From a bacterium (lineage in GTDB: Bacteria > Hinthialibacterota > Hinthialibacteria > Hinthialibacterales > Hinthialibacteraceae): a stretch of DNA of 64,000 nucleotides. This document shows, in pieces, positions 1 through 64,000 of the stretch (within the stretch, counting starts at the first letter, position 1; each line of letters starts with the position of its first letter). The notes beneath the pieces are model-generated. The model ran no database searches, was not told the origin of the DNA, and worked only from the letters and a program-made list of their open reading frames with translations. Location: assembly GCA_963662285.2 (NCBI GenBank), contig CAXXMV010000006.1:1344001-1408000 (forward strand), in the 5' to 3' direction. A program made the translations under genes and the position numbers.

Positions 1-572
1 TGGATCAGCCGTTATCAAAGGATGAAACTATCGCTCTATATCCCATTAGTTCCATGCATCAAGCAAGCGAGCGGTTTGTGTTGGATCAGATGTCCTATGG
101 CGGCAATGGTCCTGATGCCAATGATCCCGGAGTTCAGGCCGCCGTCTGGCTGCCCAATCGATCCGTGAAAATCACGCAGGATTATCCTGTTACATTACAA
201 CTAAACAACTTCGCCGATAACGATGATATGGATTTGGATTGGAATGTCATCCCGCAAGTGATTGATGGACCCAAGATAACAGCATTCACCATAAATAACG
301 GCGTCGAACAAACCAAAAAAACAGAAGTGCAATTACAACTTTCAGCAACCAGTTCAAATTCATCATGGAAAATGAGAATCTCCAACACTCCAGTAATGGG
401 TGAATGGTTAGAATTCTCCAAAAACATTCAATGGACTCTACTACCTGATGATGGCCCCAAGACGGTATATCTTCAGATACTAAACGACCAAGGCGAAAGG
501 TCATCTATAGTTCAAGCAACTATAAACCTGGATTCATCAACCCTGATTAAGGATTGGAAACAGTTTGAGTGA
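1..572 (+). CDS. 3' part of a probably secreted protein with a C-terminal Ig-like module and W-x-x-F tag (5' truncated by window)
   Basis: Frame is open from position 3 (DQPLSKDETIALYPISSM...). Contains an 'FTINNG...T..TEVQLQL...MRISN...W..F...WTL...DGPKTVYLQ' Ig-like module and ends STLIKDWKQFE*. Confidence 0.7.
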   Translation, partial: DQPLSKDETIALYPISSMHQASERFVLDQMSYGGNGPDANDPGVQAAVWLPNRSVKITQDYPVTLQLNNFADNDDMDLDWNVIPQVIDGPKITAFTINNGVEQTKKTEVQLQLSATSSNSSWKMRISNTPVMGEWLEFSKNIQWTLLPDDGPKTVYLQILNDQGERSSIVQATINLDSSTLIKDWKQFE

Positions 573-690
573 TAATGTCAGGGGGGAATTGTATGATGGG
601 TCATGCCTTACCGACCCATCTTGATTCTAACCTTATACTAAGTGGTTTGATCAAGGGCTGACCGCATTGCGGTCTCGCCCTTGCCACCCA

Positions 691-1485
691 TCACCGATCA
701 TAATCACCCAATTCTTCTCGCAAAATCTGGTAGAACTCATCTTTGGCATGACGTTCGATCCAGGGTTGGTGGCCGCATTTATTGAGTAGGATGAATCTGA
801 AATCTTTGAGGATTGGCGTCAATGGTTTTTGCACTCCATCAGCGGGATGCGAATCATGGTCGCCGTGAATCGCAACTACCGGACATTTGATGTACTTGCC
901 CATCTCCAAAAATTTTCCCTGTTCCCGGAGATTCCGCGCTTCATTCCATACGCTGACGTGGAGATCAAACTGACAATGCAATACTTCTAAATCCAAGGTT
1001 AGAGGATCGTATGAGTCGGCTTTAGCGCATAGTTCGCCTAAAAGGGCCAGCATCCGGTTTTGTTCTTGAGCAGAAGAATTTTCCAAACAAGTCATAATCG
1101 ATTCTACTTCATATAATTCCTCTTGGTTGAGCCGCTCGAAACGGGTTTTCATGATGTCAGCGGCGTAATGTTCTTCAAAGCAACCACTGCTGACCAGGAT
1201 TAGTTTTTTGGTCAATTCAGGATAACGGGCGGCGAACAGAAAACTGAGCATAGCCCCCCATGAATGGCCAATCAGGGTGACGGGAGCATCAGCCCGATGC
1301 TGCAAGACATCATGCAACTCTTGAATCTGTCCATCTACGGAGAAAGCGGTTTGCAGAGGTTCCAGGATTCCCCATTGGTCTGCAAGTTCCCGCGCCACTG
1401 GCGCTATACTTCCCGGTGCTCCCGGACCGCCGTGAATTACTGCAATGCTAAACGGTTCTTTTCCGTATGTCCGTAGGTTTTTCAT
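691..1485 (-). CDS. alpha/beta hydrolase (proline iminopeptidase-like fold)
   Basis: HGGPG oxyanion motif, GHSWG nucleophile elbow, HGDHD and a C-terminal catalytic His (CGHQPW). Start set at the ATG of MKNLRTYG, just after the upstream stop. Confidence 0.85.
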   Translation of the reverse strand: MKNLRTYGKEPFSIAVIHGGPGAPGSIAPVARELADQWGILEPLQTAFSVDGQIQELHDVLQHRADAPVTLIGHSWGAMLSFLFAARYPELTKKLILVSSGCFEEHYAADIMKTRFERLNQEELYEVESIMTCLENSSAQEQNRMLALLGELCAKADSYDPLTLDLEVLHCQFDLHVSVWNEARNLREQGKFLEMGKYIKCPVVAIHGDHDSHPADGVQKPLTPILKDFRFILLNKCGHQPWIERHAKDEFYQILREELGDYDR

Positions 1486-1492
1486 ATTGACA

Positions 1493-1918
1493 TTATACTT
1501 CTTTTTCTTCCTCTTCATGCTCGCGCTCAATTATTTGGCGGATGGGTTCATTGTCGGCGAAAACGCGCCATTCGACCACTTTATCGTTGCGAACGATGCC
1601 ATACCACGCCGCTGGAATATCCCACCGGTTTTCCAGTTTGAGTGGACCTCCGGAAGAATAGGTTCCTCCAGCCCGACCCACGGCGGCGACCGATTCTCCA
1701 TCACAATACATCTTCTCAACCTTGATCCAATAATCGGGAACCATCGAATAATAACCCTTCCAACCCTCGCGCATCTTCTCTTTGCCCTGTTTGCGGGTAT
1801 CCATGGCATCGATAAAGATATGGTCGTCGCTCATCAGGTCGCATAGACCATCCACATCTCTCTGGTTGATCTTATCTACAAAAGCATTGATTACATCGAC
1901 CGTATTCATATTTCTCAT
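1493..1918 (-). CDS. NTF2/SnoaL-like protein
   Basis: Pattern 'VINAFVDKINQRDVDGLCDLMSDDHIF...GKE...W...VRNDKVVEWRVFAD'. Confidence 0.8.
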   Translation of the reverse strand: MRNMNTVDVINAFVDKINQRDVDGLCDLMSDDHIFIDAMDTRKQGKEKMREGWKGYYSMVPDYWIKVEKMYCDGESVAAVGRAGGTYSSGGPLKLENRWDIPAAWYGIVRNDKVVEWRVFADNEPIRQIIEREHEEEEKEV

Positions 1919-2100
1919 TCTCCCGGTTTGGTTTAAATCATGATTTGCAGCACTGCATGAATTGAGCAGTGCAGATTACAATATTCAGGTAAACTCGTAC
2001 GTCTTTTCCATATCACTCAAGCCGCTAAGATGTATTACGTTTCAAATCGACATTACTCATCATTTAAAAATATATCATTAAAAAGAAGGAATTCTCAAGT

Positions 2101-3195
2101 ATGTTTTGGAAAAAAAAGCCGGAAACCAAGAAATTAGATGAGTATAAACAACCCATCGAAGGAGCGCAACAGGAAGAGGCGCCCAGGAAAGGCTTGTTTG
2201 CTAAACTACGCGACCGACTTAAAGCGACCAGTGAATCAATTGCCCAGAAAGCGATCAATCTCTTTAATTTATACGGCAAGATCGATGATGATCTTCTCGA
2301 TGAACTGGAAGAAATACTGATTTCAGCCGATGTGGGAATCAAAACCACCACTGCTTTAATTGAAGAACTGCGTCTGCGAATCCGCCGCGAAAAAAAAGCC
2401 AATTCAGAGGATGCCAAATGGCTGACCGATACGCTGCGTTCTCTAATGAGAGAAATGCTAGACCAGGGCGACATGTCATTGATCCAAGCGTCTGAGGGAC
2501 CAAGCATCTACCTGATTATCGGCGTTAACGGCGTCGGTAAAACAACCGCTATCGGAAAACTGGCCAGCCGGTTGAAGAGTGAAGGGAAGAGCGTCTTGCT
2601 GGTGGCGGCGGATACCTTCCGCGCTGCGGCTATTCAACAGTTGGAAATCTGGGCTAACCGGGCTGATGTTCCTATTGTGATGGGTGAAGAACGGGCTGAT
2701 CCATCCTCGGTCGTTTTTAATGCTATGACTGAAGCCAAACAAAGCAAACCTGATGTGGTTATTATCGATACCGCCGGGCGCTTGCATACCAAATCCAACC
2801 TGATGCAGGAACTATCCAAGATGAGCCGGGTGATCAGCCGCGAATTTGAAAATGCGCCTCATGAACTGCTTCTTGTGCTGGACGCCTCGACCGGACAAAA
2901 CGCCCTGGTTCAGGCACGGCAATTTCTACAATCCTGTGGAGTGACAGGTCTGATCCTGACTAAACTGGATGGCACCGCACGGGGCGGGGTGGTCTTTTCG
3001 GTTCATCAGGAACTGAGTTTGCCGGTTAAATTCATCGGAGTCGGCGAAGGCATTGATGATCTGGAACCTTTCAATCCCGATGCTTTCACCAAAGCGTTGT
3101 TCCCGGTTGAAGAAGATGAAGAAGAGGGAGTTGAAGAAGGCATTGATGAAGATGCTGAGGTAGAAGGCGCAGAAGAAGCAGGGAATTTTTCTTAG
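2101..3195 (+). CDS. ftsY: signal recognition particle receptor FtsY
   Basis: GVNGVGKTT, DTFRAAA, DTAGR, TKLDGTARGG and GVGEGIDDL SRP-GTPase motifs. Confidence 0.97.
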   Translation: MFWKKKPETKKLDEYKQPIEGAQQEEAPRKGLFAKLRDRLKATSESIAQKAINLFNLYGKIDDDLLDELEEILISADVGIKTTTALIEELRLRIRREKKANSEDAKWLTDTLRSLMREMLDQGDMSLIQASEGPSIYLIIGVNGVGKTTAIGKLASRLKSEGKSVLLVAADTFRAAAIQQLEIWANRADVPIVMGEERADPSSVVFNAMTEAKQSKPDVVIIDTAGRLHTKSNLMQELSKMSRVISREFENAPHELLLVLDASTGQNALVQARQFLQSCGVTGLILTKLDGTARGGVVFSVHQELSLPVKFIGVGEGIDDLEPFNPDAFTKALFPVEEDEEEGVEEGIDEDAEVEGAEEAGNFS

Positions 3196-3226
3196 TATTC
3201 ATTCATTATTCTAGTTATCAAATTAA

Positions 3227-3256
3227 AATGGGGGACGCTGATTTGCATCCCCCATT
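3227..3256. terminator. stem-loop between convergent ftsY and merR-like genes
   Basis: AATGGGGGA...TCCCCCATT inverted repeat. Confidence 0.6.
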
Positions 3257-3303
3257 GCTGTTTTAACGGCGAAGCGGGGTAAGAGTACTTAAGGTTGGTA
3301 AGA

Positions 3304-3756
3304 CTAGTCACTGAGCAGTTTGAGAATTTCTTGTAATTCCGTTTTGATGCTTGATAATTTGCAACCGTTTTGGTTTATATTATTATGGTTAGGTTCAGGT
3401 GCTATAGAATTACTCTCAATAACCTCAATTTCATAGTTATTTTTCTCTTGTTCGTTCTTACGTTCCTGGCGTAACGCTTGCAGGCCAGCGCGTAATTTCT
3501 TTTCGGCGCCGTCTAAAGTGTAGCCTTCGTTGTAAAGAAGGTTCACAATTTCGTAAAGCAACTCGATATCGTTCCGGGTATACTTTCGCTGGTTGCCGCC
3601 TACCCGTTTAGGATTCAGTTTGGTGAATTTAGTCTCCCAATAACGCAGCACATGAGGCTCGACTCCAGTGAACTCGCTGGCTTCACTGATCGAGTAATAG
3701 ATCTTTTTAGGGATCTCTTCAAGCGTCTTGGTATTTGGATGAATTCGATTCGTCAT
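3304..3756 (-). CDS. MerR-family HTH transcriptional regulator
   Basis: YYSISEASEFTGVEPHVLRYWE...PKR..GNQRKY...LLYNEGYTLDGA. Confidence 0.88.
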   Translation of the reverse strand: MTNRIHPNTKTLEEIPKKIYYSISEASEFTGVEPHVLRYWETKFTKLNPKRVGGNQRKYTRNDIELLYEIVNLLYNEGYTLDGAEKKLRAGLQALRQERKNEQEKNNYEIEVIESNSIAPEPNHNNINQNGCKLSSIKTELQEILKLLSD

Positions 3757-4156
3757 GTTTATAACTTGCTGAATGCTAAAGTGATATCCCGCCTTACATA
3801 AAGATTACGTTTAGTTTACTACCGTTTACATCCATAATTCAACGGGAGTTAGTAGATTTGCAATAACTTTTTCATGAATGCTGATCCTGTTTTATTTAGT
3901 AGAATTAAGCAATATCGTAATTATTTGTTGAAAAATGGAGGTTTTGTTATGCAAATTGCATTATTTATGGTGATCTTATGATGTGGTATATACCTGTAAA
4001 CGTTGGGTTTATCTTTTTTAGTTTAATGCGATGGATAAGATGTGTGAGACTTTGCTATAAACAGGAATATACTCTGTAATTTCATCTTGATTCTATATTA
4101 AACAATTTCTCCTAAGTCGAATAAAAAGAGAATTTTTAATACGGATTCACTGTTTG

Positions 4157-6955
4157 CTATTTTACATCAATGTTTGCAGGTCTTGGAAATACTGTATCAG
4201 GAATCCTGACAGCATACGCTTCTTCTTCAAACAACTTTGCCATATCGCGGGATAAAAGAATTATTTTTCTATCAATGACTTTATCAAGCATGTTCATAAA
4301 AACAAATTCATAGTTACCATCCCGGCGGATTGGAATCCCAAAGTATGCGGGATATTTCTTATCGTGATTTGAGTTGGCAGAGTATGAATAATTATACTGT
4401 GGATCAAGCAACCGGCAGAAGACGCGGAATTGTTCTTCTAATGGCTGCCCATCAGGATATTTGCATTGACCAATTGCAAAGAAAAATTCTTGATAGGTTT
4501 CTTCTTCAAGTGGGATGTTCAAATATACGGTTCGGGAGCAGTTTTGGTCAATTTTTAGCGGTGCTGTTCCAAAAAAATGAGACGAAGCTGTTTTATCTTT
4601 GGGGGCGCCATCCAGGAAAATAGTATAGTCTCCCTTAGCGTTTATTATAATTGGATTATTCATCAGCTCGGATGAATTCTTATACATTTTCATGGTAGGA
4701 CGTGATTTGTAGTTTGAGTTGGATTGAATAAATGCAAGTATGCGTTGTTCTTCCTCTTGCAAATGTTGAACGTTTGAGAAATCCAAAGAGAGATATACTG
4801 ATGTAGGCTCATTGTCTAATCTTATGACTATATCCTGAGTCCCGACATGAACTGCATATATCTCTTTAGTGAGATAAGGGCTTTTTGTCATCATGGCTTT
4901 AAGTTCATGAAAACCGCCTGCTTCCAAACCAGTTATTCGAAATCTACCATCATTGTCGGTTGTATCTGATCGGGTGCTCAAACTAGTACCTTCAGGAGTG
5001 ATTTTTCTAATATTGCAGCTGATATGAACATCCTTCATCGGTACGCCATTCTGATCGACCACGATGCCTGCTATTTGCTGATCGTCATTATCATCTTCTC
5101 TAACGAGGATAAAATCCTCTTTTATCTTCCTGGCGCCTTTTTCGGGACGAATATGCCGGTATATTTTTACATAATCCGGGGCGTTGGCTTCTAAACTGGC
5201 CCAATCGGAAGGCGCATTATTCAGCGTGTATGCTCCAGATGAATCCAGAGGGACTTCTTTGATTCTATTGGCTTTATCCAAATATAGATTCCAATAGACC
5301 AGAGTGGCTGACGGGATGACGGCGCCCGCCTTATCGGTGACTTTGCCATATATGACTAATCCCGTTTTTAGGATTACATCTATGTTTTTATAATCTTTTC
5401 CGGGTTCGATTAAGAATTCCTGGCTTTCTCCGTAACCAAGATCAGGGTGAAATGCGGTGGCTTTAGTTTTCCAGGGATGTCCATCTTCACTCATATACCG
5501 CAATATTACGCGATATGATCCGTCTTCTCTAGTAAGTAATTTTTTCTGACCCCAATCGCACATTACTCCAGCGCTTGCGACTGGTTTCTTATCTGAATCG
5601 TAGACATGGCCGCTCATGGCGCCCTTGGTGAAAACATATAGTTTTACATTGTCCACATCTCTCTCATCGATTCTAATATTCTCCCGGTAATTTGCCGGCA
5701 GTCCATAAAGCGAATCGTCATTTTCGCTGGTATAGGCGTCTCCAACCTGGTAGTTGCCCCGGTGAATGTTTTTGAATATGAATCCTCCGTATTTATCGGT
5801 GGTTGTGGAGGCAATTGTGTCGCGGAAATATGATTCATTGACGATTAAATCAACCGTGAAGTCAGGAATCGGTTCTTCGGAATCTTTTTCCAGCACCCAG
5901 CCGGATATGACATACCCTTTATGATTGAGCGCTAAGGTGCACTGTTGAGCATCAAATTTCAGGTCGATCATGGTTTCTGATTTATCTGTGTTCTCATAGT
6001 CTTTGGCCTCCGCTGCAATCTGATATCGACCAAGTGGTAGTTCGTCGAACCGGCATCGACCGTCTTGCGCGGTATCTGTATTGAGGCTCAGGATGCCTTC
6101 GCCTCCGATACGCTTTAATTGAACTTTAGCCATAAAAACAGGATTGCCGTTTTGGTCTATAACATTGGTGGTAATCTGTGAATTAGTTCTGAGGATTATG
6201 GTACGCTGTGCGTCATTCGCAACCACATTTGAATTCAGGTGGGGGCTATAGCCTTCAGCTAATGCTTCCAGACGGTATGCTCCCGGCCAAATCCTTTGGA
6301 AACTGAATGATCCGCTGGCATCAGTAATTGATGAATAATGCAGTGCGGCGTTGGTCGTTTCAGTAGGTTTAACTCTTATTTGGTTCTCATCGTGGATGGC
6401 GTATAAGGCAATATGGGCACCAGCGATTGCTTGGGAATCTTCATTAACCACGGTTCCTGATATGAAGCGGCTGCGGGCCAGGTGGATTATCAGTGGATAG
6501 GCATTGTCTATTTCAATATCGATCTGACGGGTTGCTGCTGCAATGGCGATGGGTGATGATGCGTATGCAATATATTGACCAGTTGGCAGTTCAAAATGAA
6601 AGCGCCCAAATTCATCGGGCGTCCGGGGTTGAATATGTAAATCATTATATTGCAGTGGTTTAATGGAAATATGCGCCTTGGGAAACGTCATCTCGTTCTC
6701 GTCAAGAATCGCTCCTTCCAATGATAAAAGTGTATTACTTTTATTTGTTGGCGCGTTTAAGGTCGTTGACTTTTCATCTGGAGAGTCATGGTTAGCGCTT
6801 GGTTTATCGTGAATCGGGATGGAATGCGCCGCTACTGGAGGTAATTGTGGATTTTGAATGGACTGGTAAATGAGATAACTCAGCGTCCCGAATACAGCGA
6901 CAACCAGAACCAAAGCGCAAAGCAACAGGCCTGATGATGAATGTTTCCGTCTCAT
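4157..6955 (-). CDS. membrane-anchored protein with multiple carboxypeptidase-regulatory-like (transthyretin-like Ig) repeats
   Basis: N-terminal TM helix, then repeated 'ISGxVvD..G.PI.gA.V....TD..G.F.f..l..G.Y.l.a' units. Confidence 0.8.
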   Translation of the reverse strand: MRRKHSSSGLLLCALVLVVAVFGTLSYLIYQSIQNPQLPPVAAHSIPIHDKPSANHDSPDEKSTTLNAPTNKSNTLLSLEGAILDENEMTFPKAHISIKPLQYNDLHIQPRTPDEFGRFHFELPTGQYIAYASSPIAIAAATRQIDIEIDNAYPLIIHLARSRFISGTVVNEDSQAIAGAHIALYAIHDENQIRVKPTETTNAALHYSSITDASGSFSFQRIWPGAYRLEALAEGYSPHLNSNVVANDAQRTIILRTNSQITTNVIDQNGNPVFMAKVQLKRIGGEGILSLNTDTAQDGRCRFDELPLGRYQIAAEAKDYENTDKSETMIDLKFDAQQCTLALNHKGYVISGWVLEKDSEEPIPDFTVDLIVNESYFRDTIASTTTDKYGGFIFKNIHRGNYQVGDAYTSENDDSLYGLPANYRENIRIDERDVDNVKLYVFTKGAMSGHVYDSDKKPVASAGVMCDWGQKKLLTREDGSYRVILRYMSEDGHPWKTKATAFHPDLGYGESQEFLIEPGKDYKNIDVILKTGLVIYGKVTDKAGAVIPSATLVYWNLYLDKANRIKEVPLDSSGAYTLNNAPSDWASLEANAPDYVKIYRHIRPEKGARKIKEDFILVREDDNDDQQIAGIVVDQNGVPMKDVHISCNIRKITPEGTSLSTRSDTTDNDGRFRITGLEAGGFHELKAMMTKSPYLTKEIYAVHVGTQDIVIRLDNEPTSVYLSLDFSNVQHLQEEEQRILAFIQSNSNYKSRPTMKMYKNSSELMNNPIIINAKGDYTIFLDGAPKDKTASSHFFGTAPLKIDQNCSRTVYLNIPLEEETYQEFFFAIGQCKYPDGQPLEEQFRVFCRLLDPQYNYSYSANSNHDKKYPAYFGIPIRRDGNYEFVFMNMLDKVIDRKIILLSRDMAKLFEEEAYAVRIPDTVFPRPANIDVK

Positions 6956-7168
6956 GATTAATCTCTCCCGAAGAAATTATGATCAATCTCCATACCTCTG
7001 TACTAGTATAATAGTACAGTATGCGCCTGGTTGTCTACTCTGAATAAAGAGATTCTAAAAAAAGTTTGGATATTATCGTGACTATCAAAGTTATTGCGAG
7101 AATAACTCAAGGCATCTGTTTGGGATTATGCGGGAGCGGATTATTAGGTTTTTTTATTTCATGAAACA

Positions 7169-9487
7169 TCACGGATTTTCATCTGTTTTATTCTTCGAGG
7201 CCATTAACCGTTCGTATTCCTTGGGATGATGGTGTTGCAATTCTTCTTCAGTCATTTTTCCGGTCAACCATGTCATGCTCATGGGGTATTGATCCGGGTG
7301 GAACATGACGAAGAATAAATGCCAAACCACGATGGCCAAGGTAGCCAGAACCGCTTCGTAATAATGAATCAACTCCGCAATGTCAATCGCCCATTTGGGT
7401 AAATAATGGAATGAAGTAATCGGGAACCATAGAATGAGTCCGGTAACCACCATGATAATGACGCCCCAAACCAAGGCCCAGAACTCCATCTTTTCCATAT
7501 AATCATAACGGTCGAATTTAGGCGGTTCGGAGCGTTTGCCCAAGTGAAATAGTATGAAATTCCAGGCATGGGAAAGTTCCTCCCATTTTGGCAAAAAGGC
7601 CATGAATTCCGAGCGGCCGCGTTTGGCGGCGACCATATATATGGCATACAAAATGGAAGTTCCCGTTAGTACGATACCGGATATCCGGTGAATCAACCCG
7701 CGCAACGGTTCCGTAAAATATACGTAAGAAAGCAGAGTCACCCACCAGGATTTAGGACTGGTTAAAGCAAAACCGCTTATCGCCAGCATAATAAATGAAA
7801 CGGTTAATAGAATATGCAGCAATACTTCAAATCGAGTGAATCTGGTATAGGAAAGCAGCTTCTTTTCCCGGTGAAATTTCTCTTTTATCTTACCCCAGAA
7901 GATAATGCCATTATGGAGAAGCATTCCACCGATGACCACCACAATAAGAAACAGGTATATTCTAGGAACCCAGGCGGCGATGGCTTTGGAGCGCATTGTG
8001 ACATCCGAATGAATCGGCGCCGCCAGCACATTTTCACCGACTCCCGGATGGCATTTACCGCAAGTTTCAACCAGCCGTTCTTTGCTGACAGTCGAATTCG
8101 GGTTGGATGAATTCAAGATTAAGTGATATCCGTGACAACTGGCGCAATCGGCTACTTCACGGGATTTATGTTGTAAAGCAAGGCCATGATAACTGTCAAA
8201 ATAATTTGCGACTTTTGTGTCGCTTATTCCATATTTATCGTTTATAACAATGGAGGTATGGCAGCGGCCGCAGGTATTTTCGGAAAGATTCAACATCGAG
8301 ACCGGAGAGCGTTCATCCGTGTGGCGTAAAATAGAATGTTCACCATGGCAATCCGTACAGACTGGCGCATCCTTATGGCCTTGCATTGCGGACACGCCAT
8401 GCACGCTCTGCAAATATTGTTCTTTTTCCGTTTTATGACATTGACCACAGGTTTCGGGTACATGCATAAAATTGGATGGAGATGCAGGATCGCTTAACGC
8501 CAGCGTATCATGATAGCCATGGCAATTAATACAGGTTGGCGCGTCAGGGTTTCCCTTAACCACTTCTTCGGCATGGACGCTTCCCTTAAACAAGGTTTCC
8601 TGGGATGCCGAGGAAAGGCCGTACTTATCCATAATTGTTAAGTCAAAATGGCATTTACCGCATAAATAAGAAACCCGCTTATGACTTAATTTTGACGCCG
8701 TATCATCAGTGGATAAGATATTATGTTCACCGTGACAACTGGTGCATGTGGCTGCATCATCCAAACCTTTTTTAACCGTTTTCCCATGAACGCTTTTTTC
8801 ATAAATTTCCGAAATTTCCTGGTGGCATTTGGCGCAGGTTTTTTCTACCATGCTTGGATGCACCAAGGATTCAGGATTTTCAGAATGTAAAATTTTATGA
8901 TAACCATGGCAATCCACGCAACTGGCCGCTTTGGATTCCTCATTTAACAGGTTGGCTTTCCCATGAACGGTATTCGAATAAGTCTTTACTGCGCTATCAG
9001 GAATATTTGTTTCATTCTGCATATCATTATTATCATGACATTTCGAGCAAATTGTTAAATTGTTTTTATGGTTCGCTATACTATCAGGATCATCAGAAGA
9101 AAGGATGTTGTGAGCGTGCCCATGACAATCAGAGCAACCGGGCGCCTCTTCGCTATTTGAAGGATGAACCGAAACAGCAAGGTCTTCTATAACTTCATCA
9201 TGACACTCAGAGCAATCAACTTTTTCTAATTTCTCAGTGTGGGGAAACTCAGAAATATCGCTATGGCAATCGATGCAGGACAGGTCTTGATGAATGGTTG
9301 CGTTGAATTTTTCGATATCTACAAAAATACTGGTTTTTCGCCCGGCAATTTCAGCCGTCTGGTCTTGAACTCCATGACATTCCATACAACTTGCATTATC
9401 ACTAATTTCCTGGGAAAAAACGGTGAGGTGAATATTGGCGCAAATAATCAGCAAGACGGCATAATATTCCAATCTGCATTTACTCAT
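7169..9487 (-). CDS. multiheme cytochrome c (15 CxxCH) fused to a cytochrome b membrane domain (CbcL-like)
   Basis: Signal peptide and 15 CxxCH motifs counted. C-terminal TM region has His ligands (LLHILL, LIHRISG, LIHYYEA, VWHLFF) and 'RYDYMEKMEFWALVWG'. Confidence 0.9.
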   Translation of the reverse strand: MSKCRLEYYAVLLIICANIHLTVFSQEISDNASCMECHGVQDQTAEIAGRKTSIFVDIEKFNATIHQDLSCIDCHSDISEFPHTEKLEKVDCSECHDEVIEDLAVSVHPSNSEEAPGCSDCHGHAHNILSSDDPDSIANHKNNLTICSKCHDNNDMQNETNIPDSAVKTYSNTVHGKANLLNEESKAASCVDCHGYHKILHSENPESLVHPSMVEKTCAKCHQEISEIYEKSVHGKTVKKGLDDAATCTSCHGEHNILSTDDTASKLSHKRVSYLCGKCHFDLTIMDKYGLSSASQETLFKGSVHAEEVVKGNPDAPTCINCHGYHDTLALSDPASPSNFMHVPETCGQCHKTEKEQYLQSVHGVSAMQGHKDAPVCTDCHGEHSILRHTDERSPVSMLNLSENTCGRCHTSIVINDKYGISDTKVANYFDSYHGLALQHKSREVADCASCHGYHLILNSSNPNSTVSKERLVETCGKCHPGVGENVLAAPIHSDVTMRSKAIAAWVPRIYLFLIVVVIGGMLLHNGIIFWGKIKEKFHREKKLLSYTRFTRFEVLLHILLTVSFIMLAISGFALTSPKSWWVTLLSYVYFTEPLRGLIHRISGIVLTGTSILYAIYMVAAKRGRSEFMAFLPKWEELSHAWNFILFHLGKRSEPPKFDRYDYMEKMEFWALVWGVIIMVVTGLILWFPITSFHYLPKWAIDIAELIHYYEAVLATLAIVVWHLFFVMFHPDQYPMSMTWLTGKMTEEELQHHHPKEYERLMASKNKTDENP

Positions 9488-9592
9488 TTTTTTACTCCAA
9501 ATCTTTATAAAATCTCAATAAGATTAGAGCGAGGGGAAATAAAAAAACACAAGAAGTTCAACTTACTAATCTAATACTCAACACTGTCTATT

Positions 9593-12391
9593 TCAATAAA
9601 TCACAACCATTCCATATATTATGGCCGCAACAATAACTAAGCCGGTGAACAGGAATATCATACCGAATAGCACCGCAAGCCATGATATCAATCTTGAAGG
9701 CGCTTCGACGATATAATCGTCCAACTTGCCGCTTTCAAGCAATTGCTGATATTCACGGGGACGCTCTGATTTAAATTCTTCCAGCGGAACGCGACCGGTG
9801 AAAATAACTGGATCCATCGGGAATATACCCGGTCGGAAATGAGTGTTGAAGAAGTGAATCGTGAAAATAAAACCTGCTGCCAAAAGCGCTTCATCACTGT
9901 GAATGATGGTAGCCACGTTAATTATCCATCCCGGTAAAAACAGGGTGGTGAATTCCGGGAACCATAAAATCAGACCAGTCGAACCGATGATCAAGACGCC
10001 CCAGAATACGGCAAAGTAGTCAAATTTTTCCCAATAGGTCCACCTTCCAATCTTGGGACGTTTGCCCAGGCCCAGGAACCAAAGAACGTTCTGCTTCAGT
10101 TCTATTAGATCCCGTCTAGTAGGTAACATGGTATACTCTTCTGTAAACAGGCCTTTAATGGTAATTTCTCTTTTTCTCCACATGTTAAATACAAGGAAGA
10201 GATGAATGCCAAAGTACGCGAAGGTAATAATTGCGCTAATCCGGTGAATGAAGCCTGTTCCAACCGGTCCGCCTAATATTTTAGAAACAAAATTGAGGAA
10301 TCCTACATCGGGGAATTTCAAGGTCATTCCAGTCAACGCCAGACTCAAGAAACTTACAATCACCATTAAGTGCAGAATCCTTTGGCTATATCTGAACCGG
10401 CGTATAAATTTGCCGCCCTGATGTTGCAGGGTCTCCCGCTCTTTTAATCTTGCTTTATGTTGGTAATGGTAAATCAGGGACCGGATCAACCATAACAAGG
10501 TATGGAGGCCGAAGAATGTTAAAGTCCCTATTAACAAGCAGGTCATGAATATGAAGGAATAAAACAATATTGGATACTTATCTTTATCATAGTGGGTGGC
10601 GTGGGTTAAATATCCGGTAAACTGACGGTTGGAATGGGGATGGCACGCCCGGCATGTTTCAATAATATTATTTCTATGTAAGGTAGACAGTGGATTGTAA
10701 TTAGGCAAAATATTATGAGAACCATGACAGTCGTTGCATTTGGCGGCGACCGTATCTCCCAATTTTGAAGCCTTGCCATGGTATGTTTCAAAATACGATT
10801 CAGTTAAACTCTCATGGCATCTTCCGCATGTTTTAAATAATTCCGTCCTGAAATCGTCTTGATCCACCCTGGAGATAGTGTGCGAGTGGTGACAGTCCTT
10901 ACATGACGGTAATGGTTGGTCTGTATCGCTGAAAACAGGACTATGGATGCTCTTATCAAATTCTTCCAATATTCCAAAATGGCATTTGCCGCATGTTTTT
11001 CCAATGTTCTTTTCATTTACCGAAGAATTTTCATCTTTAGGAGCTAAAATATTATGCGCATTATGGCAATTGGTGCACATAGCCGTAACTACCAGGCCGC
11101 TCTCGATCAAGCCCTTGCCATGCACGCTCATTGAGTAGTTGCTGACAATCTGATCTTCCGTAATGGCTTCTCTGATAGCCGCAGGCTGTCCATGGGCGTG
11201 GCACTGGCTGCATAATTTTGGGACGTTTTTGGGAAATGTTACCGATTGCGGATTATCTTTGGGAAGCATGTCGTGAGTTCCATGGCAGAAAAGACAGGTC
11301 GGGGCATTGGGATCGCCCAGTGCTTCAAATGCGCCATGAATGCTGGTCTGGTGGTCAGATACTTGCTTCGCATGGCAGACAGAGCAATCAACCGGTTTGA
11401 TATCTTTGCAAACCGGATCATTTTCCGGGTGGACGTCATAATGGCATTTCACGCAGGAGACGTTGGCGTGAACCGAATTATCAACATGACCCTTATCGAT
11501 AAATAATGCTATCTCTTCTCCATCCTTCTCCATTTTTAAGTTCTGGTCGGAGTGGCAGGTCAGGCATGTACCGTCAGCAATTTCAATATCATATTGCACT
11601 CTTTGGATTTTATGGGGCGAGTGGCAATCAACGCATATTGGGATTTTATGGGGTTCTTTTTCCCACAATTGCCCTTCAATAATCTTTTCATGTACAACTT
11701 CAATCTGAGCATGGCAGGTCATACAAGTTGTTGTAACATTATCTTTATTAATGGAAGATTGGGGATTGGCGTGATGTAAAATATTATGAGATCCATGACA
11801 ACTGGTACAAACCGCAGTAACTATCAATCCCCGCCGGAACAGACCTTCTCCATGAATTGACATCGAATAATTCGACACGACATTATGCTGGTCAATTTCA
11901 TGCGTCTCGGTCATTTCCGTGCCTTCCTTATGGCACGTTCCGCAAGTTGCGGGGATATTCATGATATAAGTTTTGGATGAAGGATCGGAAGGTGGGAGAA
12001 TGTTATGTTTGCCATGGCATGAAGCGCAGGTAGGGGCGAATTTATCTTCCCGTTGTAATGCAGCAATCCCATGGACGCTTGCGGAAAAAATTTCTAAAAC
12101 ATCGTCATGGCAATTGGAGCAATCAACTTTACTCAATCCTTCTTGGTGAGGCAGTTCTTCAATCTCATCATGGCAATCTATACAGGATAATGACTCATGT
12201 ACAGAATTTTGATAATCATTTAGATCAATGAAAATCGAAACTTCTTCTCCATCAATCTCCCCGGTATTGTCCTCTTCGCCATGACATTCCATGCAACTTT
12301 CCACTTCATCGACATCTTGAGCGAAAAGAACGGAATTATTTGAAATTGAAAAACAGAAAATCAGTAGGATGAAAAGATAAATTTGCTTCAT
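9593..12391 (-). CDS. multiheme cytochrome c (19 CxxCH) fused to a cytochrome b membrane domain (CbcL-like)
   Basis: Signal peptide and 19 CxxCH motifs counted. 'RWTYWEKFDYFAVFWG' and 'IHSDEALLAAGFIFTIHFFNTHFRP' match the CbcL-type cytochrome b domain. Confidence 0.9.
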   Translation of the reverse strand: MKQIYLFILLIFCFSISNNSVLFAQDVDEVESCMECHGEEDNTGEIDGEEVSIFIDLNDYQNSVHESLSCIDCHDEIEELPHQEGLSKVDCSNCHDDVLEIFSASVHGIAALQREDKFAPTCASCHGKHNILPPSDPSSKTYIMNIPATCGTCHKEGTEMTETHEIDQHNVVSNYSMSIHGEGLFRRGLIVTAVCTSCHGSHNILHHANPQSSINKDNVTTTCMTCHAQIEVVHEKIIEGQLWEKEPHKIPICVDCHSPHKIQRVQYDIEIADGTCLTCHSDQNLKMEKDGEEIALFIDKGHVDNSVHANVSCVKCHYDVHPENDPVCKDIKPVDCSVCHAKQVSDHQTSIHGAFEALGDPNAPTCLFCHGTHDMLPKDNPQSVTFPKNVPKLCSQCHAHGQPAAIREAITEDQIVSNYSMSVHGKGLIESGLVVTAMCTNCHNAHNILAPKDENSSVNEKNIGKTCGKCHFGILEEFDKSIHSPVFSDTDQPLPSCKDCHHSHTISRVDQDDFRTELFKTCGRCHESLTESYFETYHGKASKLGDTVAAKCNDCHGSHNILPNYNPLSTLHRNNIIETCRACHPHSNRQFTGYLTHATHYDKDKYPILFYSFIFMTCLLIGTLTFFGLHTLLWLIRSLIYHYQHKARLKERETLQHQGGKFIRRFRYSQRILHLMVIVSFLSLALTGMTLKFPDVGFLNFVSKILGGPVGTGFIHRISAIITFAYFGIHLFLVFNMWRKREITIKGLFTEEYTMLPTRRDLIELKQNVLWFLGLGKRPKIGRWTYWEKFDYFAVFWGVLIIGSTGLILWFPEFTTLFLPGWIINVATIIHSDEALLAAGFIFTIHFFNTHFRPGIFPMDPVIFTGRVPLEEFKSERPREYQQLLESGKLDDYIVEAPSRLISWLAVLFGMIFLFTGLVIVAAIIYGMVVIY

Positions 12392-12522
12392 AATCAACGC
12401 ACCCGGTTCTTAATAAAGCAAGTTGTATGTTTATCGTTCCATTGGTTGAATTACAATTATAGAGAAAGTTTTGACATATAGCAATAAATAGTTTTTGGCT
12501 GAGCACGCTGTTACGGAGGGTT

Positions 12523-12780
12523 TTATTTTATATTCAGAATATCGTGGATTCCGATTTTAATGAGGATGTATTCATCGTTTTCTAACTTGAAAATAATCCG
12601 GTAGTTCATGGATACGCTGATTTCCCACATATTTGGATATCCTTCCATTTTGTGAAGGCGGAGAGATGGATGTTGCGGATTTTCCAATAAGAGTTGTAAC
12701 TGCTTGTCAACTCGCTTGCGGATGGTAGAAGGCAGTTTGTTGTAGCGGGTAAGATATGGCTTAGTGATGCGAATTTTCAT
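12523..12780 (-). CDS. RelE/ParE-superfamily type II toxin (mRNA interferase)
   Basis: 85-aa basic protein with 'L.ENP.HPSLRLHKM.G...WEI.V..NYRIIF.....L..IG.HD'. Overlaps the upstream antitoxin by 4 nt. Confidence 0.85.
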   Translation of the reverse strand: MKIRITKPYLTRYNKLPSTIRKRVDKQLQLLLENPQHPSLRLHKMEGYPNMWEISVSMNYRIIFKLENDEYILIKIGIHDILNIK

Positions 12781-13229
12781 ATCTTCGCCGATTCTTTATG
12801 CAGGTATGCAATGGCATCTTCAGCATTATCAAAGGCTGGGCTTACATCTCCTGTACGGATATCCTGTTCAGCGGAGCGAACATCTTTCTGCCACTCTTCC
12901 GTCCAAAAGTAGGCTTGATCTTTGATAATAAGACCTGCCTTGGTTGCTATCTCGATTTCTATTTTTGTCAGACCTTTGGAATTGATAATATCGTTATTGA
13001 TTTTCGCCATTTTCGCCTGCGCCCGCGCAAGGATTTTCTGTTCGGCGTCAGAGAATTTAACGGCTGCAATTTTATCGGTCAAGCGTTTAGGAGTAAGTAC
13101 GATTTTTCCATTTACCGTAGTGGCGTCTAAAATATCGCCCGGCGCCAATTGCGCCTCGTCGAATACCGGCTTGGGAATGGTGATCTGATGTTTGGGGCTG
13201 ATACGGGTGGTCGGCATAGCGTTCCTCAT
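12777..13229 (-). CDS. AbrB/MazE/SpoVT-family antitoxin
   Basis: N-terminal 'RISPKHQITIPK.V.....L.PGD.L......GKIVLTP' and C-terminal 'DQAYFWTEEWQ...AE.DI..G.V..FDNAEDAI..L'. Confidence 0.85.
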   Translation of the reverse strand: MRNAMPTTRISPKHQITIPKPVFDEAQLAPGDILDATTVNGKIVLTPKRLTDKIAAVKFSDAEQKILARAQAKMAKINNDIINSKGLTKIEIEIATKAGLIIKDQAYFWTEEWQKDVRSAEQDIRTGDVSPAFDNAEDAIAYLHKESAKI

Positions 13230-13348
13230 TATAGAAATAGCGGTTTTAGTGCTTATTAAGTTTAGTATGAATTCTTTACTTCTTTACCAGATTAGCAAGG
13301 TCTATGGTTTTTGTCAAATTGATTTAAGTTTATGCGGTGAAATGTTTT

Positions 13349-15625
13349 TCAGTCTTCACGATCAACCGGCGGCCATGATGGAAGAGAAAGATATCGCCAG
13401 TCGTCGGTTATCTTCAGCAATGTTTCGGGAAGCGGTCCTTTGAGGTTCTGCGCTACTCCGTGGTACTTTCCTGTTTGATCTTTCCACAAGGCGAGGTCAA
13501 CTGGTTGCGTTAGGGATATTTCTAAATCATTAAGTTTAAAGCGCTGTAATGCTCCAGCCGCCAGGGCTTCCAGTTTCCCATTATGATCCAGCCTGATCGC
13601 CGCAAGTCCGGTGGCGTCGAATGTCACTTCATGTTTATCAATCCAGAAGGTTTTTTGCATTGCGTCGCCAGCGACGCTGTGGGCGCCTGCTACGTGGATT
13701 ACCGTACCATCAATCAAGCGGCAAAAACCTTCCGTCCGGGGAGCGCTGGATGTGTGTCCGAATGCATTTAAATGTCCCGTAGCAGGAGATTGGGATTCAA
13801 TTCCCTTGGCGCGCATCGTTTGGCATACGGAGGCTACCAGGGATTGAGGATCGTCAAACTGTTTCATGGATTCTGGAATAGCGATATGTTCTTGCAGCGG
13901 CTGGCCATCAAAATCTCTGCTCCAGTCTCCTATGCGCAACAGTGCGGTCCGTCCTTGAGCCGCTTTACGGAAAAACCGGGCGGTTGAGGATTTTTCGAAT
14001 TCTGGATGATAGAGAATCACCGCGGAATATGTCTGAGGACCGTATTGAATCATGCCATCATTATTCACAATTAAACTATGGTTATCAATTTCACTGCCGG
14101 GAATAAGGTCAGCCGGATATCCCGCCCGCCATAGAGCATTTGCTATATCCATGCCAACATCATCATAGGCCGGGCCAGCCCAATTCATGGAGCAGGCATG
14201 GCCGAATACTACCGCGACCGGGCAATCCAAGGGGCTTTTGGTGATGTAATTGAGCAGACGCACGCGGCTTTCCGCGATCATCAAGTCATCCCGTAACAGG
14301 TCGCGGCTGCCTGCCAGAATTGATCCAGGGCGCGGCCATATTGGATGATAATTGATCCGGCCGCCAGCCAGCGTGTGAGACCAGACGCTCTCCTGGTAAG
14401 CGGATTTAGCGTCTGAGTAAAACATATTGTACCAGACCGGGCTGTTCCATTTTTTAGCCAGGGCGGTGCGCACCGCGAAAGGAGTCATTTCATCGGTCTG
14501 GGCTATATCGCGTTTGGCGATCCACCAATCCAGGCCATTCTTTTTGAATTCCCGTGAATCAGGATAAGGCCACCAGGTTGGATGGGTGGCGACCAGAGCT
14601 GATGCGCCGAAGGTCTCTTTAACTGACTGGTAGAAATCCTGCTCAATGGCGCCATTGCGGAGGCGCGACATCTGCATGAAATGATTGATCGCCGCAATCC
14701 GTTCCGCTTCACGGCCTTGGACGCCCTTTGACATGAGCAGACAATCAAACAGCAAAACCCTACCGCTGGTTTGTTCGGCGTATTGCTCTGCGCGATGGGA
14801 TGAATACCAGAATTGATCTTTGGCGGGATTGCCGTCGAAGCAGGGCGGGAAGCCCCACTCATCTTTACAGACTCCAGCTAACGGGACGTCTTTATATGCG
14901 TCAATAATCCACCGTTGATATTCCATGATATGAGGGGCGAACACATCCGGCGTCAAGTGAGTGCATGCGGCCATGACGCTTACCTTGAGGTTCTTGGAAT
15001 CAGAGGCGGATGGAATTACAACGCTTACTGCTTCGCTGGATTGCCCGATGATGCGGCAATCCTGAGTGATATCCCTAAGAGTGGCCGGGTTGATGCCATG
15101 TTCATTGCGCTGATATGCATAGACGCGCATCAACGATCCATCCAACGGAATATAATGCGTGGTGCGGTGGGTGTAGTGGTCGCTGAGGTCATGGCTTTTT
15201 ACTGTTACCTCAATGGCATCTCCGCCGGTTAATTCGGCCTCCTGCAAAATCAGCATCTGCTGCAACTCGTCGGGATAGAGTTTTTGGAATGCCCGCCGCG
15301 CCAGACGTACGTCCAGGTCCATCACAATAGGTACGCCGCGCTCGCGGGCGTAGATCGCCGCTGCTTTTATCTGATCATGAACCTTTTTATCTGATACTTC
15401 ATACAAAGGCGCCCGTAGACTGGTGGTCAGTAAGTTATAGGGCGAGTGCTCGCTGACCAGATCAATAAATTTCTTGTATCCCTCCGACTCAAACTCAGCT
15501 TCATGCCAGAACCAACAGCCCAAAACAGGATAAACCTCTGGTGGAAGACGATGAGGCTGAGCATTCAGAATATTCACGAAAACGAAAACAAACGATAATA
15601 ACAGGGAAGAGCGCAGCATTTTCAT
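13349..15625 (-). CDS. secreted protein of unknown function, possibly glycoside-hydrolase-like
   Basis: 758-aa ORF with a signal peptide. 'GVCKDEWGF' and 'CPVAVVF' resemble a TIM barrel plus trimerisation-domain layout. Co-oriented with an esterase. Confidence 0.55.
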   Translation of the reverse strand: MKMLRSSLLLSFVFVFVNILNAQPHRLPPEVYPVLGCWFWHEAEFESEGYKKFIDLVSEHSPYNLLTTSLRAPLYEVSDKKVHDQIKAAAIYARERGVPIVMDLDVRLARRAFQKLYPDELQQMLILQEAELTGGDAIEVTVKSHDLSDHYTHRTTHYIPLDGSLMRVYAYQRNEHGINPATLRDITQDCRIIGQSSEAVSVVIPSASDSKNLKVSVMAACTHLTPDVFAPHIMEYQRWIIDAYKDVPLAGVCKDEWGFPPCFDGNPAKDQFWYSSHRAEQYAEQTSGRVLLFDCLLMSKGVQGREAERIAAINHFMQMSRLRNGAIEQDFYQSVKETFGASALVATHPTWWPYPDSREFKKNGLDWWIAKRDIAQTDEMTPFAVRTALAKKWNSPVWYNMFYSDAKSAYQESVWSHTLAGGRINYHPIWPRPGSILAGSRDLLRDDLMIAESRVRLLNYITKSPLDCPVAVVFGHACSMNWAGPAYDDVGMDIANALWRAGYPADLIPGSEIDNHSLIVNNDGMIQYGPQTYSAVILYHPEFEKSSTARFFRKAAQGRTALLRIGDWSRDFDGQPLQEHIAIPESMKQFDDPQSLVASVCQTMRAKGIESQSPATGHLNAFGHTSSAPRTEGFCRLIDGTVIHVAGAHSVAGDAMQKTFWIDKHEVTFDATGLAAIRLDHNGKLEALAAGALQRFKLNDLEISLTQPVDLALWKDQTGKYHGVAQNLKGPLPETLLKITDDWRYLSLPSWPPVDRED

Positions 15626-15663
15626 TATGGTATTAATTCCTTAGGTTCAACTGATAGTCAACG

Positions 15664-16455
15664 TTATTTACTTGCACTCAAATATGCCTTAGCATAACGG
15701 CGCCCGAATTCACGTAATGAAGGTGCGTTGAAATGAATATGGTCATCCTTACAGGTTAGTCCATCCGCTGAAACAAAATACACATTCTTCATTTTGGCGG
15801 CTACTGTTTTATGAGCCTGATCAACAAAATTTTTCTCAGCAGTCCAGGGGCTTTCTTTGAACTTGCCCATCTGGCCAATGATAAAAGGAACGTCAGGAGC
15901 ATCTAAATCTTTGCGGAAACGGCGTATCACATTTTGCAGGTTCTTTTCATAGTCCTGCGATAATTCGGCAGTGCAGTCTGATTCGCCTTGATGCCACAGG
16001 ATTCCCTTCAATACGCCAAACTGCATGGCGTACCTGGTTCTTTCTATCGCGTCATCATAAGGATTGCTTTGAGTCTGTTTCCAGGAAACTCCGGGACTCC
16101 AGGTTGAAATTGGCGAACCGCCGCAGGCGCATGGAACCAGTCCGATAGTGATATCTTTATTAGATTCGAGTAGGGTAAGGCCGAAGGTTTGGGCTAAACA
16201 AACACCAGCAGCTGATTTATCAAAATGGATGGGAGCTATTGCTGGAACCCAGGTTTTGCTTTTGTTTAAGCTTAATAGCCGGGGATGAGGAATTTTATCC
16301 TGTTCAGCGATTTTGCCCCGTCCCGCCATGTTTGATTGACCCGCTAATAGGAAAATATGTAGAGACTCTTTTTTTGGTAGATCAATATTTTCTGAGAAAA
16401 CCGTGATGCTGCTGAGTAATATAATGATGATTGCGGTGCACATGTGTTTATACAT
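15664..16455 (-). CDS. SGNH carbohydrate esterase (SASA / CE6-like O-acetylesterase)
   Basis: AGQSNMAGRG, GILWHQGESD and DHIH motifs, plus a signal peptide. Confidence 0.9.
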   Translation of the reverse strand: MYKHMCTAIIIILLSSITVFSENIDLPKKESLHIFLLAGQSNMAGRGKIAEQDKIPHPRLLSLNKSKTWVPAIAPIHFDKSAAGVCLAQTFGLTLLESNKDITIGLVPCACGGSPISTWSPGVSWKQTQSNPYDDAIERTRYAMQFGVLKGILWHQGESDCTAELSQDYEKNLQNVIRRFRKDLDAPDVPFIIGQMGKFKESPWTAEKNFVDQAHKTVAAKMKNVYFVSADGLTCKDDHIHFNAPSLREFGRRYAKAYLSASK

Positions 16456-16488
16456 TTTGTAATTACCTTTCAGTTTGTTTGATCTATT

Positions 16489-17910
16489 CTATAGAATAAT
16501 TGAACCACCTTTTTTTAGTTCACTACGAAGGTTTTGCGGATTCACATGCTCAATGGATTGGTGGTTGTTTATCGCCAGGCAGGCGGCCACGCCAGCTGCT
16601 TCTCCGGTTTGGTTCATGTTGACCATGACGCGAACAGCGGAAAAAGCCTCTTTGGCCGCGTCTAACATACGGCCTGCGATAATCAGGTTTCCATACGGCC
16701 CCTGAGGGATCAAGGTTCTGAATGGAATCTGGTAAAAGGTTGGATTGACGGCGGTTTTTTCGCGCCAGCGCCCGGATTCCCGCGGCGCTCCCGGTCTACT
16801 ATATTCCATTCGTCCATCGAGATATTTCAAGGTGATTCCCGGTTTATCCTGATGATGTACGTCGATGCGGTAACTGCCATTAGCGATAGCATCATCAAAC
16901 CGTTTGCCATAGAGAATATCATCATCTTTCAGTTGGTATTTACAATGAATGTGACGGGTTTCGCGCAAGCCGATATGAGAAGGCAGCGCTTGCAGAGTGA
17001 TGCTATTTTGCGGCGCGTATTTTCTTAAAATATCATGTATAGCCCGAATCTGCCTGCGGCCTTCGATTTCGGCTTTAGTCAGATCATCGGCGTTGGCGCA
17101 GTTTACGTCGTAGATGCGCGTGCCAGCCAGCATGTAGACTTCGGAGTTTGGAACATAACCGCCCCACATAAAACCTTCAGGCAGGTTGTATTCCTTGCGG
17201 TGTTCGGTGATAAGTTGATTGAAATTGACGCCGCTAAGCGATTTCCATTGATCAAAACGGGCGCAGGTGGTTGGCGGTTGCAGCGCAGATCGCGTGTAGG
17301 ATGGAAGGTTCAATCGGGCGCATAGATCGCCGTCGCCAGTCGCGTCAATGAAGACTTTGGCTTTGATAGCGCCCCGGCCTGATTTGTTTTCAACGATTAC
17401 CGCTGTTAGTTCACCATCAGTAACAACCGGTTGAGAAAACATGGTATGTAAATAGGGCGTGATCTTCTCTGCCGTTACAAGTTCATCGAGTTCGATTTTC
17501 AGTTCTTCAGAGTTGAAATCATAGCCCCGGCTTCCATTTTGGGGGAGTTCTTTGCAGGCGCCGCGTTGTTTAAGGCGATCCATTACTTCGCTGGTTAATC
17601 CGGCGAAAATCTCTTTTTCAAACACTTCATCTTTATGGCTATGCCATACATTGACGAGTGAGTTGGTCGCTGTTCCCCCGAAACTGTTCTGTTTTTCAAC
17701 AATAACAACCTTGGCCCCCAGTCTGGCCGCCCGAACTGCTGCAAAAACTCCTGTGCAACTGCCGCCCAGGACGCAAATGTCGCATTCAGCAATAAACGGG
17801 ATAGTTCTGGAAGGCTCAATTATTTCACCAGGTTCAGCACGTATAGGAGATGGTTTGAAAACCTGCAAACCAGCAAGAGACGCAAGGCTCATAAAAAAGC
17901 GGCGTTTCAT
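16489..17910 (-). CDS. Tat-exported FAD-dependent oxidoreductase (FAD_oxidored-type)
   Basis: MKRRFF twin-arginine leader, 'DICVLGGSCTGVFAAVRAARLGAKVVIVE', IDATGDGD, RETR, YQIPFRTLIP, GEAAG. Confidence 0.88.
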   Translation of the reverse strand: MKRRFFMSLASLAGLQVFKPSPIRAEPGEIIEPSRTIPFIAECDICVLGGSCTGVFAAVRAARLGAKVVIVEKQNSFGGTATNSLVNVWHSHKDEVFEKEIFAGLTSEVMDRLKQRGACKELPQNGSRGYDFNSEELKIELDELVTAEKITPYLHTMFSQPVVTDGELTAVIVENKSGRGAIKAKVFIDATGDGDLCARLNLPSYTRSALQPPTTCARFDQWKSLSGVNFNQLITEHRKEYNLPEGFMWGGYVPNSEVYMLAGTRIYDVNCANADDLTKAEIEGRRQIRAIHDILRKYAPQNSITLQALPSHIGLRETRHIHCKYQLKDDDILYGKRFDDAIANGSYRIDVHHQDKPGITLKYLDGRMEYSRPGAPRESGRWREKTAVNPTFYQIPFRTLIPQGPYGNLIIAGRMLDAAKEAFSAVRVMVNMNQTGEAAGVAACLAINNHQSIEHVNPQNLRSELKKGGSIIL

Positions 17911-18008
17911 TTCATTCTCAATTCTTTATAGGAATTAGCATAACAATGTAATTATCTTCTATCATTAATTATTCTGTCAATGATAGGATAATTAATGAAT
18001 AAATACGG

Positions 18009-18053
18009 AAGAAATCTGATCAATCATTGAACTTCGCTTTACATTGTTAATAT
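18009..18053 (+). repeat. 45-bp direct repeat, copy 1 (downstream side of WD40 gene)
   Basis: AAGAAATCTGATCAATCATTGAACTTCGCTTTACATTGTTAATAT, with 3 mismatches to 19365-19409. Confidence 0.9.
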
Positions 18054-18058
18054 TGATT

Positions 18059-19180
18059 TCAATAATTTTTTTGGGAGGATGACTTGGCGTCGTCTAACTT
18101 CGGAACAACCAGTTCTTTCTTCGGAGAGTGTTGAAATTCCTGTAGTGGTTCGCCCGTTTCCGCATCCCATAGAATAACTCTATCTGTACATGCCGTCAAA
18201 ATCCATTCCCCGTCATGAGAAAAACAGGCGTCTGTCATATGAGACGGACTGTTGAATGCGCGGATTGTTTTTCCATCACTTGTTCGACTTAGTAGAGCGG
18301 AATTATCAATGGCTGACGATAGGATTAATTTGCCATCTGGTGAGTATTGAATGCTATTGATGAAGCCTTTGTGGTTTCCCAATTTATGAATAGATTGGCC
18401 CGTTTGAGTGTTCCAAAGAGTAATGGTTTTGTCTAATCCTCCAGTCGCCGCCCGGGTTCCATCCGGGGAAAGGGCGACCGCCTGGATGTAGTTCTCGTGC
18501 CCTCCAACATCAAATGACTGAATCTTTTCGCCTGTCATTACATCCCACAAAACGGCCAGGGCTGGATGACCGGTTATCAGTTTTTTGCTGTCAGATGAGA
18601 AATCGCATGAATAATTCCATCTTCTTTGGCCGTCATTGACAGATAGGGTTTGCAATAGTTTCCCATCACGTGCGCTCCATATTTTCGTGGTCATATCGTG
18701 GCTGGATGAAGCGACGCGCGTTCCGTCGGGAGAATAATCTACGCACCAAATCCATTGTGAATGACCTTTTAACTTATGAATTGTTTTTCCTGATTGGCGT
18801 TTCCATATTCTCGCTTCAAAGTCCTTGCTGCCAGTGACGATGTATTGTCCTGAAGGAGAAATGTCTACGGAGAAGATGCCGCTGCGATGCCCCAACAGGG
18901 TCATTTCCACTTCGCCGGATTCAATATTCCAGATTTTGGCCGTGCCGTCCTCGCTGGCCGTTACGATCCATTTTTTATCGGGGGAAATAACGGCTGAGTT
19001 AATTTGTTTTTTATGACCCCTGTGTGTTTCTTTTTGTTGTATTGCGCGGGCGTCTTGGGATGAATACTTGTCTTTGAGTGAATCTTTGTTAGGAAAGGTT
19101 TGTCCATAACTGGGGGGGATTAAATTTAAAAGGATGCAAGATAAAAAGACGCTGGCTGAGAAATAATATAGTTTTTGCAT
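18059..19180 (-). CDS. secreted WD40-repeat protein
   Basis: About 7 GH...V..V.FSPDG..I.T.S.D.T..IW repeats after a signal peptide. Confidence 0.93.
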   Translation of the reverse strand: MQKLYYFSASVFLSCILLNLIPPSYGQTFPNKDSLKDKYSSQDARAIQQKETHRGHKKQINSAVISPDKKWIVTASEDGTAKIWNIESGEVEMTLLGHRSGIFSVDISPSGQYIVTGSKDFEARIWKRQSGKTIHKLKGHSQWIWCVDYSPDGTRVASSSHDMTTKIWSARDGKLLQTLSVNDGQRRWNYSCDFSSDSKKLITGHPALAVLWDVMTGEKIQSFDVGGHENYIQAVALSPDGTRAATGGLDKTITLWNTQTGQSIHKLGNHKGFINSIQYSPDGKLILSSAIDNSALLSRTSDGKTIRAFNSPSHMTDACFSHDGEWILTACTDRVILWDAETGEPLQEFQHSPKKELVVPKLDDAKSSSQKNY

Positions 19181-19364
19181 GAATAACTCCCATTCTGATT
19201 AAAGTGGTGAGATTGAAGATTTATACTAGCAGACGCTCAAATGTATTTCAACATCAAGATGCAACATAAATAGCCCATCAAAGTTAGATTGATAGAATTT
19301 TAATTTATAGAGTGAATGCTTGATCCAACCTTATTTTTTACAATCGCTATAGCATAAAATTCTA

Positions 19365-19409
19365 AAGAAATCTTAACAATCATTGAACTTCGCTTGACAT
19401 TGTTAATAT
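19365..19409 (+). repeat. 45-bp direct repeat, copy 2 (contains TTGACA upstream of a Gfo gene)
   Basis: AAGAAATCTTAACAATCATTGAACTTCGCTTGACATTGTTAATAT. Confidence 0.9.
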
Positions 19410-19467
19410 CGTGTAGAAGATCATTATATTGGTTATTCATTTTTACAAATTAATAGGGAGACAGAGC

Positions 19468-20616
19468 ATGAATCAATCATCAATTTCTCGTCGGGGATTT
19501 TTACGTTCAACCGCATTGGCATCTACCTTAAGCCTTACCGCATCTTCCACCGTTCTGGGCGCAAACGATGAAATCGTATTGGGCATGATCGGTACGGGGG
19601 GGCGGGGCCAGCGTCTGCTGCGTGCTATTACTAATATAAAAGGATACCGCGTTGCCGCGTTGTGCGATCTGGTTCCAGAACGTTCTCAAAAAGCGGCTGA
19701 AATTTGCGAGCAATATAAACCTGGACCCAAGCAGTATACTGATTTCCGAAAAATGCTGGCCAACGAAAAACTGGACGCCTGTCTGGTAGTCACCGAAGAA
19801 GGCAATCACGCCAAATGCGTCATTCCCGTCCTGGAAGCGGGGCTGCATTGCTTCAGTGAAAAACCCATTGACACCACAGTCGCCAAAGTTGATCGCGTGG
19901 TTAAAGCAGCGCGTAAAGCTAAAGGCATCTATCAGGTTGGTTATCAGCGCCGTTACCTCAAGGGCTTCCAGGATGCTATGGCTGATATCCATTCAGGCGA
20001 ACTGGGTGATGTAACATTCATGCAAGGCGAATGGCATTGGAATTACGGCGTTGGCGGGCGTTATCTGGATATGGATTTCGCGGGATGCTGGTTCCTGGCT
20101 CAGGCCTGCCATCATGCAGATGTGATGGCTTGGGTAATGCAAAACAAGCCGCCGCTGGCCTGCTCCGCTATGGGCGCCAGAACGCAGGATAATCAGAATC
20201 CGCCGGCTCATTGCGCCGAAGATCATTCGTCTTTGATCTTTCAGTTCCCCGGCAATGTCAATTTTACCTATACTCACTTGATGAATTGCTGCGATCCATT
20301 CACTGGAGAAAAACTTTGGGTGCACACCCAAAAAGGCGGCATTGATCTTCCCGGAGGAATATTGTATCCCAGACCTAATATGGGCGAGGAAAAACGTTAC
20401 GCGCCGAAGAATACTGATTGGGACAAGGGAACCTATGAAGAACTCGAAGCCTTTGGTCAGCATATCCGCAATGGCGAGCAAGCATTGAGTAATGCAGAAA
20501 CCGCGCGCGTCGGAACGCTAATGGGCATACTGGGCGGTATGGCTATGTATAACGAGTCGACCAACAAGTTCGGCATGTCGCGCGCCGGATGGAGTGATCT
20601 TGGGTCAGTCATCTAA
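19468..20616 (+). CDS. Tat-exported Gfo/Idh/MocA oxidoreductase
   Basis: SRRGFL leader, GMIGTGGRG, HCFSEKP, QVGYQRRY, ACHHAD. RBS GGGAG precedes ATG 19468. Confidence 0.92.
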   Translation: MNQSSISRRGFLRSTALASTLSLTASSTVLGANDEIVLGMIGTGGRGQRLLRAITNIKGYRVAALCDLVPERSQKAAEICEQYKPGPKQYTDFRKMLANEKLDACLVVTEEGNHAKCVIPVLEAGLHCFSEKPIDTTVAKVDRVVKAARKAKGIYQVGYQRRYLKGFQDAMADIHSGELGDVTFMQGEWHWNYGVGGRYLDMDFAGCWFLAQACHHADVMAWVMQNKPPLACSAMGARTQDNQNPPAHCAEDHSSLIFQFPGNVNFTYTHLMNCCDPFTGEKLWVHTQKGGIDLPGGILYPRPNMGEEKRYAPKNTDWDKGTYEELEAFGQHIRNGEQALSNAETARVGTLMGILGGMAMYNESTNKFGMSRAGWSDLGSVI

Positions 20617-20667
20617 TTGATAAACTGCATAACGCTTTGTCGAATCTATAACGCATGGAAAGAAAAT

Positions 20668-20702
20668 CCCCTCTCCCGCCGGGAGTGGGAAAGGGTGAGG
20701 GG
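20668..20702. repeat. REP-like intergenic palindrome
   Basis: CCCCTCTCCCGCCGGGAGTGGGAAAGGGTGAGGGG. Confidence 0.6.
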
Positions 20703-20741
20703 AATTATCAATACGCTTTCTTGTGCAATGGAGAGATTGTA

Positions 20742-21893
20742 ATGATTGGAAAAAAAGGATTATCAAGAAGATCGTTTTTAGCGACCACGGCCAGCGCTTC
20801 AGCATTAGCGATTGGCGCTCCGCAAAAAGTCTTGGGCGCAAATGATGAAGTTGTTTTAGGAATTATCGGAACCGGGGGCAGGGGTCAGAGTCTGCTTAAA
20901 CGCATCACAAACATCCCTAATATCCGCATCGCCGCTATTTGCGATAAACGTGAAGAGCGCCGTACTCAAGCGGCGGAAATTTGTGAAGGCTACAAGCCAG
21001 CGCCAAAACTATATTCCGACTTCGAAAAGTTGTTAGATCAAGAAAAACTCGACGGCTGCATCGTGGCCACCGAAGTGGGCAACCACGCGAAATGCGTCAT
21101 TCCCGTGCTCGAATCAGGGATAAACTGCTTCAGCGAAAAGCCGATGGATTGCACCGTCGAAAAAGTTGACGCTATCGTCAAAGCCGCCCGTAGAGCCAAA
21201 GGCTTCTACCAGGTCGGCTTCCAGCGCCGCTATGCTCCAGCCTTTTTAAGCGGGGTGGGTAAGATTCATGAAGGCGCTATCGGTGATATTACTTTCATGC
21301 AGGGTTGCTGGCATTGGTCATGGTCGGTCGGCGGCTGGGTGGCCAATGTTGAAATGTCGGGCGGCGAGATCGTCGAACAGGCCTGCCATCACATGGACGT
21401 CATGAATTGGGTTATGCGCGGCCAACGGCCTATGAAATGCGTCGCCATGGGACACATGGCCGGGCAGCGCGGCGAGTATTTCCGGCATAATACCGAAGAC
21501 CAGTCGGCTGTGACCTTTTATTATCCCACCGGCGCTATCTTCTCTTACACTCATCTCTTCTATTTGGCTGAACATTTCCAGGAAGAAAGACTGCTGGTTC
21601 ATGGCAAGACTGGCGGCGTCGATCTGCGCACCGGAATGCTATATCCCCGTCCGGGGCTGGGTGAAGCACAGCAGATCGCTGAAAAGGTCCCCGACTGGGA
21701 TTACGGCACCTCCGAAGAACTCGAAGCCTTCGCTGATCAGATCCGCAATAACAAAAAACCACTCAGCAACCAGGAGACTGGTCGAGTCTCTACTCTTATG
21801 TCTCTAATGGCGCGTAAGGCGATGTATAAGATGCGAACCCATGAATTTGAACCTTCAGTTGTATCCTGGGAGGATTTGCGAACTATGTCTTAA
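20742..21893 (+). CDS. Tat-exported Gfo/Idh/MocA oxidoreductase (tandem paralog)
   Basis: SRRSFL leader, GIIGTGGRG, NCFSEKP, QVGFQRRY, ACHHMD. Collinear with the upstream paralog. Start moved past the REP. Confidence 0.92.
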   Translation: MIGKKGLSRRSFLATTASASALAIGAPQKVLGANDEVVLGIIGTGGRGQSLLKRITNIPNIRIAAICDKREERRTQAAEICEGYKPAPKLYSDFEKLLDQEKLDGCIVATEVGNHAKCVIPVLESGINCFSEKPMDCTVEKVDAIVKAARRAKGFYQVGFQRRYAPAFLSGVGKIHEGAIGDITFMQGCWHWSWSVGGWVANVEMSGGEIVEQACHHMDVMNWVMRGQRPMKCVAMGHMAGQRGEYFRHNTEDQSAVTFYYPTGAIFSYTHLFYLAEHFQEERLLVHGKTGGVDLRTGMLYPRPGLGEAQQIAEKVPDWDYGTSEELEAFADQIRNNKKPLSNQETGRVSTLMSLMARKAMYKMRTHEFEPSVVSWEDLRTMS

Positions 21894-21922
21894 ATGACTA
21901 ATACAATGTAATGAATTTTGAC

Positions 21923-21950
21923 AAGCGCCAAACACTGTTTTGGCGCTTTT
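21923..21950 (+). terminator. rho-independent terminator
   Basis: AAGCGCCAAA...TTTGGCGCTT followed by a T tract. Confidence 0.75.
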
Positions 21951-22213
21951 GTTGTAAATTTGTTCATTGATATAACGTATTTGTTAGATTTCCATTAGGA
22001 TTATGTTAGAAATATTGATATTTATGAGATAATCTTCCATGTATACACTATTATTATCTTGAACGGTATAATGAATACTGTATTATTATAATAACATCAT
22101 GACATTTCGTAGGTTTGGCGATTATATATCTAATAACTATACATAATGTAATGATAATTAAATAATTCTTTATTTTCTTATTTAGGAAATGAACAATTAT
22201 TCATGGAGGAATT

Positions 22214-22840
22214 ATGTCAAAGCAGAAAGCTTTTACTCTCATCGAATTGCTTATTGTAGTTGCTATTATCGGTATTTTGGCTGCTATCGCCGTCCCTAAC
22301 TTTCTCAATGCGCAAATCCGCGCAAAGGTTGCCAGAGTAGAGTCGGATCATAAATCCCTTTCTACGGCGCTTGGCGCCTATCAGATCGATTATAACTCGT
22401 TCCCCGGTGATCATGACCTTGATCAATATATGGGTCCAGGTGGTCAGGATGGTCTTTTCCACCTCACTACGCCAGTCTCATATATGTCGTCGCTTCCCGC
22501 TGATCCATTTGTTGAGAAAAAACTTAAAGGCACGCTTGGCTTGGGCAATAGTAATGCCTATGCTGCTCTTGGACGTCCAGATTATGAAATGGGCAGCGGA
22601 GCTGATAATGCGCCAGGATACAGAAAACAGTGCTATAGTCTAATGAGCTATGGGCCGGATTATGATGATGATAACTCCAGTCATGATTCCTTCCCCTATA
22701 ATACGGATCATGACCGCTATAATCCCACTAATGGAATCCGTTCGGATGGCAACATTTTCCGTTTCGGCGGCGACTATTCATCAGGATGTCTAATCATGGA
22801 TTGGGGTTCATCACGAATTGGTGGTGGATGTGGCAATTAA
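22214..22840 (+). CDS. type IV pilin / GspG-like pseudopilin (prepilin N-terminal cleavage/methylation domain)
   Basis: KQKA|FTLIELLIVVAIIGILAAIAVPNF, with C-terminal SYGPD...YNPTNGIRSDGNI. Confidence 0.9.
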   Translation: MSKQKAFTLIELLIVVAIIGILAAIAVPNFLNAQIRAKVARVESDHKSLSTALGAYQIDYNSFPGDHDLDQYMGPGGQDGLFHLTTPVSYMSSLPADPFVEKKLKGTLGLGNSNAYAALGRPDYEMGSGADNAPGYRKQCYSLMSYGPDYDDDNSSHDSFPYNTDHDRYNPTNGIRSDGNIFRFGGDYSSGCLIMDWGSSRIGGGCGN

Positions 22841-22883
22841 ACACAAAACGTCTGATCTGGTATTTTGTTCATAGTAATAATAT

Positions 22884-22913
22884 CATATTTTATACTTGCA
22901 TATTTTATACTTG
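22884..22913 (+). repeat. exact 15-bp tandem duplication
   Basis: CATATTTTATACTTG x2. Confidence 0.85.
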
Positions 22914-22921
22914 ATTTTTTT

Positions 22922-22954
22922 ATGGGGTGCCTTTTAATTAATAAGTCACCCCAT
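22922..22954 (+). terminator. intergenic stem-loop between pilin and tagged-protein genes
   Basis: ATGGGGTG...CACCCCAT followed by an AT-rich tail. Confidence 0.5.
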
Positions 22955-23039
22955 TAATTTATTCGGAAAGGAGATAAAACTTTTTATTTGTATTGGCATT
23001 GGGAAATAAAATATTAGTTATTGAAAGGACAAACAAATA

Positions 23040-24845
23040 ATGAAGCGATTAAGTGTTTTGATTTTCGTAATCAGTCTATTTACTATGCCTGTTATGTCTC
23101 AAGTTTTATTGGAAGAAAATTTTGATAATGCGGCTATAGATGGCGTCTTTATCAATGTAGTTGATAACAATACAGGCCAGGATATTACACAACCTCAACA
23201 GTTTCAAGTAATCCAACCTGAAGGTTGGACAATTACAGCGGAAATCGATCCTGCAGACGTTAGCGCAGAAGGCGTATTTGATGGATTTTCCGCCGATTTT
23301 CCTTATCCTGCTTGGTCGGCTCTCTTTTATGAAGGTGAATGGGACAATGGAGGCGGCGACCGTAATCTAGAGAAGCCTTTCTTGGATGGCATCATGGTTT
23401 CAGATTCCGACCGGTTCGGCAACCTCGCCTATCGCACCTGGTTGAATAGTCCGTCGGTTGATTTCAGCGGATCTTCGATCATTATTGAATTCGATAACCA
23501 TTACCGACATAACGATAACCAGGTTGCTCAGTTGGATATCAGCTGGGATGGCGGCGCAACCTATACGCAAATCTTTTCCTGGGATGATACTAACCACAAT
23601 GATAATGAGAGTTATGTAGGTCATGAAACCTTTGCTGTTGTCACCCCGGAAGGCGCCAGCAGTTTCACTCTGCGCTTCTTCTTCGGAGGAGATAGCGACC
23701 AACGCGGCTTTACTGATTTCGATTGGTATTGGGCCTTTGATAATCTTCTAGTACGCGCTGGCGGCGATGCCGGCGCCCCTGCTGTTCCGGCTTTAAGCAT
23801 CTCAATAATTGATCCTAACGCTTTTTCAGGTATTGTTTTGACTAGTTCTGCATTCTCTGGCAGTGCGGATCATGTTAAATCCGAATGGCAGGTTGCATTG
23901 GATGAAGCATTCGAGAATTTAATATTTGCATCTGGAGAGACGGAAGGAAATCTTGTATCTATCGAAATACCCAGTGATGCTCTTCCTGTTGGACAGATGA
24001 TTTATGCGCGGGTTCGCCATCTGGATTCTAATGGCTTTGCTTCTGCATTTTCAGCGGCAGCTCAAACTTCTACTCCTGTTCCTGCGGGAATCAGCATAAT
24101 TGAAATTGAAGATTTTGAATCAACTGATGAATGGTCTTTACCAGAAGGCTGGAAAGAAATCAATTTCAATGATCCACTAACTGGCGATGCAAATGAAGAT
24201 AATTTCGCTACTTGGTCTGTAGTTACTGAAGACACTATGGCTTCTATCGGCGGCGACCGCGTTAATGTTCCTGTTTATGAAGGCAAATCCGTGTTTGTCG
24301 ATGCTGATGCTTTCAATCCATTCCAGGATGCTCATCTGTTTTCCAAACGTTATGATCTTACTGGCGTTACAAACGTTTGGCTCACTTTCGGCAGCAACTA
24401 TGTTCAGAACCAGGATAACATCGGCGCTTTGGAATACAGCGTTGATGGCGGTGATCTGAGCAATGACCGTACTCCAACTGGAACATGGCTGCCCTTGCTT
24501 TACTATCTCGATACAGAAGACATCACCTATAACGAAGATGGTACTCCTAATGCAGCGGAAACTTTCCGTGATGATAATGTAGCTGATGGTACGGCATTCG
24601 CATATAACTATTGGGTATTTGCTACTCCTATCGAAGATATGGGACCCTATATCGCCAATGGATATAATGATAATAAAACCGCTAACAAATCATTCCTTAA
24701 ATTCCGCCTCGAAGCAGCTGACGAACAATCCAATGTTGTTATTCGTTGGTCGAATATGGGAACCGATAGTTGGTTCTGGGGAGTGGATAATGTGACTATT
24801 TGGGGAACATCTGATACTGGCGTTTCGGAATGGTCGCTTTATTAA
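23040..24845 (+). CDS. secreted protein with two MAM/cleaved-adhesin-like beta-sandwich domains and C-terminal W-x-x-Y tag
   Basis: Signal peptide, duplicated 'E.F....PEGW...L.S...D..G...F...Y......L..S.DGG...R.....W.W..DN' domain, very acidic, ends DTGVSEWSLY*. Confidence 0.7.
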   Translation: MKRLSVLIFVISLFTMPVMSQVLLEENFDNAAIDGVFINVVDNNTGQDITQPQQFQVIQPEGWTITAEIDPADVSAEGVFDGFSADFPYPAWSALFYEGEWDNGGGDRNLEKPFLDGIMVSDSDRFGNLAYRTWLNSPSVDFSGSSIIIEFDNHYRHNDNQVAQLDISWDGGATYTQIFSWDDTNHNDNESYVGHETFAVVTPEGASSFTLRFFFGGDSDQRGFTDFDWYWAFDNLLVRAGGDAGAPAVPALSISIIDPNAFSGIVLTSSAFSGSADHVKSEWQVALDEAFENLIFASGETEGNLVSIEIPSDALPVGQMIYARVRHLDSNGFASAFSAAAQTSTPVPAGISIIEIEDFESTDEWSLPEGWKEINFNDPLTGDANEDNFATWSVVTEDTMASIGGDRVNVPVYEGKSVFVDADAFNPFQDAHLFSKRYDLTGVTNVWLTFGSNYVQNQDNIGALEYSVDGGDLSNDRTPTGTWLPLLYYLDTEDITYNEDGTPNAAETFRDDNVADGTAFAYNYWVFATPIEDMGPYIANGYNDNKTANKSFLKFRLEAADEQSNVVIRWSNMGTDSWFWGVDNVTIWGTSDTGVSEWSLY

Positions 24846-24888
24846 TCTTTTAGCAGTTGCTTAGATAGTTAGTTATATAAGATAATTT

Positions 24889-24929
24889 AAGGGAGAGCAT
24901 CCATTATGGGTACTCTCCCTTTTTCTTTT
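24889..24929 (+). terminator. rho-independent terminator
   Basis: AAGGGAGAG...CTCTCCCTT followed by TTTCTTTT. Confidence 0.8.
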
Positions 24930-24970
24930 CTGTTAATCTACAAATTTTTTCTAAAAACAGTGGTTGATAT

Positions 24971-25006
24971 CAACCCTCTCCTAACCTCTCCCAATCTTGG
25001 GAGAGG
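24971..25006. repeat. REP-like palindrome (inverted partner at 25071-25462 is interrupted by a MITE)
   Basis: CAACCCTCTCCTAACCTCTCCCAATCTTGGGAGAGG. Confidence 0.6.
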
Positions 25007-25086
25007 CATGTTTGTTCACAGTGTTTCTTACAACTAAGATCAAACAATACAACTGGCGACATCTCCAAAATTCCTCTCCCCCAAGT

Positions 25087-25428
25087 CTGATCTTTACCCC
25101 AAAATATCAATATGAGAGATTATAAGAAATACTATTAACTGAAGATAGGATAATCACGGGTGCCAAGGGCAGTGTATTTTCTGCCCTTGATTGAGTTTAC
25201 CTCTTTTATTCCAATCATTTGTATCAACGTTTTACTCAATAAATTGAATTATGATAAACGTTCAATTATTAATAGTTAGACTAAAATTAGAGTAAAAACG
25301 TGAATATCATAGAAATTTTTCCGTTTTTCAATAGTTATCTTTCAATGGCAGAAAGGACGCTGCCCTTGGCACCCGTATTGATCTCTTCATAGCCATTAAT
25401 AATAACAAAACTTTTGGGGAAAGATCAG
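25087..25428. mobile_element. non-autonomous MITE, 342 bp, with IS4/IS10-like ends and 9-bp target duplication
   Basis: Left end CTGATCTTTACCCCAAAA, right end TTTTGGGGAAAGATCAG. Flanking direct repeat CCCCCAAGT at 25078-25086 and 25429-25437. No transposase. Confidence 0.85.
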
Positions 25429-25577
25429 CCCCCAAGTTGGGGGAGAATTCAAGAGGGGGTTGTTAACTACAACCTTTGATTACCAAATCGTCGTTAGAGC
25501 GGTTAAAAAACTCATTGACGAACGTTATTATGAGAATCGCTCTAAATTCCCCCAAAGCAAAAAAATAAAAAAAACTC

Positions 25578-25616
25578 TTGACACTGTAATCGTCTACGAC
25601 TATAGTCATAGACGAT
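25578..25616 (+). promoter_or_regulatory. sigma70 promoter overlapped by a BlaI/MecI/CopY-type palindromic operator
   Basis: TTGACA(25578)-N17-TATAGT(25601). 28-bp near-perfect palindrome ATCGTCTACGACTATAGTCATAGACGAT (25589-25616) just upstream of the repressor gene. Confidence 0.85.
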
Positions 25617-25641
25617 CCAGCAAAGGCGAAGGTGAATTTGC

Positions 25642-26040
25642 ATGAAGAAATTATCAACTGATCCATTAACTCCGGCTGAATGGAGCGTTATGAAAATTGT
25701 GTGGCAGCTCGGCGAAGGCGCGTCACGCGAGGTTCATGCCGCGCTTCAGAAACAATATGGTTGGGCCAATACCACAGTCAAAACTCTGCTTGGTAAATTG
25801 GTGCAAAAAGGTTTTTTATCAGTTACCCAAGATGGCAATAGATACATATATAGCGCTACAGAATCATCCATGGGATTGACGACCAAGGCCGCCGATGTCT
25901 TTTTAGAAAAAAGCATGGACGACGAGGTCGGGCAGTTGCTTTGTTATATGGTTAATAAGGTGGATTTATCCACAGAAGATATTGAAGAACTGGAATCGGT
26001 TCTTAAGCAATACAAAAAGAGGAAGGGTGGGGAATCATGA
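25642..26040 (+). CDS. BlaI/MecI/CopY-family repressor
   Basis: LTPAEWSVMKIVW...WANTTVKTLLGKLVQKGFL.....GNRYIY...LS.EDIEEL. Confidence 0.93.
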   Translation: MKKLSTDPLTPAEWSVMKIVWQLGEGASREVHAALQKQYGWANTTVKTLLGKLVQKGFLSVTQDGNRYIYSATESSMGLTTKAADVFLEKSMDDEVGQLLCYMVNKVDLSTEDIEELESVLKQYKKRKGGES

Positions 26041-28709
26041 ATGCGTTTGCCGATGGTTGGGCGCTTTTTATGCTTGATCGCACGCTTGGATCGACGCTGG
26101 TTTTTCTGCTTGCTGCGTTGATCTGGTTTGCCATGCGTAAAAGGATTTCTTCCCGATGGAGTTATCTTTTATTTGTTTTGGTGTTGCTCAAACTGATCAC
26201 GCTATTTCAACCATTCGGATTAATTTCATTGGAAAAAGAGACCGGAAATAATCCGCTTCTATCAAACGCAACCATAACGATTCCCATAAATTCTTATCTC
26301 TCAGAATCAGATTCTGTAACGTCAACCAGTGATATAAGTCCGCCTACAAATATTGGCTATATACCTGATCAATATTCCAGAACTCCGGTCGAGTATGGGG
26401 GCGTTGTCTTATGGCGCCGCTTACGGGAACTGGCTTCTACATTATCTTTGCAAGCATTTCTCATGACTGGTTGGGTTGGCGTCGTGCTATGTCTGTTGCT
26501 TAAACTGATCTATACCGAATGGCGCATCAAGTCATTGATCCGCCGGACGCAACCTTTCAATTTGGATTTATTGCCATTTGATTTCCCGCAATTCTGCCGG
26601 GATGCCGGAGTGAAATATCCGGTGCGGTTATATTTCGCCGATTGGGCGCCTTCGCCATTTGTGGCCGGGATCATACGCCCCATCATAGTCGCACCGTCGC
26701 ATTTTCATGTAAGTTACCGGACAGAGGAGATTAAATGGGTTTTGCTGCATGAATTATCCCACATTCGCCGGTGGGATGCATTGGTTAAATTGATTCAAAA
26801 ACTGGTTCAAATTGCATTTTTCTTCCATCCAATTGTCTGGATCAACAATCGGATACTGGACCGGTTCCGCGAATTCGCCTGTGATGACGCCGCAATGCAT
26901 GGATCAGAATCTTCGCGTTATGAGTGCGGCGCAGGATTCTTAAGGATTGTGTTGTTAGCCAACAATCCATCTTCCGTTCTGTCGGGAGCAGTCACTCTGT
27001 TTCATTCTAAAAAGTTAATTAAGGAGAGACTAATGAGAATCTTAAATTATAAATCAATTATTGATAAACCTTATTCCATCCTGATGGCGTCACTCTTCGC
27101 TCTGCTTATAGTGGGTACGCTGCCATTGGGTATTATCACCAGTCATGCGCAAGATGCGGATGTTGAGGTAGATGCTTTTCCTCAACCCGTTCCCCAACCG
27201 AAAGTCAAAGTCAAATCGGATAAATTAGATTATGATTTCGACTATGACATAAAAATTGAACATAAGATAGATGAGAAGATTCAGAAGGAGATTGACAAGA
27301 CGATTGATAAGGTAGAGCAACAGTTCGATTTCGACTATGAATATGATTTTGATATTCCTCAAATCGCCATGGCCGATTTCGATACGGGCGCTCCTCCTCA
27401 CCGGGGGGTCTGGACGGCTCAGTTCCGCAAAGGCCAATTGAACTTGAACCATGAGTTTCACACCGAAAAGGGACGCTCCAATTTCGGGGATACTTATAAA
27501 GACTACAAACTGGATTTCAAAGGGCTTGCATCAGTTGAGGAAGACGCTTTGGTTGATAGCATCACCTTTACGCGCGACAGCGATGCCGGAACCATTACCT
27601 ATAAGGGCAGTTTTGAAGAGGGATTAGGTGCGGGACGTTTCGCATTCGCACCGAAGAAAGAATTTGTAGATAACTTGAAAAAACGGGGAATCGAAGGAGA
27701 AATTAAAAATTTTCATCTATTCCTGTTTACCAACCACGGATTCAGATTGAGCACTTTGGATAAATTCGCCGATCTGGGATATGACATTAAAACATTCAAA
27801 CAATTGGAGAAAATATGTTTGTTCAATGTTAATCCAGAGTATATTGTAGGATTGAAGGAACTTGGTTTCACAGATGTGTCTTTTGACCGCTTGGTAGAGA
27901 TGAGCATACACAATGTCTCGCTGGACTTTATAAAAGATTTTCAAAAAGCTGGTTACAAAGATTTATCCGCCAAGGATTTTGTCAAACTACGCATCCATAA
28001 CGTATCGATTGCCTTTATTGAATCGATGGCGGAGATGGGGTATAAAAATCTCTCCAGTAAAGAACTGATTGACCTGCGAATTCACAATATCTCTTCAGAG
28101 TATATTAAATCACTATCCGCAATGGGATACGCCGACCTTCCCCTGGAAACCTATATGAAGATGGGACTGCATGGCGTCAAACTGGATTACATCAAAGAGA
28201 TCGCCCGCTTGGGATATAAGGATATCCCCGCCGATCAATTGGTGAATATGCGCATCCATAACGTTAAGCCCGAATTCATTGAAGCCTTGGTCAATGAGGG
28301 ATACAAAGACCTATCGGTTGAAGAATTGGTGGATCTACGCATCCATAATTACAAACCGGGTCTGGCGAAAAAGTTCGTGGAGATGGGTTACGAGCGTCCC
28401 TCAATGGATCTTATGAAACAGTTTAGCATCCACAATGTCAGTTTTGATTACATCAGCGATTTTGAAAAACTGGGTTATAAAGATATTCCTATGCAACAAT
28501 TCATACAGATGAAGATTCATAATGTAGACGCCAGTTTTGTAAAGGAAATCGCTGAACTTGGTTATAAAAATGTCTCTGCCAAAGACTTGATTAACATGCG
28601 AATTTTTAACATCTCACCTGAGTTCATCAAAAAGGAAAATGAGAAAGCAGGAGAAAAACTGAGTATTAAGGAGTTAGTGGACCGGCGAATCCACAATGGT
28701 AGAGGATAA
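26037..28709 (+). CDS. BlaR1/MecR1-like M56 metallopeptidase with a C-terminal 29-aa repeat array
   Basis: TM helices, SPFVAGIIRP, HELSH zinc motif, FFHP, REFACDD, LIKERL. About 10-11 IHNVS..FI......GY.DLS...L..LR repeats. 4-nt overlap with the repressor gene. Confidence 0.9.
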   Translation: MNAFADGWALFMLDRTLGSTLVFLLAALIWFAMRKRISSRWSYLLFVLVLLKLITLFQPFGLISLEKETGNNPLLSNATITIPINSYLSESDSVTSTSDISPPTNIGYIPDQYSRTPVEYGGVVLWRRLRELASTLSLQAFLMTGWVGVVLCLLLKLIYTEWRIKSLIRRTQPFNLDLLPFDFPQFCRDAGVKYPVRLYFADWAPSPFVAGIIRPIIVAPSHFHVSYRTEEIKWVLLHELSHIRRWDALVKLIQKLVQIAFFFHPIVWINNRILDRFREFACDDAAMHGSESSRYECGAGFLRIVLLANNPSSVLSGAVTLFHSKKLIKERLMRILNYKSIIDKPYSILMASLFALLIVGTLPLGIITSHAQDADVEVDAFPQPVPQPKVKVKSDKLDYDFDYDIKIEHKIDEKIQKEIDKTIDKVEQQFDFDYEYDFDIPQIAMADFDTGAPPHRGVWTAQFRKGQLNLNHEFHTEKGRSNFGDTYKDYKLDFKGLASVEEDALVDSITFTRDSDAGTITYKGSFEEGLGAGRFAFAPKKEFVDNLKKRGIEGEIKNFHLFLFTNHGFRLSTLDKFADLGYDIKTFKQLEKICLFNVNPEYIVGLKELGFTDVSFDRLVEMSIHNVSLDFIKDFQKAGYKDLSAKDFVKLRIHNVSIAFIESMAEMGYKNLSSKELIDLRIHNISSEYIKSLSAMGYADLPLETYMKMGLHGVKLDYIKEIARLGYKDIPADQLVNMRIHNVKPEFIEALVNEGYKDLSVEELVDLRIHNYKPGLAKKFVEMGYERPSMDLMKQFSIHNVSFDYISDFEKLGYKDIPMQQFIQMKIHNVDASFVKEIAELGYKNVSAKDLINMRIFNISPEFIKKENEKAGEKLSIKELVDRRIHNGRG

Positions 28710-28727
28710 GAGAAAAGAGGATAAGAC

Positions 28728-28760
28728 GGAGAGGGCGTATAACTTCGTCCTCTCCTATTT
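28728..28760. terminator. stem-loop after M56 gene
   Basis: GGAGAGGGCG...CGTCCTCTCC followed by TATTT. Confidence 0.6.
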
Positions 28761-28832
28761 ATTATTGGTTAAGCAGACAATCCTGCTCATTGGTGAACCA
28801 TGAGATGGTAATTCGCAGGTAGGTTTTACTTT

Positions 28833-29213
28833 TCAGCAACACGCTTTTGGCGCTTCGATTTGTAGCAGTGATGTGATCTTCTCGATGGCTTGTTTCTTAT
28901 TGAATGGTTTGATCATATAGTCGTTCACTCCGGCTTGGATTGCCTCTTGAATATGCAATGCATCGGCCAAGCCGGTGACCATCATGATGGGCGTCTCAAT
29001 GTCTTTTTTCCGTATCGACCTTAGTGCGTCTATGCCTAGCATATTTGGCATATTCCAATCAATCATAATAATGCTATAGGATTCTTGTAGGGTTAACTTT
29101 ACCGCACTCAGGCCATCACTGGCCTGATCGACATCGCTGATTCCGATCTCTTTCAACGCTCCCACAAGAAGGCTTCTGGCTAATAACGAATCATCCACAA
29201 CGAGTGCTTTCAT
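28833..29213 (-). CDS. single-domain CheY-like response regulator
   Basis: LVVDDS, IDWNMPNMLG, IMMVT, YMIKPF. Confidence 0.9.
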   Translation of the reverse strand: MKALVVDDSLLARSLLVGALKEIGISDVDQASDGLSAVKLTLQESYSIIMIDWNMPNMLGIDALRSIRKKDIETPIMMVTGLADALHIQEAIQAGVNDYMIKPFNKKQAIEKITSLLQIEAPKACC

Positions 29214-29233
29214 TATGTTTTACCTCAATTCTG

Positions 29234-29785
29234 TTATATTTCTTTGCTATTGATAGTGACGCGAATCATGAATTCCCCCAGATCGCTGTAGAAAGGAATC
29301 TCGATCCATGAAGTCAATTTCGGATAATTGATTGTGAAACGGTTTCCCCGGATGACGGTTGGGATGCTAAGTTCAATCGGTTTGTTCATATTCTGATTAA
29401 TAATGGCTTGCGCTCCACCGGCGACAATGTTTACTACTTCTGCAATAGCGTCAGTTACCTTTTCGTCGACTACGACTAATTCCTCATGATAAAGAGTACC
29501 AACCAGTTTCATCGCAGTTTTGACGGGAAAAGCAATAGATACAATTCCTTGAATATTACCGCTCAATCCAACCAGCCCGACGATATCACGGCTGGGTTGT
29601 ACAGTTAGGTTCAGCGCTAACTTTTCACGATGCACATGGCAGTCCAGCATGGTATGAAATAAATTGTTAACGCTTTCAATGAATGGATTTATGTACTCTG
29701 CTCGAACAACGGGCGCCATTTTATTCGGGCTGCTGGTCATGTTTTCTAATTTACGTTTTACCAACTGCAGGTTATTTGAACTCAT
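29234..29785 (-). CDS. cheX: CheX phosphatase
   Basis: YINPFIES...GLVGLSG...DAIAEVVNIVAG...LSIPTVIRG...IPF. Confidence 0.88.
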   Translation of the reverse strand: MSSNNLQLVKRKLENMTSSPNKMAPVVRAEYINPFIESVNNLFHTMLDCHVHREKLALNLTVQPSRDIVGLVGLSGNIQGIVSIAFPVKTAMKLVGTLYHEELVVVDEKVTDAIAEVVNIVAGGAQAIINQNMNKPIELSIPTVIRGNRFTINYPKLTSWIEIPFYSDLGEFMIRVTINSKEI

Positions 29786-30120
29786 TTGATCACCAAAGTA
29801 TATGAAGGATTATACTTTTTAAGAATGTGTATCCCTCACAAGATGCATTGCAATTAAGTGTTTACTCAAGAATCATTGAACTAATAATTCTTACTACAAT
29901 GATATCTATTAAAAGATAATAAAACAATGCAAATAAGAAAATAATATTACGAAAAAGATATAAAACATTGCAATTAATATAATGTGAATTATTGCTTTTC
30001 GGTATTTAAAACTGCGGTATTTTGAATTAAATGATTAAATATATTACTGTTGAGCGAAATGTGAATGTTTTTGCCACTGAATATCCAGATACATAAAACT
30101 TGGTTATCTGGCTTCAGGCA

Positions 30121-30170
30121 AAAAAATCCCCTCTTAATTCAAAACCTTTATAAGAGGGGATTTGTTTTTT
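30121..30170. terminator. bidirectional terminator downstream of trpG
   Basis: AAATCCCCTCTTA...TAAGAGGGGATTT flanked by A/T tracts. Confidence 0.75.
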
Positions 30171-30183
30171 GGTGGAAACTTCG

Positions 30184-30753
30184 TTATTTCAACAATTTCA
30201 AGAAATTGCTCAGCAGGCGTTTGCCTTCCAGAGTAAGGATTGATTCGGGGTGGAATTGCACTCCATAAACAGAGTATTCTTTATGCTTTAGACCCATGAT
30301 CTCTCCCTGGTCTGTTTCGGCGGTGATTTCCAGACACTCAGGCAGACTGTCACGGTCAACCAGCAGGGAATGATAGCGTGTGGCGATGAAGGGATTCTCC
30401 ATACCGGCGAAGATATCTTTACCATTATGTTTCATCATTGAGGTCTTGCCGTGCAGTATGCGGTCGGCGCGGCGCACTACGCCTCCGAAATGCTGTCCGA
30501 TGCACTGATGGCCCAGGCATACTCCTAATATGGGAATCTGATCTTTGAAGCGGTTGATCACTTCGAGGGAGATTCCACCGTTTTCCGGTGTTCCCGGTCC
30601 GGGAGATATCAGGATGCCGCTAGGCTTCTTGGCAGCGATTTGGTCCAGTGATATCCGGTCGTTACGATAGATTTCCATCGTGGCGCCCAGCTCACCAAGG
30701 TATTGAACCAGGTTGTATGTGAACGAATCATAGTTATCAATGATGATCAGCAT
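30184..30753 (-). CDS. trpG: anthranilate synthase component II / glutamine amidotransferase (TrpG/PabA)
   Basis: [37 protein letters not shown]. Lies directly after trpE. Confidence 0.95.
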
Positions 30754-30755
30754 GT

Positions 30756-32240
30756 TTATTCCTTCGTACATTCAGCCATTTCAACCGCACGCAGCATGGC
30801 CTGGCTTTTGTTTCTGACTTCCTCATATTCAAAATCACGGTTCGAGTCGGCGACGATTCCAGCCGATGCCTGCCAATATGCTATGTTATCAACTACCGCA
30901 ATGGTCCGCAGGGTAATGCAGAAATCCATATCGCCATTCAAGCCAAACCAACCCAACGCTCCAGCGTAGGGGCCGCGCTTGGTCTGCTCCAATTCTTCGA
31001 TGATTTCCATAGATCGAATTTTGGGCGCTCCGGTAACCGTCCCCGCCGGGAAGACCGCTTTCATTAAACTGAAGGCGTCGTGATCGTCAGTCAGGTCGCC
31101 TTCCACATTGGATACCAGGTGCATGACGTGAGAGTAGCGCTCTACATACATCAAGTCGGTCACTTTGACCGAATGGAACTCGCAGACCCGTCCGATGTCA
31201 TTGCGCCCCAAGTCGACCAGCATGATATGCTCGGCCTGCTCTTTGGGATCTCCGCATAATTCCTTTTCGAAAAAATTGTCTTCTTCATTGGTCTGGCCGC
31301 GTCGTCGCGTTCCGGCTATGGGGCGGTAGATCACATGGTTGTTGGTCATCTTAACCAATATTTCCGGCGAGCCGCCAACCAGACAAAGGTTGTCGTGACG
31401 GAAGAAGAAAGTGTAAGGCGAAGGATTTATTCTACGCAAAGCGCGATACAGGTTCAGTGGATTACTTTCCAAAGCAACTTCATTACGCATGCCGACTTGA
31501 ATCTGGAAGATGTCGCCCGCTTTGATGTGTTCCAGCGCTTGGTCAACCGAGTTTTGAAAGTCTTCTTTGCTCCAGTTGGTTTTTGCTTTCGGCGCCTCTT
31601 TTCTTCCGGCGCCGAAAGAGATGCGGCGCAGCGGTTTTGTCAGTTTATCAATAATTTCATCGATACGTTTCAAGGCCTGTTGATATGCGTCAACAGGTGA
31701 ACCATCGATAAGGGCATTGGTGATTACGCTTATAGTCCGTTTGAAATGGTCAAAGGCGACAACCGTATCAGCAAAGTAAAAAACCGCATCAGGAATATTA
31801 AGATCATCGCGGTTTTCGAACTTCAATCGTTCGAAATACTGAGTCATTTCATATCCCATAAAACCAACCAGACCGCCAGAAAATGGTGGAATATCTTCTA
31901 CTTTGACCGGATCGAAACGTTTGACGAACTCTTGCAAAACTATCAGTGGATCATGGTCTTCACTTATAGGATGCTTGATCTGTTCGTATCCGCGGGTTTC
32001 GATCATCTGCTGGCCGCGACAGGTGAATATATGAGATGGGTTGAATCCGATAAAAGAATATCGCCCCAGCTTCTCACCCTGCTCGACGCTCTCTAGAAGA
32101 AAAGCGTGTGGATCGTTCTCCGCCAGTTTATAAAAGGTAGAGACCGGGGTTTCCATATCAGCCATGATCTCTTTACATACGGGTATCAGATTTCCACTTT
32201 GAGCAAGTTCCTGGAATTGTTCCTGAGATGGTTTGTACAT
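30756..32240 (-). CDS. trpE: anthranilate synthase component I
   Basis: FLLESVE...[53 protein letters not shown]. Confidence 0.95.
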
Positions 32241-32868
32241 TCGCTTATTATCTAACCACTTAGTTTTTATTTTGCTGGAAAATCAAAAGACAATCTACCA
32301 ATTTGAATTAATTGATAATAATAGCGGGTAAATAATACTAAGGCAATATCTAACCTAAACGACGCCTATTTGCTGGGTAAGGTCGCATAAAGCAGCCCCG
32401 CTCAATCCATCAATTTACCTTGTATTTATTATTAAGTAACGTATTTTTTCATGGATTCAATATTTAATCCACGTTTATTCAAAATAAGAGTTATAAAAAC
32501 AATTGACCAAATTTATGTTTAATTTAATAAAAAACAAGTTATTAAAGATATAAATGAAAAATAACAATATTTATCGTGAAGAATTGCGTAATATCAAGTC
32601 TCGTGGAATTAACAATACCCTATCATACTGGTAACCTGAATGATCGATAAAAAAAGTTATTTTAACAGTAATTAGTAATCATTATTGTTGGCAGTACTTT
32701 TTAAGGTTGTGGTAAAATAACCTCATCCACTGGTAAAAAAACCACAATTATTCTTGACTAGATAAGAAAAATATGAAAAATGATACTTAGCGGTATTTAG
32801 GTGAGTTAACGCCTAATTGAAAATTAATGTTTTAACATTATTTCGAAAATTCGAAAGGAGATCAAAAG

Positions 32869-33969
32869 ATGAAGAAATTGAGTGTGTGTTTATTCGCGGC
32901 AGCTATCGTAGCTGCTGGAAGTTTTGCGTATGCAGGTCCTTTGGCTGATGCTACGTCCGATACCCTGTGGGGAATTGAACTGGGTGGTTTCGTGGATGTA
33001 TCGTATACGTACAATTTCAATGATCCAGCAAATGACATGAACGGCGCCAGAGTTTTTGATGCCGACAACGATGAATTCCAGTTGAACGGAATTAATCTTT
33101 ACATCGACAAACTGCCTGAGGATGAAGGCGAAGCTGGTTTCCGTATTGACATCATGGCTGGTGAAGATGCCGGAATTATTGGTGACTTGGGTGGTGATAA
33201 CATCTTTGATGATCAAGATTTTTCTGTTTACCAAGCTTATATTTCCTACATCGCTCCTATCGGCAATGGCTTGACAATCGACCTCGGCCGTTTCGTTTCT
33301 TGCTTCGGTTATGAATCAATTGAAAGCCCGGCTAACGATCAGTTCTCACGTTCACTTATATTTGGACTATCTGGTCCTTACACTCAAACTGGCCTTCGTT
33401 TAACTTACCCCATCAACGATATGTGGGAAGTTAGCGGTGGAATTACACAGGGTTGGGATGTTGTAGAAGATGATAATGATGGCGTTTCCTGGCACGCAGC
33501 CCTGCGCTGGATGCCTTTGGAAAACGTTTACGTCCAGGATGCTATTTCTTATGGTCCTGAAATGGCTGGCAGCAATGACGACTATACCTTCTTGAATGAC
33601 TTGGTAGTTACTTGGGACGTTACAGAAGATTGGTCAGTTGGCACAAACTTTGACTATGGTATTTATGATGCTCCAATAGGCGATGACCTGAATTGGTGGG
33701 GCGTTGCTGGTTATGCCCGTTATGACGTTAACGAAGATATGTATCTAGCGCTTCGCGCAGAGTACTTTGATGATGAGCGTTGGGTTGTTGCTGGCGATGA
33801 CGTCAACATCTTTGAAGTTACTTTCACCCTCGGCTACACAGTTACCGAAGGCTTGTTGACACGCCTCGAATTCCGTCATGATGATGCAAGTGAAGATATA
33901 TTCATGGATGACAATGGATTCGAAGATACACAGAATACTCTAGCTGTTGAAGTTGTTTACAGCTTCTAA
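32869..33969 (+). CDS. outer-membrane beta-barrel porin (DUF1597/BBP2-like)
   Basis: Signal peptide, 'GFVDVSYTYNFNDP', 'QAYISY...G.TIDLGRF...GYESIE...N..FSRS..F...PYTQTG', RAEYF, terminal aromatic beta-signal VVYSF. Confidence 0.88.
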   Translation: MKKLSVCLFAAAIVAAGSFAYAGPLADATSDTLWGIELGGFVDVSYTYNFNDPANDMNGARVFDADNDEFQLNGINLYIDKLPEDEGEAGFRIDIMAGEDAGIIGDLGGDNIFDDQDFSVYQAYISYIAPIGNGLTIDLGRFVSCFGYESIESPANDQFSRSLIFGLSGPYTQTGLRLTYPINDMWEVSGGITQGWDVVEDDNDGVSWHAALRWMPLENVYVQDAISYGPEMAGSNDDYTFLNDLVVTWDVTEDWSVGTNFDYGIYDAPIGDDLNWWGVAGYARYDVNEDMYLALRAEYFDDERWVVAGDDVNIFEVTFTLGYTVTEGLLTRLEFRHDDASEDIFMDDNGFEDTQNTLAVEVVYSF

Positions 33970-34006
33970 TTTATTCTTGACTGGTTCGGGATTAATTTAG
34001 ATTTTC

Positions 34007-34038
34007 AAACCGGGCGGTTCTTTGAACCGCCCGGTTTT
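34007..34038 (+). terminator. rho-independent terminator
   Basis: AAACCGGGCGGTTC-TTT-GAACCGCCCGGTTTT. Confidence 0.85.
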
Positions 34039-34252
34039 AGTTTTAAACCACAAAAATCAAAGCAGTATTCATTCATTTTCAACAAAAGTTGTCTCATAAT
34101 CTTTGTATACTAGACATGCCGACCCAACGCGCAGAGAATATCAGAGAATTGCGCTTTTTTGAAATAATATGTTGCTATATAGAAGTGGGCGCAAGCGCCG
34201 AACAATTTTATTGAGTTAAAATAGATAAATTTCTTCATAAAGGAGAATATCA

Positions 34253-35758
34253 ATGAGCAAGCATATCAATCGCCGCCGATTCTTAGGTTCTGCTATTCCC
34301 GCCAGTACATTCACTATTGTTTCACGTCATGCGTTAGGTGGAAACGGATATGTTTCTGCAAATGATAAGATCAACCTGGCCCATATCGGTATAGGAACCC
34401 AAGGAATCAATGAACTGGGCAGTCTGCTTGAGAATCCACGGATTCAGATCGTTGCAGTGTGTGATCCGAATAAAGATAGCAACGATTATGTGGAGTGGGG
34501 CAAGAATAATGTTCGTAACACCATACGAAAATATTTGGACAATTCTTCCTGGAGAGAAGGTCAAAGCGGTTGTCCTGGAGGCCGGGATGTTGGGCGGGAA
34601 ATCGTAAATACATACTACGCGAATCACCGGGGTAAGGATAACTTTAATGGTTGCGATGCTTACGCCGATTTTCGCGAACTTTTAGAGAATGAGAAGAATG
34701 TGGATGCAGTCAAGATTATGACGCCCGATCATCTACACGCAACTATATCAATTGCCGCAATGAAGAAGGGCAAGCATGTCCTGATGCACAAACCTATTGC
34801 TAACCGGTTGTATGAAGGCCGTCTGGTTCGTGAGACTATACGACAAACTAAGAGGGCTACGCACCTGTTGGCTTATGGCAGTGGAATCGAAAACGGAAGG
34901 ATTGCAGAACAGATCAAAAAAGGCGTAATCGGTTCATTGCGGGAGGTGCACAATTGGACGAACCGTCCGGTGTGGCCTCAATATAATGAAATTCCGAAGG
35001 ATAAGCCTTCGATTCCCGAGGGACTTGATTGGGATTTATGGCTTGGTCCTGCTCTACATCGCCCCTATCACCCGCATTACACTCACACAGTTTTTCGAGG
35101 ATGGTACGATTTCGGCGGCGGTTCGATGGCTGATATGGGTATCTATAGTCTGTGGCCGGTGTTTACTGCGCTGAACCTGGGCGTTCCGTTGAGTGCTCAA
35201 GCCTGGAAGACCCATACTTGCTATATCAACGATAACGTCAGCAAAGGGATGAATAATGATTTCTCCTATCCAACAGCCTGCTCTCTTCGCTTTCAGTTCG
35301 CTGCCCGTGGGGATATGCCGGAAATGGATTTGTTTTGGTATGATGGAGGAATGAAACCACGCTTACCCCGCGAAATTGAAGAGCATGATGTTGAGATGGG
35401 TAAAGAAGGCATCCTGTTCATCGGCGATGAAGGCGCCATTATGGCTGATTTCCACGGAGATAAACCGCAGCTGTTCAGCAAAGGTAAGGTCAAACCGCTT
35501 TCGTTGGATGAGGATTCGTCGAACAATTCAGAACGTAGAAATCACTACAAACTCTGGCTTCGCGCATGTCAAGGAGGTGAACCATCGCCGGGGAATTTCC
35601 TGAACGCAGCGTCGATTACCGATACTGTCAATCTGGGGACGGTCGCTCTTCGAGCAGGTAAGAAAGTGTTCTTTGACAATAAAAATATGAAGATCACTAA
35701 TGTTTCAGAGGCGAATAAGTATTTGTATCGCGAATATCGGAAAGGTTGGGAGTTATAA
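34253..35758 (+). CDS. Tat-exported Gfo/Idh/MocA oxidoreductase
   Basis: NRRRFL leader, IGIGTQG, TPDHLH, HKP, LDWDLWLGPA, RGWYDFGGG, REYRKGWEL. Confidence 0.9.
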   Translation: MSKHINRRRFLGSAIPASTFTIVSRHALGGNGYVSANDKINLAHIGIGTQGINELGSLLENPRIQIVAVCDPNKDSNDYVEWGKNNVRNTIRKYLDNSSWREGQSGCPGGRDVGREIVNTYYANHRGKDNFNGCDAYADFRELLENEKNVDAVKIMTPDHLHATISIAAMKKGKHVLMHKPIANRLYEGRLVRETIRQTKRATHLLAYGSGIENGRIAEQIKKGVIGSLREVHNWTNRPVWPQYNEIPKDKPSIPEGLDWDLWLGPALHRPYHPHYTHTVFRGWYDFGGGSMADMGIYSLWPVFTALNLGVPLSAQAWKTHTCYINDNVSKGMNNDFSYPTACSLRFQFAARGDMPEMDLFWYDGGMKPRLPREIEEHDVEMGKEGILFIGDEGAIMADFHGDKPQLFSKGKVKPLSLDEDSSNNSERRNHYKLWLRACQGGEPSPGNFLNAASITDTVNLGTVALRAGKKVFFDNKNMKITNVSEANKYLYREYRKGWEL

Positions 35759-35832
35759 GAGGAAACATGATGAATGGAAGATCATCAGGATTAGGAGGGC
35801 GCTGTTTGCGATTATGAACGGATGGGAATCGT

Positions 35833-38451
35833 TCATTTTAAGAAGCAGATGGCGCTTTGGCTTTCGGGATCGGCGACGATGTGCGCTGTTTTTCCTCCAG
35901 TAGATGCAGAAACATCAATCACGCGAATCACTTTAGAAAACTCCTGGGCATCCGGTAGTAAGTGGTTTAGGAAATTAGGCGATAAAGTGAAGAAATCTTC
36001 TTGATACTCCGCAGCCTCGTCGTCTGGATAGACAGGTAAAAATATGATTTGCGACTCTACTAAATCCTGGAAAAAATGAGTGCCATAAGATACTTCAGGC
36101 ATCTGCCCATATTCCTCACGGGCGATTTCAACCAGGACTGATGTGTTGTTGATATCAGCGTAATTGACGTTGACTCCCATATCAAGGTTGCTGCTGCCCC
36201 ATCGTCCGGGACCAATCATAATGCTTTTACCTTCGATTACATCAGGATGGGAATTGATTCGTCCGACTGTACGTCCCAGCACTTTTTTTAAATCCATAGA
36301 GAGATTAGAAGCATATTCAATAGGATCAACCATAATGATGAACCGGATATCAGAAACCACGCCTCCGCAAATGATACGCTGTGAGCGGAATAAAATATTC
36401 TCGTGAGCGATGTTTTGGGGAAGAGAGACTGGTCCTTCGGTTCCGGGGAGTCCCATGAACCGGCATTGCACCAAATTGATACGCAGCCGATTATTCTGGT
36501 CGATATAGGCAGTGAATTCCGTGTCTATCGGATAATCATAGGATGCTTCCAGTTTGGCCAGCATTTTACCCATTACTCGAGCAAAATCAGTTTGTCTGAT
36601 CAGATTATTGAATGTTAGAACCAATTCGCTATCTTCATCGAAAATAATGGAAACTGGATCAGATAAATGGTCTTGCGTTAAACAGGAGACCAAAAGATTC
36701 AGGTTGGGATAGTCTCGATTGGTCAGGACTTCAGCAACGCTTCGGGTCTCGAAACTGTTGGTTTTGAGATTAAGGAGATCGATTTCCCGTTGAGAATATT
36801 TCGCAACTTTCATCCCGGTTTCCGGTCGGAGTTGCGGGTGACTAACGGGTATCAATCTTGGATAATCAACCCCGGTGCGGTCAACTGCACGCGTACCTAA
36901 TCCAAATACTAATCGAATGATGCCCTGTTTGGGATCGATCCGGTCTGACCAGGCGTATAGATTCCGGGAAAAGGCCACTCCGGCAAGGCTGGGGAAGAAA
37001 TAATCCTGGAAAGGCATACCGGATACGCGTTGAACCAAAAGAGCCATCTGCTCATCCTGGTGATCTAATCCCCTTTTTCTGCGGTATGATAATGCATCCA
37101 GATTGAGCGCGCTGGCATAAACCAGTTTGACAGCGCGTAGGAAGTTTTCCAGCCGGTCTTCAGGATCGCCTTGATTGGTGCAGAATTCGCTCCGGTATTT
37201 TCCGGCGAATGAATTGCCATAACTATCTTCGAGCAGGCTGCTGGAACGAACAATAATAGGTGATTGGCCGAAATAATTAAGCATGCTTTGAAACTGTTGA
37301 ATAACGTCCTGGTTGAATTTGGCCTCTAGAAACCGATTTTCAATTTCTTCAAATTCTTTATCGGTGATTGGTTCTCCATAAGTCAATTGCATGCGTAGTT
37401 TGAAGAGGTTGTTCTTGACCAGAAAGGTGAAGAACACGTCTGAACCGATATAGAAAGAGTCATGATTATCAAGAATATCGGTGAAATCAAAATCATCTTT
37501 ATTCTCTAACAGGATTCTGCGGGCCAGAAGCATACCGGCGGCTTTGCCGCCGATGCGGCCTGATCCGATAATTCTGTTACGGATTTTGAAAAGGTCTTTA
37601 ATGCGAAAATGTTTTTCAGCTAAATTGTAAAACCAGGGATTATCGCCCAATATCATGCAGATCAGTTCTTGTTTTAAGGAGACTACTTCTGGAATGTTTT
37701 CAATATTTTCGCCTTCATGGCTGTAATACCGGACTAATTTGCGGTATACCGATTCCCATGGCGCAGTTGATTCCACTCCGGTTCGTAGGGGATATTTCAA
37801 GGCTTGGGTAGTAATCTTGGCGGCGTCGCCGCTATGAAAAATGGGCTGTATATCGTCATCAAGAATCAGATGAGGCATAAACATTTTGGAAGAATATCTA
37901 TTCCAGACTTTTTGAGGGTGAAGATAACGTTTATGATTAATATGGTAAACATTGATCAAAAGCTGGGTTGTTTCACGAATACGGGCCACGGTGCTTTCGT
38001 CATGGTTTTCCAGTTCTAATCCAAAATAGGCTACCGTTTTCAGTTCAAATAAAAAAGGGCAGGTGATTTGAAAGAAATTGGCTAACAGCTCATCGGTTGT
38101 CCATTCTTCAACCAGGATCGAAAGGTTGTCGAAAACATAGAAATACTCTAATCCATTTTGTTCAACTATACGGTGGATTTCACTGCTGAAATTTTCAAAT
38201 CCCGACTGGGGATCAAGTTGGATAATTGTCAAACCTGATTGCGGTTCAAGAATGGGATGATGATCAGCGAAGCGTAAATAAACAATATTGCGTTTATCTT
38301 TAATCGCCTGATTAGTGAATTGAGTAGCAAAGTAGCGGTAGTCGTCCAGTTCTTCCACTTGCCAAACCACATTGTCGCCCAAACGTATATCACGCAGAAT
38401 CTTATCCAACGCAGAGATTCCGCTTTTCACGATCTCTGAGTTGGAACTCAT
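35833..38451 (-). CDS. PEP/pyruvate-binding (PPDK_N ATP-grasp-like) domain protein with N-terminal RecA/KaiC-like domain
   Basis: IGGKAAG, VRSSSLLEDS..NSFAGKY, EQMALLVQRV, GLGTRAV, GPGRWGS, SYGTHFFQDL. N-terminus SGISALDKIL..IRLGDNVVW. Confidence 0.85.
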   Translation of the reverse strand: MSSNSEIVKSGISALDKILRDIRLGDNVVWQVEELDDYRYFATQFTNQAIKDKRNIVYLRFADHHPILEPQSGLTIIQLDPQSGFENFSSEIHRIVEQNGLEYFYVFDNLSILVEEWTTDELLANFFQITCPFLFELKTVAYFGLELENHDESTVARIRETTQLLINVYHINHKRYLHPQKVWNRYSSKMFMPHLILDDDIQPIFHSGDAAKITTQALKYPLRTGVESTAPWESVYRKLVRYYSHEGENIENIPEVVSLKQELICMILGDNPWFYNLAEKHFRIKDLFKIRNRIIGSGRIGGKAAGMLLARRILLENKDDFDFTDILDNHDSFYIGSDVFFTFLVKNNLFKLRMQLTYGEPITDKEFEEIENRFLEAKFNQDVIQQFQSMLNYFGQSPIIVRSSSLLEDSYGNSFAGKYRSEFCTNQGDPEDRLENFLRAVKLVYASALNLDALSYRRKRGLDHQDEQMALLVQRVSGMPFQDYFFPSLAGVAFSRNLYAWSDRIDPKQGIIRLVFGLGTRAVDRTGVDYPRLIPVSHPQLRPETGMKVAKYSQREIDLLNLKTNSFETRSVAEVLTNRDYPNLNLLVSCLTQDHLSDPVSIIFDEDSELVLTFNNLIRQTDFARVMGKMLAKLEASYDYPIDTEFTAYIDQNNRLRINLVQCRFMGLPGTEGPVSLPQNIAHENILFRSQRIICGGVVSDIRFIIMVDPIEYASNLSMDLKKVLGRTVGRINSHPDVIEGKSIMIGPGRWGSSNLDMGVNVNYADINNTSVLVEIAREEYGQMPEVSYGTHFFQDLVESQIIFLPVYPDDEAAEYQEDFFTLSPNFLNHLLPDAQEFSKVIRVIDVSASTGGKTAHIVADPESQSAICFLK

Positions 38452-38544
38452 AGTCGATTTAGTATCCTTTTAGAGTAATTATCATAATTATGATATAAAT
38501 AATTATGCATAGTAATTGCTGCAACTCCACATGTTAATAGGGAT

Positions 38545-39792
38545 TTATATCCAACCACGGTTTTTCATGGCTTCCACCACTCGCAGCACGGAGGCGACAT
38601 AGGCGGCTTTTCTCATATTTATGTTAAAACGTTTGGAATTTTTCAACACGGCTTGATAGGAACTGGTAATTTTCTTATCCAGCCGTTCATGAACGGTTTC
38701 TAAATCCCAGTAATACATACTGGCGTTTTGAACCATTTCAAAATAAGAGACCGTAACGCCGCCGGCGTTGCATAATATATCCGGGATAAGATGGATATCT
38801 TTTTCATGCAGGATGGCATCGGCTTCAGATGTGGTTGGACCATTAGCCAATTCCGCTATGATCTTTGCTTTAATATTGGAAGCATTGGTTTTGGTAATAA
38901 CATTTTCCATAGCAGCCGGGACCAGGATATCCACATCCAGTTCCAGGATATCTTGATTGGAGATTGCTTCCGTTCCGGCAAGATTAATAATAGAGCCGGT
39001 GATTGATTTATGTTTACGGACAGTTTCCGCATCCAATCCTTTGCTGTTCATCACGCCGCCCTGAGAGTCGCTGAGCGCCACAATCTTGCATCCCAAAAGT
39101 TCGGAAAGAAGAACAGTGGCGTAATATCCGGCGTTGCCGAATCCTTGAACAGCTACTGTGGCTTTGGATAGATCGAGTTTTAATTCTTTAGCAGCTTCAC
39201 GGATGGCGATAACTCCACCACGGGCGTTAGCATCAATTCGCCCAACAGAACCGCCAACGGCGATGGGTTTGCCGGTAATTGCGCCAAATGAATTGCCCCG
39301 GCTGATTTTGAAATATTCATCAATCATCCAGGCCATAATCTGGGGATCAGTATAAACATCTGGTCCGGGGATATCTTTGTCAGGCCCGATAAACTCGCTG
39401 ATGCGGGATATATAGGCCCGGCTTAAGCGTTCCAGTTCATTTTGAGATAATTCTTTGGGATTGCACAATACGCCTCCAGCCGCGCCTCCCAGTGGAAGGT
39501 TCAGAAGGGCGCATTTCCAGGTCATCAAAGCGGCTTGCGCTCTCATGGCGTCAAGCGTGCGGTCCTGATGGAAACGAATACCGCCCTTTGTGGGGCCTTT
39601 GGCGTTGTTGTAATGAATGCGGTAACCCTGGAAAACCTTGATAGAGCCATCATCCATCCGAATGGGCATTGATACATGAAGTTCACGTATAGGATGTCTC
39701 AAGGTTTCATGGACGCCAGGATCCACTTTAAGAATTTCGATGCAGTCATCTAATTTTTTTTGAGCAATTTCAAAAATATTCTGCTCTGTCAT
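38545..39792 (-). CDS. gdhA: Glu/Leu/Phe/Val dehydrogenase (glutamate dehydrogenase homolog; catalytic Lys replaced)
   Basis: GPTKGGIRFH, MTWKCA, ITGKP, VQGFGNAG, ELANGP, PDILCNAGGVTVSYFE. The GGxKGG motif reads GGAAGG. Confidence 0.85.
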   Translation of the reverse strand: MTEQNIFEIAQKKLDDCIEILKVDPGVHETLRHPIRELHVSMPIRMDDGSIKVFQGYRIHYNNAKGPTKGGIRFHQDRTLDAMRAQAALMTWKCALLNLPLGGAAGGVLCNPKELSQNELERLSRAYISRISEFIGPDKDIPGPDVYTDPQIMAWMIDEYFKISRGNSFGAITGKPIAVGGSVGRIDANARGGVIAIREAAKELKLDLSKATVAVQGFGNAGYYATVLLSELLGCKIVALSDSQGGVMNSKGLDAETVRKHKSITGSIINLAGTEAISNQDILELDVDILVPAAMENVITKTNASNIKAKIIAELANGPTTSEADAILHEKDIHLIPDILCNAGGVTVSYFEMVQNASMYYWDLETVHERLDKKITSSYQAVLKNSKRFNINMRKAAYVASVLRVVEAMKNRGWI

Positions 39793-39903
39793 TTATCTTT
39801 CCTCCACTAAACTGGGTGCGCTTGAATATTTAATAAACAGTTGTTATGCGAGAATTCGTGAAATTAGTTATTATGAAACTGAGATTGGAGACCTGAAGTA
39901 AAT

Positions 39904-40776
39904 TCAAGGCCGCCAGTCGTCGACCATGGACTCAGAAGAAGATGGAGATTGCATGTCTTTTTCCATATCTTTATTTCCAATTGGTTGAATCTCCTTAGAG
40001 GGGATTGTACTTTCTTCTTTTTTCAATACCCAAGGCCGCCATACATCTTCAAAAGAAGATAGTACGTCAAATATGGGATTTAAGACATCACCTAATGATT
40101 CAGTTGCGTCGCGACCTTGGTCGGAGAGGTGGATAACTGATCCTAAATATTGCTTCTGTAATTGATGCGATAATTTATGGAGAAGTAATTTATAAACATC
40201 AGGATTGTCATAATGATTTATGATAGATTCGTGCAATGTTTTATAAAGATCTTCACCATCAAGGATTTCGGATTGCTTAATTTTATCTGAAGCGCTTTGA
40301 GATAATTCCAGCGCTTCGTCTTGCCTTTTCTGTACGCAATAGACCATAGCCAGAAGATGGGTTGTTAAGTAATGGAGTTGGATATCCACTTCAGGATATT
40401 TAAGATAGGGCGTGCGGCTTTCGATGGAAAGAGCTTTACGATAAACCGATTCAGCTTGATCAAATTTATCTAATAGTTGATAAAGTAAACCCAAATGGGT
40501 CAGGCTTTTAGCAATCCTAAGATTATCCTGCCCCAATAAATTTTTTAATATGTCCAAAGATTCTTTGAAATATGGCTCGGCTGTTTCATATTGTCCTAAC
40601 GCAAGAAGAAATACTCCCATGATTTTCTTGTTGAGCGCGTCATATTCGTTTGGATAGGGGTAATCTTCGGATTCTTTCAGCATTAATTGGTATGATTTCA
40701 TTGCTTCGTCATAATCACCCGCAAGGATTTTTAGTTCCCCATCTTTTTTGTATTGCATTATTCTTGCATAACTCAT
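39904..40776 (-). CDS. tetratricopeptide repeat protein
   Basis: ALNKKIMG...GQYETAEPYFKESL.I; AKSLTHLGLLY....FDQAE.VYRKAL.I. Confidence 0.8.
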   Translation of the reverse strand: MSYARIMQYKKDGELKILAGDYDEAMKSYQLMLKESEDYPYPNEYDALNKKIMGVFLLALGQYETAEPYFKESLDILKNLLGQDNLRIAKSLTHLGLLYQLLDKFDQAESVYRKALSIESRTPYLKYPEVDIQLHYLTTHLLAMVYCVQKRQDEALELSQSASDKIKQSEILDGEDLYKTLHESIINHYDNPDVYKLLLHKLSHQLQKQYLGSVIHLSDQGRDATESLGDVLNPIFDVLSSFEDVWRPWVLKKEESTIPSKEIQPIGNKDMEKDMQSPSSSESMVDDWRP

Positions 40777-41150
40777 TGGTAATCCTCCAAGCCTGATTAA
40801 GTCAATATAAAAGAAATATTGATAAGTATATTAACGCATAAAACCGCAAAATAATCTAGCGAAGTCTGGAATCCTTATTTATAGTATATTTCTTTAAGTG
40901 ATCAAAAAGGCAAGTTTCAATCCAATAATCTTTCTATGACTGGTTGGTTCTCAATTCCAATTATTACTCAAGTTATTTTACTAGTAGGTTTTAAGTCGTC
41001 TATGCATCAAATCGCGTCTAATCGTTAATCATGAAGAGAGCAATTGAGAGTATCTATAGGTCGTGGTAGGATGAAAATAATGGAAAATTTATTTGGTGAA
41101 TTACTGGCTGGTGTTAAAGGAGAGTAGTCCACCGGGAAATGGGATCAATT

Positions 41151-42512
41151 ATGAATAAAATATCACGCCGTGCATTTGTAAGGAAAACTTCAGTCGTGAC
41201 GGCTAGCGCCTTCGCTCTGCCATGCTTCGGTATTGCCAAGTCAGCTCAATCGGCCAATGGTAAATTGAATGTTGCTTTTATTGGCGTAGGCGGTAGAGGG
41301 TCAGCTAGTCTAGAAGGATGCGAGAGCGAAAATATCGTTGCTCTGTGTGACGTCAATCAGGATAGTTCCGCAAAAGGCGTTAACAAAAATCCTCAAGCCA
41401 AATTTTTCAAGGATTATCGGGTAATGATGGACAAGATGAGCAAGGAGATCGACGCGGTCTGCGTTGCGACGCCCGATCATTCACACTTTGCCGCAGCCAT
41501 GTCGGCCATGCAAAACGGGAAGCATGTATATGTGGAAAAACCTCTGGCCCATAATGTCTGGCAGCTCAGAACTCTTAAGAAGGCCGCTCGTTATTACAAA
41601 GTAATCAGCCAAATGGGCAACCAGGGTCATGCTACTGATGGCATCCGTTCCATTAAAGAATGGTATGATGCGGGTGTGTTGGGAGAGGTAAGAGAAATTC
41701 TGGCATGGTTTGATGGGCCTGATTTCAAGGGCAGTTATTTTGTTAAACCGGATCATTTTCCACCGGAAGCAATGCCAGTTCCTGAAACTTTGGATTGGGA
41801 TTTATGGCTTGGACCAGCTGCCAAGCGTCCATTTAATAAATGCTATGTACCGCGCACCTGGCGTGGATGGTATGACTTTGGCAATGCTGAATTAGGCGAC
41901 TGGGCCTGCCATACGCTGGATGCTCCGTTCTGGTCTTTGAATCCGGGAATGCCGAATATAATTAACGCCGATAAATGCTCAGGTGCTCCTGATGGCTTTA
42001 CGCCGGATCAATCCCTGATTCGTTTTGAATTTCCCGCCCAAGGGGATAAGCCTGCTGTTACACTTAAGTGGCATGATGGCGGCTTGAAGCCTGAATTACG
42101 CCCTGAATGGGGATTGGACAACTTACCAGGCAGCGGCATGATAATGATTGGCGATAAACTCTCACTGATGACTGGTGGACGTCCCAACGATCCAAAATTA
42201 TTACCCAATAAAGTATGGGAAGAATTTTCCAAAAATCCTCCCGAAAAAACCATACCCCGTATTGATGGCGGCCCCTGGGCTGAATGGTTGAGAGCCATTA
42301 AGGGTGATGGCCCCATGCCCGGATCGAACTTCGACTATTCCGCAGAACTGACCGAAATGACGTTGCTGGGTGTATTGGCTCAACGTTTCAACACGCGGAT
42401 CGAGTATGACGCCAAAGCCATGAAGGTAACTAACCAACCCAAACTGAATGCATATATCAATGAACCTGTTCGCGAGGGATGGGATTATGGTAAAGAGGTT
42501 TGGCAGGCTTAG
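41151..42512 (+). CDS. Tat-exported Gfo/Idh/MocA oxidoreductase
   Basis: SRRAFV leader, IGVGGRG, ATPDHSH, HVYVEKP, QMGNQGH, WDLWLGPA, WRGWYDFG...GDWACH. Confidence 0.92.
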   Translation: MNKISRRAFVRKTSVVTASAFALPCFGIAKSAQSANGKLNVAFIGVGGRGSASLEGCESENIVALCDVNQDSSAKGVNKNPQAKFFKDYRVMMDKMSKEIDAVCVATPDHSHFAAAMSAMQNGKHVYVEKPLAHNVWQLRTLKKAARYYKVISQMGNQGHATDGIRSIKEWYDAGVLGEVREILAWFDGPDFKGSYFVKPDHFPPEAMPVPETLDWDLWLGPAAKRPFNKCYVPRTWRGWYDFGNAELGDWACHTLDAPFWSLNPGMPNIINADKCSGAPDGFTPDQSLIRFEFPAQGDKPAVTLKWHDGGLKPELRPEWGLDNLPGSGMIMIGDKLSLMTGGRPNDPKLLPNKVWEEFSKNPPEKTIPRIDGGPWAEWLRAIKGDGPMPGSNFDYSAELTEMTLLGVLAQRFNTRIEYDAKAMKVTNQPKLNAYINEPVREGWDYGKEVWQA

Positions 42513-42551
42513 GCGCTCAGTTGATAAGAAAAGATAACCAATGATATAAAT

Positions 42552-42583
42552 AAGACAGGCGGGATGCGTTTCCCGCCTGTCTT
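42552..42583. terminator. terminator between convergent genes
   Basis: AAGACAGGCGGGA...TCCCGCCTGTCTT. Confidence 0.75.
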
Positions 42584-42609
42584 GCTGTAATGAATCTTGT
42601 GGAACCGTA

Positions 42610-42996
42610 TTAGTTATACTTAATCTCAATGTGTTTTGGTTTGGCCTCTTCGATTTTGGGAAGAGTAATATTCAAAACCCCATGTTTAAGCGCCGCTGTG
42701 ATATGCTCTGTATCAACCTTATCGGATAATTCGAATCGTCTCTGATAGTTCACCAGTTCAAATTCTGTATATACCCGGTCGCCGCTAAAAGCGGATTGCG
42801 CTTTGCCTTCAATGGTAAGAATTCCATCTTTTACATCGACGGACATGGATTCCTGATTCACTCCCGGCATATCGGCCTTGATCGTGAAGGCATCCTTGTC
42901 TTCCAATATATCCACTGGAGGAGCAACGTATCTTGCCGCTGCTTTTCCATCGGTTAGTGCGTTTTGATCTGCAATCGTCTTGGTTATTCCAAACAT
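42610..42996 (-). CDS. small heat shock protein (Hsp20)
   Basis: PPVDILE......ADMPGV...YQRRFEL...VD...I.A.LKHGVL.I.LPK....KPKHIEI. Confidence 0.92.
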   Translation of the reverse strand: MFGITKTIADQNALTDGKAAARYVAPPVDILEDKDAFTIKADMPGVNQESMSVDVKDGILTIEGKAQSAFSGDRVYTEFELVNYQRRFELSDKVDTEHITAALKHGVLNITLPKIEEAKPKHIEIKYN

Positions 42997-43034
42997 GATT
43001 CTTGCCTCCAATTAAGTTTTTCGCTTATCAATCT

Positions 43035-43493
43035 TTAAGAAATTTTTACTGCAATAGACATTGGTTTGGTCTTTTCCGCTTTCGATAACCCGATCAGCAG
43101 AATACCGTTTTTGTACTGAGCTTCAGCCTTTTGGGCATCTACGTCTGCAGGCAGTTTAATTGTTCTGACAAACTTGCCTTTGGAGCGTTCTGTACGAAGA
43201 GAATTGTCTGCGTTTTGTTGGTGATTAGATTCTGTTTCTCCTGAGATCGATAGAACATTATCGGTTAATGTGACCTCAATCTTTTCGGGATCAATGCCCG
43301 GCGCCACCGCTTCAACATACAATTTCTCTTCATTGTTGTAGATGTTTATTTTTGGATAACTTGATGCAACAGGTCTGGATGCAAACGCATTCGCCATACG
43401 GTTATGGTTATTGACTTTGCATGCTGAGTTAAACATGCGGTTAATTTCGTTGCTCAGAATATCTAGTTCTAAGAATGGATTATTGTAAGTCAT
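43035..43493 (-). CDS. small heat shock protein (Hsp20)
   Basis: YPKINIY...APGIDPE...ER..GKFVRTIKLP..VD.....A.YKNGIL. Confidence 0.92.
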   Translation of the reverse strand: MTYNNPFLELDILSNEINRMFNSACKVNNHNRMANAFASRPVASSYPKINIYNNEEKLYVEAVAPGIDPEKIEVTLTDNVLSISGETESNHQQNADNSLRTERSKGKFVRTIKLPADVDAQKAEAQYKNGILLIGLSKAEKTKPMSIAVKIS

Positions 43494-43581
43494 TTTTTTT
43501 GTACCCCCTTGGGTATTATTTTCTGTTTTATTCTGTTTGTTTTTGTGTGCGTACGCTTAATAACTACATCAACACATTAAC

Positions 43582-43596
43582 ACAAAATACGTGCCA
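43582..43596 (-). promoter_or_regulatory. possible sigma54 (-24/-12) promoter of the hsp20 pair
   Basis: Minus strand TGGCAC-GTATT-TTGT versus consensus TGGCAC-N5-TTGC, about 90 nt upstream of the start. Confidence 0.45.
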
Positions 43597-43706
43597 TTTA
43601 TGTAAGTTAAGTATTCGTAGAGGTATGAGTACAAATGAGCTGGTTTTTAGGGTGTGTCGTTTTGGCGCGAATTATACTTTCTTGAGTCGAAAGGATAGTG
43701 TGTGGC

Positions 43707-43747
43707 ATACAAAAATCCCTCTCCGTTAAGAAGAGGGATTTTTGTAT
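43707..43747 (-). terminator. terminator after the large CotH/lamin-tail gene
   Basis: ATACAAAAATCCCTCT...AGAGGGATTTTTGTAT. Confidence 0.75.
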
Positions 43748-43782
43748 TGCGGTCTTTATAGAATATAGATTTTAATGATTTT

Positions 43783-46700
43783 TTAATAAACCATCCAGAT
43801 ATCAATGCTGGTAGTTTCGGCGCCGGGAGAGGGCGCCGCGGCTATCCAATTTGCAGGATCGTTGCCTGATCGTTCTGCCGATAACCTTTGCAATGACATG
43901 CCTTGGCCTGATGCTTCAATCGGCCAGGGCGCCGCATGAAAATAAATCGCTTCGTCGATTATGTTCCATGAGATGTTCCCGCCTTCATCGGTTAATACAA
44001 CTGATTGAGGTTTTTCCAGAGCGATCCGTTCGCCTTTGTTGGATAACTTACCTTCATAAGGTCCAAGAATAGTAATGCTCGAATCTACTATACCAAATTT
44101 TGTATAGAATAAATCTAATGAATTTTGATCGGTTGGATCGAAATCTACTATAAGCAGTTGCTCTCCGGGAGCTAGTGATACGCTATCGGGGAAAGTGAAG
44201 CCTATTCCGCCGTCAATGCGCCAGGGGCCATTCTGGTTTTGCAATTCTACTACCTTATCAATTGGATTCATTAGTTCAATAAATTCTCCAATTGGAATAT
44301 CCGCCGAGTCAACCGTCCCGGTATAATACATGATCTCATTGATGATTATGTCAGGATTGCCAGGAGCGTTGGCTTGATTTTTAGTAAGAGGCATTGCCAC
44401 CAGGAAGGGGTTGCCATCTTCGAAACGTCCCAAAGAACGATCAGTAATTTGCGCCTTAAAAGATACTGCATCGACCACCCGGTCTACGCCGGATTGGCCT
44501 GGCAGGTAAGAGAGATATAAGGATTCTCCATCTTTGCTTAGCCCAAATCCACTGCCGGATGGATTGTTGAAATCAGTTAATTCATTGAAAGTGATAAAAC
44601 CTCCAGCCGGGATTTCGATAGCGGGAAGCGCCCATTTGCGCAGGTCGCTATCATCATCACTGAGATGCCAGTCGCCCAGGTGGATGGTTGATGAAGAATT
44701 ATTGTATAACTCAATCCAGTCGTTTGTTGAAGCATCCTCTGATGAAGAAGAATTGGCCAGAAATTCGTTGATCACTATACTGGATAGACGATTTGCATCC
44801 GGTGATCCCGGAGAACCACCGAGAGCGAAACTGGTTTGCCAGTTGCCGCCGTAATCCAGAGAACCATCTTGCTGAGTGGGAATAGCGCTGGTAATGGGAA
44901 CCAGGGAATGTCCGGCGCCGTCAGCTGCGATAGGCCAACCTCTTCCATCGCTATAGTTGAATGATATGACGTCCTGATTATCCACTATTGTCGAAAGGGT
45001 GATTTGTTCTCCAGAGTTGGATAATTTACCGGAGTATGGTCCGATGATTGTGGTTGAAGCATCCAACCCGTAGTATTCTCTAAAAGCGTTGATGGCCTCA
45101 GTATTTTCAGCCAGGGAAACCAGGATATAACCATTAGCTGGAATGTGAACGCCATTATTGATAATCATCTCTATGCCGTTGGTGAATGACAGTCCGTTGA
45201 GCGATAGATCGGAGGTTGGATGGGTGTTATGTAATTCGATGAATTCAAAGTCGCCGTTATCAGCCGGGTTGTACATCACCTCAGTGATGCGTAGATTTTC
45301 CGCAATAGACGCAACGCTGGATGGCTGTGATTTAACCATAAACGAAGCTTGATTCAAAGCGCTCCAATCACCGTTTAAGAAGGTGCGCGCTTTGACGGTG
45401 GAGTTTTCGGTGATCAGCACTGCACTATCAAAGAGTTTGGCTGATTGGGTGTTGATGGCGCCATCTACCATACGAGGATCTGATCCATCCAACGTGTAAT
45501 AGATTGGAATCACAAGCGGCTCGTCTTTAGGTTTAGGTTGGGATGAGTTAAGCGATAAGCCGAATACTATGTCGCTGCTGGTTGCGTTAACCTGGTGAAC
45601 TTCTACCGCAATAATGTTTTGCCCTTTTTGCAGTAGTTCTTTGGGGATGATGAATGGACCCTCATATTGTGCGTTGGTTATGGTCAGGTTGGCGAAGGTT
45701 GAATAATCAACGGCGCCGCCTGACATGTGTACGCGCAGCGCTTCAATGCCATTTATATAAACGATTAGTCCGTCATCAACAAAAGTATTAATTTCGAAAG
45801 TACTCAAGTCTAGATCAATGTCATTTGAAATAATGAATTCCTTGCGGAAATAGTAGGTAACTTGACCTATTTGTAATTCAGTGTTCTTTTGCGCCTCCAA
45901 TGCTGTGTTTTCATGATAAAGCAGCGCTTTGCCGGATGGCCATTGAGCATCGTCATAGTCTGGATTCCTCCATGTTATACCCAAATCACTGCCGGATTGT
46001 TCGTATTTCCATGAATCATCGATTTTAATAATCGGAGTCGTAATCATCTCTTGATCTATGGATTCTTCCAGGGTCATTTTTAAGTCAAAATTGTATTCGA
46101 CTATTCCGCCATGTTGGTTGAAGGATGGCGCTGGAATGCCGGGGTAGTAACCGGCGGTTTTCAGCTGGTTTAATACGTTGGTCGTTCTGACCGGGAAATA
46201 TGTTGTCAGCAGACGATTGGTTTCTTTCAACCATTCATTATCGCGCGTCTTGGGGCTTCCTCCACTGACGTCTCCCCAACGGGCCGATTCTCCCACCATG
46301 GGGCGATACATAATATCTACTAGTTTTTGGTATCGCGCGGTTGCGGCGGTAGTTGTCAGGCCGCCGTCATTAAAGAAATGTTGGTGGATGCGGTCAGCCA
46401 ACCGCATTTTGAATTTCTGACTGGACATCAGTTTCAGGAAAATAAACGAGGGATCGTCGTATCCCTTGGTATGGAAGGTAATCACATTCCTGTCAGGTTC
46501 TTCGAGGGTCCACTCGGAATCCCAGCAGAAGAAATGGAAGCCGGCGCCCGGTTGCCGACGCCGGTTGGAGTAGAAATTCCAGGGCGTCCCGCCTCCACCG
46601 ATGACCGTAGGCGCATCACGGTTGCCGGTGAAATAAATGACCAACATGTAATCAATTAAACTATCGATATCTACATATTGCTGGATGGCTTCATATTTCG

Positions 46701-49371
46701 AGTCATCCTGGAATCCGCCAGCCCGGGCTAGAGTCATCATTGCGTTCCAGGCGTCTTTGTTTCCTGCTTTGACCTGGGTGGCGTTGATGCCTCGCGTGCC
46801 GCTGGTTACAACGTCGTATTCTTCTTTTTCGCCGCCAAAATATTCCGCGCCGAATCCATCATCAGGACGTTCGCAGAGGTCATATACTCCCCAATATAAT
46901 CCGTTCAAATATAGATGAACGAATCGTCCATGCGATGCGGCCTGTCCGGTGCTTAATTGGCAGCGCCGCGAGAATTCATCGCGTAGATAATCGGCGCGGG
47001 CTATGTTGCTGCCAAAACCGCCTTCGCCGCCATGCCAGGTGTAGTTATAGCCGCCGCGCAGCACCAGTTGATCGAATTTATCTACTGAAGAGTCGTCAAA
47101 CATTTGGTAGCGTAGCGTAGCGGGGCCATAGTCGCGCTTAAACAACATACGGAATGAATGCTTTTTTTTATCTGACGAGCGGCTGTAACCGCCTTGGATG
47201 CGGATGCCATTGTTGATCTGGAATCCTGGCTGGCTGTCGTCGGAGAAGAAAAATTCTGTAGAACTTGGTCGTTCCCAGGCTACGCCTTTGTTGTCGGTGT
47301 GAAGATAGATGCCAGTTCTGGAATCAAATAAATTACCGGGATCTGTGACAATTGACATGATAGGCAGCGACTTCATGTCGTCTTTGATGGCATCACGGTA
47401 ACTTGAATTATTAACCACGTCGGGATCGATGTCATAATCAGCATTGACGCCGCCGCCCCATTTTGCGGGGTAACTATCATGGCGTTTTTGGATCAACACG
47501 TCGTCCAGGAAAATATAGGTTTGGGTATTGATATCTCCCGGTTCATAGTCTGGTTTGATGACCCTGGCTCGAAGGGGCGTTGTTTTGCTGATGAGAATCG
47601 GTTGGGAATAAATCGTTCCATTTTCCATTGATGGTTCTGAGCCGTCGGTGGTGAAACGTATGATGTCCTGATCATCTGTAGTGGTTAATTGAAGATTGAA
47701 TGGATCATCACAAAAGCTATGTTTATGACTGAATTGAACCTGGTTGACGAAACCGATAACGCCTTCGCCATTGATTGATCCCGGTGTTGGTGGATTGAAA
47801 AAGCGTGGTTGATCTTTCAGAACGGCTATACCGGATAATTCAGCCTGGATCAGAAATTCCTCATCATCAATGGCATGGTTAAAGCCCTGAATGGCTAGAA
47901 GATTAGCGCCAGTTTTTAAAAGAGCGGCAGCGTTTACCAAAGATATTTCTTCCAAGGCCAGTGATTCGGAGATAGAGCGGGGCGCCGGAGCGGTGGAATC
48001 CCATGCGGCATTATCGGGCGCATTGCGTGATGCGATTTTCTGTCCATTCAAATAAGCGATGAAGCCGTCGTTATACCGCATGCGCAACAGAAGGTTGTAG
48101 TCTAGTGCGGCGTCATCAACTTCAAACGGGATGCGTAGTAAGGCGGAAGACGCCTTATCTTTCATAGTTGTTTGCATATCCCGGCCGATCAAAGAACTGA
48201 AACCTTCAAGACCAAGACCGCCGGAATCGCCAACTAATCTAAAACGGGATGATTGGAATGAAGAGTACTGTCCTTTAGCGGCGAACAGTTCAACTTCCGC
48301 GCCGCCATTGAGCTCGAAAAAAATAAGTTCGACGAGATGGCCCCCAGCGGAAAGATTGACTGAGGCGAAAGTATCCTGAGCGCCATGAGTCGTGTTATCA
48401 ACAATAACGTCTTTTCCATCAATGCGCAGTTGAGCTCCGTCATCAGAATTGATGCCGAATGTCCAGGCGCCCGTTTCGGGGATTACTATATCAGCTGTGG
48501 CGTGTAGAACGAAATTGTTGGCGTCCTCACTCGCCGTTTGACCGGGGAATGGAGAGTTATCGGTGAAATGACCATCTTCCTGGTTGTCCATGTAATTTAT
48601 TACGTTTGTTGTTTCGGAAGAGATGCCGATTTGCAGGTTAGGATCGTTAATAACTTTTATAGCTGTATCTAGATTTATGACGTTGGTATTGGATAGATAA
48701 ACCGTTACTGTAAATTCACCGCTGGTAGTTCCATAACCGACGCCGAGAGTTGTTTCATCCCAACTAGAATGGTTGAAATTTGGATCAATCCACGATTGGC
48801 CGAGTGAATCATCGCTTGGAACCAAGACGCGTATGGGTGATGAAGCTGAGATGAATGAAAATATTTTGGCTTTTTCACCATAGGAGAAACCATCTTTAGG
48901 CGTGTTCTGATCAGGATAGGGAGCGTATTGATGTATGATGGTCTGGCCGTCTGAGTGGATTAAAGCCAGGTTTTCTCCGGCTGGATCGAGGCGGAAATTG
49001 GTATGCAAAGGTTGATTCGCTTCAGCACGGTCTTTGCCTGATGCAAAGACCAACAGAAATTTTCCCGGTTCAAGGATTACTGTTGGAAAGGTCCACAAGG
49101 TTGGATTTCCAGGATCGTCTGATAGATGCCAACCTTTAAGATTGGCGGTTTCTGATCCGGCGTTAAATATTTCTATCCAGTCTGGATAATCTCCATCTTC
49201 ATCGGCGTAAGTACGGTTGCCATCCGCCATGAATTCTGATATTCGAATATCGTAGTTCATATCTTGAGCAAAAGAGTAAGATGTGAAGCAGAGGATTAGC
49301 AGAAGCGCTGGTAAAACTTTCCTGGCAACGCTGGATTTGTTTTTATCATAAATAAAGTAATTCATTCTCAT
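43783..49371 (-). CDS. large secreted multidomain protein: lamin-tail domains (about 4), PA14, chitobiase-like Ig, CotH kinase, C-terminal W-x-x-Y tag
   Basis: Repeated 'I.E.......DWIELYN....L.GW.LSDD' lamin-tail units, 'TFGINSDDGAQLRIDG' PA14, 'YYTLDGSDP', CotH core 'HLYLNGLYWGVYDLCER...WDSE'. Ends ETTSIDIWMVY*. Confidence 0.88.
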   Translation of the reverse strand: MRMNYFIYDKNKSSVARKVLPALLLILCFTSYSFAQDMNYDIRISEFMADGNRTYADEDGDYPDWIEIFNAGSETANLKGWHLSDDPGNPTLWTFPTVILEPGKFLLVFASGKDRAEANQPLHTNFRLDPAGENLALIHSDGQTIIHQYAPYPDQNTPKDGFSYGEKAKIFSFISASSPIRVLVPSDDSLGQSWIDPNFNHSSWDETTLGVGYGTTSGEFTVTVYLSNTNVINLDTAIKVINDPNLQIGISSETTNVINYMDNQEDGHFTDNSPFPGQTASEDANNFVLHATADIVIPETGAWTFGINSDDGAQLRIDGKDVIVDNTTHGAQDTFASVNLSAGGHLVELIFFELNGGAEVELFAAKGQYSSFQSSRFRLVGDSGGLGLEGFSSLIGRDMQTTMKDKASSALLRIPFEVDDAALDYNLLLRMRYNDGFIAYLNGQKIASRNAPDNAAWDSTAPAPRSISESLALEEISLVNAAALLKTGANLLAIQGFNHAIDDEEFLIQAELSGIAVLKDQPRFFNPPTPGSINGEGVIGFVNQVQFSHKHSFCDDPFNLQLTTTDDQDIIRFTTDGSEPSMENGTIYSQPILISKTTPLRARVIKPDYEPGDINTQTYIFLDDVLIQKRHDSYPAKWGGGVNADYDIDPDVVNNSSYRDAIKDDMKSLPIMSIVTDPGNLFDSRTGIYLHTDNKGVAWERPSSTEFFFSDDSQPGFQINNGIRIQGGYSRSSDKKKHSFRMLFKRDYGPATLRYQMFDDSSVDKFDQLVLRGGYNYTWHGGEGGFGSNIARADYLRDEFSRRCQLSTGQAASHGRFVHLYLNGLYWGVYDLCERPDDGFGAEYFGGEKEEYDVVTSGTRGINATQVKAGNKDAWNAMMTLARAGGFQDDSKYEAIQQYVDIDSLIDYMLVIYFTGNRDAPTVIGGGGTPWNFYSNRRRQPGAGFHFFCWDSEWTLEEPDRNVITFHTKGYDDPSFIFLKLMSSQKFKMRLADRIHQHFFNDGGLTTTAATARYQKLVDIMYRPMVGESARWGDVSGGSPKTRDNEWLKETNRLLTTYFPVRTTNVLNQLKTAGYYPGIPAPSFNQHGGIVEYNFDLKMTLEESIDQEMITTPIIKIDDSWKYEQSGSDLGITWRNPDYDDAQWPSGKALLYHENTALEAQKNTELQIGQVTYYFRKEFIISNDIDLDLSTFEINTFVDDGLIVYINGIEALRVHMSGGAVDYSTFANLTITNAQYEGPFIIPKELLQKGQNIIAVEVHQVNATSSDIVFGLSLNSSQPKPKDEPLVIPIYYTLDGSDPRMVDGAINTQSAKLFDSAVLITENSTVKARTFLNGDWSALNQASFMVKSQPSSVASIAENLRITEVMYNPADNGDFEFIELHNTHPTSDLSLNGLSFTNGIEMIINNGVHIPANGYILVSLAENTEAINAFREYYGLDASTTIIGPYSGKLSNSGEQITLSTIVDNQDVISFNYSDGRGWPIAADGAGHSLVPITSAIPTQQDGSLDYGGNWQTSFALGGSPGSPDANRLSSIVINEFLANSSSSEDASTNDWIELYNNSSSTIHLGDWHLSDDDSDLRKWALPAIEIPAGGFITFNELTDFNNPSGSGFGLSKDGESLYLSYLPGQSGVDRVVDAVSFKAQITDRSLGRFEDGNPFLVAMPLTKNQANAPGNPDIIINEIMYYTGTVDSADIPIGEFIELMNPIDKVVELQNQNGPWRIDGGIGFTFPDSVSLAPGEQLLIVDFDPTDQNSLDLFYTKFGIVDSSITILGPYEGKLSNKGERIALEKPQSVVLTDEGGNISWNIIDEAIYFHAAPWPIEASGQGMSLQRLSAERSGNDPANWIAAAPSPGAETTSIDIWMVY

Positions 49372-49730
49372 TAATACGTTTCCTTATCTGAATATAAAAA
49401 TAGAGGATTAGAATCTAATCGATTCATAATATTCGTATATTTACAATATAGTATGGATACAACGATCCTGTCCCACAATATTGAGTTGTACTTTAGTATA
49501 TTTATTAATTCTGATAAATGAATCGATAGAATGATGTGAACTATATTAGAAGGATTTTTAAGACTAAAAGAGTAGAGACATAATTTGCAGATTTTAGGAT
49601 TATGTAAAATTTTAATACAAGAAAAAATAGATTTGTTATCATTTAACTATCGTATAAAAAGCAAGAACTGTTAGAATATAGGTAATAGTATATTATCAGG
49701 AAACTTATTTGGACTTGTTGAAATTAATCA

Positions 49731-52469
49731 ATGATAGAAATTAATTTTACTTCAGTTTTAGAAAGATTTATAAACTCTCGTAAGAAATTCTTCCGGGTTT
49801 TTTCGATTTTATTAACCATTCTTCTTCTCTCAATTCTTTCTAAATTAGGTTTTGCTGAATCGCTTGCGTCCTGGAGTGATTCAAATATGAATCAAGGTGT
49901 GATTCAAGCATATAATCAAAATCCAACAATAGATAATAATGAAGGTTTGCATGCGATTCATAGTGAGGTAGAGAGTGTTCCTATGGTGCGTTTAGTTCCT
50001 GCACATGTTCCTATCTATAACAGAATTTGGTTTAAACCTCTTTTATATTGCCTATTAACGTTTTTAGTTTTATCGGGATTATTGTTGTTTTATTCAAGAA
50101 GAAAATTAGTGCAATACGCCAATGATCTTGAAATTAAGATTAATAATCGGACTGCTGTACTGCGACAGAATGAAGAGCGTTTTCTGACCGTGATTCAATC
50201 TAGCAAAGACGCCATGATTGAGATCAATTCTCAAGGATTAATTACATTATTTAATCATGCATCGGAAGAGATGTTTATGAGAAAAGCCGATGATGTTATG
50301 GGGCGAAAACCAGATATTCTTATGCCTGAGAAGTATAGAGACTTCCATCACGATTATGTTATTAATTACTTCTCAACCGGCAGTCCAAACAAGGCTGTTG
50401 GTCGAACGGTGGAATTAATCGCTTTACGAAGCAATGGACAAGAATTCCCTATTGACCTGACCTTGTCGTCTGGACAGCATGGCAATGAACAGTTTGTTTT
50501 AGCAATTATTCGTGATATCACAGTGCGAAAAAGAAATCAACAAGCTCTGGAAGAGAGAGAAAAAACTTTTAGAGAAGCTATTGAAGTGGCTGGCGCCATA
50601 CCTTATTACCAGAACTATGCAGAGAATACTTATGATTTTTCTACTAATGGTATAGAGGATTTGGTTGGTTATCCAAAAGATGAACTTACGCCTGATATTT
50701 GGGAATCATTGACCGAAGAAATAATTCTCAAGGGTGACCATCAGAATTTGTCTTTAGATGAAGCGGTTAAAAAGGCTCGTGGTGAAGAAGGGCTGAGCTG
50801 GCGTGCAGACTACCGCATACGAACAAGAACTGGCCAGGAAAAATGGGTAGCGAATTCAGCTGTACAGATTCGAGATGAAAATGGAGTTGTGGTTGGTTCT
50901 TTTGGAATCCTGCAGGATATCACAGAAAGAAAAGAGGTTGAAGAAAACTTGCGGGAATACCGTGAGCGGCTTGACGCCGTTTTGGAATCGGTTCCTTTAC
51001 CTTTATTTGCGAAGGATAGAGAAGGTCGTTACATCATAGTTAATCCGGCCTTTGTGGATTTTTTTGGAATTCCCGAAGATGATTTAATTGGGAGAACCAC
51101 TGAAGATTGTTTTGATAACAAAGAATCCTATATCCATCATTTAAATGATCTCGAGTTGATGGACGAGGATAATTTCAGGGTTTATGAGAATCGGGTGAAG
51201 AATAGTCATGGAAAAGAGCGTGAAGTTGTTTTCACCAAGGCTTGTTTTCATGATGCTGATGGTTGCGTCAAAGGTTTGGTCGGTACTTTATTTGATATTA
51301 CTGACCGCAAGAGCCTGGAAGAACAGCTGGTGCAGTCGCAGAAGATGGAAGCTGTCGGGCAATTGGCTGGTGGAATAGCGCATGATTTTAATAATCTTCT
51401 TACCGGTATCCTTGGTTACAGCGAATTGATGCTGATAAAAATGCATGATAATGATCCTAATTATCGTCCTGTATCTGAAATAAAAAGAGCCAGTGAATCG
51501 GCTGCTTCACTTATACGCCAACTGCTGGCTTTCAGCCGCAAGCAAATACTTGAACCTGAGGTTATCAATCTTAACGATTTAATTATTAATATGGACAAAA
51601 TGTTGAGAAGGATTATTGGCGAAGATATTGAACTGGTTACGCTGGTTGATTTGAATACCGGTAATATTAAGGCTGATCCGGGACAGATCGAACAAATAAT
51701 TCTGAATCTATCCATTAATGCCCGCGATGCAATGCCTGGATGTGGAAAACTCACCATTGAAACTTCAGATGTCATCTTGAATGAATCCTATACGGTCAGC
51801 CATTCTGAAGTTAAGCCAGGCGAATATGTATTACTGACTGTCAGTGATACTGGTCATGGGATGGATAAAAAGACCCAGGATATGATCTTTGAACCTTTCT
51901 TTACCACTAAGGCGAAAGGGAAGGGAACGGGATTAGGACTCTCTACCGTTTATGGAATTGTTAAACAGAGCGGAGGGCATATCTACGTTTATAGCGAAAT
52001 TGACAGTGGATCTTCCTTTAAAATATATTTTCCACGAGTTGCTGATAAAATTTCATCCATCAAATTTGACAATATGGAGGAAACTGATTTAAACGGTAAT
52101 GAGACGATATTGTTAGTGGAAGATGAGGATGTAGTGCGTGAGATGGTATCAAGAGTTTTAAAGAGTTATGGTTATTATGTTATCGAAGCCAGTTATCACG
52201 TTGAAGCGGAAGAAGCCTTTGAAAAGTATCAGGGAATGATCGATTTGCTGGTTACGGATGTTATTATGCCGCAAATGAGCGGTAAAGAACTCGCACATAA
52301 TTTATTAATAATCAATCCAGATTTAAAGGTATTGTATATGTCGGGTTATACAGATGGCGCTATTGTTCATCATGGCGTATTAGATAAAGGGCTGAATTTT
52401 ATTCAAAAGCCTTTTATGCCCGAGGCATTGGCGCAGAAAATTCGCGACGTGCTTGATGGACGATGTTGA
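49731..52469 (+). CDS. membrane hybrid sensor kinase (3 PAS, HisKA, HATPase, receiver; CckA-like)
   Basis: QSQKMEAVGQLAGGIAHDFNNLL, NARDAM, FEPFFTTK..GKGTGLGL, ILLVEDE...TDVIMPQMSG...YMSGY...KPF. Confidence 0.93.
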   Translation: MIEINFTSVLERFINSRKKFFRVFSILLTILLLSILSKLGFAESLASWSDSNMNQGVIQAYNQNPTIDNNEGLHAIHSEVESVPMVRLVPAHVPIYNRIWFKPLLYCLLTFLVLSGLLLFYSRRKLVQYANDLEIKINNRTAVLRQNEERFLTVIQSSKDAMIEINSQGLITLFNHASEEMFMRKADDVMGRKPDILMPEKYRDFHHDYVINYFSTGSPNKAVGRTVELIALRSNGQEFPIDLTLSSGQHGNEQFVLAIIRDITVRKRNQQALEEREKTFREAIEVAGAIPYYQNYAENTYDFSTNGIEDLVGYPKDELTPDIWESLTEEIILKGDHQNLSLDEAVKKARGEEGLSWRADYRIRTRTGQEKWVANSAVQIRDENGVVVGSFGILQDITERKEVEENLREYRERLDAVLESVPLPLFAKDREGRYIIVNPAFVDFFGIPEDDLIGRTTEDCFDNKESYIHHLNDLELMDEDNFRVYENRVKNSHGKEREVVFTKACFHDADGCVKGLVGTLFDITDRKSLEEQLVQSQKMEAVGQLAGGIAHDFNNLLTGILGYSELMLIKMHDNDPNYRPVSEIKRASESAASLIRQLLAFSRKQILEPEVINLNDLIINMDKMLRRIIGEDIELVTLVDLNTGNIKADPGQIEQIILNLSINARDAMPGCGKLTIETSDVILNESYTVSHSEVKPGEYVLLTVSDTGHGMDKKTQDMIFEPFFTTKAKGKGTGLGLSTVYGIVKQSGGHIYVYSEIDSGSSFKIYFPRVADKISSIKFDNMEETDLNGNETILLVEDEDVVREMVSRVLKSYGYYVIEASYHVEAEEAFEKYQGMIDLLVTDVIMPQMSGKELAHNLLIINPDLKVLYMSGYTDGAIVHHGVLDKGLNFIQKPFMPEALAQKIRDVLDGRC

Positions 52470-52514
52470 TTATAACTTGATTCTCTCCTTATCGATTCAT
52501 CGCACAGCCTGTCC

Positions 52515-53150
52515 CTAATCAATTCCCCGGTTGGTAAGCATGATGTCGCCCCGGCTGGCGATTCCATTGCTCACGGCGTATTTGCTGCCGCGTGCGTTTG
52601 AGGTCGCGTCGGTCCATGATTGGCCGTACCATTCCCCATCAGGTCCGATTCCCCCAATAGCCCAGTCTCCAGGTTTTAATGGCTTGTTGCCATATAACTC
52701 AGCAGTATTCTCTTTGTAGGCGGGGAAATCATGATCGTCGCCTGTGAATGCAGCATCGTTATCCACATAGTAGTAATAACCCTGTGGTTTCTGGAAGGGA
52801 TCGTATGGAATGGATGACATATAGGCTATCGGGCTGGTCAGCGGCGCCAACACGGCCTGGTTTCCACGCGCTTCGAAATCCGGTCCAGCTCCAACCATAT
52901 TAAAAATTGTGCGCAGGCGTTCGTGCCCTTCTTCCAGGTCATCATCCCACCAATCAATCAGCAGCACGCCTTTATCTAATCGTAAAATTTCGATTGTTGT
53001 TCCCAAGGCTTTCATATCGGCGTAGCATCGGGCGCTTTTGGCCCGAATTTGGGCGTTCAAGAAGTTTGGAACTGCTATGGCCGCCAAGATACCGATAATG
53101 GCCACCACTATCAGTAATTCGATTAATGTGAAAGCGCGTTTGTTTGGCAT
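52515..53150 (-). CDS. type IV pilin / pseudopilin-like protein
   Basis: NKRA|FTLIELLIVVAIIGILAAIAVPNFLNAQIRAK, LTSPIAYM...P.DPF, GIGPDG...Y.VSNGIASRGDI. Confidence 0.9.
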   Translation of the reverse strand: MPNKRAFTLIELLIVVAIIGILAAIAVPNFLNAQIRAKSARCYADMKALGTTIEILRLDKGVLLIDWWDDDLEEGHERLRTIFNMVGAGPDFEARGNQAVLAPLTSPIAYMSSIPYDPFQKPQGYYYYVDNDAAFTGDDHDFPAYKENTAELYGNKPLKPGDWAIGGIGPDGEWYGQSWTDATSNARGSKYAVSNGIASRGDIMLTNRGID

Positions 53151-53220
53151 TGCATTATCCATATTCACAGGCGTTTTTTGAAAATCGTTCCCCGTTCATA
53201 TTATAGATGTTTTTTTCTAC

Positions 53221-53248
53221 TTGTATTTGAAATGTTTTCCTTTATAAT
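53221..53248 (+). promoter_or_regulatory. putative sigma70 promoter of the riboswitch operon
   Basis: TTGTAT-N16-TATAAT, ending 18 nt before the aptamer. Confidence 0.55.
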
Positions 53249-53265
53249 TCATTCCGACATACTTG

Positions 53266-53451
53266 ATACGGTAATCCGCCATGCCTGGATTGTTTAATTC
53301 AACGCATTACGGATTATAGGGAAGCCGGTGTGAGTCCGGCGCGGTCCCGCCACTGTTATTGGTCATGCCTCGACTGTTTATCCACTGTCCGTTTAAGATG
53401 GATGGGAAGGAGGACGAGGATAACGGCCATAAGCCAGGAGACCTGCCGTAT
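53266..53451 (+). ncRNA. cobalamin (B12) riboswitch
   Basis: Hallmark blocks in order: ATAGGGAAGCCGGTG...TCCGGC.CGGTCCCGCCACTGT, CCACTG, GGGAAGG, and B12 box AAGCCAGGAGACCTGCC. Terminal helix ATACGG(53266)/CCGTAT(53446). Confidence 0.95.
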
Positions 53452-53633
53452 ATGAGTTGTCACCTCTTCGGGGATTGAGAGTGTGGCCGTGTAGAGCGCT
53501 TGTATCCAGCGCATTATATGCCCTTGTCCTGTGAGGTGACTGGGGTATTTTTATGTCTGCCTCAGTTATTTCCTCTTCCAAGATGACGCTTTCTTACCCG
53601 TAAACATTTTATCTTTCTAAGGAGTTATTCGAG

Positions 53634-54470
53634 ATGAAGCGTTTTACGGCAATGCTATTAGGTCTGTGTTTGTTTGTTCCTGCAAGTTGGTCTTTAAATA
53701 AGGCTGGCTTGGTCATCAAGAATTCAACCGGTGAGTTAATTACCCGTTGCGTAGAATTCGAAGAAGAATCAGTGACAGTAGAAAAACTGCTGCAAGACTC
53801 AGGCTTCAAACTGGTTACTGAAGATAGTGAGTCGGGCGTCATGCTGCATTACATTCATGATGATGGCGCTATGGATGGTTCACTACATGCCGATGGTTGG
53901 GTATGGAACTTTTTTTTGAATGATGCCAATGGCTGGGTATTCTCTCCGGGCGACGTTTCTTCTGCGACTGTGGTGGATGGAACCATCTTTGGATTTGGAT
54001 TCGGAGCATTGGGTGAGGTTGAATTGCCCGAACGAACATTCGCTGATGTATGTGAAATAACCAGTATGGCTGGAATTATCGTAGATCATAGCGATGGTAC
54101 GCGGGTGATTAATGTGGTTGAGTTTCCCGGTGAGACTATTACTGGACTGCAATTGTTACAAAGAACTGGTTTTGAATTAAAAACCAATGTTTCATCCTTT
54201 GGTACGGCCATTTGTGCGATTGATGGCGAAGGTCAGCCGGGCGATGATTGTTTCGGTGATCCGGAAGGCCGCTATTGGGCTTTTAATATTTTAGGTTTGG
54301 ATAACCAATGGATTTCTTCTATGGTTGGAGCTGGTGATGCAATTGTAAGGAATGATGATATTCATGGATATTACTTCTCGACCTGGGGATCAGTAGCGCC
54401 ACCAGTTAAAAGAGATGATATCCTAGGCGTTACTTCCGGCTTGGATAATTGGGAAGCCTATCAAGAATAA
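53634..54470 (+). CDS. secreted tandem DUF4430/transcobalamin-beta-domain-like protein (putative B12 binder) with W-x-x-Y tag
   Basis: Signal peptide and two internal repeats 'AG.ii..s.G......VEF..E..T...LLQ..GF.L'. Repeat 2 has SFG.AIC.IDG...YWAF...W.SS.VGA....V...DI.G. First gene after the B12 riboswitch. Ends TSGLDNWEAYQE*. Confidence 0.75.
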   Translation: MKRFTAMLLGLCLFVPASWSLNKAGLVIKNSTGELITRCVEFEEESVTVEKLLQDSGFKLVTEDSESGVMLHYIHDDGAMDGSLHADGWVWNFFLNDANGWVFSPGDVSSATVVDGTIFGFGFGALGEVELPERTFADVCEITSMAGIIVDHSDGTRVINVVEFPGETITGLQLLQRTGFELKTNVSSFGTAICAIDGEGQPGDDCFGDPEGRYWAFNILGLDNQWISSMVGAGDAIVRNDDIHGYYFSTWGSVAPPVKRDDILGVTSGLDNWEAYQE

Positions 54471-54481
54471 GATATATAATC

Positions 54482-55786
54482 ATGATAAAAAAATATTTTC
54501 AACAGTTAATTATATGTATATGGGCAATGACTCTCATAAGTGGATTTAATGACGCTTATGCCGTGGAATTTGATGAAGAGTTTACCCTATACCGGGGAGA
54601 GGAGGCTGTGGAGTTTTCACGTAATCCGCAGAACTCTATTGTCGTTGATTCTGAAGGCCGTATTCATCTGGTCTATTTTGTTCCAGACCAATCATCCAAT
54701 TCTCCTGAAAACCGCATCATGTATATGACTGTTGAAAATGGAGAGACCTCTTCTCCCGTCCGCGTGGATAGTACGGATATGGGCGGGGGGAGGCATCCCT
54801 CCCTGGCTATTGATTCAAAAGACGCCGTTCATGTCGTATGGCAAGATTACCGTCATACAACAGCAGCCGGTAATTACATTGATAACATCGAAATTTATTA
54901 TGATGTCAAACCCGTTGATAGTCAGTTTGCTCAAAATGATTGGCGATTGACGGATACTAATGCTGATCATAAAGGCGACAATGGTTTTGTTCCAAATATC
55001 GCTATCGGCTGCGATAACCGGATTCATGTTACATGGTATGATTACACATCCAATGGAAACAACGCTGATATTTATCTGCAAAGCAGCGACGCCGATGGCG
55101 CTTTTGTTAGTCAATCCGGTATAGAAGATTTTCGGATTACTGATGTCCAAGAGAATCCTGATAACTATACCTCCAATTGGCTGCCGGATGTTTGCGCATT
55201 GCCTGATGGTTCCGTCTATGTAGTTTGGGGTTTCCTTACTGGATGGCAGGGAACATTTGAATTACAGGGGCGGGTAGTTTCAGCTGATTGCGCCCTTGGC
55301 GATGTAGATATCATTGCTCCTAAGGGCGCTAGTTTTAATGATCCTCCACGGTTAGCGAGCGACCAGCAGGGGAATATGGCGATGGTTTATACTGCATACA
55401 TCGATGGAATGTATCAGGTTAACGTCCAATTCAAGCCAATAGGTGGAGTGTGGAGCGGCGCAGTGATCGTCAATGATGGAACAAAAGATTCTGCGCAGCC
55501 ATCAATTGCTTTTGATTCACTAGGAGTCGCTCACATTGTATGGCAGGAAGATTTTGGCGGTATATATCAAGTCGCCTATGCGCGGTTTGATCCACTAACC
55601 ATGTTAGTCGATAACCACACAGTTCTAAGCAGTGAATACGCCGACGCCAGAACGCCTGCCATAGCATTGCATCCTGTTACCGATCAAATAAATGTGGTTT
55701 GGATAGATCGCTGGGAGGAAGGCGAACGCGCTATCGTTATGTGCAGTGAAATATATATGGCGGTTGATTCCTGGCAACTATATTAA
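54482..55786 (+). CDS. secreted 7-blade beta-propeller protein with W-x-x-Y tag
   Basis: Signal peptide and seven 'P.(I/L)A.D..g..H(V/I)vW.d'-type repeats. Ends MAVDSWQLY*. Stop overlaps the next start (TAATG). Confidence 0.75.
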   Translation: MIKKYFQQLIICIWAMTLISGFNDAYAVEFDEEFTLYRGEEAVEFSRNPQNSIVVDSEGRIHLVYFVPDQSSNSPENRIMYMTVENGETSSPVRVDSTDMGGGRHPSLAIDSKDAVHVVWQDYRHTTAAGNYIDNIEIYYDVKPVDSQFAQNDWRLTDTNADHKGDNGFVPNIAIGCDNRIHVTWYDYTSNGNNADIYLQSSDADGAFVSQSGIEDFRITDVQENPDNYTSNWLPDVCALPDGSVYVVWGFLTGWQGTFELQGRVVSADCALGDVDIIAPKGASFNDPPRLASDQQGNMAMVYTAYIDGMYQVNVQFKPIGGVWSGAVIVNDGTKDSAQPSIAFDSLGVAHIVWQEDFGGIYQVAYARFDPLTMLVDNHTVLSSEYADARTPAIALHPVTDQINVVWIDRWEEGERAIVMCSEIYMAVDSWQLY

Positions 55787-56505
55787 TGGAAAAAGTAAAA
55801 TCTCAAAATTCATCGAACTTTGATGCTGCATTTACACTGATCGAATTATTGATCGTGGTAGCCATCATTGGAATCCTGGCGGCTATTGTAAGCGCCAACT
55901 ATTTCCGGGCGATTCGCCGCGCTGACGCCGCCGCATGTCAACAGAACCTGCGCACTATACATACTGCGTTGAATGCTTACCGCCTGGATTACAACCATTT
56001 TCCCCCTGCCGATGGAATCGCTGATGTGCAGCCTCATCCAGACAAAACAGAGTTCGGCTGCGGGCCAGCCGCCAATGGTTATTGGAGCGGAGTATCAATG
56101 CTCTTGGTTAAATATGACTATTGCGCAGAAGCCGCTCTGTATTGTCCGGCGTTGAAGCGCCAGCATAGTAATCGTATTGAGGCCTGGCCCAGTTGCGGTG
56201 ATACGGAATTTTCCGGTAAACTGGTTCCGCAATGGCGTTTCATGCGCTTCGCCTACAATAGCGCCGCCACTGATGTTGGTGGATACAGCGGAGGTGAACA
56301 TAATATCGAAGAAGACGGGGATGCTGATATCTGGTTAGTGCGCTGTCTTAATATTGATGTCGGGCAATTTGATGCTGAACGGGCTATCCGCTTTCCCTTT
56401 CGGATTAAGCAGGATGAAGAGAATTCCGCCCTGACCTGGTGGGGAGAATATGAACTTTCGCTTCATGGAACTATCCGTTTGCGTCCTGTCCAGTTGAGAA
56501 AATAA
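55786..56505 (+). CDS. type IV pilin / pseudopilin-like protein, Cys-rich variant
   Basis: DAA|FTLIELLIVVAIIGILAAIV...ACQQNLRTI..AL.AY..DY..FP...LYCPA. Translationally coupled to the upstream gene. Confidence 0.88.
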   Translation: MEKVKSQNSSNFDAAFTLIELLIVVAIIGILAAIVSANYFRAIRRADAAACQQNLRTIHTALNAYRLDYNHFPPADGIADVQPHPDKTEFGCGPAANGYWSGVSMLLVKYDYCAEAALYCPALKRQHSNRIEAWPSCGDTEFSGKLVPQWRFMRFAYNSAATDVGGYSGGEHNIEEDGDADIWLVRCLNIDVGQFDAERAIRFPFRIKQDEENSALTWWGEYELSLHGTIRLRPVQLRK

Positions 56506-56549
56506 AGCAGGTTCCAGTTAAATAATTACCGCTTGTTCTATAGAACTCA

Positions 56550-56579
56550 AAAAAAGGTTGCTTATTCGCAACCTTTTTT
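56550..56579 (+). terminator. terminator closing the B12 operon
   Basis: AAAAAAGGTTGC-TTATTC-GCAACCTTTTTT. Confidence 0.8.
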
Positions 56580-56689
56580 CATTAGTATTCGTTTAAATTA
56601 ATGCGTAATGATTGCAAAATTGGATCGTATGTTAATATAGGATACGTCTGCATATTTATATATTTTTCGGGAAACAGTGGAGAGCGTCC

Positions 56690-58141
56690 ATGATCGATCA
56701 TGATCAGTTATGTGAGAGAATTAAATTTCAAATTGAATTGAAAAATTTCCCTGAAGCGTTGATACAACTGCGCCGGGAATTAGAGAGCAATCCCGAAGAC
56801 GGTCAGGTACAGTTTTGGTTGGGGATCGTCCTGGCTGAGATCAAAGAATACCGTGAAGCCAAAGATCACCTTACACTAGCTAAACAATTCGATCCCGAAA
56901 ATATGGATATTGATAGCATCCTGGAACAGATCGACCTTAAGCAATCCGGCGGCATAGAAGAAAAACCCATCGCATCGCACTATTTCAATCTTGAAGAACC
57001 CCAGGAATATAAGAAAAAACTATGCCCGCAATGCGCCAGACAAATCGCGGTTGACTCTTGGAAATGCGGTTATTGCAATCATATTTTTTATAAACGCATT
57101 ATCGTCACTTTAACCATAATGCTTGTACTGTGCGGTCTGTTTGTGAATATCTTCAAAAACTGGTATTCAGGATTCATGGGCTATGGATTTAGTGAAGCTT
57201 TCATCGTTAATAAAGCAGGTGAAGATGGAGAACGGATTGCCATTAGTGATGCGGAATGGAATTGTGTAGGTTTGGGTCTTGCCCAACATTTGGGAACAGG
57301 ATATAACGGTCGCGTCAAAGGTAAAATCAAAAATTCCGGCGACCAGGATATTGAGAAGGCGGTTATAACCATATTCTTACAATTCGATGCTGATCGCGAT
57401 GTAACCTTTGTCTGGTTTGATGTATATAACTGGGCGTCAGGGATGGAATTGGATTTTGATTTCCCCGGCATATCGCCTCCCTATCGACCGAAACGCTGCG
57501 AATTACGAGTTGAGAGCGTCGTGTTGGCCAAAGAGAAATTAGCGGTCGGCGTAAAACCGACTTTTTATGTACCTTGGGGAGGGGGCGTCGGTCAAGTTTG
57601 TCATTTCCCTTCATACAAATTCACGGCAGGCGAGGAATTGCTGGCGGAGCGGCAATATGCCTGGTATAAGCCCGCCGATCCGTGGTCTTTCAAGCAATTT
57701 CTGTTTGCATATTTAGATATCATTCCACCATTGATTTTCAATTTCTTCTGCGTCATGGCGGCGGTTATACTGGTTAATCTTTGCGACCCAGATAGAAAAT
57801 GGAATACTGAATTAACTCTTGATGCATTCGCCAGCGCCTTTTTGGTTATTGGATTCATCCCGCTTAATGTTCTTTCCTATATTCTAGGGATATTTTGGCT
57901 TTTCAGAATGATCCTATTTTTTGGCAAGTTATATTTGTTTTATCTGTTCTTTAAAAGGTCTATTGGATTTACTATTCTGATGATTATTTTTTATGTCTTG
58001 GTAGTCATGTCTTGTATGGGGCTATGGTATAAAATTGTAGGTGCGCCGGAAAAAAATATTCCTCCTTCATATCATCAATTGCAAATGGGAGACGAAAATA
58101 TGATGGGTGGCATGAAAGGCGCCAATCCACCCAAGCCCTGA
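56690..58141 (+). CDS. membrane protein with N-terminal TPR, zinc ribbon, a soluble domain and C-terminal TM helices
   Basis: TPR (FWLGIVLAE....EA...L..A..FDPEN), CPQC...CGYC, one TM, a soluble domain, then about 4 TM. Confidence 0.7.
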   Translation: MIDHDQLCERIKFQIELKNFPEALIQLRRELESNPEDGQVQFWLGIVLAEIKEYREAKDHLTLAKQFDPENMDIDSILEQIDLKQSGGIEEKPIASHYFNLEEPQEYKKKLCPQCARQIAVDSWKCGYCNHIFYKRIIVTLTIMLVLCGLFVNIFKNWYSGFMGYGFSEAFIVNKAGEDGERIAISDAEWNCVGLGLAQHLGTGYNGRVKGKIKNSGDQDIEKAVITIFLQFDADRDVTFVWFDVYNWASGMELDFDFPGISPPYRPKRCELRVESVVLAKEKLAVGVKPTFYVPWGGGVGQVCHFPSYKFTAGEELLAERQYAWYKPADPWSFKQFLFAYLDIIPPLIFNFFCVMAAVILVNLCDPDRKWNTELTLDAFASAFLVIGFIPLNVLSYILGIFWLFRMILFFGKLYLFYLFFKRSIGFTILMIIFYVLVVMSCMGLWYKIVGAPEKNIPPSYHQLQMGDENMMGGMKGANPPKP

Positions 58142-58222
58142 GTTTTTATAGAATCCAGGTTTTTTAATATGTATGATTTTTTATTAACGTTATTGCGAGC
58201 TAAATGTTATTTATAAAGAAAA

Positions 58223-58261
58223 AAAAAGGATAAGCGGCATAGATAGCCGCTTATCCTTTTT
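58223..58261. terminator. bidirectional terminator
   Basis: AAAAAGGATAAGCGGC-ATAGATA-GCCGCTTATCCTTTTT. Confidence 0.85.
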
Positions 58262-58291
58262 AGTTATACAGTTTTATTAGATGGTGCTTTC

Positions 58292-59062
58292 TCAATTACT
58301 TTGAATTCGGTGAATCATAATTCTTTCAGCATAGAAGGAATCGGGTATTTCATCTTCATTCGTATCAATAAATACCACATGCGCTCCGGCAATATCGCCT
58401 GGCAGAATCTCTTCATCCTCTTGCAAGCGTGTGCGAATAACGGTGGATTCATCAATAATAACGGGGATGCCTTCAATGACCGCAAGTCCGTTTTCAATAT
58501 CGAATGAATCGAGCAAGCCCCGGATTCCGCCCTCGTTGGAATCACAGATATTGCTCTCAACATCCATTACCCGCACTTTTGATGCTTGCAAAATTGAGCC
58601 ATTTTCAGTTTCGATAATCATCGCCTGTATGAATACGTGTTGACCGGCTTGGATTTCTACTATTTCCGAGTCCTCTTCGGATTCTTCATCAACAAAGCGA
58701 CACTGACGAACAAACGGCATATATTCGATTTCAGCTTCAGTTGTATCGACCGCTAAGGCGCCGTCAATGATCGATAGCGAAACTTCGTTTACTTCTGATA
58801 TAACGCCCCGGAGAAAAACGGTTCCATCTTCCCAATTGATGCAAATACAGGCAGTAGCATTTCTTGGAATAGCACGGTCTTTCCCACGATTCATCCTTCC
58901 CTGTCCTTGAGGAGTTCCAGGCATAGGATTCGATGCAACATCGTCTGATCCGATTACTCGAATGCCTCCTTTTCTTCCACGGGCTTCAGAATCCAGGCTC
59001 ATCAAGCATAAACCGGCGAAAATTCCAACCAACAGCGCAAAATACAATGATTTCTTAGGCAT
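58292..59062 (-). CDS. secreted protein with two OB-fold-like (DUF5666-like) repeats
   Basis: Signal peptide and two 'G.i.......i.g..V..d..t.i......l..G..v.v........l.A..i' units. Confidence 0.6.
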   Translation of the reverse strand: MPKKSLYFALLVGIFAGLCLMSLDSEARGRKGGIRVIGSDDVASNPMPGTPQGQGRMNRGKDRAIPRNATACICINWEDGTVFLRGVISEVNEVSLSIIDGALAVDTTEAEIEYMPFVRQCRFVDEESEEDSEIVEIQAGQHVFIQAMIIETENGSILQASKVRVMDVESNICDSNEGGIRGLLDSFDIENGLAVIEGIPVIIDESTVIRTRLQEDEEILPGDIAGAHVVFIDTNEDEIPDSFYAERIMIHRIQSN

Positions 59063-59278
59063 AAGTCTCTTCCTTTCAGGATTGAATTACGGTTGCGTTC
59101 CAAATCGGCAGTGAAAAATATCCGTACAAGTGTTCAAAAAACATTAATAGAATGCTTTTGCAGAGTCACTTATTCATGAATACGAATGTAAATTGACTGC
59201 CAAAATGATGAAAAGATGCAACTCTACTACAAAGAACAATCAAGAAAGAAATCGGGTTCACTTACAGAGGGGATTTTT

Positions 59279-59923
59279 TTAAGGAATTTGCTGAGGGAAA
59301 GAAAGATTACCGCCGAATCGTCCCAAATCGCCTTCCGACCGTAATCCGTTGCTGGGTTGATAGCAGGCAGAGGATAGTAACGATCCGATTCCGGGAAGCG
59401 GTCGCAATCCCAAACTCGAATCTTTGCCATCCGGACCAAAACTTATTATTCCATAACCTGGAATAGGATTCCGGGGGGGAACCATGAAATGCGAATAATC
59501 GTAATATCCAAATCCAAATAAATCAGGGACATTTAATATTTCCAGAGATATTGAATCATTGATGGTTTGCGCCGTATTCTTCGTGAAAGGATCACGTAAA
59601 ATTTCAATATCGCCGGGTAGATAAGAGCCGATTAGAGATTGCAATGCAACTTGAGCATCGTAATTTGTGATAAATTGAGACGGAGGATCGCTTGAACCAT
59701 AAGGATAATGTCCCCGGTCAAAGGAAAAAGTTTCTACCGCATCAGAAATGATTCGAAGATTGTTCTGCGTGGAGGCTATTTTTGCTTTTAACAAAGCATT
59801 GTTAACGACAGGCATAGAAATAGCCGCAAGGATACCGATGATTGCCACCGATACCAATAACTCATTGAGAGTAAAAGCGCTTCTATATCTTTTGCGATAA
59901 AACAGATAATTATGACGTTTCAT
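59279..59923 (-). CDS. type IV pilin / pseudopilin-like protein
   Basis: RSA|FTLNELLVSVAIIGILAAISMP...AK, DPF, SFGPDG...YQPSNGLRSEGDL. Confidence 0.88.
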   Translation of the reverse strand: MKRHNYLFYRKRYRSAFTLNELLVSVAIIGILAAISMPVVNNALLKAKIASTQNNLRIISDAVETFSFDRGHYPYGSSDPPSQFITNYDAQVALQSLIGSYLPGDIEILRDPFTKNTAQTINDSISLEILNVPDLFGFGYYDYSHFMVPPRNPIPGYGIISFGPDGKDSSLGLRPLPGIGSLLSSACYQPSNGLRSEGDLGRFGGNLSFPQQIP

Positions 59924-60110
59924 AATATATAAGTATATCAACGTTTGCTGAAAATGTGAATCACTTATTGAAAGATAATATGATATTGTTATCAAGTCAG
60001 TTAGACTTTATATAAAAGATTCATCAAATAAATCCTGAAAGTAAACCCAAATCGTTTTCTACGCCTTCTATAATATATAGGTAAATAATAATTTACAGGA
60101 GAAATATTGG

Positions 60111-60743
60111 ATGGCTGTTTCTGCGCCAAACCCAGCTGGAGAAGATCAAATTCACGAAATCCAGAAATCTACTGACCGGACTCAATCGGATCACGAACTT
60201 CTGGAGCGTTCGATGAATTGCGACCGGACGGCGTTTAGTGAATTAGCCAAACGGTATTTTCATATCGTTTATGCGACAGCTCTATCGATTCTTAATTCTC
60301 CAGAAGAAGCTGAAGACGCCTGTCAGGATGGATTGATCAAAGCGTTTCGATATATTAAAACGATCAGAGATCCCGATAAATTTGGTTTTTGGTTGCGGAG
60401 CATCGTCCGTCAGGAAAGTTGTTCACGTTTAAAGAAAAAGTCCAGAACGCTTACTTTATTGAAAAAGATTAGTACGGAAAATCAATCGGATGCAGTACTT
60501 ATTCATTCTGATAAGCAACGCCGATTGTATCATAAACAATTATTGCATCATGCGGTTGAACACTTATCAGAGAAAGCCAGGGAAATCGTCTTGTTGCACT
60601 ATATGAGCGGTTTAAGTTGTGAAGAAATTGCCGTTCAAGTCGGTTCACGTCCAGGTACAATCAAGAGTCATTTATTCAAATCGCGTCAGAAGATGCTCGG
60701 TTATTTGTCTGAAATCGGAGTACACTCCATTGAAGATATTTAA
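60111..60743 (+). CDS. ECF RNA polymerase sigma factor
   Basis: D..AFSEL..RY...VY..A...L....EAEDACQD...F..WL.SI; L....REIV.LHY..GLS.EEIA...G...GTIKSHL. Confidence 0.93.
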   Translation: MAVSAPNPAGEDQIHEIQKSTDRTQSDHELLERSMNCDRTAFSELAKRYFHIVYATALSILNSPEEAEDACQDGLIKAFRYIKTIRDPDKFGFWLRSIVRQESCSRLKKKSRTLTLLKKISTENQSDAVLIHSDKQRRLYHKQLLHHAVEHLSEKAREIVLLHYMSGLSCEEIAVQVGSRPGTIKSHLFKSRQKMLGYLSEIGVHSIEDI

Positions 60744-60794
60744 GATAGAAAAAGTAAGATGGGAATTTATTTCCCTCTTAAGTTTGAGGTTATC

Positions 60795-61619
60795 ATGAAT
60801 AGGATACCGGATACAAACGTAGAGAAGGAAGACGTATTATTACGCGAGTTAGGCAAATCCGTCTTTCCCGATCAGGAACGTTTTCAAAAGAATCTTTTTA
60901 CCCGGCTGGAAATCGAACATATCAGGCATTCTTTAGAAGAAGACCAGGTCGTTGCCTGGCGCAGAAAGCCCTGGTTCCGGTTTGCTTATGCCGCGGTCTT
61001 TCTAGTAATGGTGATGTTATCAGGAACGTACTGGTATTATTCTTCTACAAAAGCCATTGCAACCGTAGCGGTTGCATTGGGGGATATAACGACATCCAGC
61101 GCATCTTCACAGGATAAATCTATTTATCCTGGAGATATCGTTCAAAGTGATACTGCCAGTCAAGCCAGTTTGTTGTTATCTGACCGATCTCTAATCCGGC
61201 TCGACGAGCAATCGTCCCTGAAAATGATCGAACGGCGCAAAATCAAACTCCTGGAAGGACGTTTGTTCGCCGAAATCGCCCGGACGCCCCAAATCGATCA
61301 ATTCCAGATTGATACCAAAAACATATCCATCATCGTCTTGGGAACCTCTTTTGAGGTAGACGCACAAGAAGAACAAAACACCGTAACGGTTTATCAAGGC
61401 TCGGTGCGCGTGGAATGGTCAGGTCAATCAAAAACTTTAACTAAAGGTGATTCCTTATCAATTTCAACGAATAACCAAAGTTCTCAAAGCCATACAGTAA
61501 AAACTGATATTCCGGTCTGGTTGATGAAATTACGTCAGGCTGAATCGAACAACCCTATTATCCAAGAGATGCAGAAGCATTTCCCCAGCCGTTCGTTGAA
61601 TATCAAGAAAAGTCCATGA
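60795..61619 (+). CDS. FecR-domain anti-sigma factor
   Basis: Single TM followed by A.L.L.D.S.I.L...S.L......L.EG..F......F.I.T....I.VLGTSFEV......V.V..GSV.V. Confidence 0.88.
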   Translation: MNRIPDTNVEKEDVLLRELGKSVFPDQERFQKNLFTRLEIEHIRHSLEEDQVVAWRRKPWFRFAYAAVFLVMVMLSGTYWYYSSTKAIATVAVALGDITTSSASSQDKSIYPGDIVQSDTASQASLLLSDRSLIRLDEQSSLKMIERRKIKLLEGRLFAEIARTPQIDQFQIDTKNISIIVLGTSFEVDAQEEQNTVTVYQGSVRVEWSGQSKTLTKGDSLSISTNNQSSQSHTVKTDIPVWLMKLRQAESNNPIIQEMQKHFPSRSLNIKKSP

Positions 61620-63241
61620 TGAAATCTTTTTTTTTTACCATATTTATATTGTTATTCATGGAATCTGCTTTTAGTGATAATCCAGTTCCAATGGATGGCT
61701 TTACTGTTCATTCTCTTGATCCCACGGTGAATCTATTGAGCGGAATGGTTTGGACTTCCGATGGATTAGTGGTTTGCGACCGCAGTGCGGGGACGCTTCT
61801 GCTCATTCATAACGACCAGTCCACTGAGGTCATTATCGACCAATTGGATACTCCTGTAGATGTGATGGAATACCAGAATCAATGGCTCATTCTTCAAGAA
61901 ATTGAAGGTTCGTTAATTGCCGTCGATAAGGAAACATTACACCGAAGAACCATAGCCGGAGAATTCATTCATCCCACTGCATTTACTATCGATGATAATA
62001 ATACGGCTTATATCACAGAATTTGAGACAGGTTTTCTATTTAAGATTGATCTTGAATCAGGAGAGACTGAACGAATTCCTGTGATGTTCGACCGACCGGC
62101 GGATGTTCTCTTTGTAAAGCCTGATTTGCTGTATATTGCTGATCAGGTAGGAGCGGATCTTCAAGCGGGAACTGTGGTAACAATAAATAGAAGCGGAAAA
62201 CTTTTACGCTTCGAGACAGATATTATCGATCCTACAGGACTCGCCTTATCGCATTCTGGAGAAATATATGTTTCAACCTTCTCGATACGTGATTCATCTT
62301 CTGGCAATCGCATGCAATCGTTCAACGGTGGAGTGGTATGTTTAAGCGATCATCATATATCCACCGAAATCGTCTCCGGTCTATTAGGGCCGACCAGTAT
62401 TCTTTTTGATGATGAAGGTAATTTGATCGTTCTTGAAGAACCCACGGATTCTATTTACCGATTCTCCTCTTCAGGAGAACGGACGCCGATTCTGGAAGGA
62501 TTCGCACCAGTCATGCAGGCGGCTCGCAACAACAATGGCGATATTTATGCTATAGAAAATACTCCTTTGCATCAAATAAAGATTCGTAAACAAGATGGTT
62601 TTATTTCGAGTTGGGGGCATTCATTTATTAAAATGTGGGATCGAGTGAAGATGGCTGTTGATGGACCGGGCTATGTATATATTTCCGAACCGATGTTTTC
62701 CCGCATACTTGTTTACGATCAAACGGGAAATCAGGTTCATGCATTTGACAATATATTCCCGTTTTATATGATGGGCATACCTACTGGCGGGATTTTTGTC
62801 TTCACTCTGAGAGGTAACTCATTCGCTCTTTCCCTGTTAAAAGCAGAGGAAAGCATCATAAATATTCCTATTGAACTCGACAACATGTTCACAACCGGTT
62901 TTGCCAGATCAGATGACCAACTGGTTTTATGTTTTGCCAATGGAGAAATACAGGAATTCTCGCTTGGAACTAACCAGAAAAAAAGAATCAACCCAGGTCA
63001 TAAAAGAGTTACCTATCTTTCATCCGCTCCAGACAAAAACAACGAAAATGCATTCTGGTTATTGGATTCCAATTATAATATTCTATTCTGGGACGGCAAC
63101 GAACTGATTCCTGCCGCACAGGCAACTGAACCGGGCATACTCCTCGCTGCTTCCAATGGCGTTTTATTCATAGGAAATTCCGGCAAACGTTTCCCTATCC
63201 AACCTGAAACCTCAGCAATTTCAGGTTGGAATTTATATTAG
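61616..63241 (+). CDS. secreted NHL/SMP-30-like beta-propeller protein with W-x-x-Y tag
   Basis: Signal peptide and repeats such as HPTAFTIDDNNTAYITE, DPTGLAL..SGEIYVS, GPTSILFDDEGNLIV. 4-nt overlap with the FecR gene. Ends ETSAISGWNLY*. Confidence 0.75.
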   Translation: MMKSFFFTIFILLFMESAFSDNPVPMDGFTVHSLDPTVNLLSGMVWTSDGLVVCDRSAGTLLLIHNDQSTEVIIDQLDTPVDVMEYQNQWLILQEIEGSLIAVDKETLHRRTIAGEFIHPTAFTIDDNNTAYITEFETGFLFKIDLESGETERIPVMFDRPADVLFVKPDLLYIADQVGADLQAGTVVTINRSGKLLRFETDIIDPTGLALSHSGEIYVSTFSIRDSSSGNRMQSFNGGVVCLSDHHISTEIVSGLLGPTSILFDDEGNLIVLEEPTDSIYRFSSSGERTPILEGFAPVMQAARNNNGDIYAIENTPLHQIKIRKQDGFISSWGHSFIKMWDRVKMAVDGPGYVYISEPMFSRILVYDQTGNQVHAFDNIFPFYMMGIPTGGIFVFTLRGNSFALSLLKAEESIINIPIELDNMFTTGFARSDDQLVLCFANGEIQEFSLGTNQKKRINPGHKRVTYLSSAPDKNNENAFWLLDSNYNILFWDGNELIPAAQATEPGILLAASNGVLFIGNSGKRFPIQPETSAISGWNLY

Positions 63242-63288
63242 AGGATTTGTTTATTATCAGGATTTTTTTATTCAACTAAACCGAATAT

Positions 63289-64000
63289 CTAAAGATCGGG
63301 CAGGGGATCGTCCAGACGCATGGATAGCGCGATGCGCTTTCGTTGTATATCGATTTTGATCACTTTAACCTGTACCACATCGCCGGTTTTGATAATGCTG
63401 CGGGGGTCTTTGACGAATTTATTGGCCATGGCCGAAATATGCACCAAGCCATCCTGGTGAACACCGATATCGACGAACGCGCCAAAATTAGTGACATTAG
63501 TTGCTACGCCTTCCAGGATCATGCCGGGCTGCAAATCTTTAATCTCTTCAACTCCGTCTTGAAAAGAGGCGGTTTTGAATTCTGGACGGGGATCGCGGCC
63601 GGGCTTCTCCAACTCAGCCATAATGTCTTTCACCGTTGGCAATCCATACTTGTCGTCCACAAATTTTTCCGGAGATAGCGATTGAATGAAACTGCAATCT
63701 CCAATAAGGGATTTGATTTCGCGTTGCGTTTCTTTGAGAATACGCTCCACCACCGGGTAGGCTTCCGGATGGACGGCGGAACGGTCGAGTGGATTGGCGC
63801 CATTCATGATGCGTAAAAAGCCAGCCGCTTGCTCGAACTTTTTAGGTCCCAGGCGCGGAACTTTCAGAAATTCTTTACGGTTATTGAAAGGCCCGTTCTC
63901 ATCCCGGTGGCTTACTATGCTTTGAGCCAGTCCCTCATTCAAACCTGCGACTCTCGACAAGAGAGACGCCGAGGCTGTATTGACGTCCACGCCAACTGCA
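63289..64000 (-). CDS. tex: Tex/YhgF transcription accessory protein, 3' part (5' outside window)
   Basis: [10 protein letters not shown], HhH '[18 protein letters not shown]', [16 protein letters not shown]1 domain [18 protein letters not shown]. Confidence 0.95.

Follow-up and report, generated by a model that had tools for sequence, protein, structure and literature searches.

What are genes for pilin-like proteins doing beside genes for exported proteins that end in one short motif, at places where a TonB-dependent receptor would be expected? The stretch that we analysed (the window, 64,000 nt of a Hinthialibacterota genome) contains four such arrangements, units (a) to (d). A preliminary description had read them as interchangeable cassettes for one shared filament machine, with the pilin as an adaptor and the tagged protein as displayed cargo, possibly for nutrient capture. 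As a whole that reading is supported in part: the link between pilins and tag and the connection to nutrients are real, and the sequences make it unlikely that each individual pilin reads the tag. The features concerned are:

22214-22840, + strand: prepilin-type gene of unit (a), 208 aa; PF07963 (N_methyl) and TIGR02532 above cut-off
23040-24845, + strand: tagged protein of unit (a), 601 aa, signal peptide, end TGVSEWSLY
43783-49371, - strand: tagged protein of unit (d), 1862 aa, signal peptide, end TSIDIWMVY
52515-53168, - strand: prepilin-type gene of unit (d), 217 aa; PF07963 and TIGR02532 above cut-off
53253-53464, + strand: cobalamin riboswitch aptamer heading unit (b); RF00174, 100.2 bits (gathering score 31.5)
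53634-54470, + strand: repeat protein of unit (b), 278 aa, signal peptide, two internal repeats
54449-55786 (likely start 54482), + strand: secreted seven-bladed beta-propeller of unit (b), tail AVDSWQLY
55786-56505, + strand: B12-regulon pilin of unit (b), 239 aa; PF07963 and TIGR02532 above cut-off
56550-56579, + strand: terminator-like hairpin closing unit (b), stem of 12 bp and then a T run
58292-59062, - strand: signal-peptide protein, 256 aa, downstream of and co-directional with the unit (c) pilin
59279-59995 (likely start 59923), - strand: prepilin-type gene of unit (c), divergent from the sigma/FecR operon; PF07963 and TIGR02532
60111-60743, + strand: ECF-type sigma factor; Sigma70_r2 and Sigma70_r4_2
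60759-61619, + strand: FecR-domain anti-sigma-like protein; PF04773, E=8.9e-18
61616-63241, + strand: NHL/ScyE-like propeller protein of unit (c), 541 aa, signal peptide, end SAISGWNLY

The four prepilin genes, the riboswitch, the ECF/FecR pair and the TAATG at 55784-55788, where the propeller stop overlaps the start of the unit (b) pilin, all lie where the preliminary description had placed them. Its account of the tagged proteins holds for the four that end exactly in W-x-x-Y, but the 53634-54470 protein carries the motif two residues short of its C-terminus (DNWEAYQE); the orthologues of this protein retain a W-x-x-[YF] close to the terminus, with 1-5 residues after it. Signal peptides of the tagged proteins in the window were judged by eye, and the genome-wide gene calls and signal-peptide flag used below are crude heuristics. 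In profile searches the 23040-24845 protein matched no Pfam family above cut-off, nor did the 58292-59062 protein match a Pfam family, and a gene of 266-293 aa occupies the position equivalent to the latter in related loci L086-L088. The large unit (d) protein contains four Lamin-tail (LTD) domains with CotH, PA14 and Fn3_assoc, and the 61616-63241 protein resembles NF033206 (ScyE_fam) at E=2.3e-14, below the cut-off.

The source genome contains 119 prepilin-motif genes, and the 22214 pilin belongs to this large orphan family. Heads are diverse across the family, and 88 members share an identical 23-residue N-terminal helix. Since the DNA encoding that helix is only 76.5% identical, with 37% identity at third positions, the helix has been kept by purifying selection and not by recent copying. 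A shared assembly helix fits the idea of interchangeable parts for one common machine. The window pilins resemble T2SS GspG in their class III signal (G/A-FTLIELL) and long N-terminal helix, and three of the four have GspG as their best NCBIfam equivalog; however, all four score below its cut-off (40-56 bits, with 55.9 for the 22214 pilin, against 88.85), are about 60 residues longer, have diverse heads and lie away from machinery loci.

The tag is likewise a property of the whole genome. A tail of the form T-x-[VI]-x-[DNE]-W-x-[LI]-[YFH], followed by zero or one further residue, occurs on about 155 exported proteins. No C-terminal pattern is commoner than W..Y, which stands at the exact end of 91 of the 5891 called ORFs, against 1-8 occurrences per offset when moved 2-11 residues inward; the broader W.[LIVMTCA][YFH] is found in 135 genes at the exact end, 29 one residue in, and 0-6 at each offset from 2 to 11. 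Its carriers are unrelated proteins, across which the tag is essentially identical, and we propose that it would be a shared address or docking signal for the filament envelope machinery or the cell surface. PEP-CTERM/exosortase, LPXTG/sortase and T9SS CTD systems likewise rely on a C-terminal element common to numerous unrelated exported proteins, but the present tag has nine residues and no trailing transmembrane helix, basic cluster or 80-residue domain. The terminal aromatic residue recalls the beta-signal of outer membrane proteins, whereas the tag carriers are soluble multidomain proteins and not barrels.

Genes of the two families stand together more often than expected under shuffled labels, as had been proposed. 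A W..Y gene lies next to 12 of the 119 pilins, where label shuffles give 3.7 and reached 12 once in 1000; the adjacent pilin/W..Y pairs are co-directional without exception (13/13), with gaps of -1 to 245 bp. With the broader tag, 21 of the 119 pilins have a tagged neighbour (null 4.7; the maximum in 300 draws was 11, so that none reached 21). Seen from the other side, a co-directional pilin lies within 300 bp of 18/155 tagged genes, 47/1495 other signal-peptide genes and 59/4122 remaining genes (tagged versus other signal-peptide genes, Fisher p=3e-5), and when all neighbour paralogue families were scanned, pilins alone were enriched beside tagged genes (20/98, p=4e-8; next best p=0.02). The adjacency is real and specific. 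It is not a rule, which weakens the cassette reading: within 300 bp a partner is missing for 137 of the 155 tagged genes and for 98 of the 119 pilins, so the paired fraction is only 12-18% in either family, and most pilins adjoin untagged genes. On the pilin tree the tag-adjacent members require 20 changes against 19.45 for shuffled labels; they are not a clade but are spread as random labels would be.

Conservation was followed in 35 genomes of the phylum, all of them uncultivated MAGs, and differs between the units. Unit (a) is conserved in about half: homologues of the 23040 protein occur in 22/35 genomes, and in five other genomes they adjoin orthologues of the 22214 pilin (62-77% identity in the head). 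The pilin/sigma/FecR/NHL propeller layout of unit (c) recurs in seven other genomes from three families, with the pilin orthologues divergent from, and about 2 kb away from, those of the NHL protein; the tails of the 61616 orthologues read IHNWTIH, IRNWGHY, VTDWSMY, VSRWCLF, VADWLLR and VDNWLLHGLPGE. Unit (d) did not hold up as a pilin/tagged unit. Between the 52515 pilin and the tagged gene ending at 49371 lies a hybrid histidine-kinase gene in the opposite orientation, the arrangement is not conserved, and neither is the position of this pilin beside the B12 unit: its top orthologues (64-82% identity) have varied neighbours and lie on contigs other than those of the propeller matches.

Unit (b) is conserved as well, and the strongest new result is that its pilin is under cobalamin riboswitch control. 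Orthologues of the pilin head occur in 34/35 genomes (up to 78% identity) and propeller homologues in 33/35, with the tail Trp invariant in 25/25 aligned sequences; by a tally from the homologue tables, the two lie within 5 kb of each other in 17 of the 33 genomes holding both. A cobalamin riboswitch is present at 19 of the 29 related pilin loci, directly upstream of the pilin in 13 and ahead of a pilin-ending operon in six. These pilin loci lie beside btuCD, cobT, cobQ, cbiB or other cobamide genes, and downstream at the riboswitch-pilin loci come a FecCD permease with an ABC ATPase, CobT, or a propeller paralogue with CobQ; the sole Peripla_BP_2 gene follows the propeller in three genomes. 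This gives the nutrient-capture idea, in its B12 case, strong comparative support. Neither sequence nor fold searches pointed to B12 binding by the proteins of unit (b). The pilin model (AF2 pLDDT 86.5, helix at residues 18-69) has a head with no PDB match at E<=0.001, and no DUF4430 was found by Pfam in 10 members of the 53634 family at E<=1. The propeller (mean pLDDT 88.7) has a signal peptide but no evident lipobox, and a tagged tail that is flexible or unstructured in the model (pLDDT 54 over the last five residues).

BtuG is a seven-bladed propeller, and unit (b) likewise holds a riboswitch-linked seven-bladed propeller. In Foldseek, however, the latter is nearer to sialidase/GH145-type propellers (TM ~0.6), and BtuG is not among the 50 best PDB matches listed. 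As described for Bacteroides, BtuB and the surface lipoprotein BtuG are B12-riboswitch-linked surface capture proteins upstream of BtuFCD (PMC6143338, PMC10404256); unit (b) differs in including a pilin and in having no BtuB equivalog and no evident lipobox on its propeller. As had been supposed, no such receptor takes up these slots: the source genome has no BtuB equivalog (best score 85 bits against a cut-off of 599.7), and its seven TonB-dependent receptor genes all lie apart from B12 riboswitches and ECF/FecR pairs. Across the phylum such genes number 0-11 per genome, with no match in 12/35. The window's sigma/FecR pair shares with FecI/FecR/FecA systems the order of an ECF sigma factor and then a FecR-domain protein, but of the eight sigma-FecR pairs of the source genome none is adjoined by a TonB-dependent transducer; three have a pilin and a secreted propeller, NHL or FG-GAP protein as neighbours, and after four comes a signal-peptide protein of about 1000 aa. 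The machinery, which the preliminary description had placed outside the window, exists in the genome: the matches to PF00437, PF00482, PF00263 and PF01478 all lie outside the window, and no filament machinery gene lies inside any module examined, but elsewhere the genome has 11 PF00437 ATPase matches (four short and possibly PilT-like), eight secretins, eight platform genes and two prepilin peptidases, amounting to several T2SS/T4P gene sets, with complete T2SS-like loci that have their own pseudopilins.

The explanation that we favour, with confidence about evenly balanced, is a modular, phylum-wide extension of type-4-filament (T2SS/T4P) systems, made up of orphan pilins and tail-tagged exported proteins, some of them in ligand-regulated modules. 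About a hundred orphan pilins with an invariant assembly helix and differing heads would serve a common filament machine encoded elsewhere. A minority are encoded together with a specific exported protein, frequently a beta-propeller, under a ligand-specific regulator (cobalamin riboswitch or ECF sigma/FecR), and in such modules a ligand-specific tip or adaptor complex would probably be built from the pilin head and the exported protein. The clearest case is unit (b), whose pilin, propeller and repeat protein belong to the cobalamin regulon with BtuFCD and most likely carry out the capture or outer-membrane step done elsewhere by BtuB (with BtuG). We infer physical contact, filament incorporation, the direction of transport and B12 binding; the scarcity of TonB-dependent transporters and the B12-controlled pilin suggest a pilus-type machine for nutrient capture. 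PilY1, a Sec-exported beta-propeller that cooperates with minor pilins at the tip of the type IVa pilus, may offer an analogy, although its gene lies inside one pilus's minor-pilin operon and the propeller-pilin pairs here are many, dispersed and under nutrient-type regulators. A second likeness is T4b-pilus-dependent export of TcpF in Vibrio cholerae and CofJ in ETEC via the minor pilins TcpB and CofB (PMC10120004, PMC6048534, PMC9565799). There too a Sec-exported protein is encoded beside pilin genes and has a short disordered terminal peptide, which in TcpF/CofJ docks on a type-4 filament pilin. Those accounts, however, describe one pilus, one exoprotein and an N-terminal, system-specific signal, whereas our comparison finds a C-terminal tail common to about 155 proteins and some 100 pilins scattered outside pilus operons.

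That two abundant families simply meet in the window is scarcely credible. In its favour stand the size of both families (119 and about 155 of 5891 genes), the lack of conservation of unit (d), and a small 1.2-Mb sample of another genome (G003) in which the single tagged neighbour among 20 pilins was not significant (231/1000 draws reached it); the shuffles, draws and Fisher test, the synteny across families and the riboswitch control of a pilin nevertheless already contradict chance. A more serious alternative, though in our view unlikely, makes pilins and tag independent: the pilins would be inner-membrane-anchored periplasmic binding, shuttle or signalling modules, an unrelated envelope factor would read the tag, and adjacency would reflect shared substrate-specific regulons. 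The 47+59 co-directional neighbours without a tag agree with this, as do two source-genome operons in which a pilin directly follows sigma-FecR, as a signalling partner might, loci L116 and L117, where the pilin stands ahead of btuC-btuD as a binding protein would, and the weak DUF1559/SBP_bac_10 match of the unit (b) pilin (E=0.0015, below cut-off). But a helix identical in 88 paralogues with saturated synonymous sites far exceeds the needs of a membrane anchor and fits one co-assembly lattice, among neighbour families only pilins are enriched beside tagged genes, and a separate BtuF-type protein exists in the source genome and in those with pilin-btuCD operons, so the pilin is not a BtuF substitute.

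The preliminary description had gone further, with each cognate pilin head binding its neighbour's C-terminal tag and displaying that cargo on the filament. We find this improbable. The co-directional, tightly spaced and conserved pairs speak for it, and there is a precedent in TcpF, whose disordered terminal segment is described as an export signal that binds the minor pilin TcpB (PMC10120004). Against it, 88% of tagged proteins have no pilin neighbour, and a near-uniform tag on about 155 unrelated proteins, set against diverse heads and paired pilins that form no clade, cannot encode cognate specificity; a shared reader of the tag is therefore more likely than cognate pilin-tag contact. Slightly less probable still is a TonB-like coupling, in which the pilin-like protein, anchored by its N-terminal helix, would span the periplasm and, driven by an ExbB-type motor, pull on a tagged outer-membrane propeller whose tail would pair as a beta-strand in the manner of a TonB box. 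Seven related loci that lack a riboswitch do have the order pilin, propeller paralogue, gene of ~182-197 aa and often a gene of 118 aa, and in L127, the one of the seven covered by a Pfam scan, the last two are a MotA/ExbB-family protein and DUF2149; yet the source genome has no DUF2149 match and the window no such motor genes.

The unit (b) pilin/propeller pairs fall into two paralogous types. In the paralogous pairs the tail takes a shifted form, V..W[MR].[FLY][EQDR], a hint that tails may co-vary.

The window carries four prepilin-type genes, all of which match PF07963 and TIGR02532 above cut-off, interspersed with exported proteins that share a C-terminal W-x-x-Y motif (the tag, or tail), in four units (a) to (d):

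22214-22840, plus strand, prepilin-type gene of unit (a)
23040-24845, signal-peptide protein with an exact terminal W-x-x-Y, unit (a)
43783-49371, minus strand, signal-peptide protein with an exact terminal W-x-x-Y, unit (d)
52515-53168, minus strand, prepilin-type gene of unit (d)
53253-53464, cobalamin riboswitch (RF00174) at the head of unit (b), full-length aptamer (100.2 bits, model positions 1-189, above the Rfam gathering threshold)
53634-54470, signal-peptide protein (the repeat protein of unit (b)) with W-x-x-Y two residues from its end
54449-55786, signal-peptide protein (propeller) with an exact terminal W-x-x-Y, unit (b)
55786-56505, plus strand, prepilin-type gene of unit (b)
59279-59995, minus strand, prepilin-type gene of unit (c)
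60111-60743, ECF-type sigma factor, unit (c)
60759-61619, FecR-domain protein, unit (c)
61616-63241, signal-peptide protein (NHL-type) with an exact terminal W-x-x-Y, unit (c)

This inventory, including the TAATG at which the propeller stop overlaps the start of the unit (b) pilin, agrees with the preliminary description; a hairpin and a T run lie 3' of that pilin. All four window pilins carry a class III signal, including the cleavage/methylation motif with Glu5, and all score below the GspG (TIGR01710) cut-off of 88.85 bits (55.9, 44.2, 52.7 and 40.1 bits). As had been noted, the window has no match to a filament ATPase, platform protein or secretin, nor does it have one to a prepilin peptidase. 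The machinery that was expected elsewhere in the genome was found there: 11 T2SSE-family ATPases (four of them short), 8 secretins, 8 platform genes and 2 prepilin peptidases, which the scattered ‘orphan’ pilins would probably use. Canonical T2SS-like loci are also present, with distinct pseudopilins of their own.

The source genome (7.29 Mb in 8 contigs, about 44% G+C) encodes the prepilin motif in 119 genes, in 88 of which a 23-residue core is identical. At the DNA level the mean identity of this core is only 76.5%, falling to 37% at third codon positions, which argues that the helix is held by selection, as would be expected if all subunits must fit one assembly machine or lattice. The pilin profile matches the N-terminal parts of solved pilins. 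A FastTree phylogeny of 116 of the 119 pilins (the three longer than 260 residues were omitted) has no specialised clade of tag-adjacent pilins, which are scattered over the tree like random labels. In two related genomes, orthologues of the unit (d) pilin adjoin three larger prepilin-type genes (267-511 aa; L079:8652-12392 and L080:529-4355), a block that resembles a minor-pilin set and is absent from the source genome.

The tail is similarly uniform. Among 5891 genes of the source genome (our own crude calls, for which we kept the longest ORFs that do not overlap, with a minimum of 60 aa), W..Y at the exact end is the most frequent C-terminal pattern, with 91 genes against 70 for the runner-up, E..K; a simple rule of our own flagged a signal peptide in 75 of the 91. 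The wider pattern W.[LIVMTCA][YFH] occurs 135 times at the exact end, 29 times one residue in and 0-6 times at each offset from 2 to 11, and its logo reads T(-9) x [VI](-7) x [DNE](-5) W(-4) x [LI](-2) [YFH](-1). A 1.2-Mb stretch of another genome of the phylum, from a different family, also carries the tag (nine at offset 0 vs one at offsets 2-5). The tripartite signal of PEP-CTERM, LPXTG or GlyGly-CTERM proteins is missing, since the tagged proteins stop 0-1 residue past the motif, and none of these NCBIfam domains was matched in the five window proteins at E<=0.01. The T9SS C-terminal domain spans about 80 residues, whereas the conserved part here is nine, and the same five proteins matched no NCBIfam or Pfam C-terminal domain. 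A PDZ-type reading, which would need a free carboxylate at the aromatic residue, is weakened by the 29 genes with one extra residue, and several orthologues with 1-8 additional residues also count against it.

The adjacency of pilins and tagged proteins proposed in the preliminary description exceeds that under shuffled gene order. A W..Y gene lies immediately beside 12 of the 119 pilins, where 3.7 were expected and 12 was reached in 1 of 1000 shuffles; in each of the 13 adjacent pairs both genes run in the same direction, -1 to 245 bp apart. With a 300-bp limit, 21 of the 119 pilins have a tagged gene nearby (null 4.7, maximum 11 in 300 draws), and a co-directional pilin is found near 18 of 155 tagged genes, 47 of 1495 other signal-peptide genes and 59 of 4122 remaining genes. 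In an unbiased test of all paralogue families among the 284 genes adjoining tagged genes, pilins were the sole enriched family (20 of 98 members, p=4e-8); no other family went below p=0.02. Together, the shuffles, the draws and the neighbour-family test establish that the link is real and specific to pilins, yet it is partial, as some 88% of the tagged genes and 82% of the pilins lack a partner. The 1.2-Mb stretch from the other family, with 20 pilins, 10 tagged genes and one adjacent pair, is a small sample in which adjacency was not significant.

We surveyed 35 genomes of the phylum for conservation of the individual units. The NHL-type protein of unit (c) has homologues in nine genomes, and in eight of the nine, including the source genome, the pilin orthologue lies divergent and about 2 kb from the NHL-protein gene. 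All seven fetched loci share one order, with the pilin on one strand and the sigma factor, FecR-like protein and NHL protein on the other. The orthologous proteins end in IHNWTIH, IRNWGHY, VTDWSMY, VSRWCLF, VADWLLR and VDNWLLHGLPGE, one gene being cut by a contig end. For unit (a), pilin orthologues adjoin homologues of the tagged protein in five other genomes and are unlinked in at least three. By comparison of the ten best orthologues of the unit (d) pilin, which are not on contigs bearing the B12 unit and whose neighbours vary, we take the unit (d) pairing put forward earlier to be incidental.

Unit (b), the B12 unit, is the most informative for function. Its pilin head has homologues in 34 of the 35 genomes, at up to 78% identity, and its propeller in 33; the head is the better conserved of the two, and by our own tally the genes lie within 5 kb of each other in 17 of the 33 genomes that hold both. 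Among 5.8 billion clustered proteins the pilin-head family has only 52 members, which, if named at all, go by nothing more specific than ‘prepilin-type’ or ‘type II secretion system protein’. A scan of a species-representative genome collection gave 29 pilin-head loci, 19 of which have an Rfam cobalamin riboswitch. In 13 (L107-L111, L116, L117, L118, L122, L125, L126, L129 and L134) the aptamer ends about 100-250 nt 5' of the pilin gene, making the pilin the first controlled gene, and in six (L113, L114, L115, L119, L120 and L121) the riboswitch heads an operon that contains the repeat protein, the propeller or both, and in which the pilin comes last. Three more loci with close pilin orthologues are cut by contig ends, and at seven loci with more distant pilins (51-56% identity) the riboswitch is absent. 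What follows the riboswitch-controlled pilin is a FecCD permease and an ABC ATPase at L116 and L117, CobT at L122, and a propeller paralogue and CobQ at L107, with a CobD-type aminotransferase and CbiB upstream; at this last locus (L107:160-8026) the three enzyme genes, two propeller genes and the pilin are intermingled in a single co-directional block. In three genomes the sole Peripla_BP_2 binding-protein gene lies directly 3' of the propeller. These arrangements place the pilin, propeller and repeat protein in the phylum's cobalamin regulon, interleaved with BtuFCD and salvage enzymes, and, by comparison across genomes, strongly favour the earlier idea of nutrient capture in the case of B12; one or more of the unit (b) proteins may bind cobalamin. 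The pilin is not a substitute for BtuF, as BtuF-type genes exist: the two other cobalamin riboswitches of the source genome precede a BtuF/ABC/FecCD importer and NrdD-NrdG. The riboswitch at NrdD-NrdG (C6:1053589-1056220, outside the window), where NrdD is an anaerobic ribonucleotide reductase and the second gene encodes the radical-SAM activase, presumably turns off a B12-independent enzyme when B12 is available. The arrangement did not extend to a second cofactor in this genome, whose single TPP riboswitch precedes a 491-aa gene and not a pilin.

Structural comparison of the unit (b) proteins gave few leads. The propeller has a confident seven-bladed model in which the last residues are disordered; the best 50 PDB matches listed by Foldseek are sialidase, GH145 and PL-type propellers, and BtuG is not among them. 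A profile search of PDB sequences with the propeller returned nothing convincing. In the AF2 model of the pilin (pLDDT 86.5) residues 18-69 form a helix, and for the head, which is of mixed alpha/beta type, there was no PDB match. For the repeat protein, a PDB sequence search gave nothing below E=0.028 and the Atlas leads were SCO2322 (0.86) and, weakly and at rank 7, DUF4430 (0.82); identity with the transcobalamin-like DUF4430 (PF14478) was rejected, the Pfam model matching 0 of 10 family members at E<=1. Complex prediction for the propeller (39-445) with the pilin (40-239), run on separate alignments, gave ‘no answer’ (score 0.01, mark 0.32).

That the regulators in the window stand without TonB-dependent receptors, as first noted, holds for the whole source genome. 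It has seven TonB-dependent receptor genes, none of them beside a riboswitch or FecR, and no PF00593 match lies near any of its nine FecR matches. Six of the receptor genes are tandem paralogues within a two-component gene cluster, and the seventh (995 aa) adjoins ExbB, ExbD and TonB. The six (C6:1100745-1113460, outside the window; 685-709 aa, all ending ...KLTYRF) form one co-directional block adjoining several two-component signalling genes. No BtuB equivalog (TIGR01779, cut-off 599.7 bits) was found in this genome, which is 92.5% complete; the best match, at 85.2 bits, is limited to the N-terminal third of the model. Across the phylum, Pfam matches to the TonB-dependent barrel number 0-11 per genome, with none in 12 of 35 genomes and in 5 of the 18 of high quality. 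Unit (c) has the ECF sigma factor and FecR-domain protein of FecI/FecR signalling, but the adjacent TonB-dependent transducer of that system is absent. Of eight such pairs in the source genome, three adjoin a pilin and a secreted propeller, NHL-type in the window and FG-GAP in the other two, and another four precede the gene of a signal-peptide protein about 1000 aa long. In both FG-GAP operons (C8:1130088-1135059 and C1:254352-257854, outside the window) the ECF sigma and FecR-domain genes are followed directly by the pilin, with the propeller gene upstream; one propeller ends ...IHDWMNH and the other is tailless. A second recurrent module type is formed by four units (C2:431827-435987, C1:125688-129861, C1:33207-38196 and C8:218266-222405) with an ECF sigma factor, a FecR-domain protein of about 190 aa and a tailless signal-peptide protein about 1000-1250 aa long.

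Based on these comparisons, we can offer a rough proposal. The invariant helix suggests that the orphan pilins would be alternative subunits of one common type-4 filament. The preliminary description had each pilin reading the tag; we do not follow it here, because an invariant tail argues for one shared reader, and not for a hundred cognate readers. A single common reader would recognise the tail. What each conserved module brings together, under a ligand-specific regulator, is one specific pilin head and one specific exported protein, in many cases a propeller. These modules could be parts of the common machine, as tip or adaptor complexes that each serve one ligand, and the B12 module would perform the capture or outer-membrane step upstream of BtuFCD. 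We infer that transport would be outward (display of binders), inward (uptake by retraction) or both. The closest documented mechanism that we found is export of TcpF by the toxin-coregulated pilus, in which the export signal, a disordered peptide at a terminus of TcpF, docks on the minor pilin TcpB (PMC10120004). Export signals of the TcpF/CofJ type are defined as terminal disordered peptides that bind a pilin and are needed for export; the tail of the unit (b) propeller is disordered in its model. Overall, the initial observation is confirmed and its interpretation partly supported, and the system is best filed as a variant of type-4-filament systems.

A bolder reading, which we consider rather unlikely, is that the phylum has replaced TonB-dependent outer-membrane transport by type-4-filament import: ligand-specific pilins in a common retractile filament, each turned on by a sensor of its own (a B12 riboswitch or an ECF/FecR pair), would work with tail-tagged binders to draw in nutrients such as cobalamin. 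These would pass a secretin and reach ABC importers of the periplasm, in the manner of DNA uptake by competence pili. To our knowledge, our understanding of the passage of vitamin B12 and other large nutrients across the outer membrane comes almost entirely from TonB-dependent transporters. This phylum has few such transporters or none, and its cobalamin regulon includes, beside BtuFCD, a pilin, a propeller and a repeat protein. If the reading is correct, nutrients would be captured actively across the outer membrane by a second route, proteins would be directed to export or to the surface by a short and portable C-terminal signal, and the large unexplained expansions of pilin-like genes that occur in several uncultivated and PVC-type lineages would have a function. 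The B12 module provides three small soluble proteins, which can be expressed and assayed for cobalamin binding without cultivation of the organism. New in this analysis are the test of neighbour families, the set of conserved modules and the assignment of a pilin to the B12 regulon; none of the titles and listings consulted described the tail, the pilin expansion of this lineage or a pilin under a cobalamin riboswitch, and a term search of the Hinthialibacter paper returned no mention of T2SS, prepilin or TonB.

Several loci of related genomes (L127, L128, L130-L133 and L135; for example L127:3881-6905) contain a conserved operon without a riboswitch, in which a pilin with 51-56% identity to the B12 pilin head is followed by a propeller paralogue with the tail V..W[MR].[FLY][EQDR], then by a third gene (about 182-197 aa) and often by a fourth (118 aa). 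At L127 the last two genes encode a MotA/ExbB-family protein and DUF2149, which hints at a proton-motive-force motor coupled to the pilin-propeller pair in these operons; these DUF2149 and ExbB-like partner genes are absent from the source genome.

Two further genes lie in the window between units (b) and (c). The first (56690-58141, plus strand) encodes a protein of 483 aa whose C-terminal half is long and hydrophobic; it also has a TPR segment and, below cut-off, a UPF0547-type zinc-ribbon match. The second (58292-59062, minus strand), on the same strand as the unit (c) pilin and downstream of it, encodes a 256-aa signal-peptide protein with no Pfam family, and a gene of 266-293 aa occupies the equivalent position in three related loci (L086-L088).
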